From NCBI GenBank assembly GCA_965644495.1, contig CBFFSA010000022.1, positions 105,132 to 169,131 on the forward strand: a stretch of DNA of 64,000 bases, written 5' to 3'. The notes below the pieces were generated by a model. The model was given only the letters and a program-made list of their open reading frames with translations, was not told the DNA's origin and searched no databases. Both the position numbers and the translations under genes were made by a program. Numbering within the stretch: the stretch's first letter is position 1; each line of letters starts with the position of its first letter. Source of the stretch: Perkinsela sp. CCAP 1560/9 (Eukaryota; Protista; Euglenozoa: Kinetoplastea). Of this stretch, positions 1 through 64,000 are shown one piece after another.

Positions 1-120
1 TAAAGTCTTTCAACAGGGCTTGGAGCCGGGTAAATGCTTTCGAAAGTTGAACTGCGTCATTTGATACAAGATTAACGTCGTCGACGTAAGCATGGACCTC
101 GGCCAGCCGACCTCGGCCAG

Positions 121-739
121 CGACCTCGGCCACCCGATCGTCCTCCGAGATGTCTGATCCTGATGCAGATGAGCTCTCCGATCCTTCGTCATGTGACATG
201 TCCGCTTGTCCGAGGTTCGCCTTCGTTAGATCAGAGCTACGGAGTATCACTTTTACCTTTTTCGGAGTTTTCTTCAGTCGTGTCTCTTTTCTGATCTTAA
301 TTTTCAAGGATGACTCTCCAGTTTGACTTCTTCGTAGAATTTCATTTCTCCGAACACTGGCAAAAGCGGTTTCCTCGTCTTTCGTGTTGTGGCGGCCGTG
401 GTCTGACGTTGGGTTTTTCTCGATGCTTTGCGCTTTGTGTTCCATCTTCTTTTGCCAGTTGAGGGGAATATGCTGTGGAATGGGGGTTGTGTACATGAGG
501 TCGTCGTACGTGCTAGCGTCTTGGATGAGTTTCTTGTTTGCCTCAAACTGGTCCCATGATCCAATCTCGTGTCTATTCGCTTGTTCCGTAAAGTTCAAGT
601 TGTGCTCCTTTACGCCAGTGGACCTCACTGCTGCAGTGTTCTGCTGCTGATGCGACGGCGTGCCTTGCGCCGCCCTCGGGGGAGGTTCTGACATAAAAGA
701 AAGAAAAGCAAAGTAGTAAAAATCAACAAGGTACAGAAA
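121..739 (-). pseudogene. 5' fragment of CRE-like element family A (second copy of ~16680-17298), with LsmAD-like N-terminus
   Basis: Near-identical reverse complement of 16680-17298; ATG at 694 (MSEPPPRAAQ...); SL remnant at 724-739. Confidence 0.85.
724..739 (-). other. Spliced-leader relic (3' 16 nt, TTTCTGTACCTTGTTG)
   Basis: Matches 3' end of the 39-nt consensus seen at 38543-38581 and 50822-50860; about 30 nt upstream of ATG. Confidence 0.75.
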
Positions 740-927
740 AGGTTCTTGTTAGGTTTTTTTTTTTTTTTGGACCTGAACCTGGAAATAAACTTCCACAAGT
801 GTGAAATCTTTATGAGACATGTTCACCTTCCCCCCTTCTCTCAATTTTCAAAGAGAAACTATCCCGAAAATGAAATCTATATAATTTTATAAGCTGACTC
901 AGCTTATAGTGATATTGTGTTTAGAAC

Positions 928-1516
928 TTATATACTATATTCTTGAGTTTGCGTGCAGCCGTCTAAGTATTTCTTTAGCTGCGCATAAATCCCTAATCCA
1001 TTAAGCTCCTGAATCGTCAGCTTCATTTCGAGTTCGACCTGTTTCCTGTTTAGCATGGCCGCGTCTGCTAGCGAGTGTACCAAATTCTGCGTATTGCGGT
1101 GCAAAGCGCCTCCTGCCAGTACGGGTAAACATTGAAATGAGTCTTCACGAATTAAGTTCGTACGTACATATGTGTTGGACTTTCGCTGCAGCGCGTCATT
1201 CATGAGCTGTGTGCATTTCTTTCCACGATTAGACATTGAGAGTTCGTGAATAACTGTCAGATCATAGAAGACCGCACCCGTGTTCCAATAGATCACGAGA
1301 TCGGGGCCAGACCGACAAAGTTTTTTTCCTGCACAAGTCTTCTGATGTACCAACTGGTTTTCCGGACTGATTGTAGATCGGCAAGCGATGCACTTCCACG
1401 TAGAAAAGTTTCTAGGTTCCGTTTCACATGGGATGCCTGCTTTCACGCATAGACGATGTAAAAATCCGACAAGTGAGTTATGTTTCACGGTCGTATTTAT
1501 ACCTGAACATTGAGCA
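928..1516 (-). pseudogene. 3' fragment of CRE-like non-LTR element (restriction-like endonuclease domain)
   Basis: KHNSLV...AGIPCETEPR...CxxC...HxxxC...SGPDLVIYW...FYDLTVIH motifs; 3' UTR and T-run (poly(A) on minus) at ~754-768. Confidence 0.85.
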
Positions 1517-1744
1517 TTTTTTTTTTTTTGTTTTCCGAAAACGAAAGCGTTCTAAAAATATATATATATCTTTCGGAAGGCATTTTTCTGTAGAATTCCG
1601 ATAGCTTTTTTTTTTTGACGTTATCCCTCCGGGTGTAGATCCTTAAGCTTTTTTTTTTTCGTATTCCTAATTTATCCTCCTACCTTTTCCACTTCTTCCT
1701 ATTACTACCTTATCCACCAAATAAGTCCAGACTCGGACTCGACT

Positions 1745-2330
1745 CTAATAAGCATACTCATCTTTCGGATCCGGTAAGTAGCTACGCAATTGCGCCTGGA
1801 CTATCGCTCCATTCAATTCCTGTTGAAGAAGCACAAAATCATTCAGAATCGCCTTGGGTTCGCGGTAGACCTTTTCCGCCAGGAGCTGTAGTAGAGATTT
1901 TGTGTTATTGTGGAGAGCCCCGCAGGACAATATAGGGAGGCATTGAAATTGATCATTTCGCAACATAGTTGATTTTACATATTTCGCATGCTTCCGAGCG
2001 ATGGCGATTGAGCACAGCCTGGGATATGGGTGAGGGCGTTTCGGTTATTGAGGAGAATACCGCACCCTGGAAACAATAGACTGGTAGGTAGATCTGGGTG
2101 TTGGGCATTTAGTCGTGGCATAATCGCGAGTTTGAAGAGATGGGAAGGGATGTACTTCGCGTTGGAAAGGATCCAGTCGCTGTTTCCTTTGAAGGATGTG
2201 GCTTGTAGAATGTGCTTAATGTCGGGATCCGTTTGCAACTCTTTCAATACTTCGACGATGAATGCTGGTGGAAGCTTTTTCGTCCACTGGTATGACTTTC
2301 ATTGTCGAGTTCTTAGGAATAGACGGGTGT
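1745..2330 (-). pseudogene. Internally deleted 3' fragment of CRE-like element
   Basis: ORFs 1975-2247 (AIMPRL...PGC...THIPGC) and 1745-1966 (FQCLPILSCGALH...QELNG) are homologous to the C-terminus of 12540-14756, with the intervening part missing. Confidence 0.8.
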
Positions 2331-2617
2331 GATGGCACCGCGTTGTCGATCCGAGCTTTTTTTTTAACCCATCTAACCTAAATTTATTCATTACTAACAA
2401 AGGAAAATTTTTTTTTTTACCTACCAAATAATTATATTAGGACCAGAATCCAATCAATATCCAAAAGACTCAAGGCGGGCATCCAACATTAGTTTTTTTT
2501 TTTTTTACATAATATGACCGGTCTTTTCAGATAATGAAAAATATGATTTTCTCTCATGTGTTGAGCCGGAACCAAAATTACTTTCTCAAGTTTTCATAAT
2601 TAATAAAGAATGGTTGA

Positions 2618-3253
2618 TTAAATCGCCGTATCTTCTCGGCTCTGCGGCACTAGAAATTTGCCAAGTTGCGAGAGAACAACCCATCCGTTGAATTCTTGTA
2701 ATCGAAGTGTAAAATCTTGGATCACGTAATCCCGCGCTAATCCGAGCTGATTTCCTTCTGGGTGACGAATGGTTGGGCTCTCGTCTTGCGACACTTTGTC
2801 AGCTCTTGTCTGAAGAAGGTTGAGTTGTTTGTTTCGCCGATTGAAGAAATTTGAAGACAGCAGTGCGTTCTTAATTGTGACTTTGCAGTCACTTTTCGGC
2901 AGTGGGGTCGGCGATCGACGCATCGACGGAGGAGGAGATTGTGGACACGCAGATGGCGTTGATGGTGGTGATGGCGGCGGTAGTGGCGGCGGAAGTGGCG
3001 GTGAAGTAGGTGACCGCGATGCGGCGGGGACGGGCGATGGAAGAGACGGAGTTTCAGTGGACAAAGTCGTGGGTGGTGAGGGCGGCGGGGGCGGCGGGGG
3101 CGGCGGGGGCGGCGAAGGAGAAGCGCTCGGTTCGGACGGAGCCTCAGGCGGTTTCTCCTCAATTGTTTTCTTCCTGCGACGGGTCGGAGGTAGAGGCTGT
3201 ACGACGGGAGCTACTCCCGTTTCTTTCGCCCGGCTCCGCGTGATCATGCCCAT
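2618..3253 (-). CDS. Pro-rich ORF of an internally deleted, SL-capped CRE-like derivative
   Basis: N-terminus MGMITRSRAKETGVAP resembles 50884 ORF; last ~40 aa (QDFTLRLQEFNGWVVLSQLGKFL) match the extreme C-terminus of CRE proteins; T-run at ~2493-2506. Confidence 0.6.
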   Translation of the reverse strand: MGMITRSRAKETGVAPVVQPLPPTRRRKKTIEEKPPEAPSEPSASPSPPPPPPPPPPPSPPTTLSTETPSLPSPVPAASRSPTSPPLPPPLPPPSPPSTPSACPQSPPPSMRRSPTPLPKSDCKVTIKNALLSSNFFNRRNKQLNLLQTRADKVSQDESPTIRHPEGNQLGLARDYVIQDFTLRLQEFNGWVVLSQLGKFLVPQSREDTAI

Positions 3254-3281
3254 GAAAGTGAGAAAGTAATAGAAAATAAAT

Positions 3282-3316
3282 CAACAAGGTACAGAAACTG
3301 TATCTTTATCGTTAAA
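3282..3316 (-). other. Spliced-leader relic (35 nt, nt 5-39)
   Basis: TTTAACGATAAAGATACAGTTTCTGTACCTTGTTG followed by a pyrimidine-rich leader and ATG at 3253. Confidence 0.85.
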
Positions 3317-3966
3317 TATATCGTATATTTATAATTACCTCAATCTATCCCTGGTACATAGATAAATAGTTTAGACCCATTTCGGGGTAGAATTTGAAAA
3401 CAGTTTAGACCCCTTTCGGGGCACCATCTGCAATATCAACAAAATAAAGTCTCCTAAATTTCTTATCGTAAACTTATAGAAATCAACGGACCCTTTCTTC
3501 TGCCATAAACTTCGTAAAATAAGGTAAACAAAGAAATCAATATTTCCCATGTATAAATAGAAGATTTATCCCGCTATACCCATTTCCTTTGTAATCAATA
3601 AAATATACTAAGTATCACAAGTATCACCAAATAGAGCTCTTTAACCTAGCAAACATTCCCTGTAACTTACGAACGGGCGTTATGCCCACCACGTCGCGAA
3701 CCAACCCGTTCGCACGTCACCACGCACACCAAGTCTCGTTACACACCCCCACTCTCCTCGCACCCTTCACTCCCTCACTCTCCCTCCCATCCCCTCACGA
3801 CAACCCAACGCAACTAACCACAGTACAGCACCCTTTCACTCGTCAAACACGTGTTTTCGTCGTACACGTGTGCATGAATAACTAAAGAACGTATATATAT
3901 AGTTTTTTTTTTTTTTTTAAGGTCGAGGTGGGGGGATACGGCGCAGGGGGATGATGGGACGAGAAG

Positions 3967-4797
3967 TTTTTTTTTTTTTTTTAAGTATAAAACGCGGCAT
4001 TGCCTCTATATTTTTACTCAGTAGACGAACCAAGTAGGTCCATTGGGGGGGTATATGATTTGTAAACAAGCAATCAAATTAGCAATTTCACATGTTGTAG
4101 CCCAAAACTAATAATTCAACCTGCCTTAAGTTACAGTATTTATGATTTTGATAACAATAATAATAAAAAGAAGCAATTTATGCCCAATTCATTCGCGCGT
4201 TCCGGACTGGGTCTTTCGACCACTCCTCGGCCTGACTTGTGAACTCTTCCCTTGTTATATGGGAGGGCGCAGGCGCGGGCTTGTGCCGACAGCGGCACGG
4301 TCGCGAAACAGGGTGCTGGCCGACGGGGAGGAAGTTTTAGTTCCCGACCCATGTCCTACCTCACTTGGAGTACCTAGCCCTTGAGGGCTAGGCGTGAGCA
4401 TAGACCCTGTCGGCATCGACCAGCATCCAGGCCAGCCATCTATGAGGGCGCAAACGTGGGTCTGTGCTGACTGCCGTCCGGTCAGGAAACGTTTACTCCC
4501 CCAAGCAAGAAAACGGGTCATCAGTGAGAAGGCGATTAACCATCATGCGGGCCTGAAGGCGCATGAGGGTCACGTTTAACTCCGTGAAGATTCTGCTCGT
4601 CGCCCCCCCTTCTGTCAATAACCCGCACGAGGCGTGCGAAAGCCGTTCTCCAACTTTACGGAGTACTGCGGATGCACCGCTGCTCCACGCACCGTAGCTC
4701 TCCACCACCATGGCGGTGAAGGCACAGCCCCCTGGGCCTCTGTTGCCAAGACTTTTTTCTCGTTGTGGGGCCAGTTTGGCTCTGCTGCAAAGGTCGG
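3967..4797 (-). mobile_element. 3' end (RLE C-terminus plus structured 3' UTR plus poly(A)) of CRE-like family B
   Basis: MVVESYGAWS...LNVTLMRLQARM matches the C-terminus of 39201-43265; UTR homologous to 24560-25100 and 38600-39060. Confidence 0.85.
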
Positions 4798-5185
4798 TTT
4801 TATTAAGACAACGTTTTTTATTAAGACAACGTTTTTTATTAAGACAACGTTTTTTATTAAGACAACGTTTTTTATTAAGACAACGTTTTTTATTAAGACA
4901 ACGTTTTTTATTAAGACAACGTTTTTTATTAAGACAACGTTTTTTATTAAGACAACGTTTTTTATTAAGACAACGTTTTTTATTAAGACAACGTTTTTTA
5001 TTAAGACAACGTTTTTTATTAAGACAACGTTTTTTATTAAGACAACGTTTGTATTAAGACAACGTTTTTTATTAAGACAACGTTTTTTATTAAGACAACG
5101 TTTTTTATTAAGACAACGTTTTTTATTAAGACAACGTTTTTTATTAAGACAACGTTTTTTATTAAGACAACGTTTTTTATTAAGA
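4798..5185 (+). repeat. 18-bp tandem array (TATTAAGACAACGTTTTT)n, about 21 copies
   Basis: Read directly; one shortened variant unit with G at ~5051. Confidence 0.97.
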
Positions 5186-6733
5186 GGAGTGAAGAAAACT
5201 CGCATTACCGATCTAAATTACGCCGACGATATTGCATTTTTTGCAGAATCTCGAAATATTCTGAGGGATATGATAGAAGCACTATGCGCAGAATCGGAAA
5301 AGGCTGGTTTGCATATAAACATAGGCGTGACCAAAACTGCTTGGATGGCAGTGGGCAAAGGACTTAAAGGAGGTTGTCAAGAGAGTGCGCTTGTAACTAA
5401 ATTTGGAGCAATACCAGAAGTAGTAGAATATCGATATCTTGGACACAAGAAGAATTCACAGCAAATATCTTTGACACTGCAAGAACGAGTTGCTTTATCT
5501 TGGAAAGCGTTTCATCGTCTTAAGCCGCTTTGGAATTCTAGCTTAAGCATTGCGCTTCGCCTGAGGATTTTCAGCGCGCTGGTAAACAGTGTTTTAATAT
5601 ACGGTTCTGCATCTCTCGTCGCCACGAAGAAGGAATTGAAGGAGGTGGACATCGAAGTAAACAAGATGCGACGTATGGCGACGGGAATGCCACTCTGGGA
5701 TGGAAGGAAACGAACGCCTACAGCTGCATTGTATCGCGGAGAATCACTGTTTTCAACACAACTGCGAGTAAACAGAGCCAAGCTTGTCGGTCATTTGTTG
5801 AGACACGATTCCTCGTTTGCCGACGTCATGCTCTGGAACGAAAATGACAAAGCGCGCATAAAGTCTCTGTCCGAGGCTACAGCAGAAGATTTGGGGATAG
5901 ATGTTGCAGAAATGTTTGATTTAGCGAAGAACCGTGAGGAATGGAAATTAAAAGTTGAGCGTTTACGGACTCGATTAGAACCTACAGCGACCTACAAGTC
6001 ACACTCGAGTCAATCATGTCGTTCAGAAGTTGAAAACATTTTCCGTTCTGAGCGATCAGCTTCAGAAAAATGGTCTGCACTACAATTCTATGAGGAGGGT
6101 CCTGTAAGCTGGCCAGAGAAAGATCTGCGTCATTTATACTGTGACGGTTCTGTTAGGGGAAGTAAAGAAGCGCTTTGTGCAGGAATATCGGTTGTGCTCT
6201 TTGAGAATGAAAGATGTACATTTATAGAGCAACAAGAACTCTCAAAACAAGATCGAACCCCCATACGAGCAGAACTACGTGCTTTTCTGCAAGCCTTGAC
6301 AATCGGACATCAACGAGAAGGAGACTTCGTGGTGCATGTAGACTCCGAGCACGTATGGCAGTTTTGGCATCGACATCGCATCAGTTTTCAACTAGATGGT
6401 TATACAACACTCGAAAATGCGGATCTATTAAAGAAAATTGGTGATAAGGCGCAATGTATATTTGAGACGGCAAATGTACATGTCGTCAAGGTAAGGGCGC
6501 ACTGCGAAAATGCACGAAACGATTTGGCGGACAGAGTAGCCTACAAAGCAGCAGAAGGTATCGTATCCTTTCTACTAATACAAGAGATTGCCCCTCCACC
6601 TGCTTGTGAAAATGCACAGAATAGTAACGAGGCAGTTAGGCATGAATCGAAGGAGTGTGCTCATCGGTGTAAAGACAAGGAAGCATGCGGACATAAATGC
6701 TGCAAAAGGCATTTGCGTCAGTCCAAAGAATAA
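5183..6733 (+). pseudogene. 5'-truncated APE-LINE-family element: RT C-terminal half, RNase H and Cys-rich tail
   Basis: LNYADD, YRYLG; RNase H YCDGS/AELRA/VDS/KVRAH-NDLADR; collinear with ORFs 31024-35319 and 54785-58864. Confidence 0.9.
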
Positions 6734-6800
6734 GAGAAAGAAAGTAGCATTCAAAGTCATGGCAGAAAGATTCCTAACCACTTTTAAGAACTAAGTGGTA

Positions 6801-8508
6801 TATTATTATTATTATTATTATTAAGACAACGTTTTTTATTAAGACAACGTTTTTTATTAAGACAACGTTTTTTATTAAGAAAACGTTTTTTATTAAGACA
6901 ACGTTTTTTATTAAGACAACGTTTTTTATTAAGACAACGTTTTTTATTAAGACAACGTTTTTTATTAAGACAACGTTTTTTATTAAGACAACGTTTTTTA
7001 TTAAGACAACGTTTTTTATTAAGACAACGTTTTTTATTAAGACAACGTTTTTTATTAAGACAACGTTTTTTATTAAGACAACGTTTTTTATTAAGACAAC
7101 GTTTTTTATTAAGACAACGTTTTTTATTAAGACAACGTTTTTTATTAAGACAACGTTTTTTATTAAGACAACGTTTTTTATTAAGACAACGTTTTTTATT
7201 AAGACAACGTTTTTTATTAAGACAACGTTTTTTATTAAGACAACGTTTTTTATTAAGACAACGTTTTTTATTAAGACAACGTTTTTTATTAAGACAACGT
7301 TTTTTATTAAGACAACGTTTTTTATTAAGACAACGTTTTTTATTAAGACAACGTTTTTTATTAAGACAACGTTTTTTATTAAGACAACGTTTTTTATTAA
7401 GACAACGTTTTTTATTAAGACAACGTTTTTTATTAAGACATCGTTTTTTATTAAGACAACGTTTTTTATTAAGACAACGTTTTTTATTAAGACAACGTTT
7501 TTTATTAAGACAACGTTTTTTATTAAGACAACGTTTTTTATTAAGACAACGTTTTTTATTAAGACAACGTTTTTTATTAAGACAACGTTTTTTATTAAGA
7601 CACCGTTTTTTATTAAGACAACGTTTTTTATTAAGACAACGTTTTTTATTAAGACATCGTTTTTTATTAAGACAACGTTTTTTATTAAGACAACGTTTTT
7701 TATTAAGACAACGTTTTTTATTAAGACAACGTTTTTTATTAAGACAACGTTTTTTATTAAGACAACGTTTTTTATTAAGACATCGTTTTTTATAAAGACA
7801 TCGTTTTTTATTAAGACAACGTTTTTTATTAAGACAACGTTTTTTATTAAGACAACGTTTTTTATTAAGACAACGTTTTTTATTAAGACAACGTTTTTTA
7901 TTAAGACAACGTTTTTTATTAAGACAACGTTTTTTATTAAGACAACGTTTTTTATTAAGACACCGTTTTTTATTAAGACAACGTTTTTTATTAAGACAAC
8001 GTTTTTTATTAAGACATCGTTTTTTATTAAGACAACGTTTTTTATTAAGACAACGTTTTTTATTAAGACAACGTTTTTTATTAAGACAACGTTTTTTATT
8101 AAGACAACGTTTTTTATTAAGACAACGTTTTTTATTAAGACAACGTTTTTTATTAAGACAACGTTTTTTATTAAGACAACGTTTTTTATTAAGACAACGT
8201 TTTTTATTAAGACAACGTTTTTTATTAAGACAACGTTTTTTATTAAGACAACGTTTTTTATTAAGACAACGTTTTTTATTAAGACAACGTTTTTTATTAA
8301 GACAACGTTTTTTATTAAGACAACGTTTTTTATTAAGACAACGTTTTTTATTAAGACAACGTTTTTTATTAAGACAACGTTTTTTATTAAGACAACGTTT
8401 TTTATTAAGACAACGTTTTTTATTAAGACAACGTTTTTTATTAAGACAACGTTTTTTATTAAGACAACGTTTTTTATTAAGACAACGTTTTTTATTAAGA
8501 CAACGTTT
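6801..8508 (+). repeat. (TAT)n LINE tail running into the 18-bp array (TATTAAGACAACGTTTTT)n, about 94 copies
   Basis: Read directly; variant units recur at 360-bp spacing. Confidence 0.97.
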
Positions 8509-10424
8509 CGTCCAGAACCTCACGAAACACCTCAACGTCGAATCACTGTTGCGCTACAACGCAAGCAGTATTACAACGGCAAGGGCTCTCGGGACGCAGA
8601 GAGTCTCAGCACGTCTCCCAGTGCTGTAACCTCGGAGCACGTGGCAAAGTGCTTCGAGGAAGTGCCTTACCTTCGCAGGCACTCCGTTGTTTGTGCACGC
8701 CGCTCTTCACGGCTAGCCAAGGCACACGACGCTCACCTACCTTTGCACGTTAAGAAGTCGATACCTGTTATCCATTTGGATCAGGTTAAGGAGTGGATGA
8801 GTATGTCAGCTGCCACTCGTTTTCGCAAGGTAGTGGATGAATTATTATGGGTACCTAAAGCCCCGTACTCCGAACCTAGTGTGAAAGGTTCATTGCCTGA
8901 GGCGGACGTCCGATTGTTGGAGGACGCAGGCATAATCTCCAAGGTCCCGGCGCAGGAGTTGAGAAAGCGCCCATCGATGCAGTTCATGATTCCCTTCACG
9001 GTTGTGGAGACCGATGATGAGGGCAATCAGCGCAGAAGATTTATTTCATGGACAAGGGACGATAACGATAGATTAAAATCATATGAACCAAAGGTCCCAT
9101 TATATCATCCCTCCAAGTATCTTCATAAGGCGCACGAGCCGATGGCTGTGAAGCGGGACTTCACGTGTGGATTTTACCAGATTGGTATCCCAAAGAGGGC
9201 GCGGCCCAAATTCCGCCTTAGAACGAACAGTGGAGACGTGTTTGAGATGAACGTCCTCCCGATGGGCCATAGGTGTGCACCGGAGGTTATGCACACGGTT
9301 ACCGCCGCGATTGCTGGCGAGGCGTCGATTTGTTCTCAGCGCTACTCGTTTCACCGAGGCGCTATCGACGTTTATGTTGACGGAGTTCGGTTTGCAGGAA
9401 CCCACTCCGAGGCCACCACGTACGCTCAGTTCATTGACGAGCGTTGCGACAAAGCGAACGGTCTTTTCAAAGATCGGGGTCAGCCCCCTGTAGCACAGTA
9501 CGTGTTCAATGGGGTGGCGTTCGACCATAACGCGCATACGGTCTGCCTGGGACCGCGAGTGATCAGGAAACTGCGAGCCGACTCTTTCTTCAACATTTCC
9601 TTTGTTGACCTAGAGGCGGTGGTGGGGCGCCTCATTTATGGCTCCGCAGTTCTCCGGCTCAATATGCCGCGATTTTATTTCGCTTTGAAGGTGGCGCAAC
9701 GGCGTATCAACTTGTTGAACCGTTGCCCGAAGTTATGTGACCGTCCGGTCGCACTCCCTGTCGTCACTCGCTCCATGCTAGCAGAATGGAGAAACGAGTT
9801 GCTGGAGAATGTTCCACGGTCTCCACCTCCCCATCCCGATGTTGTTCCACACAAGCATCGTCTCTACACCGATGCCTCGGTGAAAGGATGGGGAGCGATT
9901 ATGTATTTAGACAGCGGAGAGGTTTTGATTACGGGTGAGGCGTGGCCTGAGTCATCCTCGTATGAGGTGAACCGTGCGGAAGCTGCAGCAGTCCGCTTAG
10001 CCCTCGAGAAGTTTTCCGCGCATTGCCCCCGTGGAACCTGCTTGGATGTTTTTGTTGACAACACCTCCTGTCAGGCTGCACTGAACAGGAGGATCTCCAA
10101 GTCAGAGGGGGTTTCAATGGAATTGCGCGAAGTCCTGCGACTGACAGAGGACAAAGGTATTTGTGTCAAGGCAGCGTACATATCCACGGATGAGAACCCG
10201 GCGGATGCTGTCAGTCGCGGGAAGGAGATTGAGAGAGAGAAGGTTGAGAAATATAAAGGCAACATCGACAAATACAGCGATAATCAGCATCATCATATTG
10301 GTAAGCTAGACAGTCATATTGAAGGAAAACCCTAGGGGACAGGATCACCAAATACAAAAAAAAAAAAAAAAAAGACAAGAAAAAAAGAAAAAAAACAAAG
10401 ACAAAAAAAAAAAAAAAAAAAAAA
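8509..10424 (+). mobile_element. 5'-truncated copy of VIPER/TATE-like YR retrotransposon (end of YR, RT/RNase H, A-rich tail)
   Basis: Near-identical to 22650-24496 (offset 14141); followed by A-rich tail from ~10356. Confidence 0.9.
8641..10335 (+). CDS. DIRS/VIPER-type reverse transcriptase-RNase H
   Basis: D-FTCGFYQI, LPMG, YVDG; RNase H YTDAS..GWGA, EA, VDN, NPADAVSRG; true start uncertain (GTG). Confidence 0.8.
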   Translation: MAKCFEEVPYLRRHSVVCARRSSRLAKAHDAHLPLHVKKSIPVIHLDQVKEWMSMSAATRFRKVVDELLWVPKAPYSEPSVKGSLPEADVRLLEDAGIISKVPAQELRKRPSMQFMIPFTVVETDDEGNQRRRFISWTRDDNDRLKSYEPKVPLYHPSKYLHKAHEPMAVKRDFTCGFYQIGIPKRARPKFRLRTNSGDVFEMNVLPMGHRCAPEVMHTVTAAIAGEASICSQRYSFHRGAIDVYVDGVRFAGTHSEATTYAQFIDERCDKANGLFKDRGQPPVAQYVFNGVAFDHNAHTVCLGPRVIRKLRADSFFNISFVDLEAVVGRLIYGSAVLRLNMPRFYFALKVAQRRINLLNRCPKLCDRPVALPVVTRSMLAEWRNELLENVPRSPPPHPDVVPHKHRLYTDASVKGWGAIMYLDSGEVLITGEAWPESSSYEVNRAEAAAVRLALEKFSAHCPRGTCLDVFVDNTSCQAALNRRISKSEGVSMELREVLRLTEDKGICVKAAYISTDENPADAVSRGKEIEREKVEKYKGNIDKYSDNQHHHIGKLDSHIEGKP

Positions 10425-10859
10425 GCGAGCGGACGGGGTCCTGGGGTTTGGAGGTTGTCCCTATAATTTTGGAAGGTTATGGATGTTAATCGGTTGACAA
10501 ACTTTATCCTCACGCCTTGGTTTTCGAAAACAAGGTTCCCCAATGTGAGATAAAGGTGAGTAAAGTTTTCTTTACTCTGCGATTAGCGCCTTAATGTTTT
10601 TAACCGCGTCATTGTTGACACGGCCGTACACCACGCCTAGTTGCTCCACACTTCTAGGTCCCAAGTTGGTATATGGGCAGAGGTTGAAAGCGTAACCTGT
10701 GTAGCTCGTGTGAGCTTGTAAAGGGCGTGGTAATGGACTGGTCATCTATTGCTATCGTTATCCTTTTGTGAGCTCTGCATGTTTTGATATTTTCTATCTA
10801 TTAATATTTGACTACGTGATTGGGCATTTTGCGTTTATTGTGACGTGTGTGTGGGCAGG

Positions 10860-11495
10860 TTGGCCGAGGGTTCCGGTGGGGGGGAACCCCGTTAACAGAG
10901 TAACATTGATTGTGTTGTTTTATGCAGGCTTGTTTCTTTTCCATCTTTGTGCGTGTGAAATGAATGAATGATACGTTGTGTCATTTTGAATTACGATTGA
11001 GCTATTCATAGTTGTTCATTTATTCATATATGTTATCAGTGTATATGTTTCCAGGGAGCCCCTCGGCGTGGATTTCTAATAGTTCACGTTTTGAAATTTA
11101 GCCGAGGGGCGGCTATATATTTGCCTGCTGGCCCTTCGGGGCACATAATTTTCTCAAATTATGATGTAGTATTCTCTAATTGCATGGAGGGGGGTGTTTA
11201 CTCGTTTGTTATATTCTTGTTAGGTTGTTATTTTGTTACGTTTAAAGTTTTGTGCCCACCCACCGAGCCCCCAGCCATTTGGCCGAGGGTTCCGGTGGGG
11301 GGGAACCCCGTTAACAGAGTGACATTGATTGTGTTGTTTTATGCAGGCTTGTTTCTTTTCCATCTTTGTGCGTGTGAAATGAATGAATGATACGTTGTGT
11401 CATTTTGAATTACGATTGAGCTATTCATAGTTGTTCATTTATTCATATATGTTATCAGTGTATATGTTTCCAGGGAGCCCCTCGGCGTGGATTTC
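10860..11495. repeat. 217-bp direct duplication (10860-11076 = 11279-11495) flanking a 178-bp segment (11077-11254) that recurs at 15963-16140
   Basis: Direct sequence comparison. Confidence 0.9.
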
Positions 11496-14400
11496 AACCT
11501 TGATATCAAATACACTGCCTTCTTTAGCCCAATTGGCGGACCCTGCGCCGGATGCGCAAACAACAGCCTCCAAGTCCAAACCAGTTGCGCAACCTGAAAT
11601 TCAGCCAGAAGAGTTCTACGACTGCAGCTCACCCGCGTCAGAGGAGAAAGGACAATCACCCAGCCCAGGCCGCATACCCTCGCCCCTGCCGCTTGATGAA
11701 GTGAATGTAGATTCGACGAACAATGCAGACCGACTAACGCAAATTGTGGACGACATGCGCGCAAACGTGAAACCTGAGACTGAGTTCCCATTGACGCCGC
11801 AAGAAGTGGAGTCACATACCAGAAATGCTCGGAAAGGCGACGAATGCGTGGTAGCGTGGTGTTTCGACCAACAAGTATTGTTAAACATCTCTGCTGGCAC
11901 AGTTCAAACGGCGAGATCAAGGGCAGGTGTACGCAGACTGACTGTAAAATACGACGGCCTACAAGGACACTGCAAGGAACGAAGCTTCGCGGGATCGATT
12001 CCTGCTCAGGAAAGTGTGCGCATCTATAAAATTGTATGGATTAACGTTTTGAATAGAGGCGCTCAAGACGAGCAAGTCGCGTCTGCAAAAGATATACCGT
12101 CTGTGAAGCAAACAGTCGAAGATTTGGATTACGAACCTATTCCTACAGTCAGAAACGTAAGCGCTGAATTTATACCGTGCGTGGTGTCGGTTTACCGCGA
12201 TCTTATGAGGGATTATGCAGATTGTGATTATGCTCACCGCTGTCGGATATGGCACAGGGTGCTCTCCGCGATGAAATACTCGCTGGCAGAATTAAGAGAG
12301 CAGTCAGCGCGCAGTCGACGACGTCGCCCAGTGCTTACGCAATCCGAGCTTCAAGAAAGAGAGAAGGACGCGGATGAAGGGCAATTCGCTGATCGCAGAG
12401 CGATAAAAAAAGCCACACGCCTTGTGCTCGAGGGATCGATCTCAAAAGCGGCAAAAGTTCTGGATCAGGTCACGGTAATCAACAAATTATCTGACAAAGA
12501 AACATTTGCCAAACTCCAAAAACTGCACCCTGCGGCTCCTTGCGTTTTCGAATTACCAGCAGACGCGACACAGACAGCGATCATAACAACGGAAGAACTC
12601 CGCGAGGCAGGTCGTCGATTGGCCAAGGGCGCGGCACCCGGTCCATCTGGGACAACGGACGGTATAGTCAGACTGTTGCTCGACGATCAAATCTGTTGCA
12701 CAGCTCTGTGTCACATGTTACTGGATGTTGTAAATGGAGCGATCTCGAAAGACGTGATGGACAGGTTGAAGAGGGCAAGGTTAGTCGCCATACCGAAAGC
12801 AAATGGAAGGGACGTGCGCCCGGTTGCTGTTGGGGAGATTTTTTTCTAAAATTAGCAGAGATCGTCTTGTTGCAAAAATATGAACATTGTCTGCCGCCGA
12901 TTTTTGCTCCGTGGCAATTCGGAGTGGCAACTAAATCAGGATGTGAAACAGTAGTACACCGCCTACATAAACTCTATCAGGAAGGACAATCAATCCTAAC
13001 AATGGACATCAGCAATGCATTCAACACTCCTTGGAGGCAAGACATCGCGAACGCACTCTTCGCGTTCTCTAGTTTGCGACCGTTCTGGAGGCTTTTTCAC
13101 GCTCAATATGCCGAGCCGTCGGAGCTGCTGTATTTTGGATCAGACGGAAAGTTACACGACAAAGTTTTCAGCACAGCAGGAGTTCGACAGGGGTCTCCCC
13201 TTTCTACGCTTCTTTTCTGTACAATGATGCAACCCATCCTCGCAACGCTGGCCTTAGAATTTCCCTCGATCAAAATATTCGCATACATAGACGACATAAA
13301 CTTTGCTTCGGATGATCCTGCACTCCTAACGAAGGCATTTTATAGAGTGTGGGATTTGTTGAATGAAAGAAACATGCAAATGGCAAATCATAAATGTGTG
13401 TGGTTCGGAGGAACGAAGGGCACGGAAATTCCGGAAGTTCTGCGAATGGCGCAAGTCAACGTAGAGAAGGACGCAATCAAGGTTCTCGGCGCTTACGTGG
13501 GAGAAGACGAAAAGGTAGATCCCCTACTACTAGAAAAGCTACAGAAACATAAAACAATTTTCCGTCGGTTAAGTCAGATGGGAGCGAGCAACGTATCTAC
13601 TATCCTGCTCTCTAAATGTGTTAACATTCGTCATCGTTTTCATATTCGCACACACACACCGAACTCCTCTGAAGCGATGGCAAAGGAGTTTGACGGCGAA
13701 GTTGAGAAAGTTCTGAAGACATGGTTCGGACCAATGACGCAAGATCAACTGGACTGGGCAAGGCTTCCCCTTCGTATGGGTGGGCTGGGCCTGCCTTCTA
13801 CTGATGCACTCCTGATGCGCAGTGTGGCTTTTGAGCAGCCAAAATTCCTTTCAGCTCAAGTCACGCCTAGCGAGTCGGACACTGCACCTGTCGCTGAGAT
13901 GACGGCAGTCGAAGTCAAGATGCACAAAGAAGTGAAGGAGCGCCTTCGGAAGAACAAGAAATTTGCAAGAATCATGGACGCTACAACGAAGAAGGGTAGT
14001 TATACATGGATACAAGCAAACGAGCGACTCGTGCCGTCGCGGAAATTCACCTTAGCAGTAATGCCCCGCCTGGGAATGGGCCATCCACGTCTTCCCGAAT
14101 CTCTCACCTGCCCCGGATGCAGAGTTCTTCTAAACAGTGCCACTGCCCTTACACATATTCCGGGTTGCGTCCGATGTGCGGGAATGAATACAACGGTAAA
14201 GCACAACGCACTAGTACGCTATATTCATAATATGTGTCTGCGTGCGGGTATTCCTTGTGAGTTAGAGCCACGGCAATTCTCCACATATGTGTGCACATCA
14301 TGCTCCGAGGTGATCCGAGAAGAACGTCGGCGAGAGCACATTGCGACATGCAAAGGCAGCACGCTACACCGTTCAGGGCCCGATTTGGTTATTTATTGGG

Positions 14401-14756
14401 CGACAGGTGAAATCTTCTATGATCTCACCGTCGTACACGATCTGGCACCATCTCTTGCGGGAACAACACCGGCGAAGGCAATCAAAGATGCGATCGCGCG
14501 GAAAAACACCAAATACGTCTCATCGAATATGTTCGCCGAGGAGCGATTCGCCTGTTTACCGGTGCTGTCAAGTGGCTCGTTGCACGCCCGAACTCGGGAG
14601 CTGCTACGGCTTCTGGCGGAAAAGATTTCTATTGAGCCCAGCAAGGTGGAAAACGATTTCATACTTCTCTTGCAGGAGATGAATGGAAACATTCTCCTAG
14701 GCCAGCTCAGAAAGTACCTGAGCCAAAGCCATGGGGACGATATTTGCGCTTTTTGA
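11496..14756 (+). pseudogene. CRE-like non-LTR element family C (Tudor-like, RT, CCHC, RLE), frameshifted in T-run at ~12840; 5' end missing
   Basis: GAAPGPSG, RPVAVGE, QFGV, DISNAFN, GVRQGSPLS, AYIDD, LGAYVG, GGLG, CPGC..HIPGC, KHN, SGPD..FYD; poly(A) at ~14862. Confidence 0.9.
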
Positions 14757-14964
14757 TGGAATATGCAGTGAGAATCCGTGGTAGGAAGTCTCATAGTTTA
14801 CGAAAAGAATTGTTTGAAGAGGATTCGCAGTTTATATCATACAATTATTAAGACAACGTTTAAAAAAAAAAATAATTCTGTAAAAAAAAAAATTTTGACA
14901 GGATGTGTTATCACTACATAATGTATATTGATAATTTGTTTTAACGGGGAATTTGAACATTACA

Positions 14965-15069
14965 GAGATGGAGTTTAAATTACTGTTGCAAGAACAAAAT
15001 GGGCTCGAAGTGTATGCGCAGCTTCGTAGTCACCTGGCCGACAGGAAGGTGCAAGAATTAAGTGTTTAG
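14965..15069 (+). pseudogene. Tiny C-terminal fragment of CRE-like protein
   Basis: EMEFKLLLQEQNGLEVYAQLRSHL... homologous to the C-terminus of 928-1488. Confidence 0.7.
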
Positions 15070-16141
15070 TGTGATAATCATAATCTATTAATGTCCTTTA
15101 TTAAGACCTTCACCTTTATTAAGACCTTTAGGTAATACAATAGAAGTCTACGCATGGAAATTTAACCGAGGGGCTAATATCGGGTCAAATGACCCGGAAG
15201 GGGGTTATAATTTTCAAAAAAAAAAAAAAAAAAAAAAAAATACACCATCTTCCAGACCATGGGAGGGCACCCCCCTCAAATACACTCCTTTTTGTCGGCA
15301 TCCCCCTTCCCCGTCTCGTCCCATCACCCCCCTGCGCCGCATCCCCCCACCTCACCCTCCCTCCGCAGTGCGCTTGCCCCCCTGTTGTGTTTCTCTCTCG
15401 TGTCCCCCACCCCCGTGTCAGCAGCCAAAAGTATACAATACTTGCTCACGGGGTGGGGGCAGAGTTCCTGGCAGATGGGCCCGTGCTTCGCCTCCTCTCG
15501 CCCCTGCGTCAGTCCCCCCGTGTCTCTCTCCGCGCTCTTCTCCCTCGGCGTGACGACGTCTTTGTGTTTCGTGGCCTCCACGTCTCCCACCCTCGTACGG
15601 CAACCAAAAGTATTTATTACTGCTAACGGGGTGGGAGCGGAGGTGCAGGACCATACGGGCCTGGGTGCATGCGGATCGGTGAGTGGGGTAGGGAGTGAGG
15701 GAAGGGAAGTACGAGAGGGCTAAGAGGAGTAGGTGTGGAAAGTATGGGGAGTAAGGGAAAGTGAAGGGCCGTAAGTGTGGAAATTGTGGAAAAGTTGGAC
15801 TCCATACATAAAAAGTTAGACTCAATACTATTCCCCCCAATTATTTGAAGGAAACCCCCAATTATTTGCAAAAAAAAAAAAAAAAAATCAGAAATCCACG
15901 CCGAGGGGGCTCCATGAAACATATAAGTAACAAACAAATATAAGCAAATACCTATGACTAATTAATAGTTCACGTTTCGAAATTTAGCCGAGGGGCGGCT
16001 ATATATTTGCCTGCTGGCCCTTCGGGGCACATAATTTTCTCAAATTATGATGTAGTATTCTCTAATTGCATGGAGGGGGGTGTTTACTCGTTTGTTATAT
16101 TCTTGTTAGGTTGTTATTTTGTTACGTTTAAAGTTTTGTGT

Positions 16142-16679
16142 ATGAGATCCCAACGTTTACGGGCTCCGTCGGAGCCACGCCAGGAGCGCGATAGATCACC
16201 GAAGCGGAATAGGGCGCCGACACCCATTCAGACCTCCTCCGTCCAAGACCATTCTAAGCGTCAGTCCCTTTCGTGCCCTCCCGTGCGCCCCCCTCTCCCC
16301 CCTCTCCCCACGCAGCCGGCTCCGCAGGTATCCGCGCGACCTCCTCCGATTCCCCCTACTCCTGTCCCAGCGCGCCGAAAGGTACGCCCTTCAGGAAGAG
16401 CACTCAGCCCCGCCCGCGAACCGCCTAGCCCTCTCCCTTCCAACCTTCCCAGTTTGCCTGCGAGCTCCCTCCCTAGCCCGTACCCTTTTCCGCTGGAGGC
16501 TCCCGAGCCCCATATGCGACGAAGAGGAACCCTTAACCCCGACCAGGTTGCGGCTTCTCGCTCGCCGCGCCGTTACGAGGCCCTTGACATTGACCACGTC
16601 GAGTTGCCGCAGCGTTCACGCTGTGATGCGCGTGGGATCATGACACAATCCAGCAAAGAAGAGTTCATCACGAAAGTGA
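16142..16679 (+). pseudogene. Pro/Arg-rich ORF start, probably a retroelement N-terminus, cut by the next element
   Basis: ATG directly after the 178-bp repeated segment; low-complexity P/R/S composition; no diagnostic motif. Confidence 0.35.
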
Positions 16680-16695
16680 TTTCTGTACCTTGTTG
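16680..16695 (+). other. Spliced-leader relic (3' 16 nt)
   Basis: TTTCTGTACCTTGTTG, 29 nt before ATG 16725. Confidence 0.75.
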
Positions 16696-16724
16696 ATTTT
16701 TACTACTTTGCTTTTCTTTCTTTT

Positions 16725-19700
16725 ATGTCAGAACCTCCCCCGAGGGCGGCGCAAGGCACGCCGTCGCATCCGCAGCAGAACACTGCAGCAGTGAGGTCCA
16801 CTGACGTAAAGGAGCACAACTTGAACTTTACGGAACAAGCGAATAGACACGAGATTGGATCATGGGACCAGTTTGAGGCAAACAAGAAACTCATCCAAGA
16901 CGCTAGCACGTACGACGACCTCATGTACACAACCCCCATTCCGCAGCATATTCCCCTCAACTGGCAAAAGAAGATGGAACACAAAGCGCAAAGCATCGAG
17001 AAAAACCCAACGTCAGACCACGGCCGCCACAACACGAAAGACGAGGAAACCGCTTTTGCCAGTGTTCGGAGAAATGAAATTCTACGAAGAAGTCAAACTG
17101 GAGAGTCATCCTTGAAAATTAAGATCAGAAAAGAGACACGACTGAAGAAAACTCCGAAAAAGATAAAAGTGATACTCCGTAGCTCTGATCTAACGAAGGC
17201 GAACCTCGGACAAGCGGACATGTCACATGACGAAGGATCGGAGAGCTCATCTGCATCAGGATCAGACATCTCGGAGGACGATCGGGTGGCCGAGGTCGCC
17301 GAAGAAACAATGAAAGCTCCGGACCAAATACTAAAGATAATCAACGACTGGGGAAAAGGAACTACTTGCGAGCTACATTGGAAATTCCGCCACAGCAGTG
17401 AGATTTATCAGTCGATTGGAGAAGTTGTTACGCGACATTCTAGAAAAGGTGCAATCAGGGTAAAGATTTCCTACACACCGCAGCATCAGCCAGGTCCATC
17501 AGGATTTCTATATCTACCTGCATCTCACAAGATTAACATCTTCCGATTACGGGTGGTAAAGCTCAACCGTATTGTGACACAAACGCCATTTTTGGATATC
17601 GAAGAAACACAAGATTGTGACACGGGATGCGACTTGGAGCTTCTTCCCCCACTCGCCCACATCGACCCCACGTTTGCCGCTCACGTCATAGCAATCTTTA
17701 GATCAATCCTGCGAGGATATCCCACGCTCAAGCTTATAACAGAGAAAACATCCGTCTGGCACAAGTTTCTAAACGCACCCCGCGACTCACTCACCACTGT
17801 GCGACAAGCGATCCAGCGGAAGTATCATGTGCCAAACAAATTGCGCAACGAGGAGCCGGCGTTCTCCTCACCTGACGAGAAACTTGAACGTGAAGTCGAC
17901 CGCCGATCAATCCGCAGTGCGCTTCGAACGGCTAGGGCTGGTAACCTAAGCAAAGCTACGCGTATCCTCGACAACGTATATTTTGACTCGAACCTTAGCG
18001 TTGAGGAGAAAGTAGCGGAGCTCAAGAGTCTACATCCCGATGGAGAGCGCCCACAAGCTCAGACGGACGCAGACCCCCGAACAGGAATCATCGAAAAACA
18101 CGAACTTCGGGCCGCGATAGAGAAACTGGCTCCGGGAGCTTCCCCGGGCCCTACGGGATTGAGTGAAGCCATGTTGCGCCTACTTGCGGATGACGAGGAA
18201 TCCAGCACCGCGCTCTGCCATATGTAGTGAACGGGGAGATCGCATCGTCGGTGCGTGACAGACTGACACGATGTCGACTAATGGCCATCAACAAACCGCA
18301 GAACGGAATACGACCGATTGCAATTGGGGAGACTCTATTGAAAGTATGTGGCTCGATCCTTCTAAACAGGAACGAAGAGAAACTGAAGAAATTTTTCCAG
18401 CCTGTCCAAAGAGGGATCCTCCAAAAGAATGCGTGCGAGGGAATTGTTCACGAGGTGCTCGATGAATATGACAAGGGACACGCCATCTTGGCGATCGATT
18501 ATAAGAATGCCTACAATACCCCCACGCGTCAAGCAATCTTCGAAGCACTCAAGAAAGACGGCATCTTCAAGCCTTTCATGCGGATTTTTAATCTTGAGTA
18601 CGGGGACTCGTCTGATCTGCTCTTCTTTGCCAATAACTCGCCCCATTCGATCGTGAAGAGCACTTCTGGCGTTCGACAGCGCTCAGCGCTTTCGTCACTA
18701 TACTTCTGTGCCCTGATACAGGATTCGCTCAAAGAAATCGAAGAGTCCTTTCCAGATGTAACGGTTCGAGCGTACATGGACGACATAACCTTGTCATCAA
18801 CAAATCCCCTATCCTTGCAGACCGCCTTTCTACACCTGCACGAATCTTCACGACTTCTGGGACTGGAAATGAACTTCCAGAAATGCGAATGGTTCAAGAA
18901 AACAGACACTCCATGGACGCCCCAAACTCTGCAAGCGATGGGGGTAGCCTGCCCGCAAGAAACAGTGAAAATTCTAGGTGCATATATCGGACAGGACGAG
19001 ATGGTAAGTGAATGCCTAAAGAAAAAGATGGACAAACACAAGTGTCTCTTTCGCCGTCTTCGACTCATGGGACCGAGCAACCTATCCCTCGCAATTCTGA
19101 ATCGGTGCGCCATCCCCCGTCAAGACTATCACCTCCGAGTACACAAGCCCGAAGCATCCCTTGAAATCGCCCAGCAGTTCGACGCGGAAGTAGGCAGTAT
19201 TATTCAGCATTGGTTTAATGCAACGGGCCCTACTGCAAAACTCGCCACACTTCCGCAATATCTCGGCGGACTCGGACTTACTCCGTCATGTTTGAAGCAA
19301 AAGCACTTTTTCCAAGCGTCTCGCAAAGCCATTGAAGAGCAATCCAAAACCAATAACGCTCCGGTGGTCATAGCGGGATCCAAGCGAAACAGGGCTCTGA
19401 ACGAACGTGGCAGCCAGAAGAATGATACTTCCAAGCGATTAGTCATGAAAGCAATACGATCTGAACAAAAACGATTTGCAACCGAGCTGAGAAAGGACAT
19501 GCGCCTCAAAGAACTAATGGAGCGAGGATCCGCATCATTTCACCACCTGCAATCAACCAGCAACTACATCAATCCGTACCTCTTCCGTTTCTGTATAATG
19601 ATGCGCCTGGGAATAGTGCCAGAAAATATGCCTAAGAGTGTGGTATGCCCGGGATGCCTGACAGAATATTCTTCTGATACCATCTTCCAGCACATTCCTG

Positions 19701-20287
19701 GATGTACACAATGCTGTGGGATAAATGCAACGAAGAAGCACACACGATTAGTCCGTTTCCTAGGTGAATTGTGTGCCAAAGCAGGGGTGCCCCATGTTAT
19801 AGAACCTCGAGTACATTCATCATTCTTCTGCACCAAATGTAAGGCCACCATATCCGAAGAGCTCTCTGAACATCACCCATGCAGAGCAAGACGTATGCGA
19901 TCAGGCCCTGATCTCGGTATCATGTGGTCCCATCTCGGAGAAATTCTCTACGATGTCACCGTAGTTCACAGTTGTGCCCCGAGCTATGCCAAAACCTCCG
20001 TCGAGCAGTTAATCCAAAATGCCCTTGAGCGCAAGCACAAAAAATACGTTGTACAAGGAGGCATACCGAAAGAAAGTTTCAGCTGCTTGGCAATGACCGA
20101 ATTAGGACAGTTGCACAACAACACGAAAACTCTCATTGTCTCGCTCGCACAACGGTCACAACAAAACGTGAAGGATGTCAAAGAAGCGTTCCAACTTGAA
20201 ATAGAGAAGATGAACGCGTACACAATTGCCACGCAACTCCGACAATACTTTCCACCAATTCAGTGGCTCGGAGGACTTGAACACTAA
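16725..20287 (+). pseudogene. Full-length CRE-like element family A (LsmAD-like, Tudor-like, RT, RLE), disrupted at ~18225
   Basis: Two ORFs (16725-18227, 18227-20287) collinear with intact 44610-48098; small deletion at CHM|VNGE; AYMDD; SGPD..LYD. Confidence 0.9.
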
Positions 20288-20712
20288 TCAGAATTTCCTT
20301 TCACTTACAACCTCTATTTGATTTGATAAAATTCCCCGTCATCTCCGTTGATATCATCTCATGATCTAAGTTGATATTAACTTATTTCAGATAAAGAGCT
20401 CATGGAGAGTATTGCTGCTGTTAATGTCTGTACTTTTCTCAATATGCTTTACAATAGGAGGAACCAAGGAGTGAATTTTGTTTGTTTGGAGTGAATTTTG
20501 CTTGTTTTAATAGCTTACTCATTATTCATTCTTCGCTTGGCATGTAACTCAGCCGTTATGGAAAAAGATATTTTATGTATAAAATGGTTTTCTATAGACG
20601 CAAATTAAGAAAATTTCATGTTGGAGTTTCTTGAACACACAACATTCTATAAATTGAATTCATAGTACAGATACTCCAAATTGTAACGGGGCAAAAAAAA
20701 TTTGACTGTGAA

Positions 20713-21582
20713 GTGATTGAGCTTCTGCGCAAGGACTACGAGGTCACCGTCGAGGCTGTATGGTCCCTTCCCCGTGACGGCCTACGGCAGACGGTTATAG
20801 GGTTGGTGCATATGACGCATCCTAAGGACCCTAACTCAACTGAGTTGTTCGCCGAGTGGGATGGGGACAAGAACACTGCCTATCGTTTTCCCCATCCCGA
20901 GATCAACTACCACTCTTTGGAACTGGCCCATGTTCGGGCGCAGATGCCGGGTGGGAAACCAGTTGAAGATCTGATCCCCACGTTTGAACGCGTCCGTATT
21001 ACGGACCCGAAAGGCTTCTCCCCCTACGATCCGGTTACTTGGCAACCGTGGATCGACACGGATGATTTGTTCAAGCCACGTGAACTCACCCGTGAGCTGC
21101 GCGAAGCTCCGCAGCTTGGGGTACGCTTCAACCCTCCGCCGCAGCGTGAGCGCCTGTTCAAGATGTTAACTGAATGGGTGTACGCTGCGTGCAATACGGA
21201 GGGATGGCTAGAGAAGCACAACCTCGCCGTAGCCCTTCTCATCATCGAAGAGCTTCGCAACCATTATTGGGCTGCGGCGGGCGTTGCTGTCGAGCGTGTG
21301 CAACAGCGGTTGCACCGTGACGACGACCCTCAGGACCGCTACGGTCAGCTTGTGGTTGACGAGCAACTGAGGGGCCGGACTGCGCAGCGTGCTCCTCGTC
21401 GACGCAGCCAAGGACCTTTCTGTTTTGGCTGTCATCAGCCAGGCCACCTCCGATCGAACTGCCCCCAAGCGTCCCAACAGCAGGGGGGGCAGTTCCGTAC
21501 CACACGCACCCCGCAACAGGATTTTCGCGGCGGGGTGGTGGGCGGCGCCAACCGTTACGGCGCAACACGGGCTTTCCACTAG
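20713..21582 (+). CDS. Gag-like protein of VIPER/TATE-like element (CCHC zinc knuckle), probably 5'-truncated
   Basis: CFGCHQPGHLRSNC knuckle; first ORF of a gag-YR-RT/RH series. Confidence 0.8.
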   Translation: MIELLRKDYEVTVEAVWSLPRDGLRQTVIGLVHMTHPKDPNSTELFAEWDGDKNTAYRFPHPEINYHSLELAHVRAQMPGGKPVEDLIPTFERVRITDPKGFSPYDPVTWQPWIDTDDLFKPRELTRELREAPQLGVRFNPPPQRERLFKMLTEWVYAACNTEGWLEKHNLAVALLIIEELRNHYWAAAGVAVERVQQRLHRDDDPQDRYGQLVVDEQLRGRTAQRAPRRRSQGPFCFGCHQPGHLRSNCPQASQQQGGQFRTTRTPQQDFRGGVVGGANRYGATRAFH

Positions 21583-21585
21583 GAA

Positions 21586-22770
21586 ATGCCCCCCACCCCA
21601 ATTACTGCTCGTGCCCGTCGTCCCAGGCGACGACGGGTGGATATTCTTACCCCCGTTTCCTCCCCGTCTCTCCGCCAGCGCGAAAGACGGCCACGCGTGC
21701 GTGGCACTACTCCTCCTCCCCGCCCTCTCTCCCCGTTACGTCTAAGGCGCAGAAGCGTCTCCCTCCCAATCCGTCCTCTACCCCGGCTTCCCGTTCCCGT
21801 TTACACCGCCGCCAAGACCGCCGCCGCCAAAACCGCTGCCGTCGTAACCGCCGACGCCGCGCAGCCTCCAGGAGGACGCCGCCAGGAGCTGCTGAGGGCG
21901 ATTCTTCGAATGCCCCCCGAGGACCCGCGCGCCACTCAATTGGGCGAGGCGCTCAGACCCATGTGGGCAACGGCCACGTGGGCCACAAGGGAGCGACTGT
22001 GGTTCCGCCTGCGCGAGTATTGCCAGGCGAAGGGAATCACCGCGAATCCTGCAAACGCGGTGCTCTTCCTGGAGACTCTGCCTCTCGCTACCTCGACGCG
22101 CATGGGGTACGCAGGGGCATTGAGGACTCTGTTCGAGCTCATGGGAATCGAAGGTACCCCATTGAGTCTCTACGTAAAGGCCCTGCAAGCTCAGGGGGGG
22201 CTAGAACCCACGCGGCAGATGCTACCAATCACGCCACTTCTTCTAAAGAAGCTGAGACGTCATCTCGACGTAAAGGAGAGCATATGTTGCCTCCTGTGTT
22301 GGAAAGCCGCTGCGAGATGGACCGAGACCGCCGACCTGAGGCGGGAGCAGTTCGTGAGTGTGGCCAGTCACGAGGTAATCATTTATTGGGGCAGGGGGAC
22401 CAAGACAACCCGTCTGAATCCTTACCGGCCGTACCTCTACGCGATAGTGACTGGACCGGGGACACCCGAACTGGCTCAGTTTGTGGGAAGTTTGAGACCA
22501 GGCCAGCGCCTGTGTTACACGACGGTCCGGGAGATGGACCACAGGATGAATCAACTTCTCGGTCCGGGGTATGGAACACATTCCATAAAAAGAGGTGCAA
22601 TTACTTACCTATTCCACGAGATCTCCCTCGGGAATCTCAGGATGGAGGACGTCCAGAACCTCACGAAACACCTCAACGTCGAATCACTGTTGCGCTACAA
22701 CGCAAGCAGTATTACAACGGCAAGGGCTCTAGGGACGCAGAGAGTCTCAGCACGTCTCCCAGTGCTGTAA
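21586..22770 (+). CDS. Tyrosine recombinase of VIPER/TATE-like retrotransposon
   Basis: AARWTE (catalytic R), KT, HSIKRG (HxxR-like), KH, LRY (catalytic Y). Confidence 0.88.
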   Translation: MPPTPITARARRPRRRRVDILTPVSSPSLRQRERRPRVRGTTPPPRPLSPLRLRRRSVSLPIRPLPRLPVPVYTAAKTAAAKTAAVVTADAAQPPGGRRQELLRAILRMPPEDPRATQLGEALRPMWATATWATRERLWFRLREYCQAKGITANPANAVLFLETLPLATSTRMGYAGALRTLFELMGIEGTPLSLYVKALQAQGGLEPTRQMLPITPLLLKKLRRHLDVKESICCLLCWKAAARWTETADLRREQFVSVASHEVIIYWGRGTKTTRLNPYRPYLYAIVTGPGTPELAQFVGSLRPGQRLCYTTVREMDHRMNQLLGPGYGTHSIKRGAITYLFHEISLGNLRMEDVQNLTKHLNVESLLRYNASSITTARALGTQRVSARLPVL

Positions 22771-24476
22771 CCTCGGAGCACGTGGCAAAGTGCTTCGAGG
22801 AAGTGCCTTACCTTCGCAGGCACTCCGTTGTTTGTGCACGCCGCTCTTCACGGCTAGCCAAGGCACACGACGCTCACCTACCTTTGCACGTTAAGAAGTC
22901 GATACCTGTTATCCATTTGGATCAGGTTAAGGAGTGGATGAGTCTGTCAGCTGCCACTCGTTTTCGCAAGGTAGTGGATGAATTATTATGGGTACCTAAA
23001 GCCCCGTACCCCGAACCTAGTGTGAAAGGTTCATTGCCTGAGGCGGACGTCCGATTGTTGGAGGACGCAGGCATAATCTCCAAGGTCCCGGCGCAGGAGT
23101 TGAGAAAGCGCCCATCGATGCAGTTCATGATTCCCTTCACGGTTGTGGAGACCGATGATGAGGGCAATCAGCGCAGAAGATTTATTTCATGGACAAGGGA
23201 CGATAACGATAGATTAAAATCATATGAACCAAAGGTCCCATTATATCATCCCTCCAAGTATCTTCATAAGGCGCACGAGCCGATGGCTGTGAAGCGGGAC
23301 TTCACGTGTGGATTTTACCAGATTGGTATCCCAAAGAGGGCGCGGCCCAAATTCCGCCTTAGAACGAACAGTGGAGACGTGTTTGAGATGAACGTCCTCC
23401 CGATGGGCCATAGGTGTGCACCGGAGGTTATGCACACGGTTACCGCCGCGATTGCTGGCGAGGCGTCTATTTGTTCTCAGCGCTACTCGTTTCACCGAGG
23501 CGCTATCGACGTTTATGTTGACGGAGTTCGGTTTGCAGGAACCCACTCCGAGGCCACCACGTACGCTCAGTTCATTGACGAGCGTTGCGACAAGGCGAAC
23601 GGTCTTTTTAAAGATCGGGGTCAGCCCCCTGTAGCACAGTACGTGTTCAATGGGGTGGCGTTCGACCATAACGCGCATACGGTCTGCCTGGGACCGCGAG
23701 TGATCAGGAAACTGCGAGCCGACTCTTTCTTCAACATTTCCTTTGTTGACCTAGAGGCGGTGGTGGGGCGCCTCATTTATGGCTCCGCAGTTCTCCGACT
23801 CAATATGCCGCGATTTTATTTCGCTTTGAAGGTGGCGCAACGGCGTATCAACTTGTTGAACCGTTGCCCGAAGTTATGTGACCGTCCGGTCGCACTCCCT
23901 GTCGTCACTCGCTCCATGCTAGCAGAATGGAGAAACGAGTTGCTGGAGAATGTTCCACGGTCTCCACCTCCCCATCCCGATGTTGTTCCACACAAGCATC
24001 GTCTCTACACCGATGCCTCGGTGAAAGGATGGGGAGCGATTATGTATTTAGACAGCGGAGAGGTTTTGATTACGGGAGAGGCGTGGCCTGAGTCATCCTC
24101 GTATGAGGTGAATCGTGCGGAAGCTGCAGCAGTCCGCTTAGCCCTCGAGAAGTTTTCCGCGCATTGCCCCCGTGGAACCTGCTTGGATGTTTTTGTTGAC
24201 AACACCTCCTGTCAGGCTGCACTGAACAGGAGGATCTCCAAGTCAGAGGGGGTTTCAATGGAATTGCGCGAAGTCCTGCGACTGACAGAGGACAAAGGTA
24301 TTTGTGTCAAGGCAGCGTACATATCCACGGATGAGAACCCGGCGGATGCTGTCAGTCGCGGGAAGGAGATTGAGAGAGAGAAGGTTGAGAAATATAAAGG
24401 CAACATCGACAAATACAGCGATAATCAGCATCATCATATTGGTAAGCTAGACAGTCATATTGAAGGAAAACCCTAG
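21963..24476 (+). CDS. DIRS/VIPER-type RT-RNase H; conserved part begins about 22780, upstream part overlaps YR
   Basis: Same motifs as 8641-10335; poly(A) at 24497-24516. Confidence 0.82.
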   Translation: MGNGHVGHKGATVVPPARVLPGEGNHRESCKRGALPGDSASRYLDAHGVRRGIEDSVRAHGNRRYPIESLRKGPASSGGARTHAADATNHATSSKEAETSSRRKGEHMLPPVLESRCEMDRDRRPEAGAVRECGQSRGNHLLGQGDQDNPSESLPAVPLRDSDWTGDTRTGSVCGKFETRPAPVLHDGPGDGPQDESTSRSGVWNTFHKKRCNYLPIPRDLPRESQDGGRPEPHETPQRRITVALQRKQYYNGKGSRDAESLSTSPSAVTSEHVAKCFEEVPYLRRHSVVCARRSSRLAKAHDAHLPLHVKKSIPVIHLDQVKEWMSLSAATRFRKVVDELLWVPKAPYPEPSVKGSLPEADVRLLEDAGIISKVPAQELRKRPSMQFMIPFTVVETDDEGNQRRRFISWTRDDNDRLKSYEPKVPLYHPSKYLHKAHEPMAVKRDFTCGFYQIGIPKRARPKFRLRTNSGDVFEMNVLPMGHRCAPEVMHTVTAAIAGEASICSQRYSFHRGAIDVYVDGVRFAGTHSEATTYAQFIDERCDKANGLFKDRGQPPVAQYVFNGVAFDHNAHTVCLGPRVIRKLRADSFFNISFVDLEAVVGRLIYGSAVLRLNMPRFYFALKVAQRRINLLNRCPKLCDRPVALPVVTRSMLAEWRNELLENVPRSPPPHPDVVPHKHRLYTDASVKGWGAIMYLDSGEVLITGEAWPESSSYEVNRAEAAAVRLALEKFSAHCPRGTCLDVFVDNTSCQAALNRRISKSEGVSMELREVLRLTEDKGICVKAAYISTDENPADAVSRGKEIEREKVEKYKGNIDKYSDNQHHHIGKLDSHIEGKP

Positions 24477-24518
24477 GGGACAGGATCACCAAATACAAAA
24501 AAAAAAAAAAAAAAAAGT

Positions 24519-25121
24519 CACACATTACTCGTCACACATGACGACCGGCTGGATTCATTCCGAACTGGTCGTTTGCGCCCATGAACATCTGGTCGGGATG
24601 CTGGTCGGGTCGACAGAGTCTATGCTCACGCCTAGTCCGTCAGGGCTAGGTACCCCAAGTGAGGTAGTACACGGGTAGTGAATCTCCTCCCCGTCGACCA
24701 GCATCCTGTTTCGCGACCGTGTCGCTGTCGACACAGGCCCGCGCCTGCGCCCTCCCATATAGCAAGGGAAGGGTTCACAAGTCAGGCCGTGGAGAGGTCG
24801 AAAGACCCGGTCCGGGACGCGCGAATGGATTGGGTCTGTATTGCTTGTTTTAGTTTTTACTGTTTCTTGTTTGTATTATATACTTAGGGGAGATTAAATT
24901 GCTAGTTTTGGGCTGAGAGAAAAAACAATAGGTACATCTGTGGAAACAAAAAGATTTGCTAAAAAAATTTTCAAATTGCTAATTTGATTGTTTGTTTTCA
25001 ACTCGTATCCCCCCCCCCCCCAATGGACCTACTTGGTTCGTCTACTGGGTCAAAATATAGAGGCAATGCCGCGTTTTATACTTCTCCCCCCTTATTAAAA
25101 AAAAAAAAAAAAAAAAAAAAA
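24519..25121 (+). mobile_element. Isolated 3' UTR plus poly(A) of CRE-like family B
   Basis: Homologous to reverse complement of 38600-39060 and 3985-4430; poly(A) 25097-25121. Confidence 0.8.
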
Positions 25122-26777
25122 CTTCCACCTGATCCCTCATCTGAATTATTGGAGCGCGCTGACAAGATTGCCTGCGACATTAAGAACTCTACAGAAGGCG
25201 AAACGCCAGACACAGGACACCAGAATGCTACCACCGAAGAAGAACTGTTCTCCAGTGTCCGCCCGACGGAAAGCCTCGAGTTCCAATTCGAAGGAGCCAA
25301 TTCCTCTTCACTCAGCCAATTAAAGTCCTCTAGCAAGGCTGTGAAGGAGAAGTACGAGCGCCATAACCGCAGGGTAGGCTGTGCCGAATATGACTATGCT
25401 GATAACAGGCTAGTTTTTCCTGATCTCACGCCTCCTGATCTTCGCTTCTCAGTAAAGGGTAGCAGTAAAGGCCGTAAAAAGAAGAAACGCCCGAAGGGCA
25501 TCAATCTTTCTCAGCTGGATGCAGTGTCCGGGGCCGACAGCGAGGAACGCGACAATATAGAGTCCAGCGCGAATTCACCCGGGCCACGCACTCATGCCAC
25601 CGGAGTCATGGACAGCCCGTCTATCAAATTGTCCCAAAAGGAACAGAACACTAACACCCCCACGGGTAAGCGTAAACGTCACGTGCAGGTGTCGAAACCA
25701 GGGCCACGCGATTCCTCAGATACCGAAAGGCTCAATCAACCCCCCAATACCACTCCAGAAAAGCCACCTACAGTCAATGGAAACACGCGGAAATGTCCTT
25801 CTCAGGGATGTGCATGGCAAACTGTGCCTCACGGGGGCCAATGGCAATCCTTTTATAACCACGTATCCCACAGACACGGGGACGAGGTGCCTGATACCTG
25901 GTGGAACGAGGAGGGACGTTTCCGATGCAGGGATTGCAACAGGCACTACAACCTAAGCAAACAGGTCACCCATGCCGAAAACTGCGCTTTCCGCTGCTCT
26001 TCTCCCCCACCTATCTCCGAACCTACACAGACAGGGGGCGACCCGAGGGACAACCCTGCATTTTTTGCCGCACAAGCCGTCGCCGAACCCCTTCCCTCCC
26101 TGGCGTCAATCTGTTCGACACCTCTCAACACATGCAAAGACATTCCCAACAGCTGTCGCCAGGGGTGGGCGAAAGTCTTCTGTGAGTGTCTCTCTTCCGC
26201 TGTACGAGACAATACAGTTGAGGCCTGGACTCTTCTCGCCATGCTACCGAAATGCGTACTACCGGCACCTCATCGTGGGGGGAGCAGGGCAAAACTATCG
26301 TACGCCTCGCACGTTCGGAAGTGTCTCGCCCGGTGGTCACGGAAAGAATTTCTCCCCCTTTGGAACGAAACAATTGCGAGCCTACAACACAAAAAACGCG
26401 TCGCACAAGCACAGAGTCCGGAGGACGAGATAACCAAATCTGCTATGCGAGCTGAAAGACTCGTTCGCGACTCGGAACTATCTCGAGCTATGGCTGCCCT
26501 AACCTCTGAACCAGTAGCCCCGTATGACGATGATACTTACACTAAACTCCAAGCTAAGCATCCATCCCGACTCGCTACGTCGGTGAAACCCCTCAGTTCT
26601 TCGACGGAAATGGGACCAAAACCACTTCGAGCCACAGAGGAAGACGTAACGCAGGCTCTTGCAACTTTTCACCGGGGGTCATCGGGTGGCGCTTTTGGGC
26701 TACGCCCTGAACACGTACAAGTGGCACTAGAGTACCACCATGACGGCCGTACGGATCCATTGGGTACACTGACCCAT
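25122..26777 (+). pseudogene. N-terminal fragment of CRE-like family B ORF (partial LsmAD-like, two Zn fingers, pre-RT), broken by the 18-bp array
   Basis: Collinear with 39201-43265 (CPSQGC..HVSHRH, CRDC..H...C, AMLPKC, GSSGGAFGLRPEH). Confidence 0.9.
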
Positions 26778-29700
26778 TTAAGACCACTTTTTGTATTAAG
26801 ACCACTTTTTGTATTAAGACCACTTTTTGTATTAAGACCACTTTTTGTATTAAGACCACTTTTTGTATTAAGACCACTTTTTGTATTAAGACCACTTTTT
26901 GTATTAAGACCACTTTTTGTATTAAGACCACTTTTTGTATTAAGACCACTTTTTGTATTAAGACCACTTTTTGTATTAAGACCACTTTTTGTATTAAGAC
27001 CACTTTTTGTATTAAGACCACTTTTTGTATTAAGACCACTTTTTGTATTAAGACCACTTTTTGTATTAAGACCACTTTTTGTATTAAGACCACTTTTTGT
27101 ATTAAGACCACTTTTTGTATTAAGACCACTTTTTGTATTAAGACCACTTTTTGTATTAAGACCACTTTTTGTATTAAGACCACTTTTTGTATTAAGACCA
27201 CTTTTTGTATTAAGACCACTTTTTGTATTAAGACCACTTTTTGTATTAAGACCACTTTTTGTATTAAGACCACTTTTTGTATTAAGACCACTTTTTGTAT
27301 TAAGACCACTTTTGTATTAAGACCACTTTTTGTATTAAGACCACTTTTTGTATTAAGACCACTTTTTGTATTAAGACCACTTTTTGTATTAAGACCACTT
27401 TTTGTATTAAGACCACTTTTTGTATTAAGACCACTTTTTGTATTAAGACCACTTTTTGTATTAAGACCACTTTTTGTATTAAGACCACTTTTTGTATTAA
27501 GACCACTTTTTGTATTAAGACCACTTTTTGTATTAAGACCACTTTTTGTATTAAGACCACTTTTTGTATTAAGACCACTTTTTGTATTAAGACCACTTTT
27601 TGTATTAAGACCACTTTTTGTATTAAGACCACTTTTTGTATTAAGACCACTTTTTGTATTAAGACCACTTTTTGTATTAAGACCACTTTTTGTATTAAGA
27701 CCACTTTTTGTATTAAGACCACTTTTTGTATTAAGACCACTTTTTGTATTAAGACCACTTTTTGTATTAAGACCACTTTTTGTATTAAGACCACTTTTTG
27801 TATTAAGACCACTTTTTGTATTAAGACCACTTTTTGTATTAAGACCACTTTTTGTATTAAGACCACTTTTTGTATTAAGACCACTTTTTGTATTAAGACC
27901 ACTTTTTGTATTAAGACCACTTTTTGTATTAAGACCACTTTTTGTATTAAGACCACTTTTTGTATTAAGACCACTTTTTGTATTAAGACCACTTTTTGTA
28001 TTAAGACCACTTTTTGTATTAAGACCACTTTTTGTATTAAGACCACTTTTTGTATTAAGACCACTTTTTGTATTAAGACCACTTTTTGTATTAAGACCAC
28101 TTTTTGTATTAAGACCACTTTTTGTATTAAGACCACTTTTTGTATTAAGACCACTTTTTGTATTAAGACCACTTTTTGTATTAAGACCACTTTTTGTATT
28201 AAGACCACTTTTTGTATTAAGACCACTTTTTGTATTAAGACCACTTTTTGTATTAAGACCACTTTTTGTATTAAGACCACTTTTTGTATTAAGACCACTT
28301 TTTGTATTAAGACCACTTTTTGTATTAAGACCACTTTTTGTATTAAGACCACTTTTTGTATTAAGACCACTTTTTGTATTAAGACCACTTTTTGTATTAA
28401 GACCACTTTTTGTATTAAGACCACTTTTTGTATTAAGACCACTTTTTGTATTAAGACCACTTTTTGTATTAAGACCACTTTTTGTATTAAGACCACTTTT
28501 TGTATTAAGACCACTTTTTGTATTAAGACCACTTTTTGTATTAAGACCACTTTTTGTATTAAGACCACTTTTTGTATTAAGACCACTTTTTGTATTAAGA
28601 CCACTTTTTGTATTAAGACCACTTTTTGTATTAAGACCACTTTTTGTATTAAGACCACTTTTTGTATTAAGACCACTTTTTGTATTAAGACCACTTTTTG
28701 TATTAAGACCACTTTTTGTATTAAGACCACTTTTTGTATTAAGACCACTTTTTGTATTAAGACCACTTTTTGTATTAAGACCACTTTTTGTATTAAGACC
28801 ACTTTTTGTATTAAGACCACTTTTTGTATTAAGACCACTTTTTGTATTAAGACCACTTTTTGTATTAAGACCACTTTTTGTATTAAGACCACTTTTTGTA
28901 TTAAGACCACTTTTTGTATTAAGACCACTTTTTGTATTAAGACCACTTTTTGTATTAAGACCACTTTTTGTATTAAGACCACTTTTTGTATTAGACCACT
29001 TTTTGTATTAAGACCACTTTTTGTATTAAGACCACTTTTTGTATTAAGACCACTTTTTGTATTAAGACCACTTTTTGTATTAAGACCACTTTTTGTATTA
29101 AGACCACTTTTTGTATTAAGACCACTTTTTGTATTAAGACCACTTTTTGTATTAAGACCACTTTTTGTATTAAGACCACTTTTTGTATTAAGACCACTTT
29201 TTGTATTAAGACCACTTTTTGTATTAAGACCACTTTTTGTATTAAGACCACTTTTTGTATTAAGACCACTTTTTGTATTAAGACCACTTTTTGTATTAAG
29301 ACCACTTTTTGTATTAAGACCACTTTTTGTATTAAGACCACTTTTTGTATTAAGACCACTTTTTGTATTAAGACCACTTTTTGTATTAAGACCACTTTTT
29401 GTATTAAGACCACTTTTTGTATTAAGACCACTTTTTGTATTAAGACCACTTTTTGTATTAAGACCACTTTTTGTATTAAGACCACTTTTTGTATTAAGAC
29501 CACTTTTTGTATTAAGACCACTTTTTGTATTAAGACCACTTTTTGTATTAAGACCACTTTTTGTATTAAGACCACTTTTTGTATTAAGACCACTTTTTGT
29601 ATTAAGACCACTTTTTGTATTAAGACCACTTTTTGTATTAAGACCACTTTTTGTATTAAGACCACTTTTTGTATTAAGACCACTTTTTGTATTAAGACCA

Positions 29701-31009
29701 CTTTTTGTATTAAGACCACTTTTTGTATTAAGACCACTTTTTGTATTAAGACCACTTTTTGTATTAAGACCACTTTTTGTATTAAGACCACTTTTTGTAT
29801 TAAGACCACTTTTTGTATTAAGACCACTTTTTGTATTAAGACCACTTTTTGTATTAAGACCACTTTTTGTATTAAGACCACTTTTTGTATTAAGACCACT
29901 TTTTGTATTAAGACCACTTTTTGTATTAAGACCACTTTTTGTATTAAGACCACTTTTTGTATTAAGACCACTTTTTGTATTAAGACCACTTTTTGTATTA
30001 AGACCACTTTTTGTATTAAGACCACTTTTTGTATTAAGACCACTTTTTGTATTAAGACCACTTTTTGTATTAAGACCACTTTTTGTATTAAGACCACTTT
30101 TTGTATTAAGACCACTTTTTGTATTAAGACCACTTTTTGTATTAAGACCACTTTTTGTATTAAGACCACTTTTTGTATTAAGACCACTTTTTGTATTAAG
30201 ACCACTTTTTGTATTAAGACCACTTTTTGTATTAAGACCACTTTTTGTATTAAGACCACTTTTTGTATTAAGACCACTTTTTGTATTAAGACCACTTTTT
30301 GTATTAAGACCACTTTTTGTATTAAGACCACTTTTTGTATTAAGACCACTTTTTGTATTAAGACCACTTTTTGTATTAAGACCACTTTTTGTATTAAGAC
30401 CACTTTTTGTATTAAGACCACTTTTTGTATTAAGACCACTTTTTGTATTAAGACCACTTTTTGTATTAAGACCACTTTTTGTATTAAGACCACTTTTTGT
30501 ATTAAGACCACTTTTTGTATTAAGACCACTTTTTGTATTAAGACCACTTTTTGTATTAAGACCACTTTTTGTATTAAGACCACTTTTTGTATTAAGACCA
30601 CTTTTTGTATTAAGACCACTTTTTGTATTAAGACCACTTTTTGTATTAAGACCACTTTTTGTATTAAGACCACTTTTTGTATTAAGACCACTTTTTGTAT
30701 TAAGACCACTTTTTGTATTAAGACCACTTTTTGTATTAAGACCACTTTTTGTATTAAGACCACTTTTTGTATTAAGACCACTTTTTGTATTAAGACCACT
30801 TTTTGTATTAAGACCACTTTTTGTATTAAGACCACTTTTTGTATTAAGACCACTTTTTGTATTAAGACCACTTTTTGTATTAAGACCACTTTTTGTATTA
30901 AGACCACTTTTTGTATTAAGACCACTTTTTGTATTAAGACCACTTTTTGTATTAAGACCACTTTTTGTATTAAGACCACTTTTTGTATTAAGACCACTTT
31001 TTGTATTAA
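26778..31009 (+). repeat. 18-bp tandem array (TATTAAGACCACTTTTTG)n, about 235 copies
   Basis: Read directly; only two 1-nt deletions seen (~27311, ~28993). Confidence 0.98.
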
Positions 31010-31023
31010 TACGTTGGTACAAA

Positions 31024-34000
31024 ATGGCGGAGGCCTCCGGACCGTTCGAAAGTGTGTTGGAAGTCTGTGGCAAACTTCGGACGGCCAGGTGTGGTCGGGG
31101 CAACCTTTTTCTGCCTCCACAGCAGAGGGGGGTTGGGACAAAACTCCGGCAGCGGGCCCTTTTACAGATGTCAAAGGTTTTGGCTGTGGGAAAACGCGTG
31201 GCTGTTGTTTGGTGTATGGCTTATAACGAACGTATTACACTCTGGGAAGGGGTGGTTCACTCATCGCTTGATGGGTCTGGTTGGCTCGTCAAGTACGACT
31301 TGATGAATGGGCGCCTTCTCCCGTTTCCTCCGAGAGATGATCGTATCCATGTGCTAGGCGGCAGAGTTGGACTGCTTCCAAAATCTTTGCGCAAACGTAA
31401 TCGGAAACGCAAATCCTGCTTTCGGCGTGGCTACCGAGAGCAGAGACCCAAGATCAAAGCTATGAGAGAGGGGTTTGCAGTAAGCACCATGAATGTAGAT
31501 ACTTTAAAGTGTAAAACCACAGACGAGTTTGCTCTACGTAAATGTTTCCGTTTGCATCAAGCTGTAGAGTTCATGCGAAGTTACGGCGTAACAATAATGG
31601 CCTTGCAGGAAACGCGACTATCGTTCAAGAGCGAGGAACCGATCATTCATCGTAGGCTCTATCTGGCTGGCATTAGTGTTCATATATATATTATGAGTGC
31701 AATAAAGGGCTATAACGGAATGGCAATGCTGAGTCTGCAACCCATGGGTGTTGAAAAGATCAATGATCGCATTATGAAAGGAACAATGCATATTGGAAAG
31801 ATGAAGGCGTGTATATTTAATGTTTACTCCCCGACGGCTGGTGCAAAGAAAGATAAGCAAGAATCGTTTGATGAGGAGCTATTTGATGCTTGGCATGATT
31901 CACAATGTTCGCTAAAGATAATATGCGGAGACATGAACGCACCTTTGCAAGATCCAAATGGCAGAAAATGTTGTTCGGAAAGAGCGCAAGAATTTCGCAA
32001 ATTTTTGGTAACCCTTGGATCTAAATCGGCTCATCAATGTTGCAGCGCAGAAAGAAAGTGGACTTATAGGTTTCCACCTACGCCGAAACACCCTGATGGT
32101 CTAACAAAACAGCTTGATCATATCATAATAAATTCCCGTTTCAGCTCAGCATTTCGGTATCAGAAGGTGCTTTTGGCTCCCATACCTACGAGACACTGTG
32201 CAGTAATAGCAGGATTAAATATAAAATGGAGAGTGGCATGCAAACCTGGTAAGTTACAACCGTTTTGGGGATCCTTGAGAAACGAAACCATATGTGATAC
32301 ATTCGTGAAAAATGTGGAGGAGTCAATTCAGGGGGGAAATAAACGGTCACGAGAAGGGTCAATTGGTCCCGCTTTATGGGATAAGCTATCGTCCGCAGTC
32401 AACTCCGCCGCAGAGAAATTACCCAGGAAAATTGCCAATATTGGAAAAGCTCCTGACTCGGAAACTGACTCGCATTCCCTTGATATGAAAACTATTGTGC
32501 AAATTGCTCGAAATCGAAGGACTTTCGATACCTTTGCTCGAGAACATGGAAAAATGATTGAAGAATGCGTGAAAGAAGAATGTGAAGTGATCCAAGAAAA
32601 GCTATATAAATGTCCAAAAAGCGCGTATCAAGCAATTCGCTATATTGTAGGGGAAAATCGAAAAGTATTCTCCATGTTTGGTGAAAATGTTCGAGACAGT
32701 ATGTGCAGAGTGAGAGGACATTTTCAGGCGATAGGTAACCAATTAAATCAAATTTCCGAACCGATAAACTTTCCTAACTGTAATAAAAGCTTAATTGGTA
32801 TTGAGGATACGGAATTTACCCTAAAGGAGCTCAGAATTTCTCTGCAAAAAGTCAAATCTGGAAAAGCCTCAGGCTCCGACAACATTCCTATTGAGGCTCT
32901 CTCTACATTGGCTCAGAGCGAAGAAGCACTTGGCATGCTCTTGAACATAATAAATGAAGTAATGTGTACTGGTGCCGCGGCGGATAAATGGAAGATGATT
33001 CTGCAAGTGCCACTTCCAAAGAAAGGGAATCTCAATGATCTTACAAATTGGAGACCGATATGCATTGTAAACCATGTGGTAAAGGTAATGAACCGGATGG
33101 TACTAGAGCGTATACAACCAGCCGTTGAGAATATGCTTCGCTCAAATCAGTTTGGATTTCGCCCGCACCGATCCACTGCCGGCGCAAAGGCAACTTTCGT
33201 GGAAATAGCTACTAAAGCTTCGAGGGGAGAAGGTGTTGCGGTAGCGTTTGTTGACTTTAAGCAGGCATTTCCTTCCGTTACTTTCTCTGCAATACGAGAT
33301 GCGCTGAGAGCATTCCACATACCGGAAAATATTACTAAAGTTATTATGAGCATGTATGAAGGCCTGAAATCTTATGTGAGGACGCCTCATGGTGACACCG
33401 AATCGTTTTCTATTGAAAATGGTACTCTACAAGGGGATGTGCTCGCGCCATATCTCTTTATTATGGTCCTCGACAGGATTATGGCAGAGGCCATTGACGC
33501 GAAGGGGTTGGGTGTCATTGCTTATTCCACCGGGACGAAGAGTCGCGGCGAAAAGCACCTCCGAATTTCTGATGTGGCATATGCAGATGACGTAGTTCTC
33601 TTCGCTTCTTCTAGGTCTGAACTCTCCGAAATGCTAGAAAACCTGTGCAAGTATGCAAAGAGGGCAAACCTTCAGGTAAATCTGGGCAAAAACAAGACCG
33701 CATGGATGGTTCTAGGAAAAATTGATGACATGACAGCTCCCCTTCTAGTCCCAAGTGTTGGAGAAATCCCCCGAGTATACAAATATAAATATCTTGGAAG
33801 TACACAAGAGAATGAAAATCGTCATGTAGCCCCACAAGAACGCATTCGTCTAGGATGGGCCACAATGCATAAACTTCATGCGATATGGAACTCACCCATT
33901 CAAGTCGCAAGTCGGTTAAAAATATTTCGAACACTTGTTATGCCTGTTATTAATTACAACTGCGGCACGTGGAATATTTCATCGAATCAAATGAGCGAAT

Positions 34001-35319
34001 TGGACGTACAAGTCAGCAAAATGCGAAGATGGGTATGCGGAGTAGGGAAAAGATGGAAAACGGGAAAGTGCATTCGTCTTGAATCTCTTTATCAAGATGA
34101 CTTGAAACTCAGCACAACATCAAAAATACAACGTGCTCAACTTATTGGCCATCTTGTTCGACATGAATCGCCGTTTAGCCTAGCCATTCTGTGGCGCGTG
34201 CAAGACAAATCATCATACCCTTCGATCTCTGAATTATGCGCAAAAGATTTAAATCTTTCAATAGAAGAAGTCATACATTCGTCTCGGGACCGCGCCTTAT
34301 GGAGGTCAAGCGTTGATCGACTACGAAATCGGATCGAACCACGCCCTGATTATGTACCCATCGAAGCAAAATCATGGGAAAAACGAGCAATGGTTGCACG
34401 AAAAGAATATAAGTCACTACAATTCGTCGAAGAAGGCGCATTGCCATTCCCAAATATTTCTCCAGCCGTACACATGTATACTGATGGCTCCCTTAAAACA
34501 ACGAAATCGAAAGTTACTCCTGGATGCGGAATCGTGTGGTGGGGGGATGGTATTGAGAAGTCCTTAATGGGAGTACGACCTCCAACGGATATTGAGCTCA
34601 CCATAACTGCGGTAGAGCTCTATGCCGTATATGAGGCACTGAATCTTGCGGCACATTATGGGCAGGACATTGTATTACACACAGACTCAAAATACGTATG
34701 GGAATTCTTCCACATTATAAGGCATCGATTTTGCATAGTTGGGTTTCAATTATTCCAGAGCGCGCAACTACTCAAGAAGATACAACTTTTGTGTTCTAAG
34801 ATCGAGCAAAATAGCAATGTATATTGCATCAAAACCAGAGGGCATGAAGGAAACCCGCACAACGCAACCTCAGACTGGCTCGCTAAACGAGCTTGCGCAC
34901 ATCAAGACGAAAACCCTTCCTTTACTTACCGCGGTTTTGATATCGTGACCAATCAAAAGAGGAAAGGTAACGAAATTCAAAACAATATGAAAAAGAACAA
35001 AAACAAAAATACGAAATTACCAGAGTTTGCGCACACACCTATCGAAATGTCTCCTACGCACTCTATAAGCACGAAAAATAAAGGTAACCTGATAAATGAA
35101 AAGGGGAAACGATCAAGATCCAAGAACAAGCGTGAAAATGCGAATACGCACAGCAACCAAAAAGCACGAAAAGCTGATGGAAAGAGGAGTACGAATACAT
35201 ATTCACCAGGATTCGCAGAGGTAACTTTAGCAAGAAAGCATCCACAAAGAAAGCGAGCTAATTGTGAAGAGGAGTGCAAGAGAACTCGAAAGGGGGGGAG
35301 CTCTTCTTCTAAAACGTGA
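31024..35319 (+). CDS. Intact single-ORF non-LTR retrotransposon polyprotein: APE endonuclease, RT, RNase H (Ingi/L1Tc-like architecture)
   Basis: APE: STMNV, LQETR, NVYSPT, GDMNA, LDHI; RT: KASGSD, WRPI, QFGFR, DFKQAF, GTLQGDVLAP, YADD, YKYLG; RNase H: YTDGS, VELYA, TDS, GH..N..SD. Confidence 0.95.
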   Translation: MAEASGPFESVLEVCGKLRTARCGRGNLFLPPQQRGVGTKLRQRALLQMSKVLAVGKRVAVVWCMAYNERITLWEGVVHSSLDGSGWLVKYDLMNGRLLPFPPRDDRIHVLGGRVGLLPKSLRKRNRKRKSCFRRGYREQRPKIKAMREGFAVSTMNVDTLKCKTTDEFALRKCFRLHQAVEFMRSYGVTIMALQETRLSFKSEEPIIHRRLYLAGISVHIYIMSAIKGYNGMAMLSLQPMGVEKINDRIMKGTMHIGKMKACIFNVYSPTAGAKKDKQESFDEELFDAWHDSQCSLKIICGDMNAPLQDPNGRKCCSERAQEFRKFLVTLGSKSAHQCCSAERKWTYRFPPTPKHPDGLTKQLDHIIINSRFSSAFRYQKVLLAPIPTRHCAVIAGLNIKWRVACKPGKLQPFWGSLRNETICDTFVKNVEESIQGGNKRSREGSIGPALWDKLSSAVNSAAEKLPRKIANIGKAPDSETDSHSLDMKTIVQIARNRRTFDTFAREHGKMIEECVKEECEVIQEKLYKCPKSAYQAIRYIVGENRKVFSMFGENVRDSMCRVRGHFQAIGNQLNQISEPINFPNCNKSLIGIEDTEFTLKELRISLQKVKSGKASGSDNIPIEALSTLAQSEEALGMLLNIINEVMCTGAAADKWKMILQVPLPKKGNLNDLTNWRPICIVNHVVKVMNRMVLERIQPAVENMLRSNQFGFRPHRSTAGAKATFVEIATKASRGEGVAVAFVDFKQAFPSVTFSAIRDALRAFHIPENITKVIMSMYEGLKSYVRTPHGDTESFSIENGTLQGDVLAPYLFIMVLDRIMAEAIDAKGLGVIAYSTGTKSRGEKHLRISDVAYADDVVLFASSRSELSEMLENLCKYAKRANLQVNLGKNKTAWMVLGKIDDMTAPLLVPSVGEIPRVYKYKYLGSTQENENRHVAPQERIRLGWATMHKLHAIWNSPIQVASRLKIFRTLVMPVINYNCGTWNISSNQMSELDVQVSKMRRWVCGVGKRWKTGKCIRLESLYQDDLKLSTTSKIQRAQLIGHLVRHESPFSLAILWRVQDKSSYPSISELCAKDLNLSIEEVIHSSRDRALWRSSVDRLRNRIEPRPDYVPIEAKSWEKRAMVARKEYKSLQFVEEGALPFPNISPAVHMYTDGSLKTTKSKVTPGCGIVWWGDGIEKSLMGVRPPTDIELTITAVELYAVYEALNLAAHYGQDIVLHTDSKYVWEFFHIIRHRFCIVGFQLFQSAQLLKKIQLLCSKIEQNSNVYCIKTRGHEGNPHNATSDWLAKRACAHQDENPSFTYRGFDIVTNQKRKGNEIQNNMKKNKNKNTKLPEFAHTPIEMSPTHSISTKNKGNLINEKGKRSRSKNKRENANTHSNQKARKADGKRSTNTYSPGFAEVTLARKHPQRKRANCEEECKRTRKGGSSSSKT

Positions 35320-35736
35320 TTTTGGAAGCCCAAAAGTTGAATGGAGTATCATTTTATTTATTTTGTTTATTTATTTTTACTTTTATTTTATATTCAATAA
35401 TGCGATCAATTGGTCTGTTTCAGCAGTTGAAGAGGGGGTTGTGAGACGAAGGGTTGTTCATATATTTATATATATATTTATAAATTGTATTTATACGTTA
35501 TTATTTGTTTTAGTTGTGTTTCGCCAGCAGATAAGGTGGCCAAGTGTATGGGAGGTGAGTTGGAGGACATTTTCGCCCTATAGGGCCATTCTCATAAGAA
35601 AGTAATGAGGATGCACGAGTTCTTGGCTGCAGATGGACTCTTTGCGCGTAAATTTTATGTGAGTTTACATGGAGAAGTGTTTATGTTTATGGTGTAAATT
35701 GTAAACCCCCCAGCTGATATATATGTATCAGTGTCT

Positions 35737-35758
35737 TTGTTGTTTGTTGTTGTTGTTG
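35737..35758 (+). repeat. (TGT)n 3' tail of the LINE
   Basis: Simple repeat ending the AT-rich 3' UTR, abutting a truncated CRE ORF. Confidence 0.7.
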
Positions 35759-38498
35759 GATGCAACGTAAGCCGCGGAGGCGTGGAGAGCTGCGGATCTC
35801 AGACCTAATCCCCCATGACGCTTCAGTCGCTGTGCTTGAGATTGTGCTGACCTGTCCAGAGGACAGATGATTGCCTCTATAGCGGTCATGAGAAAGTCGT
35901 CTAAACGGGAGCAAAGGTGAATCAGGGACTGTGGGGGCGTGCTTCTCATGGCATACACCATTTGACAGAACCCCGCACATTGACGAATTAGGGCAAGCGC
36001 GACCTGGGGGTCCTGAATGTTGGTGATGGCATCGAGGGTATCCTCGGCTGGTTCTAGGGCGTGAGAAAGAAGATAAGCAGAGCAGTGGTCGGCGGATCCT
36101 ACAGGACTCCCTAGTATGTCAAAGTTCCCCTGCGAATTGATCTTCTCGTCGGGTATGTCTGGGAAGTAATCAGCCTGGTGGGCCGAGCTGGGGGAAGTAA
36201 TAATTTCGCATTTCGACGTATTGAGATACAAGTCCCATTGAGGTCCTACTCGGGCGATCGTGTCTAGGGCGTCTCTAACTTCCTGCGCCTGGCCAACGAG
36301 GACGCCATCGTCGAGATACCAGAGTTGGGCGGGAATATCAGTTTGAAGGTTAATGGCTTCTGAGAGCTCCAGGGCCACTAACGAGAAGAGCAATGGTCCT
36401 AGGGGATCGCCCTGTTGTACTCCTTCCTCGGAGGAGATGAATCGGGCCCCGTAGGTAAGAGAGCTGGGGTCGGAATAGCACCAATTGATCCAAGGGAAGA
36501 GTTCCGGGAAATATTCCTGTACTAGTGGAAGGAAGGCAGCCCTGCTTACGTTATTGAAAGCGTTACGTAGGTCCACTTTGCACATGACGAAGTTCGGGTT
36601 TTCCATATTGGACGACATGGCCAGGCGACACATGTGAATGACTCTTTCGGCCCCGGCTGGAGCTGCCACTCCGTACTGTTTGCCTTCAAAGAGCTCGCTC
36701 GCTTTGGGTCGGATTGCGTTGCATACGGCTTTGCTCGCTAATCGCCGAAGGGTTTCACCGGCAGCGATCGGACGAACATCATTTTCACCCTTTGATAGGG
36801 CGCATAAGCGCGCCCCTGCGAAGTGCGCCTGTACTTCAGAGGGTGCCTTCCCAGCTAGGAGGTGATTTGTTAGCTTTGTGAGGGATCGGAGAAAGTCATT
36901 TCCGTGTACGAGCAGTGCTGCCTGTAGGTGCTCTGGGCGTAATCCCATAGTGCCGGCAGAGGAACCCCTGTTGAAGCTCTTCAGCGTCTTTGCAACTTCG
37001 CGTTCGTCAAGTTCCAGTGGAGCGCAGTTCGGGGGCGGGCAGTTTTCGCACGAGTCAATTTGAAGACGACGGGGGTGTTTTTCTAGCAATTTTTCAAATG
37101 TTCGTCATCGTCAGGCGCCATTGGATCTGACGTTAGGGAGGCCAACCCTCTAGAGAGCTCGCCGTGGCGGACGAGGAGTTCTGCTCGAATCGCTGCCTTC
37201 TCGTCTTCGTCAGGGAATTCCGTTGGAGATTTTTGCTTTTTTCGACAGGCTACAATTGCTTCGCTCCATAGGTCCGAGTACTCTTGTTCCGCCCAACGCT
37301 GCATGCATTTATACGCATGTGAGGCATATGCCATGTGGCCTTTGCGGCCCCCTCGATGCGGAGCTGGTAAAACGCATTTGGGAAGCATGGCCAGAAGCGT
37401 CCATGCCTGTAAGGAGTTTTCAGAGACCGCGTTCCGAATGGCGGAGGAGAGGATTTCTTCCCAGATCTGGCGGCAACGATAAGGCACGTCTTTGCACGTA
37501 CTCAGCTGAAGAGAGCAGACAGAAGGAAGAGGTGGGAGCTCAAAGTTGGTGTTCTCTGGTGTTGGTGCGGTGCTCACTTCGTTGGGTGGAGTAAGAAGTT
37601 CGGGAGAAAGGAGCGCGACGGTTTTCGTTCCTTTGCAGCTGTGTGTGTGCGATGATCGTTTGTGGTTGTCGTAGTGGCGTCCGCATGAGGTGCATAGAAA
37701 ACGGCCTTCTCTGTACCACCATTCATTAGGGATGCTGTTACCGTGCCGGCATGCGACATGGTTATAGAAGGCTTGCCAGGATCCGCCATGCGACGGACTG
37801 CGCCATGAACATCCCTGGGCCGGGCACTCTCGGAGCGCGGCAGACTTTCCTTGGGACAATGAGTTGGGCTCAGCGAGGCTAACGCCAGCGTTTTCAATAT
37901 TCTGGGTTTCGTGTCTTCTTCCTGGTTGCTCTTGAGATGGGCCCGGAATAAGTTCATAAGGATGCAAGAGTGAAGGTGTCTCTGGGTCTACCCGGTATCG
38001 GATGAGCTTATTTCTCCGTGGAGTAGGGGTTTTCTTGGAGTGACCTTTAATGTCCTCATTGCTACGTGCTTGGGCGGATAGAGCAGTTTTGAGTGGTGTA
38101 CTTAGATGCTGTGTAGCATTCAAAGCCTCTTTCGTCTTCTTCGCTGGCGTTACTTGCCTGATAACAGCGGAGTGTTGCATCTCTTCATTTTCGACCTCCG
38201 TGTGACCTGTGTCCGGTGTTTCATTAACCCCACCTACGATCGCGTTCGTTCGGCGGATCCAATCTTCAGGAATATTCTGAGGGATGGGGGTCGTGTAAAG
38301 GTCTTCATGGTATGTGCTCGTCCCCGTGATTAAATGTTCGTTTCCTTTAAATTGGTCCCAAGACCCCGGTCGGTGAGTTCTGCCATTAATTTCTAAGCAT
38401 TTGTCGTCCGTCTCCATGGCTTCGGCTTCGTGGTCCGGATTTCCGCTGTTGTCGTCTATGGGAGGAAGTGTGACTGCGGGGGGGATGATACCAGACAT
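35759..38498 (-). pseudogene. CRE-like family B2 (LsmAD-like, Zn fingers, RT), frameshift at ~37090, 3'-truncated
   Basis: ORFs 37083-38627 and 35728-37089; QYGV, DLRNAFN, GVQQGDPLGP, WYLDDG; ATG at 38498. Confidence 0.9.
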
Positions 38499-38542
38499 AA
38501 AAATTAACCCGTACCTCGGAAAGAGATGAAATAGAAAAAATT

Positions 38543-38581
38543 CAACAAGGTACAGAAACTGTATCTTTATCGTTAAAGATT
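38543..38581 (-). other. Complete 39-nt spliced-leader copy
   Basis: AATCTTTAACGATAAAGATACAGTTTCTGTACCTTGTTG; contains the kinetoplastid SL core ACAGTTTCTGTAC..TTG; directly preceded by poly(A). Confidence 0.88.
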
Positions 38582-39200
38582 TTTTTTTTTTTTTTTTTTT
38601 TTGGGTATATGAATTTAAAACAAGCAATCAAATTGGCAATTCTTTTTATTTCCACAGAAGCATATTTTCTTTTTCTTTTTTTTCTCAGCCCAAAACTAGC
38701 AATTCACCTTTTTTTTTTTTTCTTTTTCTTTTTTCTCAGCCCAAAACTAGCAATTCAATCTCCCCTAAGTATATACGACAAATAAGACACAGTAAAAATT
38801 AAAACAAGCAATCCAGACCCAATCCATTCGCGCGTTCCGGACCGGGTCTTTCGACCTCTCCACGGCCTGACTTGTGAACCCTTCCCTTGCTATACGGGAG
38901 GGCGCAGGCGCGGGCCTGTGTCGACAACGACACGGTCACGAAACAGGATGCTGGCCGACGGGGAGGAGATTCACTACCCGTGTACTACCTCACTTGGGGT
39001 ACCTAGCCCTGACGGACTAGGCGTGAGCATAGACTCTGTCGACCCGACCAGCATCCGTACCGGGAGTTTCCCACGAAAGTCACCTGGCCATACCCCTGGT
39101 CATACACAACGAGAGCCGGGTCGGCGTTTGCCGCGGGAAAACGTTGTATAGCGGCCAGATTTCGCAGGCGAGGAAGTCTTTGGGTGTGGCGAGTGATCCA

Positions 39201-42200
39201 CTACTCGTTCCCATAGCCTAGGAGCGCTGAATCAGGACCCACAGCAGGCCGGCGTAGGACGAGCATGCGGGCTTGGGATCTCATGAGGGTTACATTTAGG
39301 GATGTAAGCAACCGGTGTAGAGCATCCCCTTTCGGTAAAATATCCCCGGAATTGGCATTGCATGCCCTACCTGCAGCAACCACCCTAAGGATTGACATTG
39401 CGCTAGGGCTCCACGAGCCAAACGATTCTACCACCATGGCGGTAAACTTCATTCGCACCGCTTCAGCCTCTTCTCGTTGTTTAGCCTTGTTGGCGGTCGC
39501 GTATTGCTCCGCAAACGACCCCGCCGTCACCCAGTTAGCGTCACGGACTGTGTCCGTATATTTTTGTTGCTGGACATGAGTGACAGCGAAGTCGAGTACG
39601 AGGGCCTGACCGCGACCGAAACTTCGGATGAATACGTCCCCAGGTCTGGTGAGTGCGCCACCCGGACCTATGTTCCCCAAACTCACTTCTCTTTGAGGGG
39701 CAAGCCCGGCCTTTGAACATTCCGCAGAGAATTGGGATACCAAGGCACTGTGCCGAGCAGTGATCCCGTGCCCGCATTTGCATGCCAGTGCGTGTTCACC
39801 CCCTGGGCCTAAGGGCTGTTTGCACTTTTCCATGGGGCAGGGACGGAGGCCCGGGTAGATGGTTTCCCCCAGCCACCAACGGATTAACATGCGAAACTCC
39901 GTGGGGGCGTACGCAAAGCCGTTCTTTTTGGACGGCAACACGAAAGCCCACTCCGACGCCCCTTCTCCCGTTTCCGAGCTCCACCGAGCCCTCGTGCTTG
40001 GATCAGCGTGGGCGAGTGCGTGTTCGAACGCGTGGGATGAAATAGCATGGCTCAGGTCCCTTTGTCGAGGTATGACCAATTTATTGTCTATTTCATGGAT
40101 CGGATTGGTTTGAAAGGGTTGGTGCTCTGAAACGGCCGAGCTTTGTAGAATTTTGCCCGTTTCATTGTCAACGATATTCTTCCCTGCGCGTTTGTTCACG
40201 TCGATCACTGCCTCATCGAAATCTTTTGCGTCCGTTGGATCCCAAAAGTCTTTCTCCGCTGCGAAGGCGACTGAGGCCACATAAGCGGAGGCAGAATGCT
40301 CCTCAGCTGAACGGAGTCCCAAGCCACCAAACCGTTTGCCTCTCTGTGCTTGGCGCCTTGCTGCGTCGCTGAATGGCCCGAAAAAGTGTGAGGTAGCGTC
40401 TTGCACTGCGTCGTCGAGACGTCGGCAGAGATCCTGGAGCTCCGACGTTGGGGTAGTACGGAGTGAGTAGACCATCTGACAGAAGCCCGTGCAATGCCGA
40501 ATAAGTGAAAGGGCTACCTGGGGGTCCTCGAGGTTGGTAATGGCTTCCAGCGAGTCCTCTGCGTGTTCAATGGCGTTGTCAAGGAGAAATTGACGGCGGA
40601 ACTCGGTTGTCCCTACAGGGCTACCTAACATATGGAAATTACCCTCAGTGTTTTTATTCGATCCAGGTAGGTCGGGGAAGACAGAAGAACGATGAGACGA
40701 TGCGGGGTGCGCAGCGAGTTCACATTTCGCAGCATTCAGATGTAAACCCCATCGCGGGCCGTTTAGTTCTAGCACATCAAATGCGTGTCGTACATCGCAT
40801 GATGCGCCCGCCAGTATTCCGTCATCTAGATACCATAGATTCAGGTCTAGTTTCGGTGTTGCCGCGTGGATTTCCGAAGCAAGCTCCCTCATAACCAGTG
40901 AGAAGAGGAGGGGGCCAAGGGGGTCGCCTTGTTGTACCCCTTCAGAAGACTTTACCGTACGCGTACCGAATGTGAGTAAACTTTCTGTAGAATAACACCA
41001 CTCTACATAATGACTGAGTTCGGGAAAGTGCATGCGCGTTAAATCAGTGAACCTGTCACGGGACACCTGGTTGAAGGCATTCCGGAGGTCTATTTTGCAT
41101 AGAAGGAAGTCGTCATCGTCTACGTGGGCCGCGAATGTCTGACGGCAAAGATGGATAACACGTTCCGCCCCGGCCGGTGTAGCGACCCCGTATTGGTGTC
41201 CCTTAAAAAGTTTGCGGGCTCTGGTTTTGGCAGAGAAGCAAGCAACTTTGCTGGCCAAGCGGCGAAGGGTTTCACCAGCGGCGATCGGGCGTACGTCGTG
41301 TTCCCCCTTCTTCAAGGCACACAATCGACCTCCAGCGTAGTGGCTTTTGACTTCTAATGGTGCTTTTCCGGCTAGCATGTGATTGGTGAACTTTGTGAGT
41401 ATTTCCAAAGGACCGGTCTGACCATCGTGATGACCATGTATAGCAACTTGCACGTGTTCCGGCCGCAGACCAAAGGCACCCCCGGAGGAACCCCGATGAA
41501 AAGTCGAGAGTGCCGCCGATACTTCATCCTCCGTCACTTTAAGAGGTTCCACGTCCACTGATGGGCTGGGTGTATCTGATGCGGAGAGTCGGGGGGGATG
41601 CTTTGCCTGAAGCTTTGCGTAAGTCTCATCATTGTCCGGAGCGAGTGGCGCAGATGTCAGTGCGGTCATGGCGCGTGAGAGCTCCCCGTCACGTACGAGT
41701 CTTTCGGCTCGTAGTGCGGATTTTTTCTCTTCTTCTTCGAGACTCTGCGCTTTCTCCACGCTTCTCTTCTTCTTGCCCGTGACGCTCTTGACAGCTTCAG
41801 CCCAGAGCGCCAGGAACTCTTTCTTGGACCAGCGAGAAAGGCATTTCCGTACGTGGGAAGCATACGATGTTTTCGCCCGGCTACCTCCTCGATGGGGGGC
41901 AGGTATAACGCATTTGGGCAGCATAGCGAGGAGAGTCCACGCTTCAATGGTATTCTCTCGGATTACCGAATCTAGACACCCGCAAAGCGCCTTTGCCCAC
42001 TCTGGTCGGCAGCTGTTGGGTATATCTTTGCAAGTGGTAATGGGCAAGGCGCATATGGAAAAGAGACTTGGAAGGGGTGTGTCACTGTTCATTATATAGG
42101 TTTCGTCGGTAGTGTTCTGGTCTGCCTGTGCGTCGGATATTTCGTTTTTCTCTAGCGGCACGTCAGCACTCGAGACAGAAGTGTCGTCACTCGGTGTGGG

Positions 42201-43226
42201 GTTCCGTTGAGTGTGCGTCGAGGAAGCGCGGAACGAGCAATTCTTAATATGAGCGTCCTGTTTGCTTAGATCATAATGTTTTTCACATTTTCGGCATCGA
42301 AATCTTCCTTCCCCTGTCCACCAGCTGTCCGGAGCTTCGTCTCCATGTCTGTGGGCTACGTGATTATAGTATGATTGCCATTGACCACCGTGCGGCCCCG
42401 TCGTCCAGGTACACCCCTGAATAGGACATTTCCGGAACGTGTCACTTTGTGAAAGTGCCTTTCTGGGTGTAGCAACCACATTTCTGGCTGTATTCGGTTG
42501 GGTGTAAGCTTTTTTAAGGGCTTGATCGTGGCGCTTGCGCTTTCCTTCGGGGGGGACGGGGGTTTGGTCTTTCGGAGGAGAGTCTGTGACATCCCCGTCA
42601 CTGCTATCACTTGTGGGAACACTACTCACTTGAGAATACTGGGTGGTCTTAGGGCTCTTCTTCTTTTTTCGTCTTCCTGGCCGTGCGCTGATCGAAAAAT
42701 CGAGGTCATTTTGAGTAAGGTCTGGAAATACTATGTCATTCTCGTTTTGTTGAGAGTCGTTCGGATTCGTTTTCCGGAGGACGCGTTCGCACTTCTCCTT
42801 TACAGCCTTATTTGATAACTTGGATTGGCTGAGCAAAGAAGAGTCAGAGCCTATGAATTGGAATCGAAAACCCCCGTTTTCCTCCTGAGCGCAATTTTTC
42901 TCCCCAAAGCGAGCACCTACATTTTCCTCCTGAAGGACATTGGAATGAATATCTGCCTCAGTCATTCCGTCAACGTGACCTGTGTCAGGTGTTGGGCCGG
43001 CAGGTGCGTTTGTTATGCTAAAGGCAATGTCTTCCGCTTGCTGTATTTTTTCAGGGGAAAGGTCCTGCGGTATTTCTGTGGTGTAAAGTAGTTCGTCGTA
43101 AGTACTCTTCCCGTTCGTTAGGTGTTCGTTAGCCTTAAATTGATCATACGACCCTACCTTGTGAGAGGCAGCTTCCTTCCCAAAGTTACAGTCCGTTCGT
43201 GTTTTAGAACTCGTTGACACGCCCAT
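39201..43226 (-). CDS. Intact CRE-like polyprotein (LsmAD-like, 2 Zn fingers, RT, CCHC, restriction-like endonuclease)
   Basis: ATG at 43226; GVQQGDPLGP, WYLDDG, CPMEKC..H..C, RH, RPGD..LDFAV, K, VVESFG. Confidence 0.93.
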   Translation of the reverse strand: MGVSTSSKTRTDCNFGKEAASHKVGSYDQFKANEHLTNGKSTYDELLYTTEIPQDLSPEKIQQAEDIAFSITNAPAGPTPDTGHVDGMTEADIHSNVLQEENVGARFGEKNCAQEENGGFRFQFIGSDSSLLSQSKLSNKAVKEKCERVLRKTNPNDSQQNENDIVFPDLTQNDLDFSISARPGRRKKKKSPKTTQYSQVSSVPTSDSSDGDVTDSPPKDQTPVPPEGKRKRHDQALKKAYTQPNTARNVVATPRKALSQSDTFRKCPIQGCTWTTGPHGGQWQSYYNHVAHRHGDEAPDSWWTGEGRFRCRKCEKHYDLSKQDAHIKNCSFRASSTHTQRNPTPSDDTSVSSADVPLEKNEISDAQADQNTTDETYIMNSDTPLPSLFSICALPITTCKDIPNSCRPEWAKALCGCLDSVIRENTIEAWTLLAMLPKCVIPAPHRGGSRAKTSYASHVRKCLSRWSKKEFLALWAEAVKSVTGKKKRSVEKAQSLEEEEKKSALRAERLVRDGELSRAMTALTSAPLAPDNDETYAKLQAKHPPRLSASDTPSPSVDVEPLKVTEDEVSAALSTFHRGSSGGAFGLRPEHVQVAIHGHHDGQTGPLEILTKFTNHMLAGKAPLEVKSHYAGGRLCALKKGEHDVRPIAAGETLRRLASKVACFSAKTRARKLFKGHQYGVATPAGAERVIHLCRQTFAAHVDDDDFLLCKIDLRNAFNQVSRDRFTDLTRMHFPELSHYVEWCYSTESLLTFGTRTVKSSEGVQQGDPLGPLLFSLVMRELASEIHAATPKLDLNLWYLDDGILAGASCDVRHAFDVLELNGPRWGLHLNAAKCELAAHPASSHRSSVFPDLPGSNKNTEGNFHMLGSPVGTTEFRRQFLLDNAIEHAEDSLEAITNLEDPQVALSLIRHCTGFCQMVYSLRTTPTSELQDLCRRLDDAVQDATSHFFGPFSDAARRQAQRGKRFGGLGLRSAEEHSASAYVASVAFAAEKDFWDPTDAKDFDEAVIDVNKRAGKNIVDNETGKILQSSAVSEHQPFQTNPIHEIDNKLVIPRQRDLSHAISSHAFEHALAHADPSTRARWSSETGEGASEWAFVLPSKKNGFAYAPTEFRMLIRWWLGETIYPGLRPCPMEKCKQPLGPGGEHALACKCGHGITARHSALVSQFSAECSKAGLAPQREVSLGNIGPGGALTRPGDVFIRSFGRGQALVLDFAVTHVQQQKYTDTVRDANWVTAGSFAEQYATANKAKQREEAEAVRMKFTAMVVESFGSWSPSAMSILRVVAAGRACNANSGDILPKGDALHRLLTSLNVTLMRSQARMLVLRRPAVGPDSALLGYGNE

Positions 43227-43259
43227 GTAATGGTTGAATGTAAGAAAGAAAAAATAATT

Positions 43260-43297
43260 CAACAAGGTACAGAAACTGTATCTTTATCGTTAAAGAT
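43260..43297 (-). other. Spliced-leader copy (38 nt)
   Basis: ATCTTTAACGATAAAGATACAGTTTCTGTACCTTGTTG, 33 nt before ATG. Confidence 0.88.
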
Positions 43298-43301
43298 ATT
43301 C

Positions 43302-43303
<2 letters not shown>

Positions 43304-43334
<31 letters not shown>

Positions 43335-44456
43335 AATTAATAAGGGGGGAGAAGTATGAATCGCGGCATTGCCTCTATATTTTGACCCAGTAGACGAACC
43401 AAGTACATAGTAGGTCCATTAGGGGGGTATATGAATTTAAAGGGGTATATGAATTTAAAATAAAATTTTTTTTTTTTTTTTTTAGATATCGTAAAAGAAC
43501 CATGAAGGTCCATTGGGGGGGGTATATGATTTGTAAACAAGCAATCAAATTAGCAATTTCACATGTTGTAGCCCAAAACTAGTAATTCAACCTGCCTTAA
43601 GTTATTTATGATTCTGATAACAATAATAATAAAAAAGGAAGCAATCCACGCCCAATCCATCCGCGCGTTCCATTTTTTTTTTTTTTTTTTTTTTGTTTTT
43701 ATGCAAATAAAGAAAATTTTTCTCTCTCTTTCTCCTCTTTCTCACCTCTTGACATACTTTTCCCACCTTTCTCCCTACTTTCCTGCTTTCCCCTACCCAA
43801 CTTTTCAACTTTTCAGGGGGGGTAAGGTCTCCCTCAGCTTCGCCTCACCCGGCCTGCAGGCGGCTCCTCAACCATTCGCGCGTTCCGGACCGGGTCTTTC
43901 GACCTCTCCACGGCCTGACTTGTGGACCTTTTTTTTTTTTTTTTTTTTTTTAGGGGGGAGAAGTATGAATCGCGGCATTGCCTCTATATTTTGACCCAGT
44001 AGACGAACCAAGTAGGTCCATTGGGGGGGTATACGAGTTGAAAACAAGTAATCAAATTAGCAATTCTTTTTGTTTCCACAGATGTACCTTTTGTTTTTTC
44101 TCTCAGCCCAAAACTAGCAATTTTTTTTTTTTTTTTTTTTGTTTTTATGCAAATAAAGAAATTTTTTCTCTCTCTCTTTCTCCTCTTTCTCACCTCTTGA
44201 CATACTTTTCCCACCTTTCTCCCTACTTTCCTGCTTTCCCCTACCCAACTTTTCAACTTTTCAGGGGGGGTAAGGTCTCCCTCAGCTTCGCCTCACCCGG
44301 CCTGCAGGCGGCTCCTCAACCATTCGCGCGTTCCGGACCGGGTCTTTCGAACTCTCCACGGCCTGACTTGTGGACCCTTCCCTTGTTATACGGGAGGGCG
44401 CAGGCGCGGGCCTGTGTCAACAGCGACACGGTCACGTGTCGCTGTTTTGTCACGTG
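43304..44456 (-). repeat. Mosaic of short CRE-B 3' UTR fragments separated by poly(A) tracts, with internal duplication (~43695-43930 / ~44140-44378)
   Basis: Six T-runs, each adjoining pieces homologous to 3985-4290 or 38600-38940. Confidence 0.85.
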
Positions 44457-44609
44457 TTTTTTTTTTTTTTTTTTTTTTTTTTTTGAGCCTTCTCCCAAAG
44501 ATCGTTCGTATTATCCTAAATCTCGCAGGCATTCTAAACACGGATAATCGTTGTGAATAATAATAGGAACTTTTAAGAGCTTTTCTAATGTGCGAACTTG
44601 TTGGTCGAC

Positions 44610-47600
44610 TCACTGACGCAGTCCACCAATCCAATGTGCTTCTGGAATATACTCGCGGAGCTGCGATACAATAGTATACGCTGCTAGCTTTTCTATCTCG
44701 AGTTGGAAGGCCTCACGTACGTCTTCGTACTTTTGTTTGGCTCGTTGGGATAATGCCTTGAGGAGGGTTTTGGTGTCGTTGTGCAGAAGACCGCAGTCAG
44801 AGGCGGCCAGGCAACGAAAAGAGTCGCTTTCTACGCCTTTCTCCGTAACGTACTTCTTGAATTTCTTGTCGAGCACGTGCTGCATCAGCGCTGTACTTGT
44901 TTGTTTGGCATAGCTGCTGCAACAAGTGTGAACAACGGTAAAATCATACAGGACCTCCCCCATGTGGGGCCACATAATAGCAAGATCAGTACCGGATCGG
45001 ATTCTGCGGGCTTTGCAAGGATGATGTTCAGCTACTTCCGCTGAGATGGAACACTTGCACTTAGTACAGAAAAACGAAGAATGGATGCGCGGTTCGATAA
45101 TACAAGGGAGACCAGCTTTGGAGCACAAATCTGCGAGGTACCTCACTATGTGTGAGTGCTTTCTGGTGCAATTCATGCCCGAGCACCGGGAGCATCCTGC
45201 GACGTGTGGTATAATGCTGGTAGGAGATTCATGGCCACAGCATCCAGGGCATATAACATCGGCCGGTGCGTTATGTAATCCGATGCCCAAACGCATCATC
45301 AAAGTGTATCGGAAGAGGTACGGGTTTACATAATTGCTGGTGCTTTCTAAATGCATGTTTGATTCCTTTGTACGCTTCAATAAAAGTCCCATGTGAGAAT
45401 CCTTCTGCAGCTCAGTTATCTGTTTATCGTGTTCTGCACTTAGCTTCTTTTTCAATAGCTTGCGCGCTGCCTCTCCTCGACTTTGCGGTTGTTTCACAGC
45501 TTTTTCGCTGCCTTTCTGATCTACCGGAGCGTTATTGGGTTTAAGGTGCTCATCAATAGATTTGCTGGCAGTTTCGAAGAAATGTTTTTGCTTCAGAGTC
45601 GAGGAAATTAAGCCTAGGCCACCGAGTTTCTGTGGTAGAGCGGCGAGTTTCAGGGCGTTTGCGTCTGCTCCACTCCACTTTTCTAGAACTTTGTTTACTT
45701 GGTTCTCGAAGGATTGTGCTAGTTGGAAAGTAGCGCCTGGCCGATGTACTCGTAGATGGTAATCGTGCCGTGGAATCGTACAACGGCGGAGAATGGCAAG
45801 AGACAAATTACTGGGACCCATAAGCAACAACCTGCGGAATAGGCACTTGTGTTTCTCCATTTTCTTGATCAGCAGATTTTCCACGACTTGGTCTGTACCT
45901 ACGTATGCGCCTAAGACTTTTATCGCATCACTGCAAAAGTTTACTCCAAGTTTTTCCAACGGAGGAGGCTGAGCTATGTTGGGAATGTTCTTCTGAAACC
46001 AATCGCATTTCTGGAAATTAATTCGGAGGTTCATCTCTGCGGCGATCTCACGCAGGTAAAAGAAAGCTGCCTCCAATGCTTGCACGTTTTTGGAGCTCAA
46101 AGTCACATCGTCTTGGTATGCTCGGATCTTCACGTCAGGATAGAGGTGCATGAGTTCTCGTAGCGGGCCTTGCAAAAGTGCGCAGAAGTACATTGATGAA
46201 AGTTCCGATCCTTGGCGAATTCCTGAAGAGCTTTCGATGGTAGCAAACAGAGCATTGTGCGCAAAAAATAGCAGCTCAGAGGGAATCCCATATTCTAGGT
46301 AGAATAGGCGCATGAAAGGCTTGAAAATGGGATTACCAAGGAGTGCCTCAGCAATGGCGTTGCGTTGTGGTGTATTATACGCGTTGCTAAAATCGACGGT
46401 GAGGAGAGCATGTCCTTCTTCGTATTCATTTAAAAGTTCGTGAACGATGGACTCACATGCGTTTTTTTGCAAAATGCCTCGTTGAATTGGGGAGAAAAAA
46501 TTTTGCAGAGCGTTTTCATGTCGTTGTAGAAGGATGGAACCGCAAATCTTCAGAATGGTATCCCCCATCGCAATAGGTCGAATTCCATTTTGAGGTTTCG
46601 CTAGCGCGATGATTCTGCATCGGGTTAGACGTTTTCGCACATTCAGAGGAACTTCGCCGTTGATGACATCCCGAAGCATGTGGCAAAGTGAAAGACATGA
46701 CTCTTCGTCGTCTACGAGCAGTCGCATCATGCTTTCACTCAGGCCGGTTGGTCCTGGTGAAGCGCCTCTGGATAATTTTTCGGTCGCTAGGCGAACCTCT
46801 GATTTCTCAACAACGCCAGTCCGTGGGAAGTCTGCTTCCGGGATTCGTATGGCGTCGCCTTCAGGATGAAGTTGTTGAAGCTTTCGCACTTTTTCTTCAG
46901 GAGTGAGAGCTGATTCCTTGTAGACATTGTCCAGGATCCGAGTTGCTTTGCCAAGGTTTCCTGCCCGCGCCGTCTGTAGGGCGTGCCTGATCGAACGCCT
47001 GTCAATTTCTAACTCCGCCCGTTGTTCCGCACTCAAGTTGCTAGCTTCCAAGTTTTCTCGGTCGTTGCGAACATGAGCTACTTTTTGGTTTCGTCGAATT
47101 GCTTGACGTACTGTCGCAAGTGAATCGCGAGGCGCATTCAAAAATTTGTGCCATATCGCCTCTTTTTCTGAGTCAAGCTCCGCCGCTGCATATCCCCGAA
47201 TTATCGCACGGAAAATCGCCACAACATGAACCGCGAAAGATGGGCCTATTTGAGCCATAGGCGGGAGCGGATCAAGGTCACTCTGACCGTCTTCGCATGA
47301 GATGTGCTCCGCTTGTTCCTCCAAATTTTGTGTCGGCATCTCGATTTTGAATAACTTAGTGGCTTGGAGGTTACAGATTCTGATTTTATTGGACGGTGGA
47401 AGATAAAGAAAACCGCATGGACCATCGTGACCTAGAGCCGGCTCGTATGAAATCTTGACTTTCACGGTTGATTTTCGCACGGTCCTGCCTACAACGATGC
47501 CGTTTGACTTGTAGTTTGTAGTGTTCTGTCGGAAGCCCCATTCGATCACACATTCTGTACCCTTGCCCCACTTGGAAACGATGTTGTACACTTGGTCGGG

Positions 47601-48098
47601 CGATTTGTTGCCGGCCTGTGTCATTAGCTCCTGTACTCGATCTTGCGTCGATCCATCGTCGTCCAGACACATTGTATCACTGGTCTCGCTTTCTGTTTCG
47701 GACATTTCTTTGGCTGGGTCCTCTTGGATATGGTTTTCGTCATGGGCTATGTTCTCGTGTGATTGACTCGTAGATCCGATGCGGAAGTTCTTGGCTTTGA
47801 TTTTGATTAGATTCCGCGATGTGATTTCACACGGAGGCTCATGGTCCGCCCAATTCGGGGCTAGTGTTTTGGAACCTATTATCTTGATCTTTGGAGTCTT
47901 CTTCACCTTCACTGGTGTCTCCGTGTGCGATCCTGATTCTTCTGCTACCTTTATTCCGTTCGTCTTGCTTTGATCTCGTTGAGTACGTTGTTTTTCAACT
48001 CTCCCGTGAGACTTCCCGTTGTTCACTGTTGTTCTGCTGCCCTTTTTCCGCGTGTTTTCGGAATCTAAACGAGAAGACGTACGAGAAAGGCGTGTCAT
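44610..48098 (-). CDS. Intact CRE-like polyprotein family A2 (Tudor-like, RT, CCHC, RLE)
   Basis: GASPGPTG, RPIAMGD, DFSNAYN, GIRQGS, AYQDD, CPGC..HVAGC, SGTD..LYD; T-run 44457-44484. Confidence 0.92.
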   Translation of the reverse strand: MTRLSRTSSRLDSENTRKKGSRTTVNNGKSHGRVEKQRTQRDQSKTNGIKVAEESGSHTETPVKVKKTPKIKIIGSKTLAPNWADHEPPCEITSRNLIKIKAKNFRIGSTSQSHENIAHDENHIQEDPAKEMSETESETSDTMCLDDDGSTQDRVQELMTQAGNKSPDQVYNIVSKWGKGTECVIEWGFRQNTTNYKSNGIVVGRTVRKSTVKVKISYEPALGHDGPCGFLYLPPSNKIRICNLQATKLFKIEMPTQNLEEQAEHISCEDGQSDLDPLPPMAQIGPSFAVHVVAIFRAIIRGYAAAELDSEKEAIWHKFLNAPRDSLATVRQAIRRNQKVAHVRNDRENLEASNLSAEQRAELEIDRRSIRHALQTARAGNLGKATRILDNVYKESALTPEEKVRKLQQLHPEGDAIRIPEADFPRTGVVEKSEVRLATEKLSRGASPGPTGLSESMMRLLVDDEESCLSLCHMLRDVINGEVPLNVRKRLTRCRIIALAKPQNGIRPIAMGDTILKICGSILLQRHENALQNFFSPIQRGILQKNACESIVHELLNEYEEGHALLTVDFSNAYNTPQRNAIAEALLGNPIFKPFMRLFYLEYGIPSELLFFAHNALFATIESSSGIRQGSELSSMYFCALLQGPLRELMHLYPDVKIRAYQDDVTLSSKNVQALEAAFFYLREIAAEMNLRINFQKCDWFQKNIPNIAQPPPLEKLGVNFCSDAIKVLGAYVGTDQVVENLLIKKMEKHKCLFRRLLLMGPSNLSLAILRRCTIPRHDYHLRVHRPGATFQLAQSFENQVNKVLEKWSGADANALKLAALPQKLGGLGLISSTLKQKHFFETASKSIDEHLKPNNAPVDQKGSEKAVKQPQSRGEAARKLLKKKLSAEHDKQITELQKDSHMGLLLKRTKESNMHLESTSNYVNPYLFRYTLMMRLGIGLHNAPADVICPGCCGHESPTSIIPHVAGCSRCSGMNCTRKHSHIVRYLADLCSKAGLPCIIEPRIHSSFFCTKCKCSISAEVAEHHPCKARRIRSGTDLAIMWPHMGEVLYDFTVVHTCCSSYAKQTSTALMQHVLDKKFKKYVTEKGVESDSFRCLAASDCGLLHNDTKTLLKALSQRAKQKYEDVREAFQLEIEKLAAYTIVSQLREYIPEAHWIGGLRQ

Positions 48099-48129
48099 AA
48101 GCGTAGAAAAATAGAAAATTAAAATGAAT

Positions 48130-48142
48130 CAACAAGGTACAG
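48130..48142 (-). other. Spliced-leader relic (3' 13 nt, CTGTACCTTGTTG)
   Basis: 31 nt before ATG 48098, same position as the other copies. Confidence 0.7.
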
Positions 48143-49545
48143 TAAGCATGATTTTTAATTCAGGTTTCGTTGCAGCAAACAATACAATATCATCCGCGTA
48201 ATCAATGTCAGAAATTCTCAGTTCTTTGAGTCCTCGACTTTTTGTCCCGGATGTGTGCGTTACCAGCCCGAGCTTGTTCATGTCAATATCCTCTACCAAA
48301 ATTCGGTCCAGAACCATAACAAATAAGTAAGGAGCTAGAACATCTCCTTGAAGAGTGCCGCTTACAATAGGAAAATCTTCCGTTGTTCCGTAAGGGGTCC
48401 GTACATGAGATCGAAGATTTTTGTAAATTGACATCACAGCTGCACTCAGTTTTGGAGGTATTTCAAAAGCTCGGAGAGCCTCTTCAATCAATGATTCATC
48501 TTACTTTGCTTGCTTGTTTGCTCGTTTTTCCTAGAAGGATTGTTATTCCAGGTTGAAAAGTGATATTCAAAAAGTGTATCAATATCCACCTAATTGCCAC
48601 GGTGCCAATACTACTGTCGAATTGTTTGGTCCATTGTATTCTCTCAAAATGATTGAAAAACATAGCACGGGAAGCCTCTTTTATGGAGTCGAACGATATT
48701 GATGGAAAGGCTTTCTTGAAGTCTACGAAACATGCGTACACGCCTGTTCCTCTGTGCGATTTGCTTGCAATCTCCATAAATGTTGCCTGCGCGCCTGCTG
48801 TAGATCGATTCGGGCGGAAACCAAATTGGTTCCCACGGAGAGACTTCTCTACTGCTGGTTGGATGCGGTTTAGGATCATTCTGTTCAACACTTTAACCAC
48901 ATGGTTGACAAGGCATATTGGTCTCCAATTTCCCAGTGATTGCAAGTTTCCATTTTTTGGCAGCGGTACCTGTAATATGGACTTCCAAGATTGTTCCGCG
49001 TTCCCAGTTTCATGAACATCGTTCATTATATCAAGCAAAACAGTTCTCAACTCGCTGTCATCTGAAATTGCTCTGAGCGCCTCGATAGGTATGCTATCAG
49101 CCCCAGGAGCTTTTCCCGATTTGACCATTTGAAGAGCTGAAGACAATTCTTCTGGGCGAAATTTTCCGTCGTCAATCTGTTCTAAGCGTTTCGGTGCCGT
49201 TGGAAATCGAATGGTGCCTTTTTCAGCCACTGTCTCGTGTCCGACTTTCGAAAAATGATTTCTAACTGCTTCGAGACTTTCTTTGGCAGTTCTCCCAAAT
49301 ATTGCAAATTCACTTCTATTATCCCCAACAATATTTCGTATGGTTCTATACGCTGATTTAGGCGCCGATTTTAGTTCCTTTTCCAAAATTTCACACTCAG
49401 TTAAAATAGATGTCTCAATTCGATCAGAAAATATCTTAGTCGCATGTTTAAATTCACTTTTGCTGGAAACTACTTTCATAATATTCTTTAAGTTTAACAC
49501 ATCTGGGTCAATTTCCGAAAGAGCCGCATTATCCGCATTTTTTAT
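48143..49545 (-). pseudogene. RT fragments of a further APE-LINE family, interrupted at ~48495-48670
   Basis: KAPGAD, WRPI, QFGFR, DFKKAF; GTLQGDVLAP, DYADD. Confidence 0.88.
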
Positions 49546-49549
49546 TTGA

Positions 49550-50108
49550 TCCCCTTGACGCTGAAGGGATCGCATGTAGGCTGTTACTGTCGACTTTTGC
49601 AATTGACCCCCAGATCGGAATATGATTTGTATCAGACTCTTTGCATACGTATGTGCGGTTTGGATGCTGATGGTACCCGTTGAGTTTGCGGATTGATTAG
49701 TCTCATTTTCGACTCCAAGAAGCATATTATGCACCAATCTTCGCTTGGAACGTCATTTCCGAGATTTTCCTTCCAAACTGTATACTGTTTGTATACGCTG
49801 GAAAGGTGATTCCAGCGCGAGTTGGATTTCTCTTCTAATAGACGATCCTGGCCTAGTACGATCATTTGTTGAACGTCGACTGTAGGAATCGCGGCTCTTG
49901 TTTCTCTGTTGCCTTCCACGCGGTCGAGGAAGAGGTCTTCGATCTCCAGTAAGTTCTTTGCTCTTGATCTTGTTACTATCCCTGTAAAAGCCCTGTTGCT
50001 CGTGGAAGGTTGCTTGTACTGAGTACTTCGGACATGACTGGTAGTGCCGGCGCCGGTTGTGGTTTCCGTTTGATTTCCGTATGTTTCGTTTCCCGGGTAC
50101 GAGGACAC
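49550..50108 (-). pseudogene. N-terminal fragment of a second VIPER-like tyrosine recombinase (frameshifted)
   Basis: CFLES...TAHTYAKSL...VTAYMRSLQRQG aligns by eye with LFLET...TRMGYAGAL...LSLYVKALQAQG of 21586-22770. Confidence 0.6.
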
Positions 50109-50821
50109 TTCCGTGAGTACTCATCGAAACGCCCACGTGTCAAAACGAAACTCATCGAAACGAAAGAAACTCATCGAAGGTGATTTTAATTACTTTTGAG
50201 GTGGTAGCTGCATTTTCGACTAAAAAACAAATACACAATACTGCGGAAGTGGCAGACATAGGTCCTCAGTGCGCGATCTCAGTGCGGAGTTAATATCCTC
50301 CACCTCTCGTGCTCTAATCTTGAGCGCCGAAAATCCCATTCTGCTCGGTTGGACCTCGAGGCACTGGTTGGCGTAAACGTCGGGATGAATATGAAGGGTG
50401 TAGCTGTGGGGCGTGTCTTTTGGAAGTCTGTTTGTAAGACAGATTAGTATGAAGTAAAGCCCTTGAAGGGGCAAAGATATCAGAACGCTGAAAATATGGA
50501 GTAAAAAAATGCATTAGAAATCAACGGACCCTTTTTTTAAGAATAAATTATAAGAAGATATACGTTGACAACGCCTGCGTAGCGAAAACTACGAAATTCA
50601 GTGAGCTTCGCAAATTGCTTCCCACTAACGACGCACAGGGGAATCCTACGCGGGGTACGGCTCAGGCCCGCTCACGCGGGCCCTCGCCGTTTCGCGGCCG
50701 CGCGCACCCCCGCTCACGCGGGGGCCCCCGCGCGGCCAAAATGGGTACTAAAATTTGTTATCAAGGTAGTTGGGCTTCGCAAATTGCTTCCCACGAATCT
50801 AGAGAGAAGCACACGTACAAT

Positions 50822-50860
50822 AATCTTTAACGATAAAGATACAGTTTCTGCACCTTGTTG
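50822..50860 (+). other. Complete 39-nt spliced-leader copy (one T>C change)
   Basis: AATCTTTAACGATAAAGATACAGTTTCTGCACCTTGTTG, 23 nt before ATG 50884. Confidence 0.88.
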
Positions 50861-50883
50861 ATTATTTACTTTTTTTACCTTTC

Positions 50884-51159
50884 ATGGGAGTGTTCACACG
50901 CTCCAAAGCAAAAGAATCAGGAGTGGCTCCTGAGATTTTGCCGCTCCCTCCTGCCCGCCGGAAAAAGAAGGCCGTGATGCCAACTCCTCCTCCGCCCGCC
51001 GTGCCAATATCCACCACCTCCGCATGGAGCGCGCGGGTCGCCAAAAAATATAATTTTGTCCCAGGGCTACGCTCACAGTTGGGCCTTGCTCGCAAACGGG
51101 GGCTTTTGCCTCCAGAAGTGGGCTTCGCTCAAAGTTGGGCCTTGCCTCCAGACACGTAA
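50884..51159 (+). pseudogene. Short SL-led ORF, paralogous to the N-terminus of 2618-3253
   Basis: MGVFTRSKAKESGVAPEILPLPPARRKK versus MGMITRSRAKETGVAPVVQPLPPTRRRKK. Confidence 0.6.
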
Positions 51160-51556
51160 ACTAGGTGTCATAGTATAGGAAAACAAATACACAAACCTGC
51201 GGAAGTGGCAGACACAGATTCTCAGTGTCGCCGCTTTCTTATTTTCATGTTCTCGATTTTTTTCTTGCCAAAGCAATTAAAATCACCTTCGATGAGAAGA
51301 TTGACGTTTCGATGAGTCACCCTGTGACACGTAGGCACTTCGATGAGAAATCATCGAAGTGTCTCAAAAACTCACTGAAGTGCCCGTGGAGCCCGTTTCC
51401 CTCTTCTTGAAATTGATTTTTTATGCCCCTTAATAAATATATTTCCAGAATATTCTTCACTGTAAAGATTATTGCCCCTAATGTCGATAGTTCTATTATA
51501 TTGCCCCTTATATAATCTATTGTTTCTTGGACTAAATTTCTGTTGAATTCTTCGAG

Positions 51557-52329
51557 TCAGAATTTTTTCCCTTGCGGTTTTGTCATCGGGCCCGCGTTTC
51601 GCCCTGTTCGGTCGTTTTTTGTATCCATGGCTTTGATCATTGCAGGTAGAATTTTTCCCCGCAGTCCCCCGGTCGTTTTTGCTTCTTCAAGAACCTGTGC
51701 GAAGACGCGGCAGTCCCCATGTTGAACGCGAACTTTGTAAGCAACCAACGCCGCCAATATGTTGTCCCCGACCGCCATGTTCCCGTCTGATTTCCATACA
51801 AGTCCCATTTTCATTGAGTTTCGCACCCAAGCCAAAAATGCTAGCAACAAATCGTTCTTCCGATGCTCGTCTTGGTGATAGCGTGGGGCATTGCGTTCGG
51901 CAGCTCCAATACCAAAGTAGCGACGCAAATGAGCGTCCAATTCCACAAAACTACGATCTCGCGTCTCCGAGGGTGCCTCGATGAACATCGCGTACGTAGA
52001 TAATTCAAGCGGTTCGAACGTTCCAGTCTCTCGGCCTTCAACACGCTCCATCGCAGCGGAGTAAGGGTCAGTGGCGAGTTTCTCCACCACACGTAATCGA
52101 GCATTCGTCGGAGGAAACGTAAGCTCGCCAATTTCGCATAGTCCACCAACATGGTTGTTTTCTCTTCGCCAATCTTCTTCACCACTCCCTTCCACATTTC
52201 TCCACGTGGCACTTTGTCTGAGGACCATAAAACCGCGATAGTGTCGCCAACCTGACTCTCGGCCACAAACCGTCCAATGCGAGAGTCAGATAGTTGGGGG
52301 AGGTCATTCACGGTGCGTTTTTTTTGCAT
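51557..52329 (-). pseudogene. Gag-like ORF of a second VIPER-like family, frameshifted at ~52120
   Basis: FEPLELSTYAMFIE / FLAWV / W..GNMAVG..IL align by eye with FSPYDPVTWQPWID / LTEWV / W..HNLAVA..II of 20713-21582. Confidence 0.6.
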
Positions 52330-52332
52330 TGA

Positions 52333-53614
52333 GAGTGCATAAATCCACTTTGGCGCGCCGCTGCTGCTGCGCGTGGTCTCAGGTTTTGGTTTTCAGAAAA
52401 AGGCATATCAAAGTTTTGTGACTTCACGACTTCAATCGCGGCGATTTGCGTGTGCGGTGCCTCGGATCGCGCAACGCAAATCCATCAACATTCGGAGCGC
52501 ACACTCACGAGTGCATAAATCCACTTTGGCGCGCCGCTGCGTGCTGCGCGTGGTCTCAGCTTTCGGTTTTCAGAAAAAGGCGCATCAAAGTTTTGCGACT
52601 TCACGACTTCAATCGCGGCGATTTGCGTGTGCGGTGCCTCGGATCGCGCAACGCAAATCCATCAACATTCGGAGCGCACACTCACGATTGCATAAATCCA
52701 CTTTGGCGCGCCGCTGCGTGCTGCGCGTGGTCTCAGCTTTCGGTTTTCAGAAAAAGGCGCATCAAAGTTTTGTGACTTCGCGACTTCAATCGCGGCGATT
52801 TGCGTGTGCGGTGCCTCGGATCGCGCAACGCAAATCCATCAACATTCGGAGCGCACACTCACGAGTGCATAAATCCACTTTGGCGCGCCGCTGCGTGCTG
52901 CGCGTGGTCTCAGCTTTCGGTTTTCAGAAAAAGGCGCATCAAAGTTTTGCGACTTCACGACTTCAATCGCGGCGATTTGCGTGTGCGGTGCCTCGGATCG
53001 CGCAACGCAAATCCATCAACATTCGGAGCGCACACTCACGAGTGCATAAATCCACTTTGGCGCGCCGCTGCGTGCTGCGCGTGGTCTCAGCTTTCGGTTT
53101 TCAGAAAAAGGCGCATCAAAGTTTTGCGACTTCACGACTTCAATCGCGGCGATTTGCGTGTGCGGTGCCTCGGATCGCGCAACGCAAATCCATCAACATT
53201 CGGAGCGCACACTCACGATTGCATAAATCCACTTTGGCGCGCCGCTGCGTGCTGCGCGTGGTCTCAGCTTTCGGTTTTCAGAAAAAGGCGCATCAAAGTT
53301 TTGTGACTTCGCGACTTCAATCGCGGCGATTTGCGCGATGTGTGCGGTGCCTCGGATCGCGCAACGAAAATCCATCAACATTCGGAATGCGCACTCACGA
53401 GTGCATAAATCCACTTTGGCGCGCCCCTGCTGCTGCGCGTGGTCTCAGGTTTTGGTTTTCAGAAAAAGACATATCAAAGTTTTCTGACATCACGACTTCA
53501 ATCGCGGCGATTTGCATGTGCGCTGCCTCGGATCGCGCAACGCAAATCCATCAACATTCGGAGCTCACACTCACGAGTGCATATATCCACTTTGGCGCGC
53601 CGCTGCGTGCTGCG
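52333..53614. repeat. 177-bp tandem satellite, about 7.2 units
   Basis: Unit starts at 52333, 52509, 52686, 52863, 53040, 53217, 53399, 53575. Confidence 0.95.
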
Positions 53615-53790
53615 AAACCATATGTGATACATTCGTGAAAAATGTGGAGGAGTCAATTCAGGGGGGAAATAAAGGGGGGAGACTACTACGAGTAGATCTT
53701 ATGTTTTCCTTTTTGTAAATTATGCAGTCTGACTTAGCTTCTAATATCGATTAGAAGTTCGGATTCTCTTTTGACCATGGATCTCCAACT

Positions 53791-54575
53791 CTAAATTCCC
53801 AACTCTGCGGCACCCTTATCCTTCTCCAGAAAAGACCGCAGCTGTGAATGCACAACGGCCCCATTTAACTCTTGCAGGTGGAGCTGAAATTCGAGGTGTA
53901 CTTGCTTCCGGGGGAGACAGCACGCATCTGCTAGAGCACTCAGAAGGGACTTCGTGTTGTGGTGAAGCGCCCCCCCTGACAGCATTGGAATGCATCTGAA
54001 CATGTCCTCAGGAATTGTGCCGGGTCGGACGTAAGTGTCATGCTTACGTTTGATGGCATCACGAAACAGCTTTGCACAGTTTGTACCTAGGTTCGATGCC
54101 TCTAATTCATGAATTACGGTGAAATCATAAAAAATTTCCCCTGTATTCCAAAAAACGACAAGGTCAGGTCCTGATCTTCGAAAAGAACGACCACCGCATA
54201 CCTTTTCATGCGTCCGCCGGTAATCGGAGTCCACTTTCTGGTTACACTGCGTGCACGCATATGTCGAGAAATTACGCGGTTCTTTTTCGCATGGAATGCC
54301 TGCCTTCAAACAGAGCTCGTAAAGAAAATTGACTAGCGAATTATGTTTTGTAGTTGCGTTTAAGCCTTGGCACTTCGAACACCCGGGGATGTGTGTTAAA
54401 ATTGTTTGCGATTCTAGTAGCATTTTGCAACCCGGGCAGAGCAATTGCTTAGGTAGACTCGGATGAGCAATACCCAATCTCGGCATCATTGCAAGCGAGA
54501 ACAAATGCGAGGGCACAAATTTTGCATTGGACATAACCCATTCTGCATTACCCGTGTAACTTACCGCTTTCAGGA
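53791..54575 (-). pseudogene. 3' fragment of CRE-like element (CCHC plus RLE)
   Basis: CPGC..THIPGC, KHN, EPR, CTQC..H...C, SGPD..FYD. Confidence 0.88.
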
Positions 54576-54595
54576 TCCAATCCAATCCAATCCAA
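54576..54595 (-). repeat. (TTGGA)4 3' tail of the LINE
   Basis: TCCAA x4 on the plus strand, at the end of the 3' UTR. Confidence 0.7.
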
Positions 54596-54784
54596 AAGAC
54601 CGACATATGTCGGTTAGAATGTTAAATGTTTTCCCCCCGAACTTATACTCCCTCGCCTTCCAGTTCAGAGTTTAGTAGTGCCTACTATTTTACTTTCACA
54701 CAATACTTTTCCTTTATCTTCCTGAACTCTTCCTCAGGGTATTCCGAACCTGCTGGTGGAAACACGTCTTCCGCCCAACTCTTA

Positions 54785-57700
54785 CTATGAAGGCGCCCTC
54801 TTTCCACCAGTTTTCGCAATCTTCCCGCACAGCGTGACTTTAGCCTCGGCGCCACGCTTGGGTGCTGGATTGGTTTTCGTCTTTCCCTTTTCCAAGGTTC
54901 TATGTTTTATCAGCTTTTCCAAGGATTTGTCGATTTGTGATGCGTTGGAATCATTACTTGTTTTTCTCTTTTTCTGCTCAGGCGGTCGAGGAACTTTTCG
55001 CGCTGCAATCAGTGCTAACCCATCTGCCTCGTCGTTCCATTTATTTCCTGAGTGACCCTTGACTTTGCACATATATATTGAGTACAAATCATGTTTTAAG
55101 GACCGTAATTTTCCGTCTAACTGGGAGAACAAATCTCCATTTAAAACCCCCTTGTAACCAACGATTCGCCGCCGATATCGAAGATTGTGAAAGAAGTCCC
55201 ATAGATAGTAAGAGTCTGTATGAAACAGACAAGCGCATGGTTTTGACGGCAGTTGGAGAAGGGCATGCTGAAAAGCTAAGATCTCTACTCGCTCAATAGT
55301 GTCTGATTCCAATGGTATGGATATCCGTGAGGGTTCGCATCGTGGTTTTAGAACTACGATACCTATGCCACTTCGAATCTCTTTCGTATTTTTCATCGGC
55401 AGAACAGAGCCATCGGTATATATTTGTATGGCTTTATAGGCTGGAAAAGGCACATTTGATTCTTCAACGAACTGTAATTCTGAAGGACTTTTTTGTTTTT
55501 TAGCTTTGGCAAGAGCAGTTTTCCACTTTGCTGACCCAATTTTTTCGTATTCTATGAGCGGTTCAAGTTCACGTCGCAATTTTTCTGTCAGACGATACCA
55601 GTGTTCACGGTCTGACGCAAATACCAATGCCTCTTCCAGTGTAATGTTAAGATCCTTGAAGCAAGCCTCGCTTGGAGATAAATTGCGTGCATTCGGGCGT
55701 TGTTTCCACTGTACAAGCTCTTGAAAATCACTGGAGTGCCTCAGCATGTGCCCGACGAGCTTGGCCCTCTGAACCTTGTGTATAGTAGAAAAGCGCTCAG
55801 TTTCAAGATACAGAGAAGCATTCGGGTAGCTCATTCCGTATTCATCTAATCTGTTGCATTGGCAAACTATTCTTCTCATGTTATTAACTTCAACGTCAAT
55901 TCTTCGGAGCATGGATTTTGAAATAGAAAGTGCACCTGTCCCAAAGTTTAGCACCGGATATACTATTGAATCGTAGAGGCGCAGCTTAGTCTCCGGGCTA
56001 AGTGGTGAAGACCAAATACCATTCATTCGAAAGAGAGATCCCCAAGCTAGTTTCAATCGATCTTTAACTGTAGATGTAAAATCATTTTCCTGCCGATGCC
56101 CTAAGTGTTTGTAAGACGTAACTTTCGGAATCATCCCCGAGAATTTGCTGTTCAGGCTCTCGCTGCTCATTTGAGATTTACCAAAAGTTAACCAGGCTGT
56201 CTTGTTTGCTCCGACGGCTAGTTTCAGATTAGCTTTGCGTGACTCTTCAGCTACATTGTCTATCATATTTGTCAAACCAATCTTCGTGTCACTAAATAAC
56301 GCTATATCGTCCGCATACTCAATGTCACTCAGGCGCTTTTCATGAAGACCCCGCTTTCTTGTACCCCTAGAGCTGAGAAGAACCCCGTCTGATTTTCCAT
56401 CTAGTGCTTTATTGAGAATTCTATCTAACACCATAACGAACAGATAAGGCGCCAATACATCACCTTGAAGTATTCCTGTAGTGATAGGGAAAGGTTTTGT
56501 GATTCCAATAGAAGTTCGTACAGTGCCTTTCAGCTCATCGTATATAGACATTATCATCTTAGAAAGACATGGACCTACTCGAAATGCATGCAAACTAGCT
56601 TTAATAGCAGCGAACGATACCGAAGGAAATGCTTTAGCAAAGTCTATAAAAGCTACAGAAAGGCCTTGTCCTCTGAATGCTTTGGTTTTTATTTCGTTCA
56701 TGATAATCTGAGCTCCAGAAGTCGCTCGGTTAGGTCGAAACCCATACTGGTTACCCCGAAGAGACTTTTCAATGTTGGGTCTAATGCGGGAGAGTATCAT
56801 ATGATTCATGAGCTTAACTACGCTATTTACTACGCATATAGGCCGCCAATTCTCAATGTTAGTGAGGTCTCCTTTCTTTGGGATGGGTATTTGAAGAGTG
56901 TTGCGCCAGGCTTCCTCTGTGACTCCCGTTTCGTGTACCTGGTTGATTATATTCAGGAGATGCGATCTCAGATCAGGGTGGACCGCTATAGCTTGAAGGG
57001 CTTCCATTGGTATTCCGTCACTTCCCGGTGTTTTTCCTCTTCTGAAATGTTCTAAAGATGTGCTTAACTCCTCGCTTGTAAATGCTGCATCGGATATTGG
57101 TACTAACGGCGGCGGCAGCAGTTCAAAGCTAAGATTTGGATCTCCATCATCAGCGCCACTAAATTTCATGAAGTACGATCGAATTTCGTTAAGTTTATCA
57201 TTTCGTGAGCTTCCGTTCGTGCTAAAGGTATCACGATATTGCCCGCATATCTTTCGAATCGTTCTCCATGGGTTTGAATGGTTTTTACGAAGCTGTTTTT
57301 CAATCTCCAAGCATTCGTCAGAAATAATCTCTTCAACTTCCGCTTTATTCTCCTTTACGAGAGCGTTGAACACCTTTTTGTTTCTGCTCTTGTGATATAA
57401 ACCGCGCAAATCATGTATTTTTGAGTCCTTTACAGCTTCTTTGTTCAAATTTCGTTTCGTCGGTTTTTTGAAAGTTTTTACAGCATTTTTCATATATTGT
57501 GCGAGAGCGCCCCATGATCGACAAGAGTTCGAGGTTGCTCGATATTGGTCGTGAACTTTATTGATGAAATTCTTCCTATCCTCACTATTTCGAAGAGAAA
57601 TCCACGAGAGCTGATTCGTATTCGTTTTGGGATCACTGACTCGCCATTTAATTTTAATTCTGGCTATAACACAACAGTGAGTAGTAGGAATGGGTGCCTT

Positions 57701-58864
57701 GATCACTTTGTGTCGTTGAATTGCCGATGCAAATCTGCTACAAATAAATATGTGATCTAACTGCCTTAAAGCTTTGTTTGGTAATTCGCATGTCCATTTC
57801 CGACTACTTGGACAAAGACTGTGCGCAGACTTACAGTCTATAGAACAAGAAAGTCCTTTAAGACGGGCGGCCGCAATGGGATCTAGATCCTTATTTGTTA
57901 TATGTGTCAAAGGTGCATTAAAGTCGCCCAGCACAATTAATGGGCGACGCGGGTTGCTTTCCCTTATTCTCAAGCAGCAACGTTCGAGTTCTCCGTAGAA
58001 CTCCGTAACCTCGACGTCCTTAGAATCGCGTGTAGGAGAATATACGTTAATAACTGTTGCGACTCCTTCCTCCATCTCAAATTCACCCGACATAATCCTT
58101 TCACTGATTTTAGATACCTTAGACAAGGGAAAAGTGCTGACGAATCCCATTCCATTGTATGCATCCTTTGCGCGCGCTGGAATGAGGCTCAAGTGAAACT
58201 CTGCGTTCCGATATTGTACTTTGCGGTGAAGGACATCCGACTTTTCAGAAGATGGGAATCTAAATCGCGTTTCCTGCAGGCCCAGAATATTTATTCCCTT
58301 CAGATCAATGAAGGTAAGTACTTCGCAAAGGTGTCCGCACTTTCGTAGGCTAAACTCGTCTTCACCTTTCAGCTTAAGAGTAGTTACGTTCAAGGTTCCC
58401 ACACTCAACATTCTCTTCACAGCGGGGCCCCCAGGGCCCACCAAGTCACGGAGAGCACGTTTGCCAGACTGTGCCCTGTATTTGCGAGAGCGCTTTTTGA
58501 AACGACGTCTACGCTTAGGCGCACAAACCCGAGCAGCACAGAGGACGATGTGAGGACTACATGGAGGGAACGGAAGCGTAAATCGCGAACACTGAGCGTA
58601 GCGAACACGCCAGCGGCTCGGCACCCAACTCTCTACTACCCCCTCCCAAACACTGTAGTTCGATGAATCCGCGTACCTCCAAACCACCGAAAGCTTAGCG
58701 CCTAAACAAAGCAGTCGCATAATGTGTCCTAACGACCTCGCGCGGAGTTTAGCAGATTCCGTTCCACCCTTCGCAGGACGGAAAAGAATCCCCCGATCAA
58801 GCTTGGAACACGCAAGAAGATTCATAATAGCAGTGGGCATGCGTGCACCGGAAGCATCCGCCAT
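54785..58864 (-). CDS. Intact single-ORF APE-RT-RNase H non-LTR retrotransposon polyprotein (second family)
   Basis: GTLNV, LQETR, NVYSPT, GDFNA, LDHI; KTPGSD, QYGFR, DFAKAF, GILQGDVLAP, YADD; YTDGS, VEILA, TDS, GHSGN..NDEAD. Confidence 0.95.
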   Translation of the reverse strand: MADASGARMPTAIMNLLACSKLDRGILFRPAKGGTESAKLRARSLGHIMRLLCLGAKLSVVWRYADSSNYSVWEGVVESWVPSRWRVRYAQCSRFTLPFPPCSPHIVLCAARVCAPKRRRRFKKRSRKYRAQSGKRALRDLVGPGGPAVKRMLSVGTLNVTTLKLKGEDEFSLRKCGHLCEVLTFIDLKGINILGLQETRFRFPSSEKSDVLHRKVQYRNAEFHLSLIPARAKDAYNGMGFVSTFPLSKVSKISERIMSGEFEMEEGVATVINVYSPTRDSKDVEVTEFYGELERCCLRIRESNPRRPLIVLGDFNAPLTHITNKDLDPIAAARLKGLSCSIDCKSAHSLCPSSRKWTCELPNKALRQLDHIFICSRFASAIQRHKVIKAPIPTTHCCVIARIKIKWRVSDPKTNTNQLSWISLRNSEDRKNFINKVHDQYRATSNSCRSWGALAQYMKNAVKTFKKPTKRNLNKEAVKDSKIHDLRGLYHKSRNKKVFNALVKENKAEVEEIISDECLEIEKQLRKNHSNPWRTIRKICGQYRDTFSTNGSSRNDKLNEIRSYFMKFSGADDGDPNLSFELLPPPLVPISDAAFTSEELSTSLEHFRRGKTPGSDGIPMEALQAIAVHPDLRSHLLNIINQVHETGVTEEAWRNTLQIPIPKKGDLTNIENWRPICVVNSVVKLMNHMILSRIRPNIEKSLRGNQYGFRPNRATSGAQIIMNEIKTKAFRGQGLSVAFIDFAKAFPSVSFAAIKASLHAFRVGPCLSKMIMSIYDELKGTVRTSIGITKPFPITTGILQGDVLAPYLFVMVLDRILNKALDGKSDGVLLSSRGTRKRGLHEKRLSDIEYADDIALFSDTKIGLTNMIDNVAEESRKANLKLAVGANKTAWLTFGKSQMSSESLNSKFSGMIPKVTSYKHLGHRQENDFTSTVKDRLKLAWGSLFRMNGIWSSPLSPETKLRLYDSIVYPVLNFGTGALSISKSMLRRIDVEVNNMRRIVCQCNRLDEYGMSYPNASLYLETERFSTIHKVQRAKLVGHMLRHSSDFQELVQWKQRPNARNLSPSEACFKDLNITLEEALVFASDREHWYRLTEKLRRELEPLIEYEKIGSAKWKTALAKAKKQKSPSELQFVEESNVPFPAYKAIQIYTDGSVLPMKNTKEIRSGIGIVVLKPRCEPSRISIPLESDTIERVEILAFQHALLQLPSKPCACLFHTDSYYLWDFFHNLRYRRRIVGYKGVLNGDLFSQLDGKLRSLKHDLYSIYMCKVKGHSGNKWNDEADGLALIAARKVPRPPEQKKRKTSNDSNASQIDKSLEKLIKHRTLEKGKTKTNPAPKRGAEAKVTLCGKIAKTGGKRAPS

Positions 58865-58876
58865 TTTGCAAATAAA

Positions 58877-61800
58877 TTTACAAAAAACTTGATCTTTACA
58901 AAAAACTTGATCTTTACAAAAAACTTGATCTTTACAAAAAACTTGATCTTTACAAAAAACTTGATCTTTACAAAAAACTTGATCTTTACAAAAAACTTGA
59001 TCTTTACAAAAAACTTGATCTTTACAAAAAACTTGATCTTTACAAAAAACTTGATCTTTACAAAAAACTTGATCTTTACAAAAAACTTGATCTTTACAAA
59101 AAACTTGATCTTTACAAAAAACTTGATCTTTACAAAAAACTTGATCTTTACAAAAAACTTGATCTTTACAAAAAACTTGATCTTTACAAAAAACTTGATC
59201 TTTACAAAAAACTTGATCTTTACAAAAAACTTGATCTTTACAAAAAACTTGATCTTTACAAAAAACTTGATCTTTACAAAAAACTTGATCTTTACAAAAA
59301 ACTTGATCTTTACAAAAAACTTGATCTTTACAAAAAACTTGATCTTTACAAAAAACTTGATCTTTACAAAAAACTTGATCTTTACAAAAAACTTGATCTT
59401 TACAAAAAACTTGATCTTTACAAAAAACTTGATCTTTACAAAAAACTTGATCTTTACAAAAAACTTGATCTTTACAAAAAACTTGATCTTTACAAAAAAC
59501 TTGATCTTTACAAAAAACTTGATCTTTACAAAAAACTTGATCTTTACAAAAAACTTGATCTTTACAAAAAACTTGATCTTTACAAAAAACTTGATCTTTA
59601 CAAAAAACTTGATCTTTACAAAAAACTTGATCTTTACAAAAAACTTGATCTTTACAAAAAACTTGATCTTTACAAAAAACTTGATCTTTACAAAAAACTT
59701 GATCTTTACAAAAAACTTGATCTTTACAAAAAACTTGATCTTTACAAAAAACTTGATCTTTACAAAAAACTTGATCTTTACAAAAAACTTGATCTTTACA
59801 AAAAACTTGATCTTTACAAAAAACTTGATCTTTACAAAAAACTTGATCTTTACAAAAAACTTGATCTTTACAAAAAACTTGATCTTTACAAAAAACTTGA
59901 TCTTTACAAAAAACTTGATCTTTACAAAAAACTTGATCTTTACAAAAAACTTGATCTTTACAAAAAACTTGATCTTTACAAAAAACTTGATCTTTACAAA
60001 AAACTTGATCTTTACAAAAAACTTGATCTTTACAAAAAACTTGATCTTTACAAAAAACTTGATCTTTACAAAAAACTTGATCTTTACAAAAAACTTGATC
60101 TTTACAAAAAACTTGATCTTTACAAAAAACTTGATCTTTACAAAAAACTTGATCTTTACAAAAAACTTGATCTTTACAAAAAACTTGATCTTTACAAAAA
60201 ACTTGATCTTTACAAAAAACTTGATCTTTACAAAAAACTTGATCTTTACAAAAAACTTGATCTTTACAAAAAACTTGATCTTTACAAAAAACTTGATCTT
60301 TACAAAAAACTTGATCTTTACAAAAAACTTGATCTTTACAAAAAACTTGATCTTTACAAAAAACTTGATCTTTACAAAAAACTTGATCTTTACAAAAAAC
60401 TTGATCTTTACAAAAAACTTGATCTTTACAAAAAACTTGATCTTTACAAAAAACTTGATCTTTACAAAAAACTTGATCTTTACAAAAAACTTGATCTTTA
60501 CAAAAAACTTGATCTTTACAAAAAACTTGATCTTTACAAAAAACTTGATCTTTACAAAAAACTTGATCTTTACAAAAAACTTGATCTTTACAAAAAACTT
60601 GATCTTTACAAAAAACTTGATCTTTACAAAAAACTTGATCTTTACAAAAAACTTGATCTTTACAAAAAACTTGATCTTTACAAAAAACTTGATCTTTACA
60701 AAAAACTTGATCTTTACAAAAAACTTGATCTTTACAAAAAACTTGATCTTTACAAAAAACTTGATCTTTACAAAAAACTTGATCTTTACAAAAAACTTGA
60801 TCTTTACAAAAAACTTGATCTTTACAAAAAACTTGATCTTTACAAAAAACTTGATCTTTACAAAAAACTTGATCTTTACAAAAAACTTGATCTTTACAAA
60901 AAACTTGATCTTTACAAAAAACTTGATCTTTACAAAAAACTTGATCTTTACAAAAAACTTGATCTTTACAAAAAACTTGATCTTTACAAAAAACTTGATC
61001 TTTACAAAAAACTTGATCTTTACAAAAAACTTGATCTTTACAAAAAACTTGATCTTTACAAAAAACTTGATCTTTACAAAAAACTTGATCTTTACAAAAA
61101 ACTTGATCTTTACAAAAAACTTGATCTTTACAAAAAACTTGATCTTTACAAAAAACTTGATCTTTACAAAAAACTTGATCTTTACAAAAAACTTGATCTT
61201 TACAAAAAACTTGATCTTTACAAAAAACTTGATCTTTACAAAAAACTTGATCTTTACAAAAAACTTGATCTTTACAAAAAACTTGATCTTACAAAAAACT
61301 TGATCTTACAAAAAACTTGATCTTACAAAAAACTTGATCTTACAAAAAACTTGATCTTACAAAAAACTTGATCTTACAAAAAACTTGATCTTACAAAAAA
61401 CTTGATCTTACAAAAAACTTGATCTTACAAAAAACTTGATCTTACAAAAAACTTGATCTTACAAAAAACTTGATCTTACAAAAAACTTGATCTTACAAAA
61501 AACTTGATCTTACAAAAAACTTGATCTTACAAAAAACTTGATCTTACAAAAAACTTGATCTTACAAAAAACTTGATCTTACAAAAAACTTGATCTTACAA
61601 AAAACTTGATCTTACAAAAAACTTGATCTTACAAAAAACTTGATCTTACAAAAAACTTGATCTTACAAAAAACTTGATCTTACAAAAAACTTGATCTTAC
61701 AAAAAACTTGATCTTACAAAAAACTTGATCTTACAAAAAACTTGATCTTACAAAAAACTTGATCTTACAAAAAACTTGATCTTACAAAAAACTTGATCTT

Positions 61801-64000
61801 ACAAAAAACTTGATCTTACAAAAAACTTGATCTTACAAAAAACTTGATCTTACAAAAAACTTGATCTTACAAAAAACTTGATCTTACAAAAAACTTGATC
61901 TTACAAAAAACTTGATCTTACAAAAAACTTGATCTTACAAAAAACTTGATCTTACAAAAAACTTGATCTTACAAAAAACTTGATCTTACAAAAAACTTGA
62001 TCTTACAAAAAACTTGATCTTACAAAAAACTTGATCTTACAAAAAACTTGATCTTACAAAAAACTTGATCTTACAAAAAACTTGATCTTACAAAAAACTT
62101 GATCTTACAAAAAACTTGATCTTACAAAAAACTTGATCTTACAAAAAACTTGATCTTACAAAAAACTTGATCTTACAAAAAACTTGATCTTACAAAAAAC
62201 TTGATCTTACAAAAAACTTGATCTTACAAAAAACTTGATCTTACAAAAAACTTGATCTTACAAAAAACTTGATCTTACAAAAAACTTGATCTTACAAAAA
62301 ACTTGATCTTACAAAAAACTTGATCTTACAAAAAACTTGATCTTACAAAAAACTTGATCTTACAAAAAACTTGATCTTACAAAAAACTTGATCTTACAAA
62401 AAACTTGATCTTACAAAAAACTTGATCTTACAAAAAACTTGATCTTACAAAAAACTTGATCTTACAAAAAACTTGATCTTACAAAAAACTTGATCTTACA
62501 AAAAACTTGATCTTACAAAAAACTTGATCTTACAAAAAACTTGATCTTACAAAAAACTTGATCTTACAAAAAACTTGATCTTACAAAAAACTTGATCTTA
62601 CAAAAAACTTGATCTTACAAAAAACTTGATCTTACAAAAAACTTGATCTTACAAAAAACTTGATCTTACAAAAAACTTGATCTTACAAAAAACTTGATCT
62701 TACAAAAAACTTGATCTTACAAAAAACTTGATCTTACAAAAAACTTGATCTTACAAAAAACTTGATCTTACAAAAAACTTGATCTTACAAAAAACTTGAT
62801 CTTACAAAAAACTTGATCTTACAAAAAACTTGATCTTACAAAAAACTTGATCTTACAAAAAACTTGATCTTACAAAAAACTTGATCTTACAAAAAACTTG
62901 ATCTTACAAAAAACTTGATCTTACAAAAAACTTGATCTTACAAAAAACTTGATCTTACAAAAAACTTGATCTTTACAAAAAACTTGATCTTTACAAAAAA
63001 CTTGATCTTTACAAAAAACTTGATCTTTACAAAAAACTTGATCTTTACAAAAAACTTGATCTTTACAAAAAACTTGATCTTTACAAAAAACTTGATCTTT
63101 ACAAAAAACTTGATCTTTACAAAAAACTTGATCTTTACAAAAAACTTGATCTTTACAAAAAACTTGATCTTTACAAAAAACTTGATCTTTACAAAAAACT
63201 TGATCTTTACAAAAAACTTGATCTTTACAAAAAACTTGATCTTTACAAAAAACTTGATCTTTACAAAAAACTTGATCTTTACAAAAAACTTGATCTTTAC
63301 AAAAAACTTGATCTTTACAAAAAACTTGATCTTTACAAAAAACTTGATCTTTACAAAAAACTTGATCTTTACAAAAAACTTGATCTTTACAAAAAACTTG
63401 ATCTTTACAAAAAACTTGATCTTTACAAAAAACTTGATCTTTACAAAAAACTTGATCTTTACAAAAAACTTGATCTTTACAAAAAACTTGATCTTACAAA
63501 AAACTTGATCTTACAAAAAACTTGATCTTACAAAAAACTTGATCTTACAAAAAACTTGATCTTACAAAAAACTTGATCTTACAAAAAACTTGATCTTACA
63601 AAAAACTTGATCTTACAAAAAACTTGATCTTACAAAAAACTTGATCTTACAAAAAACTTGATCTTACAAAAAACTTGATCTTACAAAAAACTTGATCTTA
63701 CAAAAAACTTGATCTTACAAAAAACTTGATCTTACAAAAAACTTGATCTTACAAAAAACTTGATCTTACAAAAAACTTGATCTTACAAAAAACTTGATCT
63801 TACAGAAAACTTGATCTTACAAAAAACTTGATCTTACAAAAAACTTGATCTTACAAAAAACTTGATCTTACAAAAAACTTGATCTTACAAAAAACTTGAT
63901 CTTACAAAAAACTTGATCTTACAAAAAACTTGATCTTACAAAAAACTTGATCTTACAAAAAACTTGATCTTACAAAAAACTTGATCTTACAAAAAACTTG
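58877..64000 (-). repeat. 18/17-bp tandem array (TGTAAAGATCAAGTTTTT / TGTAAGATCAAGTTTTT on minus), over 5 kb, runs off the window
   Basis: 18-mer blocks ~58877-61288 and ~62971-63490; 17-mer blocks ~61289-62970 and ~63491-64000. Confidence 0.98.

What the first reader, a model, noticed from the sequence alone, without database searches (positions are those of the whole stretch)
724..50860. Retrotransposons reinserted with a trans-spliced leader: seven intron-less SL copies at element 5' ends
Seen: the 39-mer AATCTTTAACGATAAAGATACAGTTTCTGTACCTTGTTG, or 3' parts of it, occurs at 724-739(-), 3282-3316(-), 16680-16695(+), 38543-38581(-), 43260-43297(-), 48130-48142(-) and 50822-50860(+). Every copy has the same 3' end (..TTG), is followed by A rather than a GT donor, then 23-44 nt of mostly pyrimidine-rich leader and an ATG. 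Five lead RT-RLE CRE-like ORFs or their 5' fragment; two lead related Pro-rich ORFs. The 5' ends are ragged (13-39 nt) and upstream flanks are unrelated. Known: kinetoplastid SL exons are 39 nt with the ACAGTTTCTGTAC..TTG core, and CRE/SLACS/CZAR insert into SL RNA gene arrays. Inference: these CRE relatives have left the SL array and are copied from mature, trans-spliced, polyadenylated mRNA. Such a copy loses its splice acceptor and promoter, so it is open how the lineage is re-expressed (master copies, or the genomic SL acting as initiator).
Basis: partly seen in the sequence, partly recalled or inferred. Interest (0 to 1): 0.9.

Follow-up and report, generated by a model that had tools for sequence, protein, structure and literature searches.

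The report
Retrotransposons headed by the spliced leader
In this kinetoplastid-type protist, hundreds of jumping genes begin with a DNA copy of the short leader that the cell splices onto its messenger RNAs; the leader lies inside the inserted unit and now seems to be passed on mostly as part of the element, with an occasional fresh leader spliced on top.

Summary
Observation confirmed. Genome-wide, 489 sites hold the last 16 SL bases without an intron.

The true SL RNA gene is elsewhere: a 38-nt exon starting AAC and ending TTG, then GTATGAGAAG, in tandem beside a 5S rRNA gene.

The SL belongs to the inserted unit. Target-site duplications enclose SL plus body plus tail, in the window at 16674-16679 and 20711-20716. 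SL-gene-specific insertion of the SLACS/CRE type is therefore rejected.

The reading "copied from trans-spliced mRNA" is only partly right:
- No acceptor-bearing master copy was found in two families.
- Most full heads read ATC at bases 1-3, whereas the SL RNA genes read AAC in the assembly and in four DNA runs.
- Base 2 differs between junction classes (p=0.001).
- One family always starts with the same 16-nt stub.
- So most heads are inherited through DNA.

Fresh leaders are still added now and then. In 45 tandem leader relics, 41 start just after AG or TG inside the old head. All five full heads sitting on a relic read A at base 2, like the gene.

A metagenome relative carries a different SL variant.

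The scan has noted SL-headed elements elsewhere in this genome. I found no paper describing them. No RNA data were available.

The parts
1..739 (-). Copy of the '16-nt stub' family. The SL stub TTTCTGTACCTTGTTG lies at 724-739 and the ATG at 694. The body runs off the window start.
   Evidence: It is 99.4% identical over 620 nt to the copy at 16680, and the similarity starts exactly at the stub.
2493..3316 (-). Short element with a Pro-rich ORF. Head is SL bases 4-38 (3282-3316), ORF 2618-3253 (211 aa), A14 tail 2493-2506.
15216..15887 (+). A25 tract of an older element (15216-15240) followed by a non-autonomous 'F2' copy (15241-15887). The copy is truncated inside its 5' UTR, so it has no SL. 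ORF 15259-15723, tail A18.
   Evidence: (L075).
16674..20716 (+). Complete insertion of the stub family. The TSD AAGTGA lies at 16674-16679 and 20711-20716. The element spans 16680-20710 with its stub at 16680-16695. ORFs are 16725-18227 (weak LsmAD-like match) and 18227-20287 (RT). The 3' end reads ..GGGGC(A)8TTTGACTGTG.
   Evidence: Read without the insertion and one TSD copy, the flanks form one open frame of a Gag-like CCHC ORF.
35728..38580 (-). Element with a full 38-nt head of the ATC type (38543-38580) that abuts the poly(A) of the next element. ORFs are 37083-38498 and 35728-37089 (RT); they overlap in different frames, and the 3' limit of the element was not examined.
38582..43297 (-). 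Full-length element. Head is 43260-43297 (ATC type). One uninterrupted ORF runs 39201-43226 (1341 aa from the ATG): zinc fingers, RT, CCHC, then PD..D..K endonuclease. Poly(A) is at 38582-38602. The element is preceded by A29 plus TAGAAT.
43304..44456 (-). Stack of five short A-tailed pieces in tandem, several of them matching element 3' ends. The T-runs on the + strand are at 43304-43332, 43466-43483, 43673-43694, 43929-43951 and 44121-44140.
44457..48145 (-). Element with a 16-nt stub carrying one mismatch (48130-48145). ORF is 44610-48098 (1162 aa, RT) and the tail is A28 at 44457-44484. It is inserted in the YADD region of another element's RT gene.
50823..51159 (+). Full head of the ATC type with one change (T29C) at 50823-50860, followed by a Pro-rich ORF that ends after 91 aa (50884-51159). 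The upstream flank is shared with two other loci.

Best explanation
These are non-LTR retrotransposons of the RT plus restriction-like-endonuclease kind, together with short non-autonomous partners. Their RNA intermediates carry the host's spliced leader at the 5' end, so each DNA copy starts with the leader or its 3' part, joined directly to a short A/T- and pyrimidine-rich 5' UTR.

Shown:
- The leader lies inside the target-site duplication.
- It is not an SL gene remnant.
- Families with full heads insert at or a few bases past A-tracts, typically the poly(A) tails of older copies, and so build head-to-tail stacks.
- Another family inserts elsewhere with a 6-bp duplication.

Inferred:
- The leader was first gained by trans-splicing. 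It tracks the host's SL, as a relative in another organism shows.
- It is now mostly inherited as part of the element. Source copies are themselves SL-headed, and their RNA starts at, or is trimmed to, the first base of the genomic head.
- How that 5' end is made is not shown. My leading guess is initiation at the head, helped by the upstream A-tract.
- Now and then a read-through transcript of an SL-headed copy receives a fresh leader at an AG or TG inside the old head. This leaves relics of 16, 22 or 10 nt.
- Use of the final TG would renew the head without trace.
For: SL identity:
- Two tandem genes have the 38-nt exon followed by GTATGAGAAG and share one promoter.
- A 5S rRNA gene lies about 0.4 kb from the SL gene pair.

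SL inside the insertion:
- TSDs enclose head and tail: CCAACAAGGT (L074), CGTTGT (L089), TCTAAA (L063-67), TGAA (L079/80).
- In the window the TSD is AAGTGA, and the target frame is restored when the insertion is read out.

Scale:
- 364 copies of the 32-mer.
- 489 intron-less copies of the last 16 bases.

Enzyme:
- RVT_1 domains.
- Best solved match is R2 (8gh6, E=5e-8).
- CCHC and PD..D..K motifs are visible in the translation.

Inheritance of the head:
- No AG master in 37 F2 and 12 stub-family copies or by pattern.
- No copies spliced at the strong CCAG acceptor just before the ATG.
- Full heads, by the base that follows the SL: before A, ATC 79 and AAC 30; before T, 7 and 10; before G, 14 and 0 apart from the two true genes. 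Chi-square p=0.0013.
- SL RNA genes read AAC in the assembly. No ATC-headed copy carries the GTATGAGAAG intron.
- The one promoter-linked contig reported for each of four DNA runs shows no other letter at base 2.
- All 12 stub-family copies start within bases 21-25 of the SL.

Fresh additions:
- Relic census: 10 nt x30, 16 nt x9, 8 nt x3, 22 nt x2, 17 nt x1. 41 of 45 start right after a G (binomial p about 1e-29).
- Three loci carry SL plus a 16-nt relic plus a 10-nt relic.
- Full heads lying on a relic have A at base 2 in 5 of 5 (p=0.003).
- TG is a common trans-splice acceptor in the kinetoplastid Perkinsela (PMC5601477).

Host tracking:
- The metagenome relative L092 starts with TACAGTTTCTGTACTTTATTG|ATTTTT.. 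after an A-rich flank.
Against: - No RNA data. No run on record is RNA, so neither the SL on mRNAs nor the 5' ends of element transcripts were seen.
- All four bases occur at SL base 2 among 53 clear cases (T 41, A 8, G 2, C 2). Two independent SL RNA retro-copies read G there. This looks like a modified base misread by reverse transcriptase, and would favour a fresh leader in every round.
- Bases 3-38 are identical to the cell's SL in very diverged families. Under pure inheritance this needs strong selection.
- The five relic-bearing heads and the family counts are not fully independent, because of duplicated loci and shared descent.
- 'AAC' next to an A-tract cannot be told from a head truncated at C3.
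- 31-mer contigs cannot link base 2 to the intron, so an unassembled ATC-type SL gene with another promoter is excluded only by the assembly.
- No promoter or ribozyme was identified in the head.
- TG acceptor use in this organism is inferred, not observed.
Confidence: 0.65

Rival explanations
1. Fresh leader every round. Each new copy is reverse-transcribed from an mRNA that has just been trans-spliced with a cellular SL, either at rare master loci or at the terminal TG of the genomic head. The T at base 2 would be a misreading of a modified cap-proximal base.
For: - Base 2 shows all four bases, and SL RNA retro-copies read G there.
- Bases 3-38 equal the cell's SL in every family.
- A relative in another host carries that host's SL variant.
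- Relics show that re-splicing does happen.
- TG acceptors are documented in Perkinsela (PMC5601477).
Against: - Heads that were certainly added in trans read A, not T, at base 2 (0 of 5 T against 86 of 121 elsewhere).
- The state of base 2 differs by junction class.
- No master copies were found.
- The constant 16-nt stub of one family cannot come from a full fresh leader unless its enzyme always stops at the same base.
- In trypanosomatid cap-4 (my own knowledge) the bases that block pairing are 1 and 4, and both read faithfully here.
Confidence: 0.2
2. The leader is supplied at the cDNA stage. The reverse transcriptase reaches the 5' end of an element RNA, often a truncated one, and jumps to the 3' end of a free SL exon or switches within SL homology to another SL-bearing RNA.
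For: - Template jumps onto SL RNA do occur. Six 5'-truncated copies of unspliced SL RNA are fused at their 3' end (..GGGGCTT plus A's) to other sequence. In five this is a short tandem repeat: (GGAGGTGGCGGAGTGG)n in L044/L048, an 18-19-bp repeat in L045-L047.
- Stutters of SL 5' fragments lie upstream of full heads (L063, L021, L028).
- Some SL/UTR junctions and relics lie at non-G sites: F2c after CC, F2d after TA, the 8-nt relic after TA.
Against: - 41 of 45 relics start after AG or TG, as expected for acceptor choice and not for random RNA ends.
- Junctions are clean, without added bases.
- The free SL exon is a rare intermediate (my own knowledge).
- The ATC heads would still be unexplained.
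Confidence: 0.1
3. The SL is a target site. The elements would insert into SL sequences as SLACS, CZAR and CRE do, and the flanking SL would be gene remnant or target duplication.
For: - Known relatives are SL-gene-specific (PMC5814959, PMC2696322).
- Poly(A) followed by SL recurs, as it would downstream of an insertion in an SL gene.
Against: - TSDs of non-SL sequence enclose the head.
- No SL promoter lies upstream and no intron lies downstream.
- Poly(A) also abuts copies truncated beyond the SL (window 15241).
- Only two intact SL genes were found, and neither copy is interrupted.
Confidence: 0.02

Closest known systems
Dinoflagellate retrogenes with DNA-encoded DinoSL relicts (Slamovits and Keeling 2008, as reviewed in PMC6050394; also PMC5585692)
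   Same: - mRNA-derived DNA copies keep the spliced leader at their 5' end.
- Repeated rounds leave tandem truncated relics that start after an acceptor inside the leader.
- The retroposed leader has been proposed to act as a promoter.
   Different: - Here the tagged units are retrotransposon families and their non-autonomous partners, not host genes.
- The head is a regular, heritable part of the element with its own diagnostic base (T at SL base 2).
- The commonest relic starts after TG, not AG.
SLACS, CZAR, CRE1 and CRE2: SL-gene-specific RLE retrotransposons of trypanosomatids (PMC5814959, PMC2696322)
   Same: - Host group is Euglenozoa.
- RT followed by a restriction-like endonuclease.
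- N-terminal zinc fingers.
- An association with the SL sequence.
   Different: - Those insert into SL RNA genes and are flanked by gene halves.
- These lie outside SL genes, carry the SL inside their TSD and target A-tracts or other sites.
- Clade membership was not shown: the best named relatives are sponge elements at about 33% identity.
Perkinsela sp.: one intact SL RNA gene, more than 500 dispersed SL RNA fragments, some next to retrotransposons, and non-AG trans-splice acceptors (PMC5601477, main text and Supplementary Note 1.3)
   Same: - A kinetoplastid with few SL genes and hundreds of dispersed SL pieces ascribed to reverse transcription.
- The SL exon is 38 bp.
- TG is a frequent acceptor, which would explain the 10-nt relic here.
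   Different: - There the pieces are described as decayed SL RNA genes, stand-alone introns, or exon plus 20 nt of intron, not as heads of elements.
- Its intron is 468 bp, against roughly 70 nt here, so this is a different organism.
L1Tc/ingi: Pr77 internal promoter and HDV-like ribozyme (PMC1874656, PMC3185411, PMC8190864)
   Same: - Solves the same problem for a kinetoplastid non-LTR element: remaking an exact 5' end from any genomic site.
- Pr77 binds the factors that transcribe SL RNA genes.
   Different: - Pr77 is unrelated in sequence to the SL and yields unspliced transcripts.
- No ribozyme match was found here.
U6/LINE-1 chimeric retrocopies made by template switching (10.1101/2025.02.02.635956)
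   Same: The SL RNA retro-copies fused to other sequence, in five of six a short tandem repeat, look like the same process acting on another small nuclear RNA.
   Different: This concerns a side product, not the SL-headed elements themselves.

Membership tests
Non-LTR retrotransposon with restriction-like endonuclease (R2/CRE/NeSL/HERO group) | Reverse transcriptase domain of the non-LTR type | tested here: met
   Pfam RVT_1 with E from 2e-16 to 3e-20 in five ORFs. The best solved match is the R2Bm RT (8gh6, E=5e-8).
Non-LTR retrotransposon with restriction-like endonuclease (R2/CRE/NeSL/HERO group) | CCHC motif and PD..(D/E)xK nuclease lying C-terminal to the RT, and no APE domain | tested here: inconclusive
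   The motifs CPMEKCKQPLGPGGEHALAC and RPGD..LVLDFAVTH are seen by eye in the translation. No APE hit. No profile or structure test of the nuclease was run.
Non-LTR retrotransposon with restriction-like endonuclease (R2/CRE/NeSL/HERO group) | Target-primed insertion marks: 3' A-tail, TSD and 5' truncations | tested here: met
CRE clade (SLACS/CZAR/CRE1/CRE2) | Site-specific insertion inside the SL RNA gene exon, flanked by SL gene halves | tested here: not met
   Flanks are A-tracts, other elements or a Gag-like ORF. No promoter or intron is present.
CRE clade (SLACS/CZAR/CRE1/CRE2) | RT phylogeny places the element within the clade | not tested
   No named CRE-clade protein appeared among the 120 best hits. 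No tree was built.
Retrocopy of a spliced-leader-bearing RNA (dinoflagellate-type recycling) | Leader joined to the body without an intron, and enclosed with the tail by one TSD | tested here: met
Retrocopy of a spliced-leader-bearing RNA (dinoflagellate-type recycling) | Tandem truncated relics that start at acceptor sites within the leader | tested here: met
   41 of 45 relics start after AG or TG, and three loci carry two relics.
Retrocopy of a spliced-leader-bearing RNA (dinoflagellate-type recycling) | The leader is seen on the element's transcripts | not testable with these tools
   No RNA run on record.
Genuine SL RNA gene (C1, about 661.3 kb) | Exon followed by a conserved GT donor, tandem copies with a shared promoter, and a structured intron | tested here: met
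   A 5S rRNA gene lies close by. The Sm site was not clearly identified, and no Rfam family matched.

The most novel reading that the evidence does not exclude
The genomic leader copy is a self-sufficient, heritable 5' module of the element. It makes transcripts that begin with a leader look-alike, marked by T at base 2, without any SL RNA gene or splice acceptor. Its own AG and TG dinucleotides, including the last two bases, also let the cell splice a fresh leader onto read-through RNA. A retrotransposon superfamily would then have turned the host's universal mRNA 5' end into its own promoter-and-acceptor cassette, re-matching it to the host's SL as hosts diverge.
Probability: 0.35. Interest if true: 0.85.

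Novelty: new variant of a known kind. Interest (0 to 1): 0.72.

Why it matters
- Kinetoplastid mRNAs all need the spliced leader, and ordinary genes have no promoters of their own. A mobile element that lands anywhere must therefore solve how to regain an exact, translatable 5' end.
- The known answers are to live inside SL genes (SLACS/CRE) or to carry the Pr77 promoter and ribozyme (L1Tc/ingi).
- Carrying the leader itself would be a third answer.
- The elements leave a datable genomic record of trans-splicing: the acceptors used, including TG, and the number of rounds.
- The one-base difference between element-borne and gene-borne leaders gives a simple marker. With it, RNA data could tell cis-encoded from trans-spliced leaders directly.

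Tried and rejected
- RNA evidence: the look-up of sequencing runs listed four DNA-type contig runs and one doubtful small run, none on record as RNA.
- Read laying on the SL gene: contigs break inside the SL, so base 2 cannot be linked to the intron. The depth ratios between gene flanks and retrocopy contigs hint at 9-30 gene copies but are not a copy number.
I did not read flanks by other means. Full elements outside the window were therefore not examined.
I used plain patterns instead.
- Master copies: AG plus UTR patterns for three F2 junction types gave 0 hits. Retrocopies spliced at the internal CCAG gave 0 hits.
- Ribozyme or other known RNA at the 5' ends: nothing above threshold in the window, and only chance-level hits at two heads.
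- Short relics of 1-9 nt before the usual UTR start: only 4 cases, none of 3 nt. The TG at bases 34-35 is therefore not a common acceptor.
- F2 tree: copies are too alike to resolve. The variant junction TTG|TTTTC sits on several body haplotypes, so its origin stays open.
- Relatives elsewhere: of 7 contigs fetched, only L092 shows an SL head.
- Organism identity: no conserved host gene lies in the DNA held, and the SL sequence is not in the paper library.
- SL as target site: rejected by the TSDs.

Full report
**1. Observation**

The 39-mer or its 3' parts lie at the seven stated places. Dinucleotide shuffles give no match for the 20-mer or the 39-mer, and 0.13 for the 13-mer against 8 found. 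Each copy ends ..TTG and is followed by A, then 23-44 nt of T/C-rich leader, then ATG.

Pfam finds RVT_1 in the ORFs led by 16695, 38543, 43260 and 48130. The copy at 724 is a near-identical copy of 16695 whose body leaves the window. The ORFs at 3282 and 50860 are Pro-rich and have no Pfam match.

The 1341-aa ORF behind 43260 has zinc fingers, an RT whose best solved relative is R2 (8gh6, E=5e-8), a CCHC motif and a PD..D..K motif. It is therefore an element of the RT plus restriction-like-endonuclease kind. Its closest named relatives are sponge proteins at about 33% identity, so 'CRE-like' is not established.

**2. The true leader gene**

The window's assembly has 21 Mb in 110 contigs.
- The 32-mer occurs 364 times.
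- The last 16 bases, followed by a base other than G, occur 489 times.
- Only 8 sites continue with GTATGAGAAG.

Two of those 8 sites are tandem, 297 bp apart, and share their upstream sequence. Their exon is AACTTTAACGATAAAGATACAGTTTCTGTACCTTGTTG (38 nt). Their intron folds into stem-loops. A 5S rRNA gene lies about 0.4 kb from the SL gene pair. These two are the SL RNA genes.

The other six sites are 5'-truncated copies of the unspliced SL RNA. They end at ..GGGGCTT plus A's and are fused to other sequence. In five of them this is a short tandem repeat. I read these six as template-jump chimeras, like U6/L1 chimeras.

**3. The leader is inside the inserted unit**

- In the non-autonomous ~700-bp family F2 (37 copies), the same short sequence lies before the head and after the poly(A): CCAACAAGGT in L074, CGTTGT in L089, TCTAAA in L063-67 and TGAA in L079/80.
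- In the window, the element 16680-20710 is bounded by AAGTGA on both sides. Read without the insertion and one duplicate, the flanks form one open frame of a Gag-like ORF.
- Flanks never show the SL promoter or intron.

Insertion into SL genes is therefore rejected.

Families with full heads land at or a few bases past A-tracts, usually the tails of older copies. This explains the recurrent 'poly(A) then SL'. It also explains the stack E6 / five short A-tailed pieces / E5 / E4 on the minus strand between 48145 and 35728. A copy truncated beyond the SL also abuts an A25 tract (window 15241), so the A-tract is the target and the SL is not.

**4. How is the head passed on?**

Several results argue against a fresh leader at master copies in each round.

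(a) No master copies. None of 37 F2 copies or 12 copies of the 16695 family has a polypyrimidine-AG in place of the SL. Patterns for AG plus UTR give 0 hits. No retrocopy is spliced at the strong CCAG just before the F2 ATG.

(b) A constant stub. All 12 copies of the 16695 family start within SL bases 21-25, most with the same 16-nt stub, and their flanks are unrelated. The element at 48130 has the same stub. A non-coding family of about 545 nt starts mostly at base 11 or 12.

(c) Base 2 of the SL.
- It is A in both SL RNA genes.
- Among 53 sites with a non-A base before the SL it is T in 41, A in 8 (two of these are the genes), G in 2 and C in 2.
- Counts of full heads, by the base that follows the SL:

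| Base after the SL | ATC heads | AAC heads |
|---|---|---|
| A | 79 | 30 |
| T | 7 | 10 |
| G | 14 | 0 (apart from the two genes) |

- The heterogeneity has p=0.0013.
- The one contig per run, in four DNA runs, that joins the promoter to the SL 5' end shows no other letter at base 2. Depths on the promoter side and the intron side agree to within about a third.
- No ATC head is followed by GTATGAGAAG.

So T at base 2 is not encoded by the SL RNA genes seen here, and its frequency depends on the family.

(d) Heads that lie on a relic must have been added in trans. All five such heads that reach base 2 read A there, and none reads T. Against the remaining heads this gives p=0.003.

Together these results say that a fresh leader reads AAC, and that ATC marks heads copied from DNA. 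Most heads are therefore inherited with the element.

**5. Fresh leaders are still added**

A census of SL ends followed within 25 nt by another SL end gave 65 sites. Among the clean tandems the relic is 10 nt in 30, 16 nt in 9, 8 nt in 3, 22 nt in 2 and 17 nt in 1. No other length occurs.

- 41 of 45 relics start just after a G: TG at bases 27-28, AG at 21-22, AG at 15-16. The chance probability is about 1e-29.
- Three loci carry SL plus a 16-nt relic plus a 10-nt relic, which means at least two rounds.

This is the pattern known from dinoflagellate retrogenes (PMC6050394).

I propose that TG serves as an acceptor here, as it does in 26% of sites in the kinetoplastid Perkinsela (PMC5601477). 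If so, the last two bases of the genomic head (TG) could also be used. That would renew the head without trace and would account for AAC heads at the usual junction. This step is inferred, not shown.

**6. Heads track the host**

A metagenome contig encodes an RT-RLE relative (39% identity, with N-terminal ubiquitin domains). After an A-rich flank it starts with TACAGTTTCTGTACTTTATTG|ATTTTTAAATTTAAAATG. That is the 3' part of a different SL variant.

The habit is therefore not confined to this genome, and over evolutionary time the head is re-matched to the host's leader. Six other relatives showed no SL core.

**7. What stays open**

- How an SL-headed copy produces RNA that starts at head base 1 is unknown. 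No known ribozyme matches. A promoter role of the head, perhaps with the upstream A-tract, is a guess. Its only precedent is the DinoSL-as-promoter idea (PMC6050394).
- The four-base variability at base 2, and the G in two SL RNA retro-copies, keep alive the rival reading: a modified base misread by reverse transcriptase.
- Some junctions (F2c after CC, F2d after TA) and the stutters of SL 5' fragments fit neither splicing nor simple inheritance. They may be template jumps.
- No RNA run was available.
- After no further genome DNA could be fetched, so the counts rest on patterns and on 90 loci of about 3 kb.

**8. Verdict**

- The core reading, retrotransposons copied from leader-bearing RNA and lying outside SL genes, holds.
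- The idea of re-copying from freshly spliced mRNA of master copies is not supported.
- Inheritance of the genomic head, with occasional re-splicing, fits best.
- The scan has reported SL-headed elements several times elsewhere in this genome.
- I found no paper on them in Euglenozoa.

Noticed in passing
L041, L044-L048 (G000 C1:410k, C2:801k, C20:11k, C25:24k, C49:34k, C86:12k): Six 5'-truncated retro-copies of the unspliced SL RNA (exon plus intron, ending ..GGGGCTT plus A's). Each is fused at its 3' end to other sequence. In five this is a short tandem repeat: (GGAGGTGGCGGAGTGG)n in L044/L048, an 18-19-bp repeat in L045-L047. They look like template-jump chimeras.
   Followed up: partly
L031-L040; about 90 copies genome-wide: A non-coding family of about 545 nt. 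It starts with SL bases 11/12-38 followed by GTACATTTT.., has a strong hairpin (CCGGCAACGGGCATA..TATGCCCGTTGCCGG) and ends ..GCGCATGA[AT]CA without poly(A). About a dozen sites have a full ATC head followed by GT; they were not looked at and may be full-headed copies of this family.
   Followed up: partly
window 16857-17075 and the N-termini of the ORFs at 38498 and 43226; L015, L018, L020, L029, L030, L084, L090: Most SL-headed autonomous families open with a conserved motif ..HKLGSWDQFxANKxL..STYxEELYTTP. It gives weak Pfam LsmAD (ataxin-2) hits below the cut-off. One metagenome relative carries an MLLE/PABC domain instead. Both hint at contact with poly(A)-binding protein.
   Followed up: partly
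L042:1650-1725 and 1950-2020 (minus strand), between the SL RNA genes: Each 297-bp SL gene repeat contains a tRNA-like stretch (..GGTTCGATTCCCGCCCCGTCA on the opposite strand). It was not run through a tRNA finder.
   Followed up: no
window 16007-16679 plus 20717-21582; also L056 and L022: The target of the 16680 insertion is a Gag-like ORF with a CCHC knuckle (about 513 codons). Another copy of the same stub family sits in a second copy of this ORF at a different position.
   Followed up: partly
L063-L067 (C1:1.47-1.50 Mb); C16:201072/204833/208594; C1:2477636-2492914: SL-headed copies recur at regular spacings of about 3.8, 5.1 and 8-12 kb with identical flanks. Some of the copy number therefore comes from tandem or segmental duplication rather than new insertion.
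   Followed up: no
L063, L021, L028: Stutters: a 5' fragment of the SL (bases 3-19, 2-16 or 3-11) plus one to five odd bases lies directly upstream of a full head and inside the TSD.
   Followed up: partly
window 56934-56946 (+): A one-mismatch match to the SL 13-mer (TGTACCTGGTTGA) inside the APE-RT-RNase H ORF. I took it as chance.
   Followed up: no

Follow-up and report, generated by a model that had tools for sequence, protein, structure and literature searches.

The locus described here raises the question of how a retrotransposon of Perkinsela came to be headed by hundreds of copies of an 18-bp sequence, and whether this minisatellite belongs to the element or to the DNA in which the element lies. 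An earlier note on the window (the whole stretch of 64,000 nucleotides that was analysed) had described about 235 near-perfect 18-bp copies ending 14 bp before the ATG of an intact ORF, and this description was borne out. The array occupies positions 26778-31009 of the forward strand and begins with a partial unit. TRF reported 235.2 copies with 99% matches, and unit parsing yielded 234 units of GACCACTTTTTGTATTAA, 232 of which were identical, the other two carrying 1-nt homopolymer changes. A search with the unit pattern returned 234 matches, where chance would predict 0.03. The last position of the array is 31009, and 14 bp separate it from the ATG at 31024 (context CAAAATGGCGGA).

The ORF that follows is open from 31024 to 35319 (+) and encodes a protein of 1431 aa comprising an N-terminal region, APE, RT and RNase H domains, and a basic tail. 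Pfam placed Exo_endo_phos at residues 171-373, RVT_1 at 665-926 and RNase_H at 1148-1291, and all three domains exceeded the Pfam cut-offs in both intact ORFs of the window. The C-terminal 140 aa are basic and rich in K, R and N, with no CCHH pattern, no Pfam match and no zinc finger. The 3′UTR (35320-35758, +) terminates in a short stem-loop (CTGATA..TATCAG) and a (GTT)n microsatellite tail (about 35738-35758, +), inside which the similarity among copies stops; no array was found 3′ of this tail, in agreement with the earlier note. The presence of APE and RT in a single ORF, the target site duplications (TSDs), the 5′-truncated copies (L014, L016 and window positions 5186-6817) and the tails identify the element as an APE-type non-LTR retrotransposon (LINE).

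The left end of the array adjoins a 3′-truncated CRE-like ORF, which corresponds to the broken CRE ORF previously noticed. A 13-bp TSD copy, GGGTACACTGACC, is located at 26762-26774 (+), and a 3-nt filler, CAT (26775-26777, +), lies between it and the array; 0-3 nt occupy the same junction elsewhere. A TSD was sought around the window copy and none was found, the right copy being absent in the window, because the right flank is recombinant or mis-joined: the window copy is a recombinant or an assembly mis-join, with the break inside the LINE. An inverted duplication was considered for its two flanks and rejected, as they are different CRE-like copies. The intact arrangement was observed in a sister copy of the element on contig C34, where the 13-bp TSD brackets array and LINE together, the same 13-mer following the (GTT)n tail. 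After this tail, the CRE-like target ORF resumes, colinear with a reference copy at window positions 41390-39205, so that the suggestion that array and LINE had arrived as a unit was upheld. The window array, on contig C22, and the C34 array form the only duplicate pair, with an equal number of units (234); since their flanks are identical, this equality says little about array stability and was dropped as evidence for it.

Three further 18-bp arrays, built from related units, occur in the window. On the minus strand, one of these stands at the head of a second intact LINE of the same family (54575-58894), which shares 37% aa identity with the first, encodes an ORF of 1359 aa (58864-54785) and has a 3′ (GGATT)n tail near 54575. 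Its array (58877-64000, −) consists of at least 291 units of GATCAAGTTTTTTGTAA(A), reaches the end of contig C22 and, counted from the LINE outward, is organised in blocks of 133 18-mers, 99 17-mers, 29 18-mers and 30 17-mers. Arrays without an element also occur, as the earlier note had asked: an orphan array (4798-8508, +), whose unit GACAACGTTTTTTATTAA is that of the subfamily found at locus L012, stops mid-unit at a 5′-truncated poly(A) element and is split by a nested, 5′-truncated LINE (5186-6817) that belongs to another subfamily and has a (TTA)n tail.

A census of the family covered 39 element heads and 15 unit types, with units of 17-19 nt. From 2 to more than 290 units were present at 32 of the 39 heads, exactly one unit, beginning at G1, at four (L015, L047, L053 and L039), and the remaining three heads were cut within a unit. 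The unit sequence was specific to each subfamily, and the LINE-side end of the array had a constant phase in all cases, while the phase of the far end varied. A cognate array 3′ of the tail was found at none of the heads examined. TSDs of 8-13 bp enclosed array and LINE at five loci (C34, with 13 bp, L006, L029, L023 and L020), with 0-3 nt of filler between TSD and array. These observations substantiate the proposal of a LINE lineage with its own 5′ minisatellite. The array belongs to the element: it lies inside the TSD, its LINE-side phase is fixed, its subfamily-specific unit covaries with P1′ of the fold described below, and single-unit copies start at G1.

The interior of the arrays was also informative. 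Copies of the same subfamily differed in their LINE-side block patterns (133, 44, 19 and 3 units), which indicates that the arrays were not copied from one master array. In the length-variant arrays of L008, L024, L025 and L027, the canonical 18-mer was always adjacent to the LINE, and variants were placed farther out. In older arrays, singleton variants were scattered at a frequency close to the divergence of the element body, pointing to little homogenisation; L003, whose body is 99.0% identical to that of L001, carried seven variant units among 82 LINE-side units. The 3′ tails of the family, (GTT)n, (GGATT)n, (GGTT)n and (TTA)n, differed in length between copies, as expected of a slippage-prone RT. 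Searches beyond the assembly recovered little. An ENA contig with P0001 proved to be the same locus as L005 and so gives no independent support, and a metagenome scan with the conserved start motif, a pattern too unspecific for the purpose, returned 119 unrelated GC-rich matches and no relative. A protein atlas search found generic LINE clusters only, a protein search with the LINE gave distant matches only, no run recorded as RNA contained the window element, and one possible RNA run contained next to none of the words of this element.

What the unit represents is suggested by the fold predicted for the element head. The array does not take the place of a ribozyme head of the Ingi/L1Tc type, to which the earlier note had pointed; it repeats the first 18 nt of a predicted HDV-like self-cleaving ribozyme of 159 nt (30992-31150, +), with the cut predicted 5′ of G30992 and the ribozyme overlapping the start codon. 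The last unit of the window array (30992-31009, +) corresponds to nt 1-18 of the predicted element RNA, and in the predicted fold the unit supplies the 5′ strand of P1 and the 5′ arm of a hairpin. All on the forward strand, P1 would pair 30992-30997 with 31091-31096, the J1/2 hairpin 30999-31005 with 31018-31024, P2 31026-31032 with 31144-31150, and P3 31033-31035 with 31088-31090. L3 starts with UCCGG (31036-31040), the CC of which would pair with GG at 31097-31098 as P1.1, and contains an inserted hairpin (31042-31050 with 31076-31084) that, to our knowledge, has no counterpart in described HDV-like ribozymes. P4 would join 31104-31114 to 31122-31132, and J4/2 (GACAAAA) has its invariant C at 31139. 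The order P1, P2, P3-L3-P3′, P1′, P1.1, P4, J4/2, P2′ is that of the HDV-like nested double pseudoknot, with all helices present. The second LINE has a corresponding predicted ribozyme at 58894-58741 (−), in which P1 would pair 58894-58889 with 58800-58795.

The helices were tabulated for 17 subfamily representatives, and covariation was counted on alignment A2. Compensatory changes were observed in P1, P2, P3 and P4 across 16 sequences. P1 was 95.8% paired, with both-side changes at five of its six pairs, and the paired share reached 100% in P3, 85.6% in P4 and 82% in P2, values to be read with the fact that the fold was worked out by hand from the same sequences on which pairing was counted. 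None of 500 shuffles reached the observed pairing values, and slid controls paired at no more than 56% versus 81% for the proposed fold. P1.1 (CC with GG) is invariant, and covariation therefore speaks neither for nor against it. When 30992-31150 was folded as a single sequence, P1, P4 and both hairpins were recovered in the MFE structure (z = −3.13). RNAalifold, applied to an initial alignment that was poorly anchored, found the P4 region only. G1 is invariant, and an invariant C lies immediately 5′ of P2′ within a segment, GC(N)AAA, that we take to resemble the GCGAAU of HDV and CPEB3. Rfam models matched no ribozyme family at E ≤ 10 in 30900-31500, no ribozyme at the gathering score in the whole window and none at E ≤ 1 in nine other heads, and the missing match may be due to the large insertions in J1/2 and L3. 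The predicted HDV-like ribozyme of the element head would set the RNA 5′ end at G30992. The RNA would lose the upstream units through this cut, so that the array probably does not constitute a 5′UTR.

The reading that best accounts for these results, to which we assign a probability of roughly 0.55, is that the ribozyme sets the 5′ end of the RNA and that the terminal ~18 nt are reiterated during retrotransposition. Element RNA would be freed from longer transcripts by ribozyme cutting before G30992, and at the end of first-strand synthesis the RT would recopy the terminal 17-19 nt repeatedly, either by slipping back or by jumping onto the template end. The last round of copying would abort at any phase, and the cDNA would be joined to the target with 0-3 filler nt, in such a way that every insertion would carry, from the start, an array of its own within the target duplication; later unequal exchange or multi-unit slippage could rearrange the blocks. 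Both the activity of the ribozyme and the writing of repeats by RT rather than by DNA replication are what we infer from the sequences. A more specific version, to which we give a little less than an even chance, is that the family RT acts in a telomerase-like manner, going past the ribozyme-defined 5′ end and recopying the last 17-19 nt many times, each insertion writing a new minisatellite of up to 5 kb. The distance between polymerase and RNase H in retroviral RTs is close to 17-19 nt, and a terminal oligonucleotide released by RNase H could therefore be the reused template. Among the three roles offered by the earlier note (multimeric promoter, product of reiterative RT copying and satellite-seeding device), reiterative copying is the best fit, as a role inferred rather than demonstrated.

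Several other origins of the arrays have to be weighed against this one. The arrays might be borne by the RNA itself, if transcription began within the array or upstream of it, or if transcripts were cut before an upstream unit, and many units thereby entered the cDNA. Arrays would then be inherited, shortened by 5′ truncation and occasionally altered by slippage between the repeats of RNA and cDNA. Each unit does carry a P1 strand able to pair with P1′, the variable far-end phases resemble ordinary 5′ truncation, with three of about 12 arrays beginning exactly at G1, and slippage on a template of several units agrees with the recurring variant patterns. However, copies of the same subfamily share no LINE-side block patterns, most daughters should have a single unit, since cutting at the last unit would be expected to prevail, which is not what the census showed, and inheritance alone cannot extend arrays to more than 290 units; we regard this origin as unlikely. 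Expansion after insertion, with elements arriving with one or two units that later multiplied by replication slippage or unequal sister-chromatid exchange, seems improbable to us as well. It would leave unexplained why, in 15 unit types, the duplicated segment begins exactly at the predicted 5′ end of the RNA, and why a first duplication would have arisen in ~80% of copies, and the little homogenisation seen, as in L003 relative to L001, speaks against it. On the other hand, unequal exchange typically leaves patterns such as the 18|17|18|17 blocks of array C and the duplicated higher-order variant patterns of L004 and array A. Such long alternating 17/18-mer blocks and recurring variant patterns argue against copying from a fixed RNA template and fit unequal exchange at the DNA level, and reshuffling of the arrays in DNA after insertion is likely.

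It could also be supposed that the array is a selected module, a stack of promoters or initiators or a series of trans-splice acceptors that would provide expression signals wherever the element lands. A pyrimidine tract and AG at the unit joint are kept in all 15 unit types despite their divergence, and the first 77 nt of L1Tc are both promoter and ribozyme (PMC5814959). Nevertheless, single-unit copies exist, and the T-rich part of the unit doubles as an arm of the conserved hairpin, which accounts for its conservation; we consider selection for such a module quite unlikely. Least probable by far is a preference of these LINEs for inserting beside or into existing satellites, which would make the array host DNA. 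The nested LINE at 5186-6817 did insert into an existing array, which now lies on both its sides. Nonetheless, the TSDs at five loci enclose array and LINE, and the array was therefore not a pre-existing target; the target at C34 was a contiguous CRE-like ORF, the unit covaries with one strand of a helix located in the coding region, and the arrays lie on the 5′ side only.

The preferred reading, reiteration of a ribozyme-defined RNA end, has partial parallels in known systems. LINEs with 5′ HDV-like ribozymes are already known; L1Tc possesses an active one (PMC5814959), and ingi-type LINEs are reported in Perkinsela (PMC5601477). The present family resembles the L1Tc/ingi LINEs, headed by Pr77 with its internal promoter and L1TcRz, in its kinetoplastid-type host and single APE, RT and RNase H ORF, and its predicted ribozyme would, as in L1Tc, define the RNA 5′ end at nt +1 without a spliced leader (PMC5814959). 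In contrast to L1Tc, the predicted Perkinsela ribozyme is ~155-160 nt long, extends over the start codon and about the first 42 codons and includes additional hairpins, and the protein lacks the C-terminal C2H2 zinc-finger (NAC) domain. Tandem reiteration of the first 17-19 nt, in up to hundreds of copies, also sets the family apart from L1Tc/ingi as described. As for R2 and other LINEs with such ribozymes, self-cleavage from a co-transcript would give an exact 5′ end, and the R2 protein can jump templates when cDNA synthesis ends (PMC3774820, PMC11371274). In contrast to the Perkinsela family, R2 inserts site-specifically by means of a restriction-like endonuclease and lacks a terminal minisatellite.

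Mouse L1 with its monomers, SLACS with its 185-bp repeats and Dictyostelium TRE5-A with its modules also have direct repeats in variable number at their 5′ ends, but the units of these elements are ~200 bp, few and promoters, whereas those of Perkinsela are of 17-19 nt, may exceed 290 and equal the first nt of the predicted processed RNA. The (TGTAA)n 3′ tail of UnaL2, a stringent-type LINE, is ascribed to template slippage. In such tails, as would be the case here, a short terminal template segment is reiterated by the element's own RT, and the Perkinsela family also has 3′ tails; the slippage there takes place at initiation, on the RNA 3′ end and with units of 3-8 nt, whereas the Perkinsela RT would slip at termination, at the 5′ end of the RNA, with ~18-nt units. 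Telomerase, in which an RT makes long, homogeneous tandem repeats by copying a short segment of RNA over and over, is comparable in its way of working only, as the Perkinsela LINE shows no dedicated template RNA and no chromosome-end function, its arrays are internal and TSD-bracketed, and its units differ between subfamilies.

We found no description of minisatellite writing by reiteration of the first 17-19 letters of a predicted ribozyme RNA. If true, it would provide a natural example of terminal template reiteration by an RT and would bear on how retroelements under polycistronic transcription gain defined RNA ends; with 15 unit types each covarying with a coding-region helix, the ribozyme is directly testable. 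It would also constitute a new route from retrotransposition to satellite DNA, with arrays of hundreds of units arising at insertion. Satellite seeding, put forward in the earlier note as a possible role, would then be better seen as a consequence: the unit pattern matched ~2000 times genome-wide, about once per unit, and ~1300 matches to the 18-bp unit of the window array lie outside the located loci.

The first LINE of the window was found to be headed by a period-18 array at 26778-31009, for which TRF counted 235.2 copies with 99% matches and unit parsing resolved 234 units, 232 of them identical and two deviating, each by a 1-nt homopolymer change. These counts confirmed the earlier note, in which about 235 near-perfect 18-bp copies, a 14-bp gap before the ORF, and the lack of an array after the 3′ tail had been described. 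The array ended at 31009, 14 bp before the ATG (context CAAAATGGCGGA) of an intact plus-strand ORF of 1431 aa (31024-35319), in which Pfam placed an AP endonuclease (residues 171-373), a reverse transcriptase (RT; residues 665-926), and an RNase H (residues 1148-1291). The 3′ terminus consisted of a (GTT)n tail at ~35758, beyond which no array was found.

The array belongs to the element. In contig C34, which carries the sister copy of this LINE, a 13-bp duplication GGGTACACTGACC encloses everything from the filler CAT through array and LINE to the tail, and the interrupted CRE-like element resumes exactly at its break point after the insertion, bearing out the earlier proposal that array and LINE had arrived as a unit. 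Duplications of 8-11 bp were also observed around array and LINE at four more insertions from other subfamilies, with 4.9, 44, 53, and 59 units. An example of insertion into an existing array is shown by a 5′-truncated LINE (5186-6817), which is nested in such an array and has it on both sides; however, since target-site duplications (TSDs) bracket array and LINE at five loci, insertion beside a pre-existing satellite was ruled out as a general explanation.

The window positions 22265-31680 were identical to C34: no difference was seen across the 4513 nt of flank, the array had 234 units in both contigs, and the LINE matched throughout its first 670 nt. From 31681 on, 28 differing sites and a 6-bp indel separated the LINE bodies (window 22265-35753 versus C34:36000-49496), and the right flanks were unrelated. 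The window copy thus resulted either from ectopic recombination between two LINE copies or from an assembly mis-join inside the LINE, which accounts for its missing TSD.

Many LINE copies were retrieved by protein search from the genome (21 Mb, 110 contigs), and 39 element heads were examined. From 2 to more than 290 units were present in 32 of these heads, four carried exactly one unit starting at its first G, and three were truncated inside a unit. There were 15 unit types of 17-19 nt among the 39 heads, each subfamily-specific, and the arrays were confined to the 5′ side of the LINEs. Their LINE-side end kept one constant phase throughout, and the far end stopped at any phase, with 0-3 filler nt. 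The window's unit had ~2000 matches in the genome, ~1300 of them outside the loci examined.

No known ribozyme was detected by Rfam models at the 10 heads searched. In every unit type, the first six nt were found by hand to be complementary to the six nt just 5′ of an invariant GGGG located ~100 nt downstream, within the ORF, examples of these P1 pairings being GACCAC/GUGGUC, GACAAC/GUUGUC, GAGAAC/GUUCUC, GAUCAA/UUGAUC, GAACAC/GUGUUC, and GCUUG/CAAGC. Beyond P1, the helix order was HDV-like: P2 joins GGCGGAG, overlapping the AUG, with CUCCGNN; P3 comprises 3 covarying bp (GCC/GGU, GCG/CGU, GCG/CGC, GCU/AGC, ACC/GGU); L3 starts with UCCGG, whose CC could form P1.1 with the GG that follows P1′; a covarying hairpin makes up P4; and the J4/2 sequence, GC(N)AAA, contains an invariant C. 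The predicted fold also has inserted hairpins in J1/2 and L3. In a 16-sequence alignment, with pairing counted on the same sequences from which the structure was derived, the whole structure was 81% paired versus 71% in shuffles and at most 56% in slid controls, and 0 of 500 shuffles attained the observed pairing; P1 was 95.8% paired, with both-side changes at five of six pairs, and P3 100%. The MFE fold of 30992-31150 alone yielded P1, both extra hairpins, and P4 (z = −3.13). The model predicts a cut 5′ of G30992, by which the unit would correspond to nt 1-18 of the processed RNA; the single-unit copies, which begin at that G, are consistent with such a cut. The joint of every unit type, a pyrimidine tract followed by AG, resembles a trans-splice acceptor in sequence and, because the G is the first nt of the next unit, this putative acceptor would sit one nt from the predicted cut; however, its T-rich part doubles as a conserved hairpin arm.

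Among known systems, L1Tc/ingi comes closest, with a head that combines the Pr77 promoter and an HDV-like ribozyme (PMC5814959). Ingi-type LINEs in Perkinsela are mentioned in PMC5601477, the main text of which mentions no 5′ arrays on them, and the literature searched yielded no LINE described as reiterating its 5′ terminus.

We infer that reiteration is tied to retrotransposition, since the start of the duplicated segment coincides exactly with the predicted RNA 5′ end in the 15 unit types, multi-unit heads make up about 80% of the total, and TSDs enclose the arrays. The LINE-side canonical block differed by copy within one subfamily (133, 44, 19, and 3 units), and therefore the arrays were not inherited whole from one master. 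Length variants were located at the unit joint (TAA/TAAA before the G) and, where they occurred, the canonical 18-mer was always LINE-adjacent and the variants further out, an order that suggests outward growth. The 3′ microsatellite tails are also variable in this family, and R2 proteins perform template jumping once the cDNA is complete (PMC11371274). Among the roles that the earlier note had offered for the array (multimeric promoter, product of reiterative RT copying, satellite-seeding device), the second is the best reading, somewhat better than even at roughly 0.55: the element's RT would reiteratively recopy the terminal ~18 nt of its RNA. Against this reading, a single fixed RNA template would not be expected to give the long blocks of alternating 17- and 18-mers or the variant patterns that recur. 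Both features fit multi-unit slippage or unequal exchange, so remodelling at the DNA level, or arrays brought in by the RNA, may contribute as well. For reiterative copying itself, the unit length, which is close to the distance between polymerase and RNase H in retroviral RTs, suggests by analogy, and speculatively, that a terminal oligonucleotide released by RNase H could serve as the reused template.

Other features were observed at individual loci. At L039:940-1015 and L051:232-567, inverted arrays of another subfamily's unit immediately preceded a LINE head or its own array. The L044 copy, whose head reads N (756-955), carried an array of at least 42 units. In the subfamilies of the L006, L010, and L013 heads, the conserved start position was ATT, TTG, or ATA instead of ATG, in ORFs otherwise long and open, for which non-AUG or ribozyme-assisted initiation is possible. 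The 3′ ends of L001, L006, L010, L018, L023, and L029 presented a short stem-loop followed by the subfamily's own tail, (GTT)n, (GGTT)n, (TTA)n, or (GGATT)n, with repeat numbers varying among copies.

Three further 18-bp arrays with related units were found within the window. The one at 58877-64000, on the minus strand, extends to the end of contig C22, which terminates inside this array. It lies upstream of another intact LINE, whose ATG follows after 12 bp and which shares only 37% protein identity with the first. An orphan array of the unit type of locus L012, with its own LINE missing, occupies 4798-5185 and 6818-8508; it stops mid-unit at a 5′-truncated poly(A) element (8509-10424), and the LINE splitting it has a (TTA)n tail and an apparent TSD, TTATTAAGA. 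Nearly all of 4600-58900 consists of retroelements that follow one another head to tail, with no unique DNA in between; every one is plus-strand as far as 35758 and minus-strand from 35759 to 58894. Weak Pfam LsmAD matches, all below cut-off, occurred at the N-termini of CRE-like ORFs (16725-18227, 37083-38627, 39201-43265), and 7.2 tandem copies of a 177-bp repeat (95% matches) separated two minus-strand retroelements at 52333-53614.

Follow-up and report, generated by a model that had tools for sequence, protein, structure and literature searches.

An 80-residue module with a predicted Spindlin-like Tudor barrel in proteins of three groups of retroelements

Retroelements of the window and the seven motif segments

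The window, that is, the whole 64-kb stretch of DNA analyzed here, is densely packed with nested retroelements and tandem arrays. Two intact LINEs, each encoding APE, RT and RNase H in a single ORF, are accompanied by one gag-YR-RT/RH element at 16070-24476 and by CRE-type elements, of which at least six have a readable N-terminus. LINE A (31024..35319, + strand) encodes a barrel segment followed by APE (aa 171-373), RT (665-926) and RNase H (1148-1291), and it is wholly covered by one 4764-bp contig of the run X2. The ORF of LINE B lies at 54785-58864 (- strand). One ORF with APE, RT and RNase H defines INGI in the available part of PMC12278014, and both LINEs possess this layout.

The gag-YR-RT/RH element, hereafter element D, has the gag-like ORF, the YR and the overlapping RT/RH of VIPER (DIRS order). 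Its CCHC-bearing gag lies at 16070-16687 plus 20686-21582, the YR at 21583-22770 and the RT/RH at 21360-24476, all on the + strand. Integrase PHROGs were matched only at E 0.12-0.18. When split direct repeats were sought, no repeat of 40 nt or longer was detected within 15900-25000. A further gag-like ORF, ORF1 C, is located at 51557-52311 (- strand).

In the CRE-type elements, RT was identified with Pfam and the RLE motif by eye. The module is carried by elements E (11431-14756, +) and F (about 16682-20710, +) and by the intact ORF of G (44610-48128, -), directly before the conserved RT N-terminal region. In three other CREs, which have no barrel, the same slot holds two zinc-finger-like motifs (39201..43283, -, used as an internal control; 24963-26777, +; 37083-38627, -). 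Weak matches to LsmAD (PF06741, Ataxin-2/Pbp1), with E 0.001-0.011 and below the cut-off, were observed in the N-termini of four CRE ORFs (16680-18224, +; 39204-43283, -; 37086-38627, -; 24963-26770, +). These stretches are present in CREs of the barrel type and the zinc-finger type alike, and might be a second captured module.

By domain layout only, the elements match three of the four kinetoplastid clades in the available part of PMC12278014, and a kinetoplastid-like protist is therefore the presumed host. In what could be consulted of PMC12278014 and PMC6681497, INGI has APE-RT-RH in a single ORF, CRE/SLACS/CZAR have RT with an RLE-type C-terminus, and VIPER has gag-YR-RT/RH with CCHC. CRE/SLACS/CZAR are inserted in the spliced-leader gene, whereas the target of CRE F is the VIPER-like gag: it is nested in gag D at the start of barrel D, with 8-bp duplications at 16674-16681 and 20711-20718.

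Second copies with over 99% identity exist for the RT/RH of the YR element (8509-10373 versus 22650-24514) and for the 5' part of CRE F (120-739 versus 16680-17299), and they point to recent activity. Arrays of 18-bp units, with 22 to over 290 copies, occupy 26778-31009, 58877-64000, 6818-8508 and 4798-5185. Two of them stop 12-14 bp short of the ATGs of LINE A and LINE B; one of the others precedes a LINE 3' fragment and one a YR RT/RH fragment. The relative P0008 suggests a short array in other copies of LINE A. A search of the window against Rfam gave no matches.

A sequence-only reading of the window had described a Tudor/SH3-like pattern in seven segments. All seven were found at their positions, in frame within retroelement proteins (two LINEs, three CREs and two gag-like ORF1s). 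Barrel A (31150..31389, +) corresponds to aa 43-122 of the LINE A protein and is in frame with the APE; W63, W74 and Y91 occupy the cage positions described below, and FPP is at 101-103. Barrel B (58511..58720, -) forms the N-terminus of LINE B, barrel C (52061..52266, -) belongs to ORF1 C, and the divergent barrel D (20710..20958, +) to the CCHC-bearing gag of element D. Barrels E (11818..12054, +), F (17340..17576, +) and G (47337..47588, -; used for structure modelling) are in the CRE-type proteins.

A regular expression derived from the earlier pattern matched six places in the six frames, which are all of the segments except that at about 20730. In 500 within-ORF shuffles it gave a mean of 0.006 matches, a value that applies to a pattern chosen post hoc. 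For the segment at about 52085-52270, the motif was confirmed and the FPP was not; in this copy, which is frameshifted near 52129, the FPP lies in another frame. The frameshift does not occur in contigs of three of the four sequencing runs, and P0100 and P0103 are intact relatives.

Relatives of the module and comparison between element classes

The profile of the seven segments was searched against 1.84 billion protein representatives with a threshold of E 0.001 or better. Sixty-one matches were obtained and 52 were kept as credible relatives. The other nine (P0014, P0018, P0022, P0028, P0029, P0031, P0036, P0057 and P0060) were left out because their scores were summed from weak stretches of repeat proteins. 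Outside the barrel, 39 of the 52 relatives resemble an element of the window; P0048 is tied to an APE via its cluster member P0135. Pfam gave no family above cut-off over the module in any of the 52. Relatives of gag D were taken from a separate single-protein search (16 matches). The relatives come from ENA, JGI/IMG and Logan. Since their short contigs include LINEs only 35% identical to those of the window, the family probably reaches beyond this genome.

Each protein carries one or two copies of the module. Two tandem barrels are found in P0048, P0056, P0059 and P0044, and the second barrel of these proteins has Phe in place of the first Trp. The LINE P0053 possesses a C-terminal PHD finger in addition to the barrel. 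Among four full-length LINEs, the barrel (35-40% identity) is as conserved as the APE (33-38%), and the linker shows 21-29%. Locus scans detected nothing for P0085 and A8 in genome contigs, for P0068 in metagenomes or for A8 in viral contigs. The metagenome scan with A8 gave one locus, L001, in which a 297-nt tandem pair stands before the C-type ORF. P0085 (TSC57182.1), a C-type gag, is the one named member in the 20 clusters of matches that were looked up; it is entered as a hypothetical protein from a Peregrinibacteria MAG, and its source is probably a mis-binned eukaryotic contig.

For comparisons between classes, we assembled sets of 14 LINE, 4-5 gag-C, 11 gag-D, 10 CRE-F/G and 19 CRE-E barrels, free of near-duplicates and truncated matches. 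P0030, P0037, P0046 and P0062 were classed by likeness, having no BLAST flank match, and three barrels belong to no class. With the seven window segments alone, the expected detection of one class by the profile of another was weak: the LINE profile found C at E 0.022, and the CRE segments were missed by the other classes. With database relatives included, it was obtained for LINE, gag C and CRE. The profile-profile probability was 98.5% for LINE-gagC, 93.5% and 87.2% for LINE-CRE, 66% and 18% for gagC-CRE, 8% for gagD-LINE and 15% for gagD-gagC, values biased toward cross-detection by the retrieval of most relatives with a mixed profile. These pairs exceeded 40 of 40 block-shuffled decoys, and gagD-CRE was at decoy level. 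The comparison of A3 with A4 gave 94.9% and E 5e-8.

A profile free of CREs detected the three window CRE barrels as its first non-members, at E 9e-5, 3e-4 and 0.027, with the next unrelated match at 0.79. Under the LINE-only profile, the gag-C barrels had a median of 36 bits, the CRE barrels 14.5 bits and the top-scoring single stretch of a PDB Spindlin 7.5 bits. The profile built without gag D missed segment D. Downstream of the barrel, C-type and D-type ORF1s are homologous (HH 86%, with a score of 43 where decoys did not exceed 20). The barrels therefore hold the same place in related gags, and D is likely a homolog of the other barrels, as judged from the remainder of the gag. The same homology also supports the gag identity of C. 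The profile comparisons, the CRE-free detection and the homology of gags C and D agree in indicating one homologous module across the segments.

In a domain tree of 62 rows and 82 columns, each of the groups CRE-E, CRE-F/G and gag D, and weakly also gag C, was set apart from all other rows by a single branch. The base of the tree did not resolve. The notion that the module was swapped among LINE, CRE and YR elements can be kept in a narrower form, since these class groups point to few, old events: the module likely spread between the element groups by a small number of ancient domain transfers.

Alternatively, the barrels were captured separately from different host Tudor/SH3 genes or converged on a generic pattern, and LINE and gag C alone share an origin. 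Such a history would suit the 14-18 bits of the CRE barrels under the LINE profile, which are near the 13.6 bits of whole-chain Spindlin, as well as the weakness of D and the poorly resolved base of the tree. However, a Pro-rich turn before the last strand is common to all versions, no architecture of a cellular Tudor protein was found with Pfam in the 52 kept relatives, and the CRE barrels are detected by a profile that contains no CREs. We consider separate capture or convergence very improbable.

Predicted fold and residues at the cage positions

Two versions were folded with AlphaFold, using an alignment of LINE and gag-C barrels (17 rows, two of them without class) and a CRE-only alignment (20 rows). 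The pLDDT was 88.6 for barrel A and 92.9 for barrel G. Both models share a helix and five strands in an SH3-like arrangement, so that the common beta-barrel anticipated from the sequence pattern, which is the fold of the Tudor/Royal family, was predicted for both.

For barrel A, Foldseek placed Spindlin at the top (E 0.026). In the wide VIA search, Spindlin was again at the top (Z 7.0, rmsd 3.3, 68 aligned) and the next match, at Z 6.2, included ribosomal bL19-like and WYL-type chains; a second look with VIA aligned residues 49-120 of Spindlin repeat 1 (Z 7.7, rmsd 3.2, 69 aligned). Z values of 7-7.7 are within reach of unrelated small folds. The PDB sequence search with A gave 19 matches down to E 10, of which 17 were Spindlins and the others AGDP3 and the RDM15 Tudor; the best had E 0.014. 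The LINE-only profile gave Spindlins in five of six rows, the gag-C profile gave the RDM15 Tudor at E 0.019, and chromodomains came up at E 0.12-0.44 with the profile of all seven segments. Nothing relevant was retrieved from PDB sequences with the D alignment or with the CRE alignment, the latter including its flanks. Each search alone is non-significant, and the evidence for the Spindlin likeness of A is their agreement. The Tudor/Royal likeness proposed from the sequence can thus be given more precisely as Spin/Ssty-like for the LINE and gag-C versions.

Other searches were less specific. Barrel G matched generic SH3-like barrels, with bL19-like chains at the top (Z 6.3), the Tudor-knot and RDM15 at 5.6, and LSm at 5.2. 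A reading of the module as an LSm ring, prompted by the nearby LsmAD motifs, was set aside, LSm chains being below Spindlin for A and tied for G. The ESM Atlas gave Tudor/Agenet clusters at 0.75-0.77 for A, which we treat as a lead only, and nothing for D. The BFVD fold search gave no match at E 0.001 or better. No curated Tudor model of Pfam was matched above its cut-off; P0100 reached E 0.0072 with SMN_Tudor (16.8 bits against a cut-off of 22.7). Likewise, PF02513 was not matched above cut-off, one of 17 members reached E 0.19, and no triple repeat was found.

With the Spin/Ssty repeat 1 of Spindlin1 (PF02513; 4MZF, 5JSJ; the accessible part of PMC3967050), the module shares the predicted barrel, the W/W/Y positions and, in some LINEs, tandem copies. 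In contrast to Spindlin1, it is about 25% identical and far below the Pfam cut-off, is usually single, is basic in the LINE and CRE versions, has an N-terminal helix and an FPP turn, and is fused to retroelement proteins.

In the PDB sequence alignment, the invariant W/W/Y of the LINE version is aligned to W62, W72 and Y91 of Spindlin1 (numbering counted from the range of 7E9M in the search output). According to the accessible part of PMC3967050, these three residues form the pocket for R8me2a. The first aromatic residue is present in 14 of 14 LINE, 5 of 5 gag-C, 11 of 11 gag-D and 28 of 29 CRE barrels. The second Trp is present in 13/14 LINE and 5/5 gag-C barrels and in none of the 11 gag-D or 29 CRE barrels, where the position holds Val or Ala (gag D, 11/11) and Ser or Pro (CRE, 29/29). 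The third residue, Tyr or Trp, was found in 12/14, 5/5, 11/11 and 29/29, respectively. By alignment, the set of three cage residues is thus present in LINE and gag C, not in CRE or gag D. The fourth cage position (Y98/Y177 of Spindlin) is F or Y in 8 of 14 LINE and 3 of 5 gag-C barrels, and Leu in barrel A. The median net charge is +5 for LINE, -1 for gag C, -3 for gag D and +7 to +9 for CRE.

These residues bear on a different explanation, in which every version is a small beta-barrel that, like bL19, WYL, LSm or the Tudor-knot, binds nucleic acid and grips element RNA or target DNA, with the aromatics stacking on bases or playing a structural role. The basic charge of the LINE and CRE barrels would fit this, as would the bL19- and WYL-type chains less than 1 Z from Spindlin in the wide search and the CRE barrel's place in a zinc-finger slot. 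For the CRE barrel in particular, bL19, Tudor-knot, LSm and WYL barrels with basic surfaces were the top or tied matches (Z 5-6.3), although at 11-18% identity the fold alone is shared. On the other hand, the gag barrels are neutral or acidic, likeness in sequence was found solely to Spindlin and RDM15-type readers, and the aromatics fall on known cage positions. We therefore judge nucleic-acid binding by all versions unlikely, though it is the strongest of the competing explanations.

Possible roles of the module and its neighbors

The reading that we prefer is an 80-residue module with a predicted Spindlin-like Tudor barrel, which stands at the N-terminus of INGI-like LINE, VIPER-like gag and CRE proteins and was handed on in few old transfers. 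In LINE and gag C, the likely ligand of the conserved W/W/Y pocket would be methyl-lysine or methyl-arginine, with chromatin as the most likely place of binding, and this binding might tether the protein-RNA particle of the element. The CRE version, which has lost the pocket, would be a derivative likely to bind nucleic acid in place of the zinc fingers. The LINE barrels are basic, unlike the acidic surface of Spindlin, which argues against binding of a histone tail; together with the Leu at the fourth cage position of A, this leaves our confidence in the whole reading evenly balanced.

A related possibility concerns the ligand. RG-methylated Sm and Argonaute proteins are ligands of Tudor domains, and the pocket might read methyl-arginine on such non-histone RG-rich proteins (RNP or silencing factors), so that it would serve particle assembly or evasion of silencing, not the choice of sites. 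The best-matching Spindlin pocket does bind Rme2a, P0100 matches SMN_Tudor weakly, and in YR elements the module belongs to the gag and not to the integrating recombinase. Nevertheless, the closest solved matches are histone readers, and one LINE has added a PHD finger. Methyl-arginine on non-histone proteins is, in our view, distinctly unlikely as the main ligand.

Stated at its fullest, our preferred reading would make the module a retroelement-only family of Spindlin-like methyl-mark readers, passed among three major element groups of a protist lineage. In INGI-like LINEs and YR gag it would have stayed a caged reader, in some cases as two copies or together with a PHD finger; in one CRE branch it would have become a basic barrel that binds the target and took over from the zinc fingers. 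This fuller version is tentative, and we lean slightly to doubt it.

The sequence-only reading further suggested that the module could explain the pile-up of the elements. This was not supported: a 62-domain profile detected no barrel in the three zinc-finger CREs of the window, and since these barrel-less elements share the cluster, the module is not needed for clustering here.

Capture of reader domains by transposons is established, mostly for PHD and Chromo, according to the available part of a survey (bioRxiv 10.1101/2021.11.30.470311), whose supplementary list of 823 fusions may include Tudor cases. Chromodomain- and PHD-bearing transposons (chromoviruses, e.g. MAGGY) likewise carry a Royal-family or reader domain on an element protein, with an inferred role in tethering. 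In chromoviruses, however, the domain is at the integrase C-terminus, whereas here one Tudor-like family stands at the N-terminus of proteins from two non-LTR clades and of a YR gag. The gag-like proteins of VIPER/TATE are described as having no known domain in the available part of PMC6681497; the words Tudor and SH3 are absent from its available text and from 12 of 13 readable supplements, five alignment files being outside this count. Tudor is likewise absent from the text of the trypanosomatid mobilome paper, and a Tudor-like module is not mentioned in the available parts of PMC3783388, PMC6338049 and PMC3441728. In the literature covered, which includes few subscription journals and not Repbase, we found no Spindlin-like family common to three retroelement groups.

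On the basis of its sequence, we regard this reader-like module as a new, previously unnamed domain family on retroelements, distinguished by its occurrence in three element groups and its class-specific changes. It provides a candidate function for N-terminal regions that lack annotation in INGI-, CRE- and VIPER-like proteins, among them the gag described as having no known domain, and is one accessory module common to non-LTR and tyrosine-recombinase elements. A single genome here offers a natural comparison between barrel-bearing and zinc-finger CREs. Should the cage bind a methyl mark, it may serve to probe the methylation of histones or of arginine in a protist that has been little studied, and may be a non-animal relative of the Spin/Ssty repeat.

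Of the ORF that comes after ORF1 C in other copies, the window has only the first part (49543..50086, -), which is cut off by a LINE fragment. In contigs of all four runs, ORF1 C is directly joined to this ORF (joint 50086-51394). The start is weakly like the N-terminus of a tyrosine recombinase; 9 of 500 shuffles were equally good, and BLASTP with this ORF found nothing. For the ORFs flanking C-type ORF1, BLASTP and Pfam were negative for YR or RNase H identity, and further shuffle tests gave 98/1000 and 32/1000, the latter with an alignment at an unexpected place. A YR identity is thus no more than suggested for the ORF that comes after C. Between the joined ends, at 50087-51393, lies a 1307-bp non-coding insertion. 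Other copies do not have it, and its depth in contigs is very high in each of the four runs; it is probably a high-copy non-autonomous element. Immediately upstream of ORF1 C, at 52333-53614, there are seven copies of a 177-bp unit.

Follow-up and report, generated by a model that had tools for sequence, protein, structure and literature searches.

The L1Tc/ingi retrotransposons of trypanosomatids (INGI clade) carry an HDV-like ribozyme termed Pr77 (PMC4035085, PMC3185411, PMC12278014), and the features of this clade include the 77–79-nt Pr77 hallmark and a poly(A) tail (PMC12278014). HDV-like ribozymes cleave 5′ of the first base of P1 (PMC3774820, PMC4035085), and in one R2 case the loss of a conserved G in L3 accompanies inactivity (PMC3774820). 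Short tandem duplications occur occasionally at the 5′ junctions of R2 (PMC3774820), and template jumping is an activity of non-LTR RT (PMC8857657). Telomerase, DRT2 and DRT10, for which activity has been demonstrated, employ dedicated non-coding RNA templates (PMC12039810; bioRxiv 10.64898/2026.06.29.735271). In Perkinsela, ingi-type elements have been noted and an SL-capped L1Tc-like transcript has been reported, together with hundreds of spliced leader (SL) fragments, very short UTRs and non-AG acceptors (PMC5601477).

The window analysed here, i.e. the whole stretch of 64 000 nt (C22:105132–169131), derives from a eukaryotic assembly of 21 Mb in 110 contigs. On its minus strand, where all of the features described below are situated, a single intact ORF of 1359 aa (54785–58864) encodes an APE endonuclease, an RT and an RNase H. 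The catalytic motifs are present, and Pfam domains were found at residues 182–378 (Exo_endo_phos), 661–922 (RVT_1) and 1144–1285 (RNase_H); the RNase H resembles cellular RNase HI. The preliminary description of this DNA, in which the ORF was considered to be intact, divergent from a related ORF and separated from an upstream repeat array by 12 bp, with the ATG in the context CAAAATGGCGGA, was correct in each of these respects, the identity to the ORF at 31024–35319 being 37%. The ORF is followed by a 3′ untranslated region (54594–54784) that is common to the family copies and by a microsatellite tail, (GGATT)n, at 54575–54593, with the element boundary at 54576/54577. The insertion target was the 3′ part of an unrelated RT element (53791–54576), kin to the ORFs at 12540–14756 and 44610–48098. 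This target element was found uninterrupted in other samples, and contigs from four other samples diverge at 54576/54577, with both the uninterrupted target and other flanks being seen. No left TSD of the focal copy was found on C22; it would lie outside the available sequence. With an ORF encoding APE and RT, a simple-repeat 3′ tail, TSDs of variable length and dispersed copies, the element is an autonomous non-LTR retrotransposon (LINE).

Upstream of the ORF lies an array of 291 whole units and one partial unit (58877–64000; 99% matches), which probably runs off the contig end. The earlier description of a repeat longer than 5 kb was sustained in extent, at 5.1 kb, but not in composition; the array is not a pure 18-mer, and consists of 163 18-mers and 128 17-mers arranged in blocks. 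Nearest the ORF are 134 18-mers (58877–61288), followed outward by 99 17-mers (61289–62971), 29 18-mers (62972–63493) and 29 17-mers (63494–63986), after which the partial unit is found. A single A at the joint distinguishes the 18-mer from the 17-mer. The 18-17-18-17 order of blocks, read outward from the ORF, is a feature of the focal array; the array at 6818 contains a 20-unit duplication. Genome-wide, 331 reverse-strand unit dimers were counted, 43 of them on C8 and 288 in the window. Since these two locations exhaust the count, the array ends at the edge of the window, give or take a few bases; this edge is most likely the contig end. The sequences of the three array units quoted previously were confirmed, but the AAGAY motif that had been offered as their core is not general, as it fails in several related families. 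The features that the units have in common are a first G, a T-tract and a final A, the last of these being present in all but one of the units seen.

It is apparent from the flanking sequences that the array travels with the element. TSDs of 8–18 bp surround the array plus body of L004 (44 units), L007 (59), L015 (approximately 84) and L017 (approximately 18), and likewise surround the single-unit copies L006, L009, L025 and L026. Empty sites for L004 and L006 are present within the window, and contain no repeat. As arrays lie inside TSDs and are absent from the empty sites, the array is part of the inserted element; its absence from these sites also disposes of the suggestion that it is a host target of the LINE. 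Two other candidates were set aside: the arrays at 4798 and 6818 do not constitute a single TSD-bounded insertion, as their flanks derive from different elements, and an SL origin of the array has only a loose resemblance to the SL in its favour.

In the source genome (30 loci) every family is marked by a 17- or 18-mer peculiar to it, and relatives with the same layout and other 18–19-mers were found in four other public samples (L031, L032, L034, L036, L038 and L042). All of the array-bearing elements fall in one clade (SH-aLRT support of 100, from a quick tree). Comparison of the RT phylogeny with the repeat units, as had been proposed, covered about 30 copies in 15 families, and unit distance was found to track RT distance (Mantel rho 0.60, reached in 14 of 10,000 permutations; the families are not independent). 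Repeat type is thus not random with respect to LINE family, and the proposed co-divergence of unit and family is upheld. It does not, though, furnish independent support for a separate repeat/RT system, as had been argued: the unit is the element’s own 5′ end, and unit and family co-diverge because the first 6 nt of the unit must change together with a partner in the ORF.

That partner belongs to a predicted HDV-like ribozyme, supported by fold and covariation, which overlaps the start of the ORF (58742–58894). Read from its G, the unit constitutes the first 17–19 nt of this ribozyme. The last unit (58877–58894) corresponds to nt G1–A18 of the predicted RNA, its first 6 nt forming the 5′ strand of P1 and its T-tract the 5′ arm of the J1/2 hairpin (58885–58864). 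The 3′ strand of P1 consists of six bases approximately 95 nt downstream, within the ORF and directly before an invariant GGGG (58894–58889 with 58800–58795). After P1 come the remaining elements in HDV order: P2 (58861–58857 with 58746–58742), P3 (58855–58853 with 58803–58801), P1.1, a P4 hairpin (about 58790–58755) and a cytosine in J4/2, the candidate catalytic C (58752). Across 16 heads, 90 of 96 P1 pairs are Watson–Crick, compared with 52 after permutation of the families, and none of 100,000 permutations did as well. By a standard covariation count, in an alignment with two rows misaligned in P1, 95% of cells are paired and eight pairs show two-sided changes, with none of 500 shuffles as high and with 29–44% of cells paired at slid control positions. 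The focal head has a folding z-score of –3.4. The structured stretch is also coding, and its invariance may partly reflect protein constraint.

Of the features that define HDV-like ribozymes, the nested double pseudoknot (P1, P1.1, P2, P3 and P4), the G at +1 and the C in J4/2 are present, whereas a short L3 with a conserved G is not. Instead, L3 (58852–58804) carries an inserted hairpin, its layout being UCC, a hairpin of 35–70 nt closed by GG/CC, and A, with no obvious equivalent of the conserved G, a point that counts against the ribozyme reading. A search of Rfam returned no match to the head, and a twister fold was rejected because the order of the conserved elements does not fit. The ribozyme is predicted to cut 5′ of G1, i.e. 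at the unit joint (58894–58895). In all 15 heads with a measurable period, the periodicity ends within 2 nt of G1 plus one period, and in L042, an out-of-sample copy with a J1/2 of approximately 170 nt, it ends there exactly. Five single-unit copies start at G1 or no more than a few nt from it when microhomology is taken into account. It was also considered whether the unit end is fixed by the top of the J1/2 hairpin; this holds in most families of the host genome, but fails in L034, L038 and L035.

The same joint is a candidate AG acceptor for trans-splicing, as judged from the fold and from two SL–head fusions in sister families. Every joint reads T-tract, A, G1, and in the family of the ORF at 31024 the joint provides the sole AG from the previous unit as far as the ATG. 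The kinetoplastid SL motif is present in about 500 dispersed copies in the genome, which agrees with what has been described for Perkinsela and makes a Perkinsela-like host probable. In two heads, belonging to two families (C1:108998 and C1:1467057), the SL exon is fused such that its last G coincides with G1, which is the product to be expected from splicing at the AG of the joint. These genome-wide head and SL results consist of match coordinates; under uniform placement, approximately 0.001 adjacencies at the exact base would be expected, a figure that is raised by the clustering of SL copies in DNA rich in elements. At upstream unit joints no SL was found, and none of the RNA runs searched contains the element. 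On the strength of these two copies in sister families, the unit joint may serve as a trans-splice acceptor. The occurrence of the SL on just two heads, in a genome full of SL-headed retrocopies, would fit with a ribozyme that removes the leader before mobilisation.

How the arrays attain their lengths is a separate matter. The bodies of L014 and L015 show one difference, while their arrays contain 22 and 83 whole units, respectively; L001 and L002, with nine differences in their bodies, have unlike block maps. L015 and L016, on the other hand, which differ at 1 of 4329 nt and occupy different sites, are alike in a derived SNP and in an interruption of the tail; each also has a 16-mer, located at unit 5 or 6, a coincidence with a chance of approximately 0.003. 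This common proximal variant indicates that proximal units are transmitted. Judged from the sequences, the origin of the array is mixed, with inheritance of proximal units occurring alongside widely differing lengths between near-identical copies, and involvement of the RT in array length is plausible.

It might be supposed that inheritance is sufficient, i.e. that the RNA carries some units, that all lengthening is a subsequent event at the DNA level, due to replication slippage and unequal exchange, and that the RT adds nothing. The variant common to L015 and L016 favours this reading, as do the higher-order duplications and the position of 18-mers proximally and 17-mers distally in all three long arrays of the focal family. 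It is difficult to reconcile, however, with the several copies that remain single-unit alongside near-identical siblings with arrays of 84 to 290 almost pure units, and cutting or splicing at the joints would shorten the arrays in each cycle. In young arrays, moreover, internal point variants are singletons rather than amplified blocks, whereas joint variants do form blocks. Passive inheritance by itself is, on this evidence, rather unlikely, although it retains some weight. At the opposite extreme, the RNA would carry a single unit, RNase H would leave a 17–19-nt 5′ remnant, and the RT would copy that remnant end to end hundreds of times. The period is indeed 17–19 whatever the length of J1/2, and in HIV-1 RT the polymerase-to-RNase H spacing is approximately 18 nt (PMC5389522), but the focal RNase H is of another type and may have another spacing. 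Consistent with such stuttering, the joint is where the length variants are located, one of which contains an additional G, and truncated bodies are joined to arrays at a unit boundary (position 5185 of the window; L036). Two sister RTs that have no RNase H also show neither array nor ribozyme, but their contigs may lack the 5′ ends. A 17-nt duplication is found at the truncated end of L010, but among about ten 5′-truncated junctions this is the one clear case of a 17–19-nt duplication; A de novo array at an internal point of truncation was also considered for L010, but what had been taken for one proved to be a head that belongs to another family and lies on the opposite strand. Stuttering on a one-unit RNA leaves the lineage-linked variant of L015 and L016 unexplained, and we consider it unlikely as the whole account.

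In mouse L1, promoter monomers of approximately 200 bp, specific to each family, are present at the 5′ end in a small and variable number of copies and restore expression of a new copy. Were the present units tandem promoters of this kind, transcription would start at the G of each unit and the fold would be a relic or a translation signal. The variable number of 5′ monomers within the TSDs, and the AT-rich, TATA-like unit ends, would be in keeping with this, but a promoter of 18 bp would be very short, the covariation of P1, P2 and P3 and the conserved J4/2 cytosine point to a ribozyme fold that is being maintained, and the SL fusions indicate read-through and splicing; the probability of this interpretation is accordingly very low. 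Lower still is that of a telomere-like cap, or of a host satellite targeted by the LINE. It is true that the focal array probably extends as far as the end of C22, with the 5′ end of the element outward, and a telomere-like role and enrichment at contig ends had been raised at the outset. However, at least 110 heads were found genome-wide by a head-model search, many of them deep inside megabase contigs, and arrays lie within TSDs and are missing from empty sites. A search for TTAGGG telomere repeats yielded nothing; the repeat of this genome is TTTAGGG, of which a conventional (TTTAGGG)n array is present on C78, and a telomerase-RBD match was obtained, albeit a weak one (E value 0.03). Copies confined to ends or inserted in telomere repeats, as in the telomeric retrotransposons HeT-A/TART and TRAS/SART, were not observed here, and a telomere-like function of the arrays in general is unsupported. 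Assemblies commonly break in long pure arrays, and such a break is the best reading of the focal copy’s position at what is probably a contig end.

The data establish three points about the array: it is part of the insertion, its register matches G1 of the predicted HDV-like fold, and it is family-specific. Beyond this, the reading we prefer, to which about an even chance may be given, is that the leader is partly carried on the RNA, lengthened by slip-back of the RT and trimmed at the joints. Polycistronic transcription by the host would read through the element. The unit joint, a T-tract followed by A/G, would accept the SL to give an mRNA with a cap and, 30 nt downstream, the ATG; the last G of the SL would take the place of G1, so that P1 could still form. 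Ribozyme cleavage 5′ of G1, at the last unit or at one upstream, would supply RNA for reverse transcription that contains anything from one unit to many; since every unit is a possible pairing mate for the P1 partner, cuts at upstream joints would yield multi-unit RNAs. On reaching the RNA 5′ end, the RT might then slip back or re-prime by whole units, re-copying single units or blocks, with full homology in the case of a multi-unit RNA, so that each insertion would receive its own array length. Slippage at the DNA level would add later change. The array would thereby restore the upstream processing signal that is lost to cutting or splicing. The 18-17-18-17 order of the focal array and the 20-unit duplication in the array at 6818 fit block re-copying, and would be equally expected from unequal exchange.

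A more far-reaching version can be advanced only tentatively, and is on balance doubtful: that the RT iteratively re-copies its own 17–19-nt RNA start during insertion, up to hundreds of times, thus rebuilding a trans-splice acceptor, and that the leader is taken off again for mobilisation by an HDV-like ribozyme of novel structure, its L3 bearing a hairpin. Such a scheme suggests how a LINE could keep its 5′ end and yet be translated in a cell where all mRNAs are capped by trans-splicing; the cut site and the splice acceptor would fall on one base, and the repeat would provide the upstream pyrimidine tract. If the RT does lengthen the array, a natural eukaryotic retrotransposon would be synthesising repeats on its own RNA in the manner of telomerase, which would lead directly from a transposon to a minisatellite; an RNA of 150 nt and a single protein would suffice to test this in vitro. 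Even if the array were passively inherited, the fold with its L3 insertion would broaden the HDV-like family.

With respect to the systems already described, the element resembles L1Tc/ingi in its single ORF with APE, RT and RNase H in that order, its 5′ HDV-like fold, its TSDs and its kinetoplastid host. Unlike L1Tc/ingi, it is without Pr77, its fold being of approximately 150 nt, overlapping the ORF and carrying a hairpin in L3; the tails of the array-bearing families are GGATT, GT, ATAGG, GTAT or ATT repeats rather than poly(A), and a 5′ array of up to approximately 290 units contrasts with one or two whole hallmarks. No named L1Tc/ingi was found among the homologues from word-limited protein searches, and the tree was built without an L1Tc/ingi reference. 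On sequence comparison, the missing Pr77 and the tail set the element apart from INGI, and the RT neighbours appear RTE-like. The nearest outside RTs are APE-RT proteins of approximately 1000 aa, several with DUF6451, and in the quick tree the clade of 41 rows (SH-aLRT 100) falls within a set of unnamed metagenome proteins that combine APE and RT with DUF6451. These nearest RTs and the short microsatellite tails are points of likeness to RTE-group LINEs; the RNase H, the 5′ array and the ribozyme variant are points of difference. We describe the element as a LINE that is probably RTE-like and bears an RNase H, its leader consisting of tandem copies of the RNA’s own first 17–19 nt. In the literature searched, the coverage of which was incomplete, no paper describing this layout was found, nor were arrays of this size or a shared cut and splice base. 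As in R2, an HDV-like cut, here a predicted one, would define the RNA 5′ end, but the duplications of R2 are rare, amount to a few copies at most and are of target sequence, and R2 is site-specific and has a restriction-like endonuclease. If slip-back or stutter of the RT does occur, repeated copying of a short RNA template would be held in common with telomerase, DRT2 and DRT10, though with the element’s own leader as the template and with an activity that we infer. Like mouse L1, finally, the element possesses a variable number of family-specific 5′ repeats that would restore an expression signal; unlike the promoter monomers of mouse L1, these are putative RNA-processing units of 17–19 bp, and they number up to hundreds.

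Positions 4798–8508 of the window hold a 5′-truncated LINE body with an array of the unit typical of its family on either side. On the left, the array meets the RT sequence at a unit boundary. The right array (at 6818) comprises 94 units, including an internal 20-unit duplication, has no head behind it and adjoins a VIPER/TATE-like element. Two copies of that element, 99.5% identical, are found in the window (8509–10373 and 22650–24514), and the insertion point of locus L018 lies within a few bases of its junction with the array.

Arrays of other families are frequent insertion targets of these LINEs (L034:4389–4486, L037:4216–4291 and L014), which places arrays behind 3′ tails. At the left junctions of L015, L017, L019 and L025, pieces of target DNA were re-copied at the 5′ side, and a truncated 5′ end in L010 (1477–1517) carries a 17-nt duplication. 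These results suggest that the LINE RT is prone to template jumps. In L030 the final base of the upstream units is A and position 18 of the head itself is G, reflecting either a non-templated base or an inherited ancestral unit. Six ribozyme heads were observed at positions 28275–47437 of contig C15, five of them spaced at 3,420 bp; these represent a short or deleted element, duplicated in tandem.

Spliced-leader copies at 738, 3296, 16681, 38557 and 43274 in the window stand at the head of several unrelated retroelements and one short ORF; the genome as a whole has approximately 500 spliced-leader copies. A 177-bp satellite (52333–53614) is also present, with inversions, in L033, from a related organism in another sample. 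At the satellite junction, a 64-bp patch (53613–53676) matches an internal part of the ORF at 31024–35319 with 98% identity.

A weak Telomerase_RBD match was found at C6:535416–535721. The (TTTAGGG)n array at C78:23504–24142 is a candidate for the true telomere repeat, and differs from the TTAGGG of trypanosomatids.
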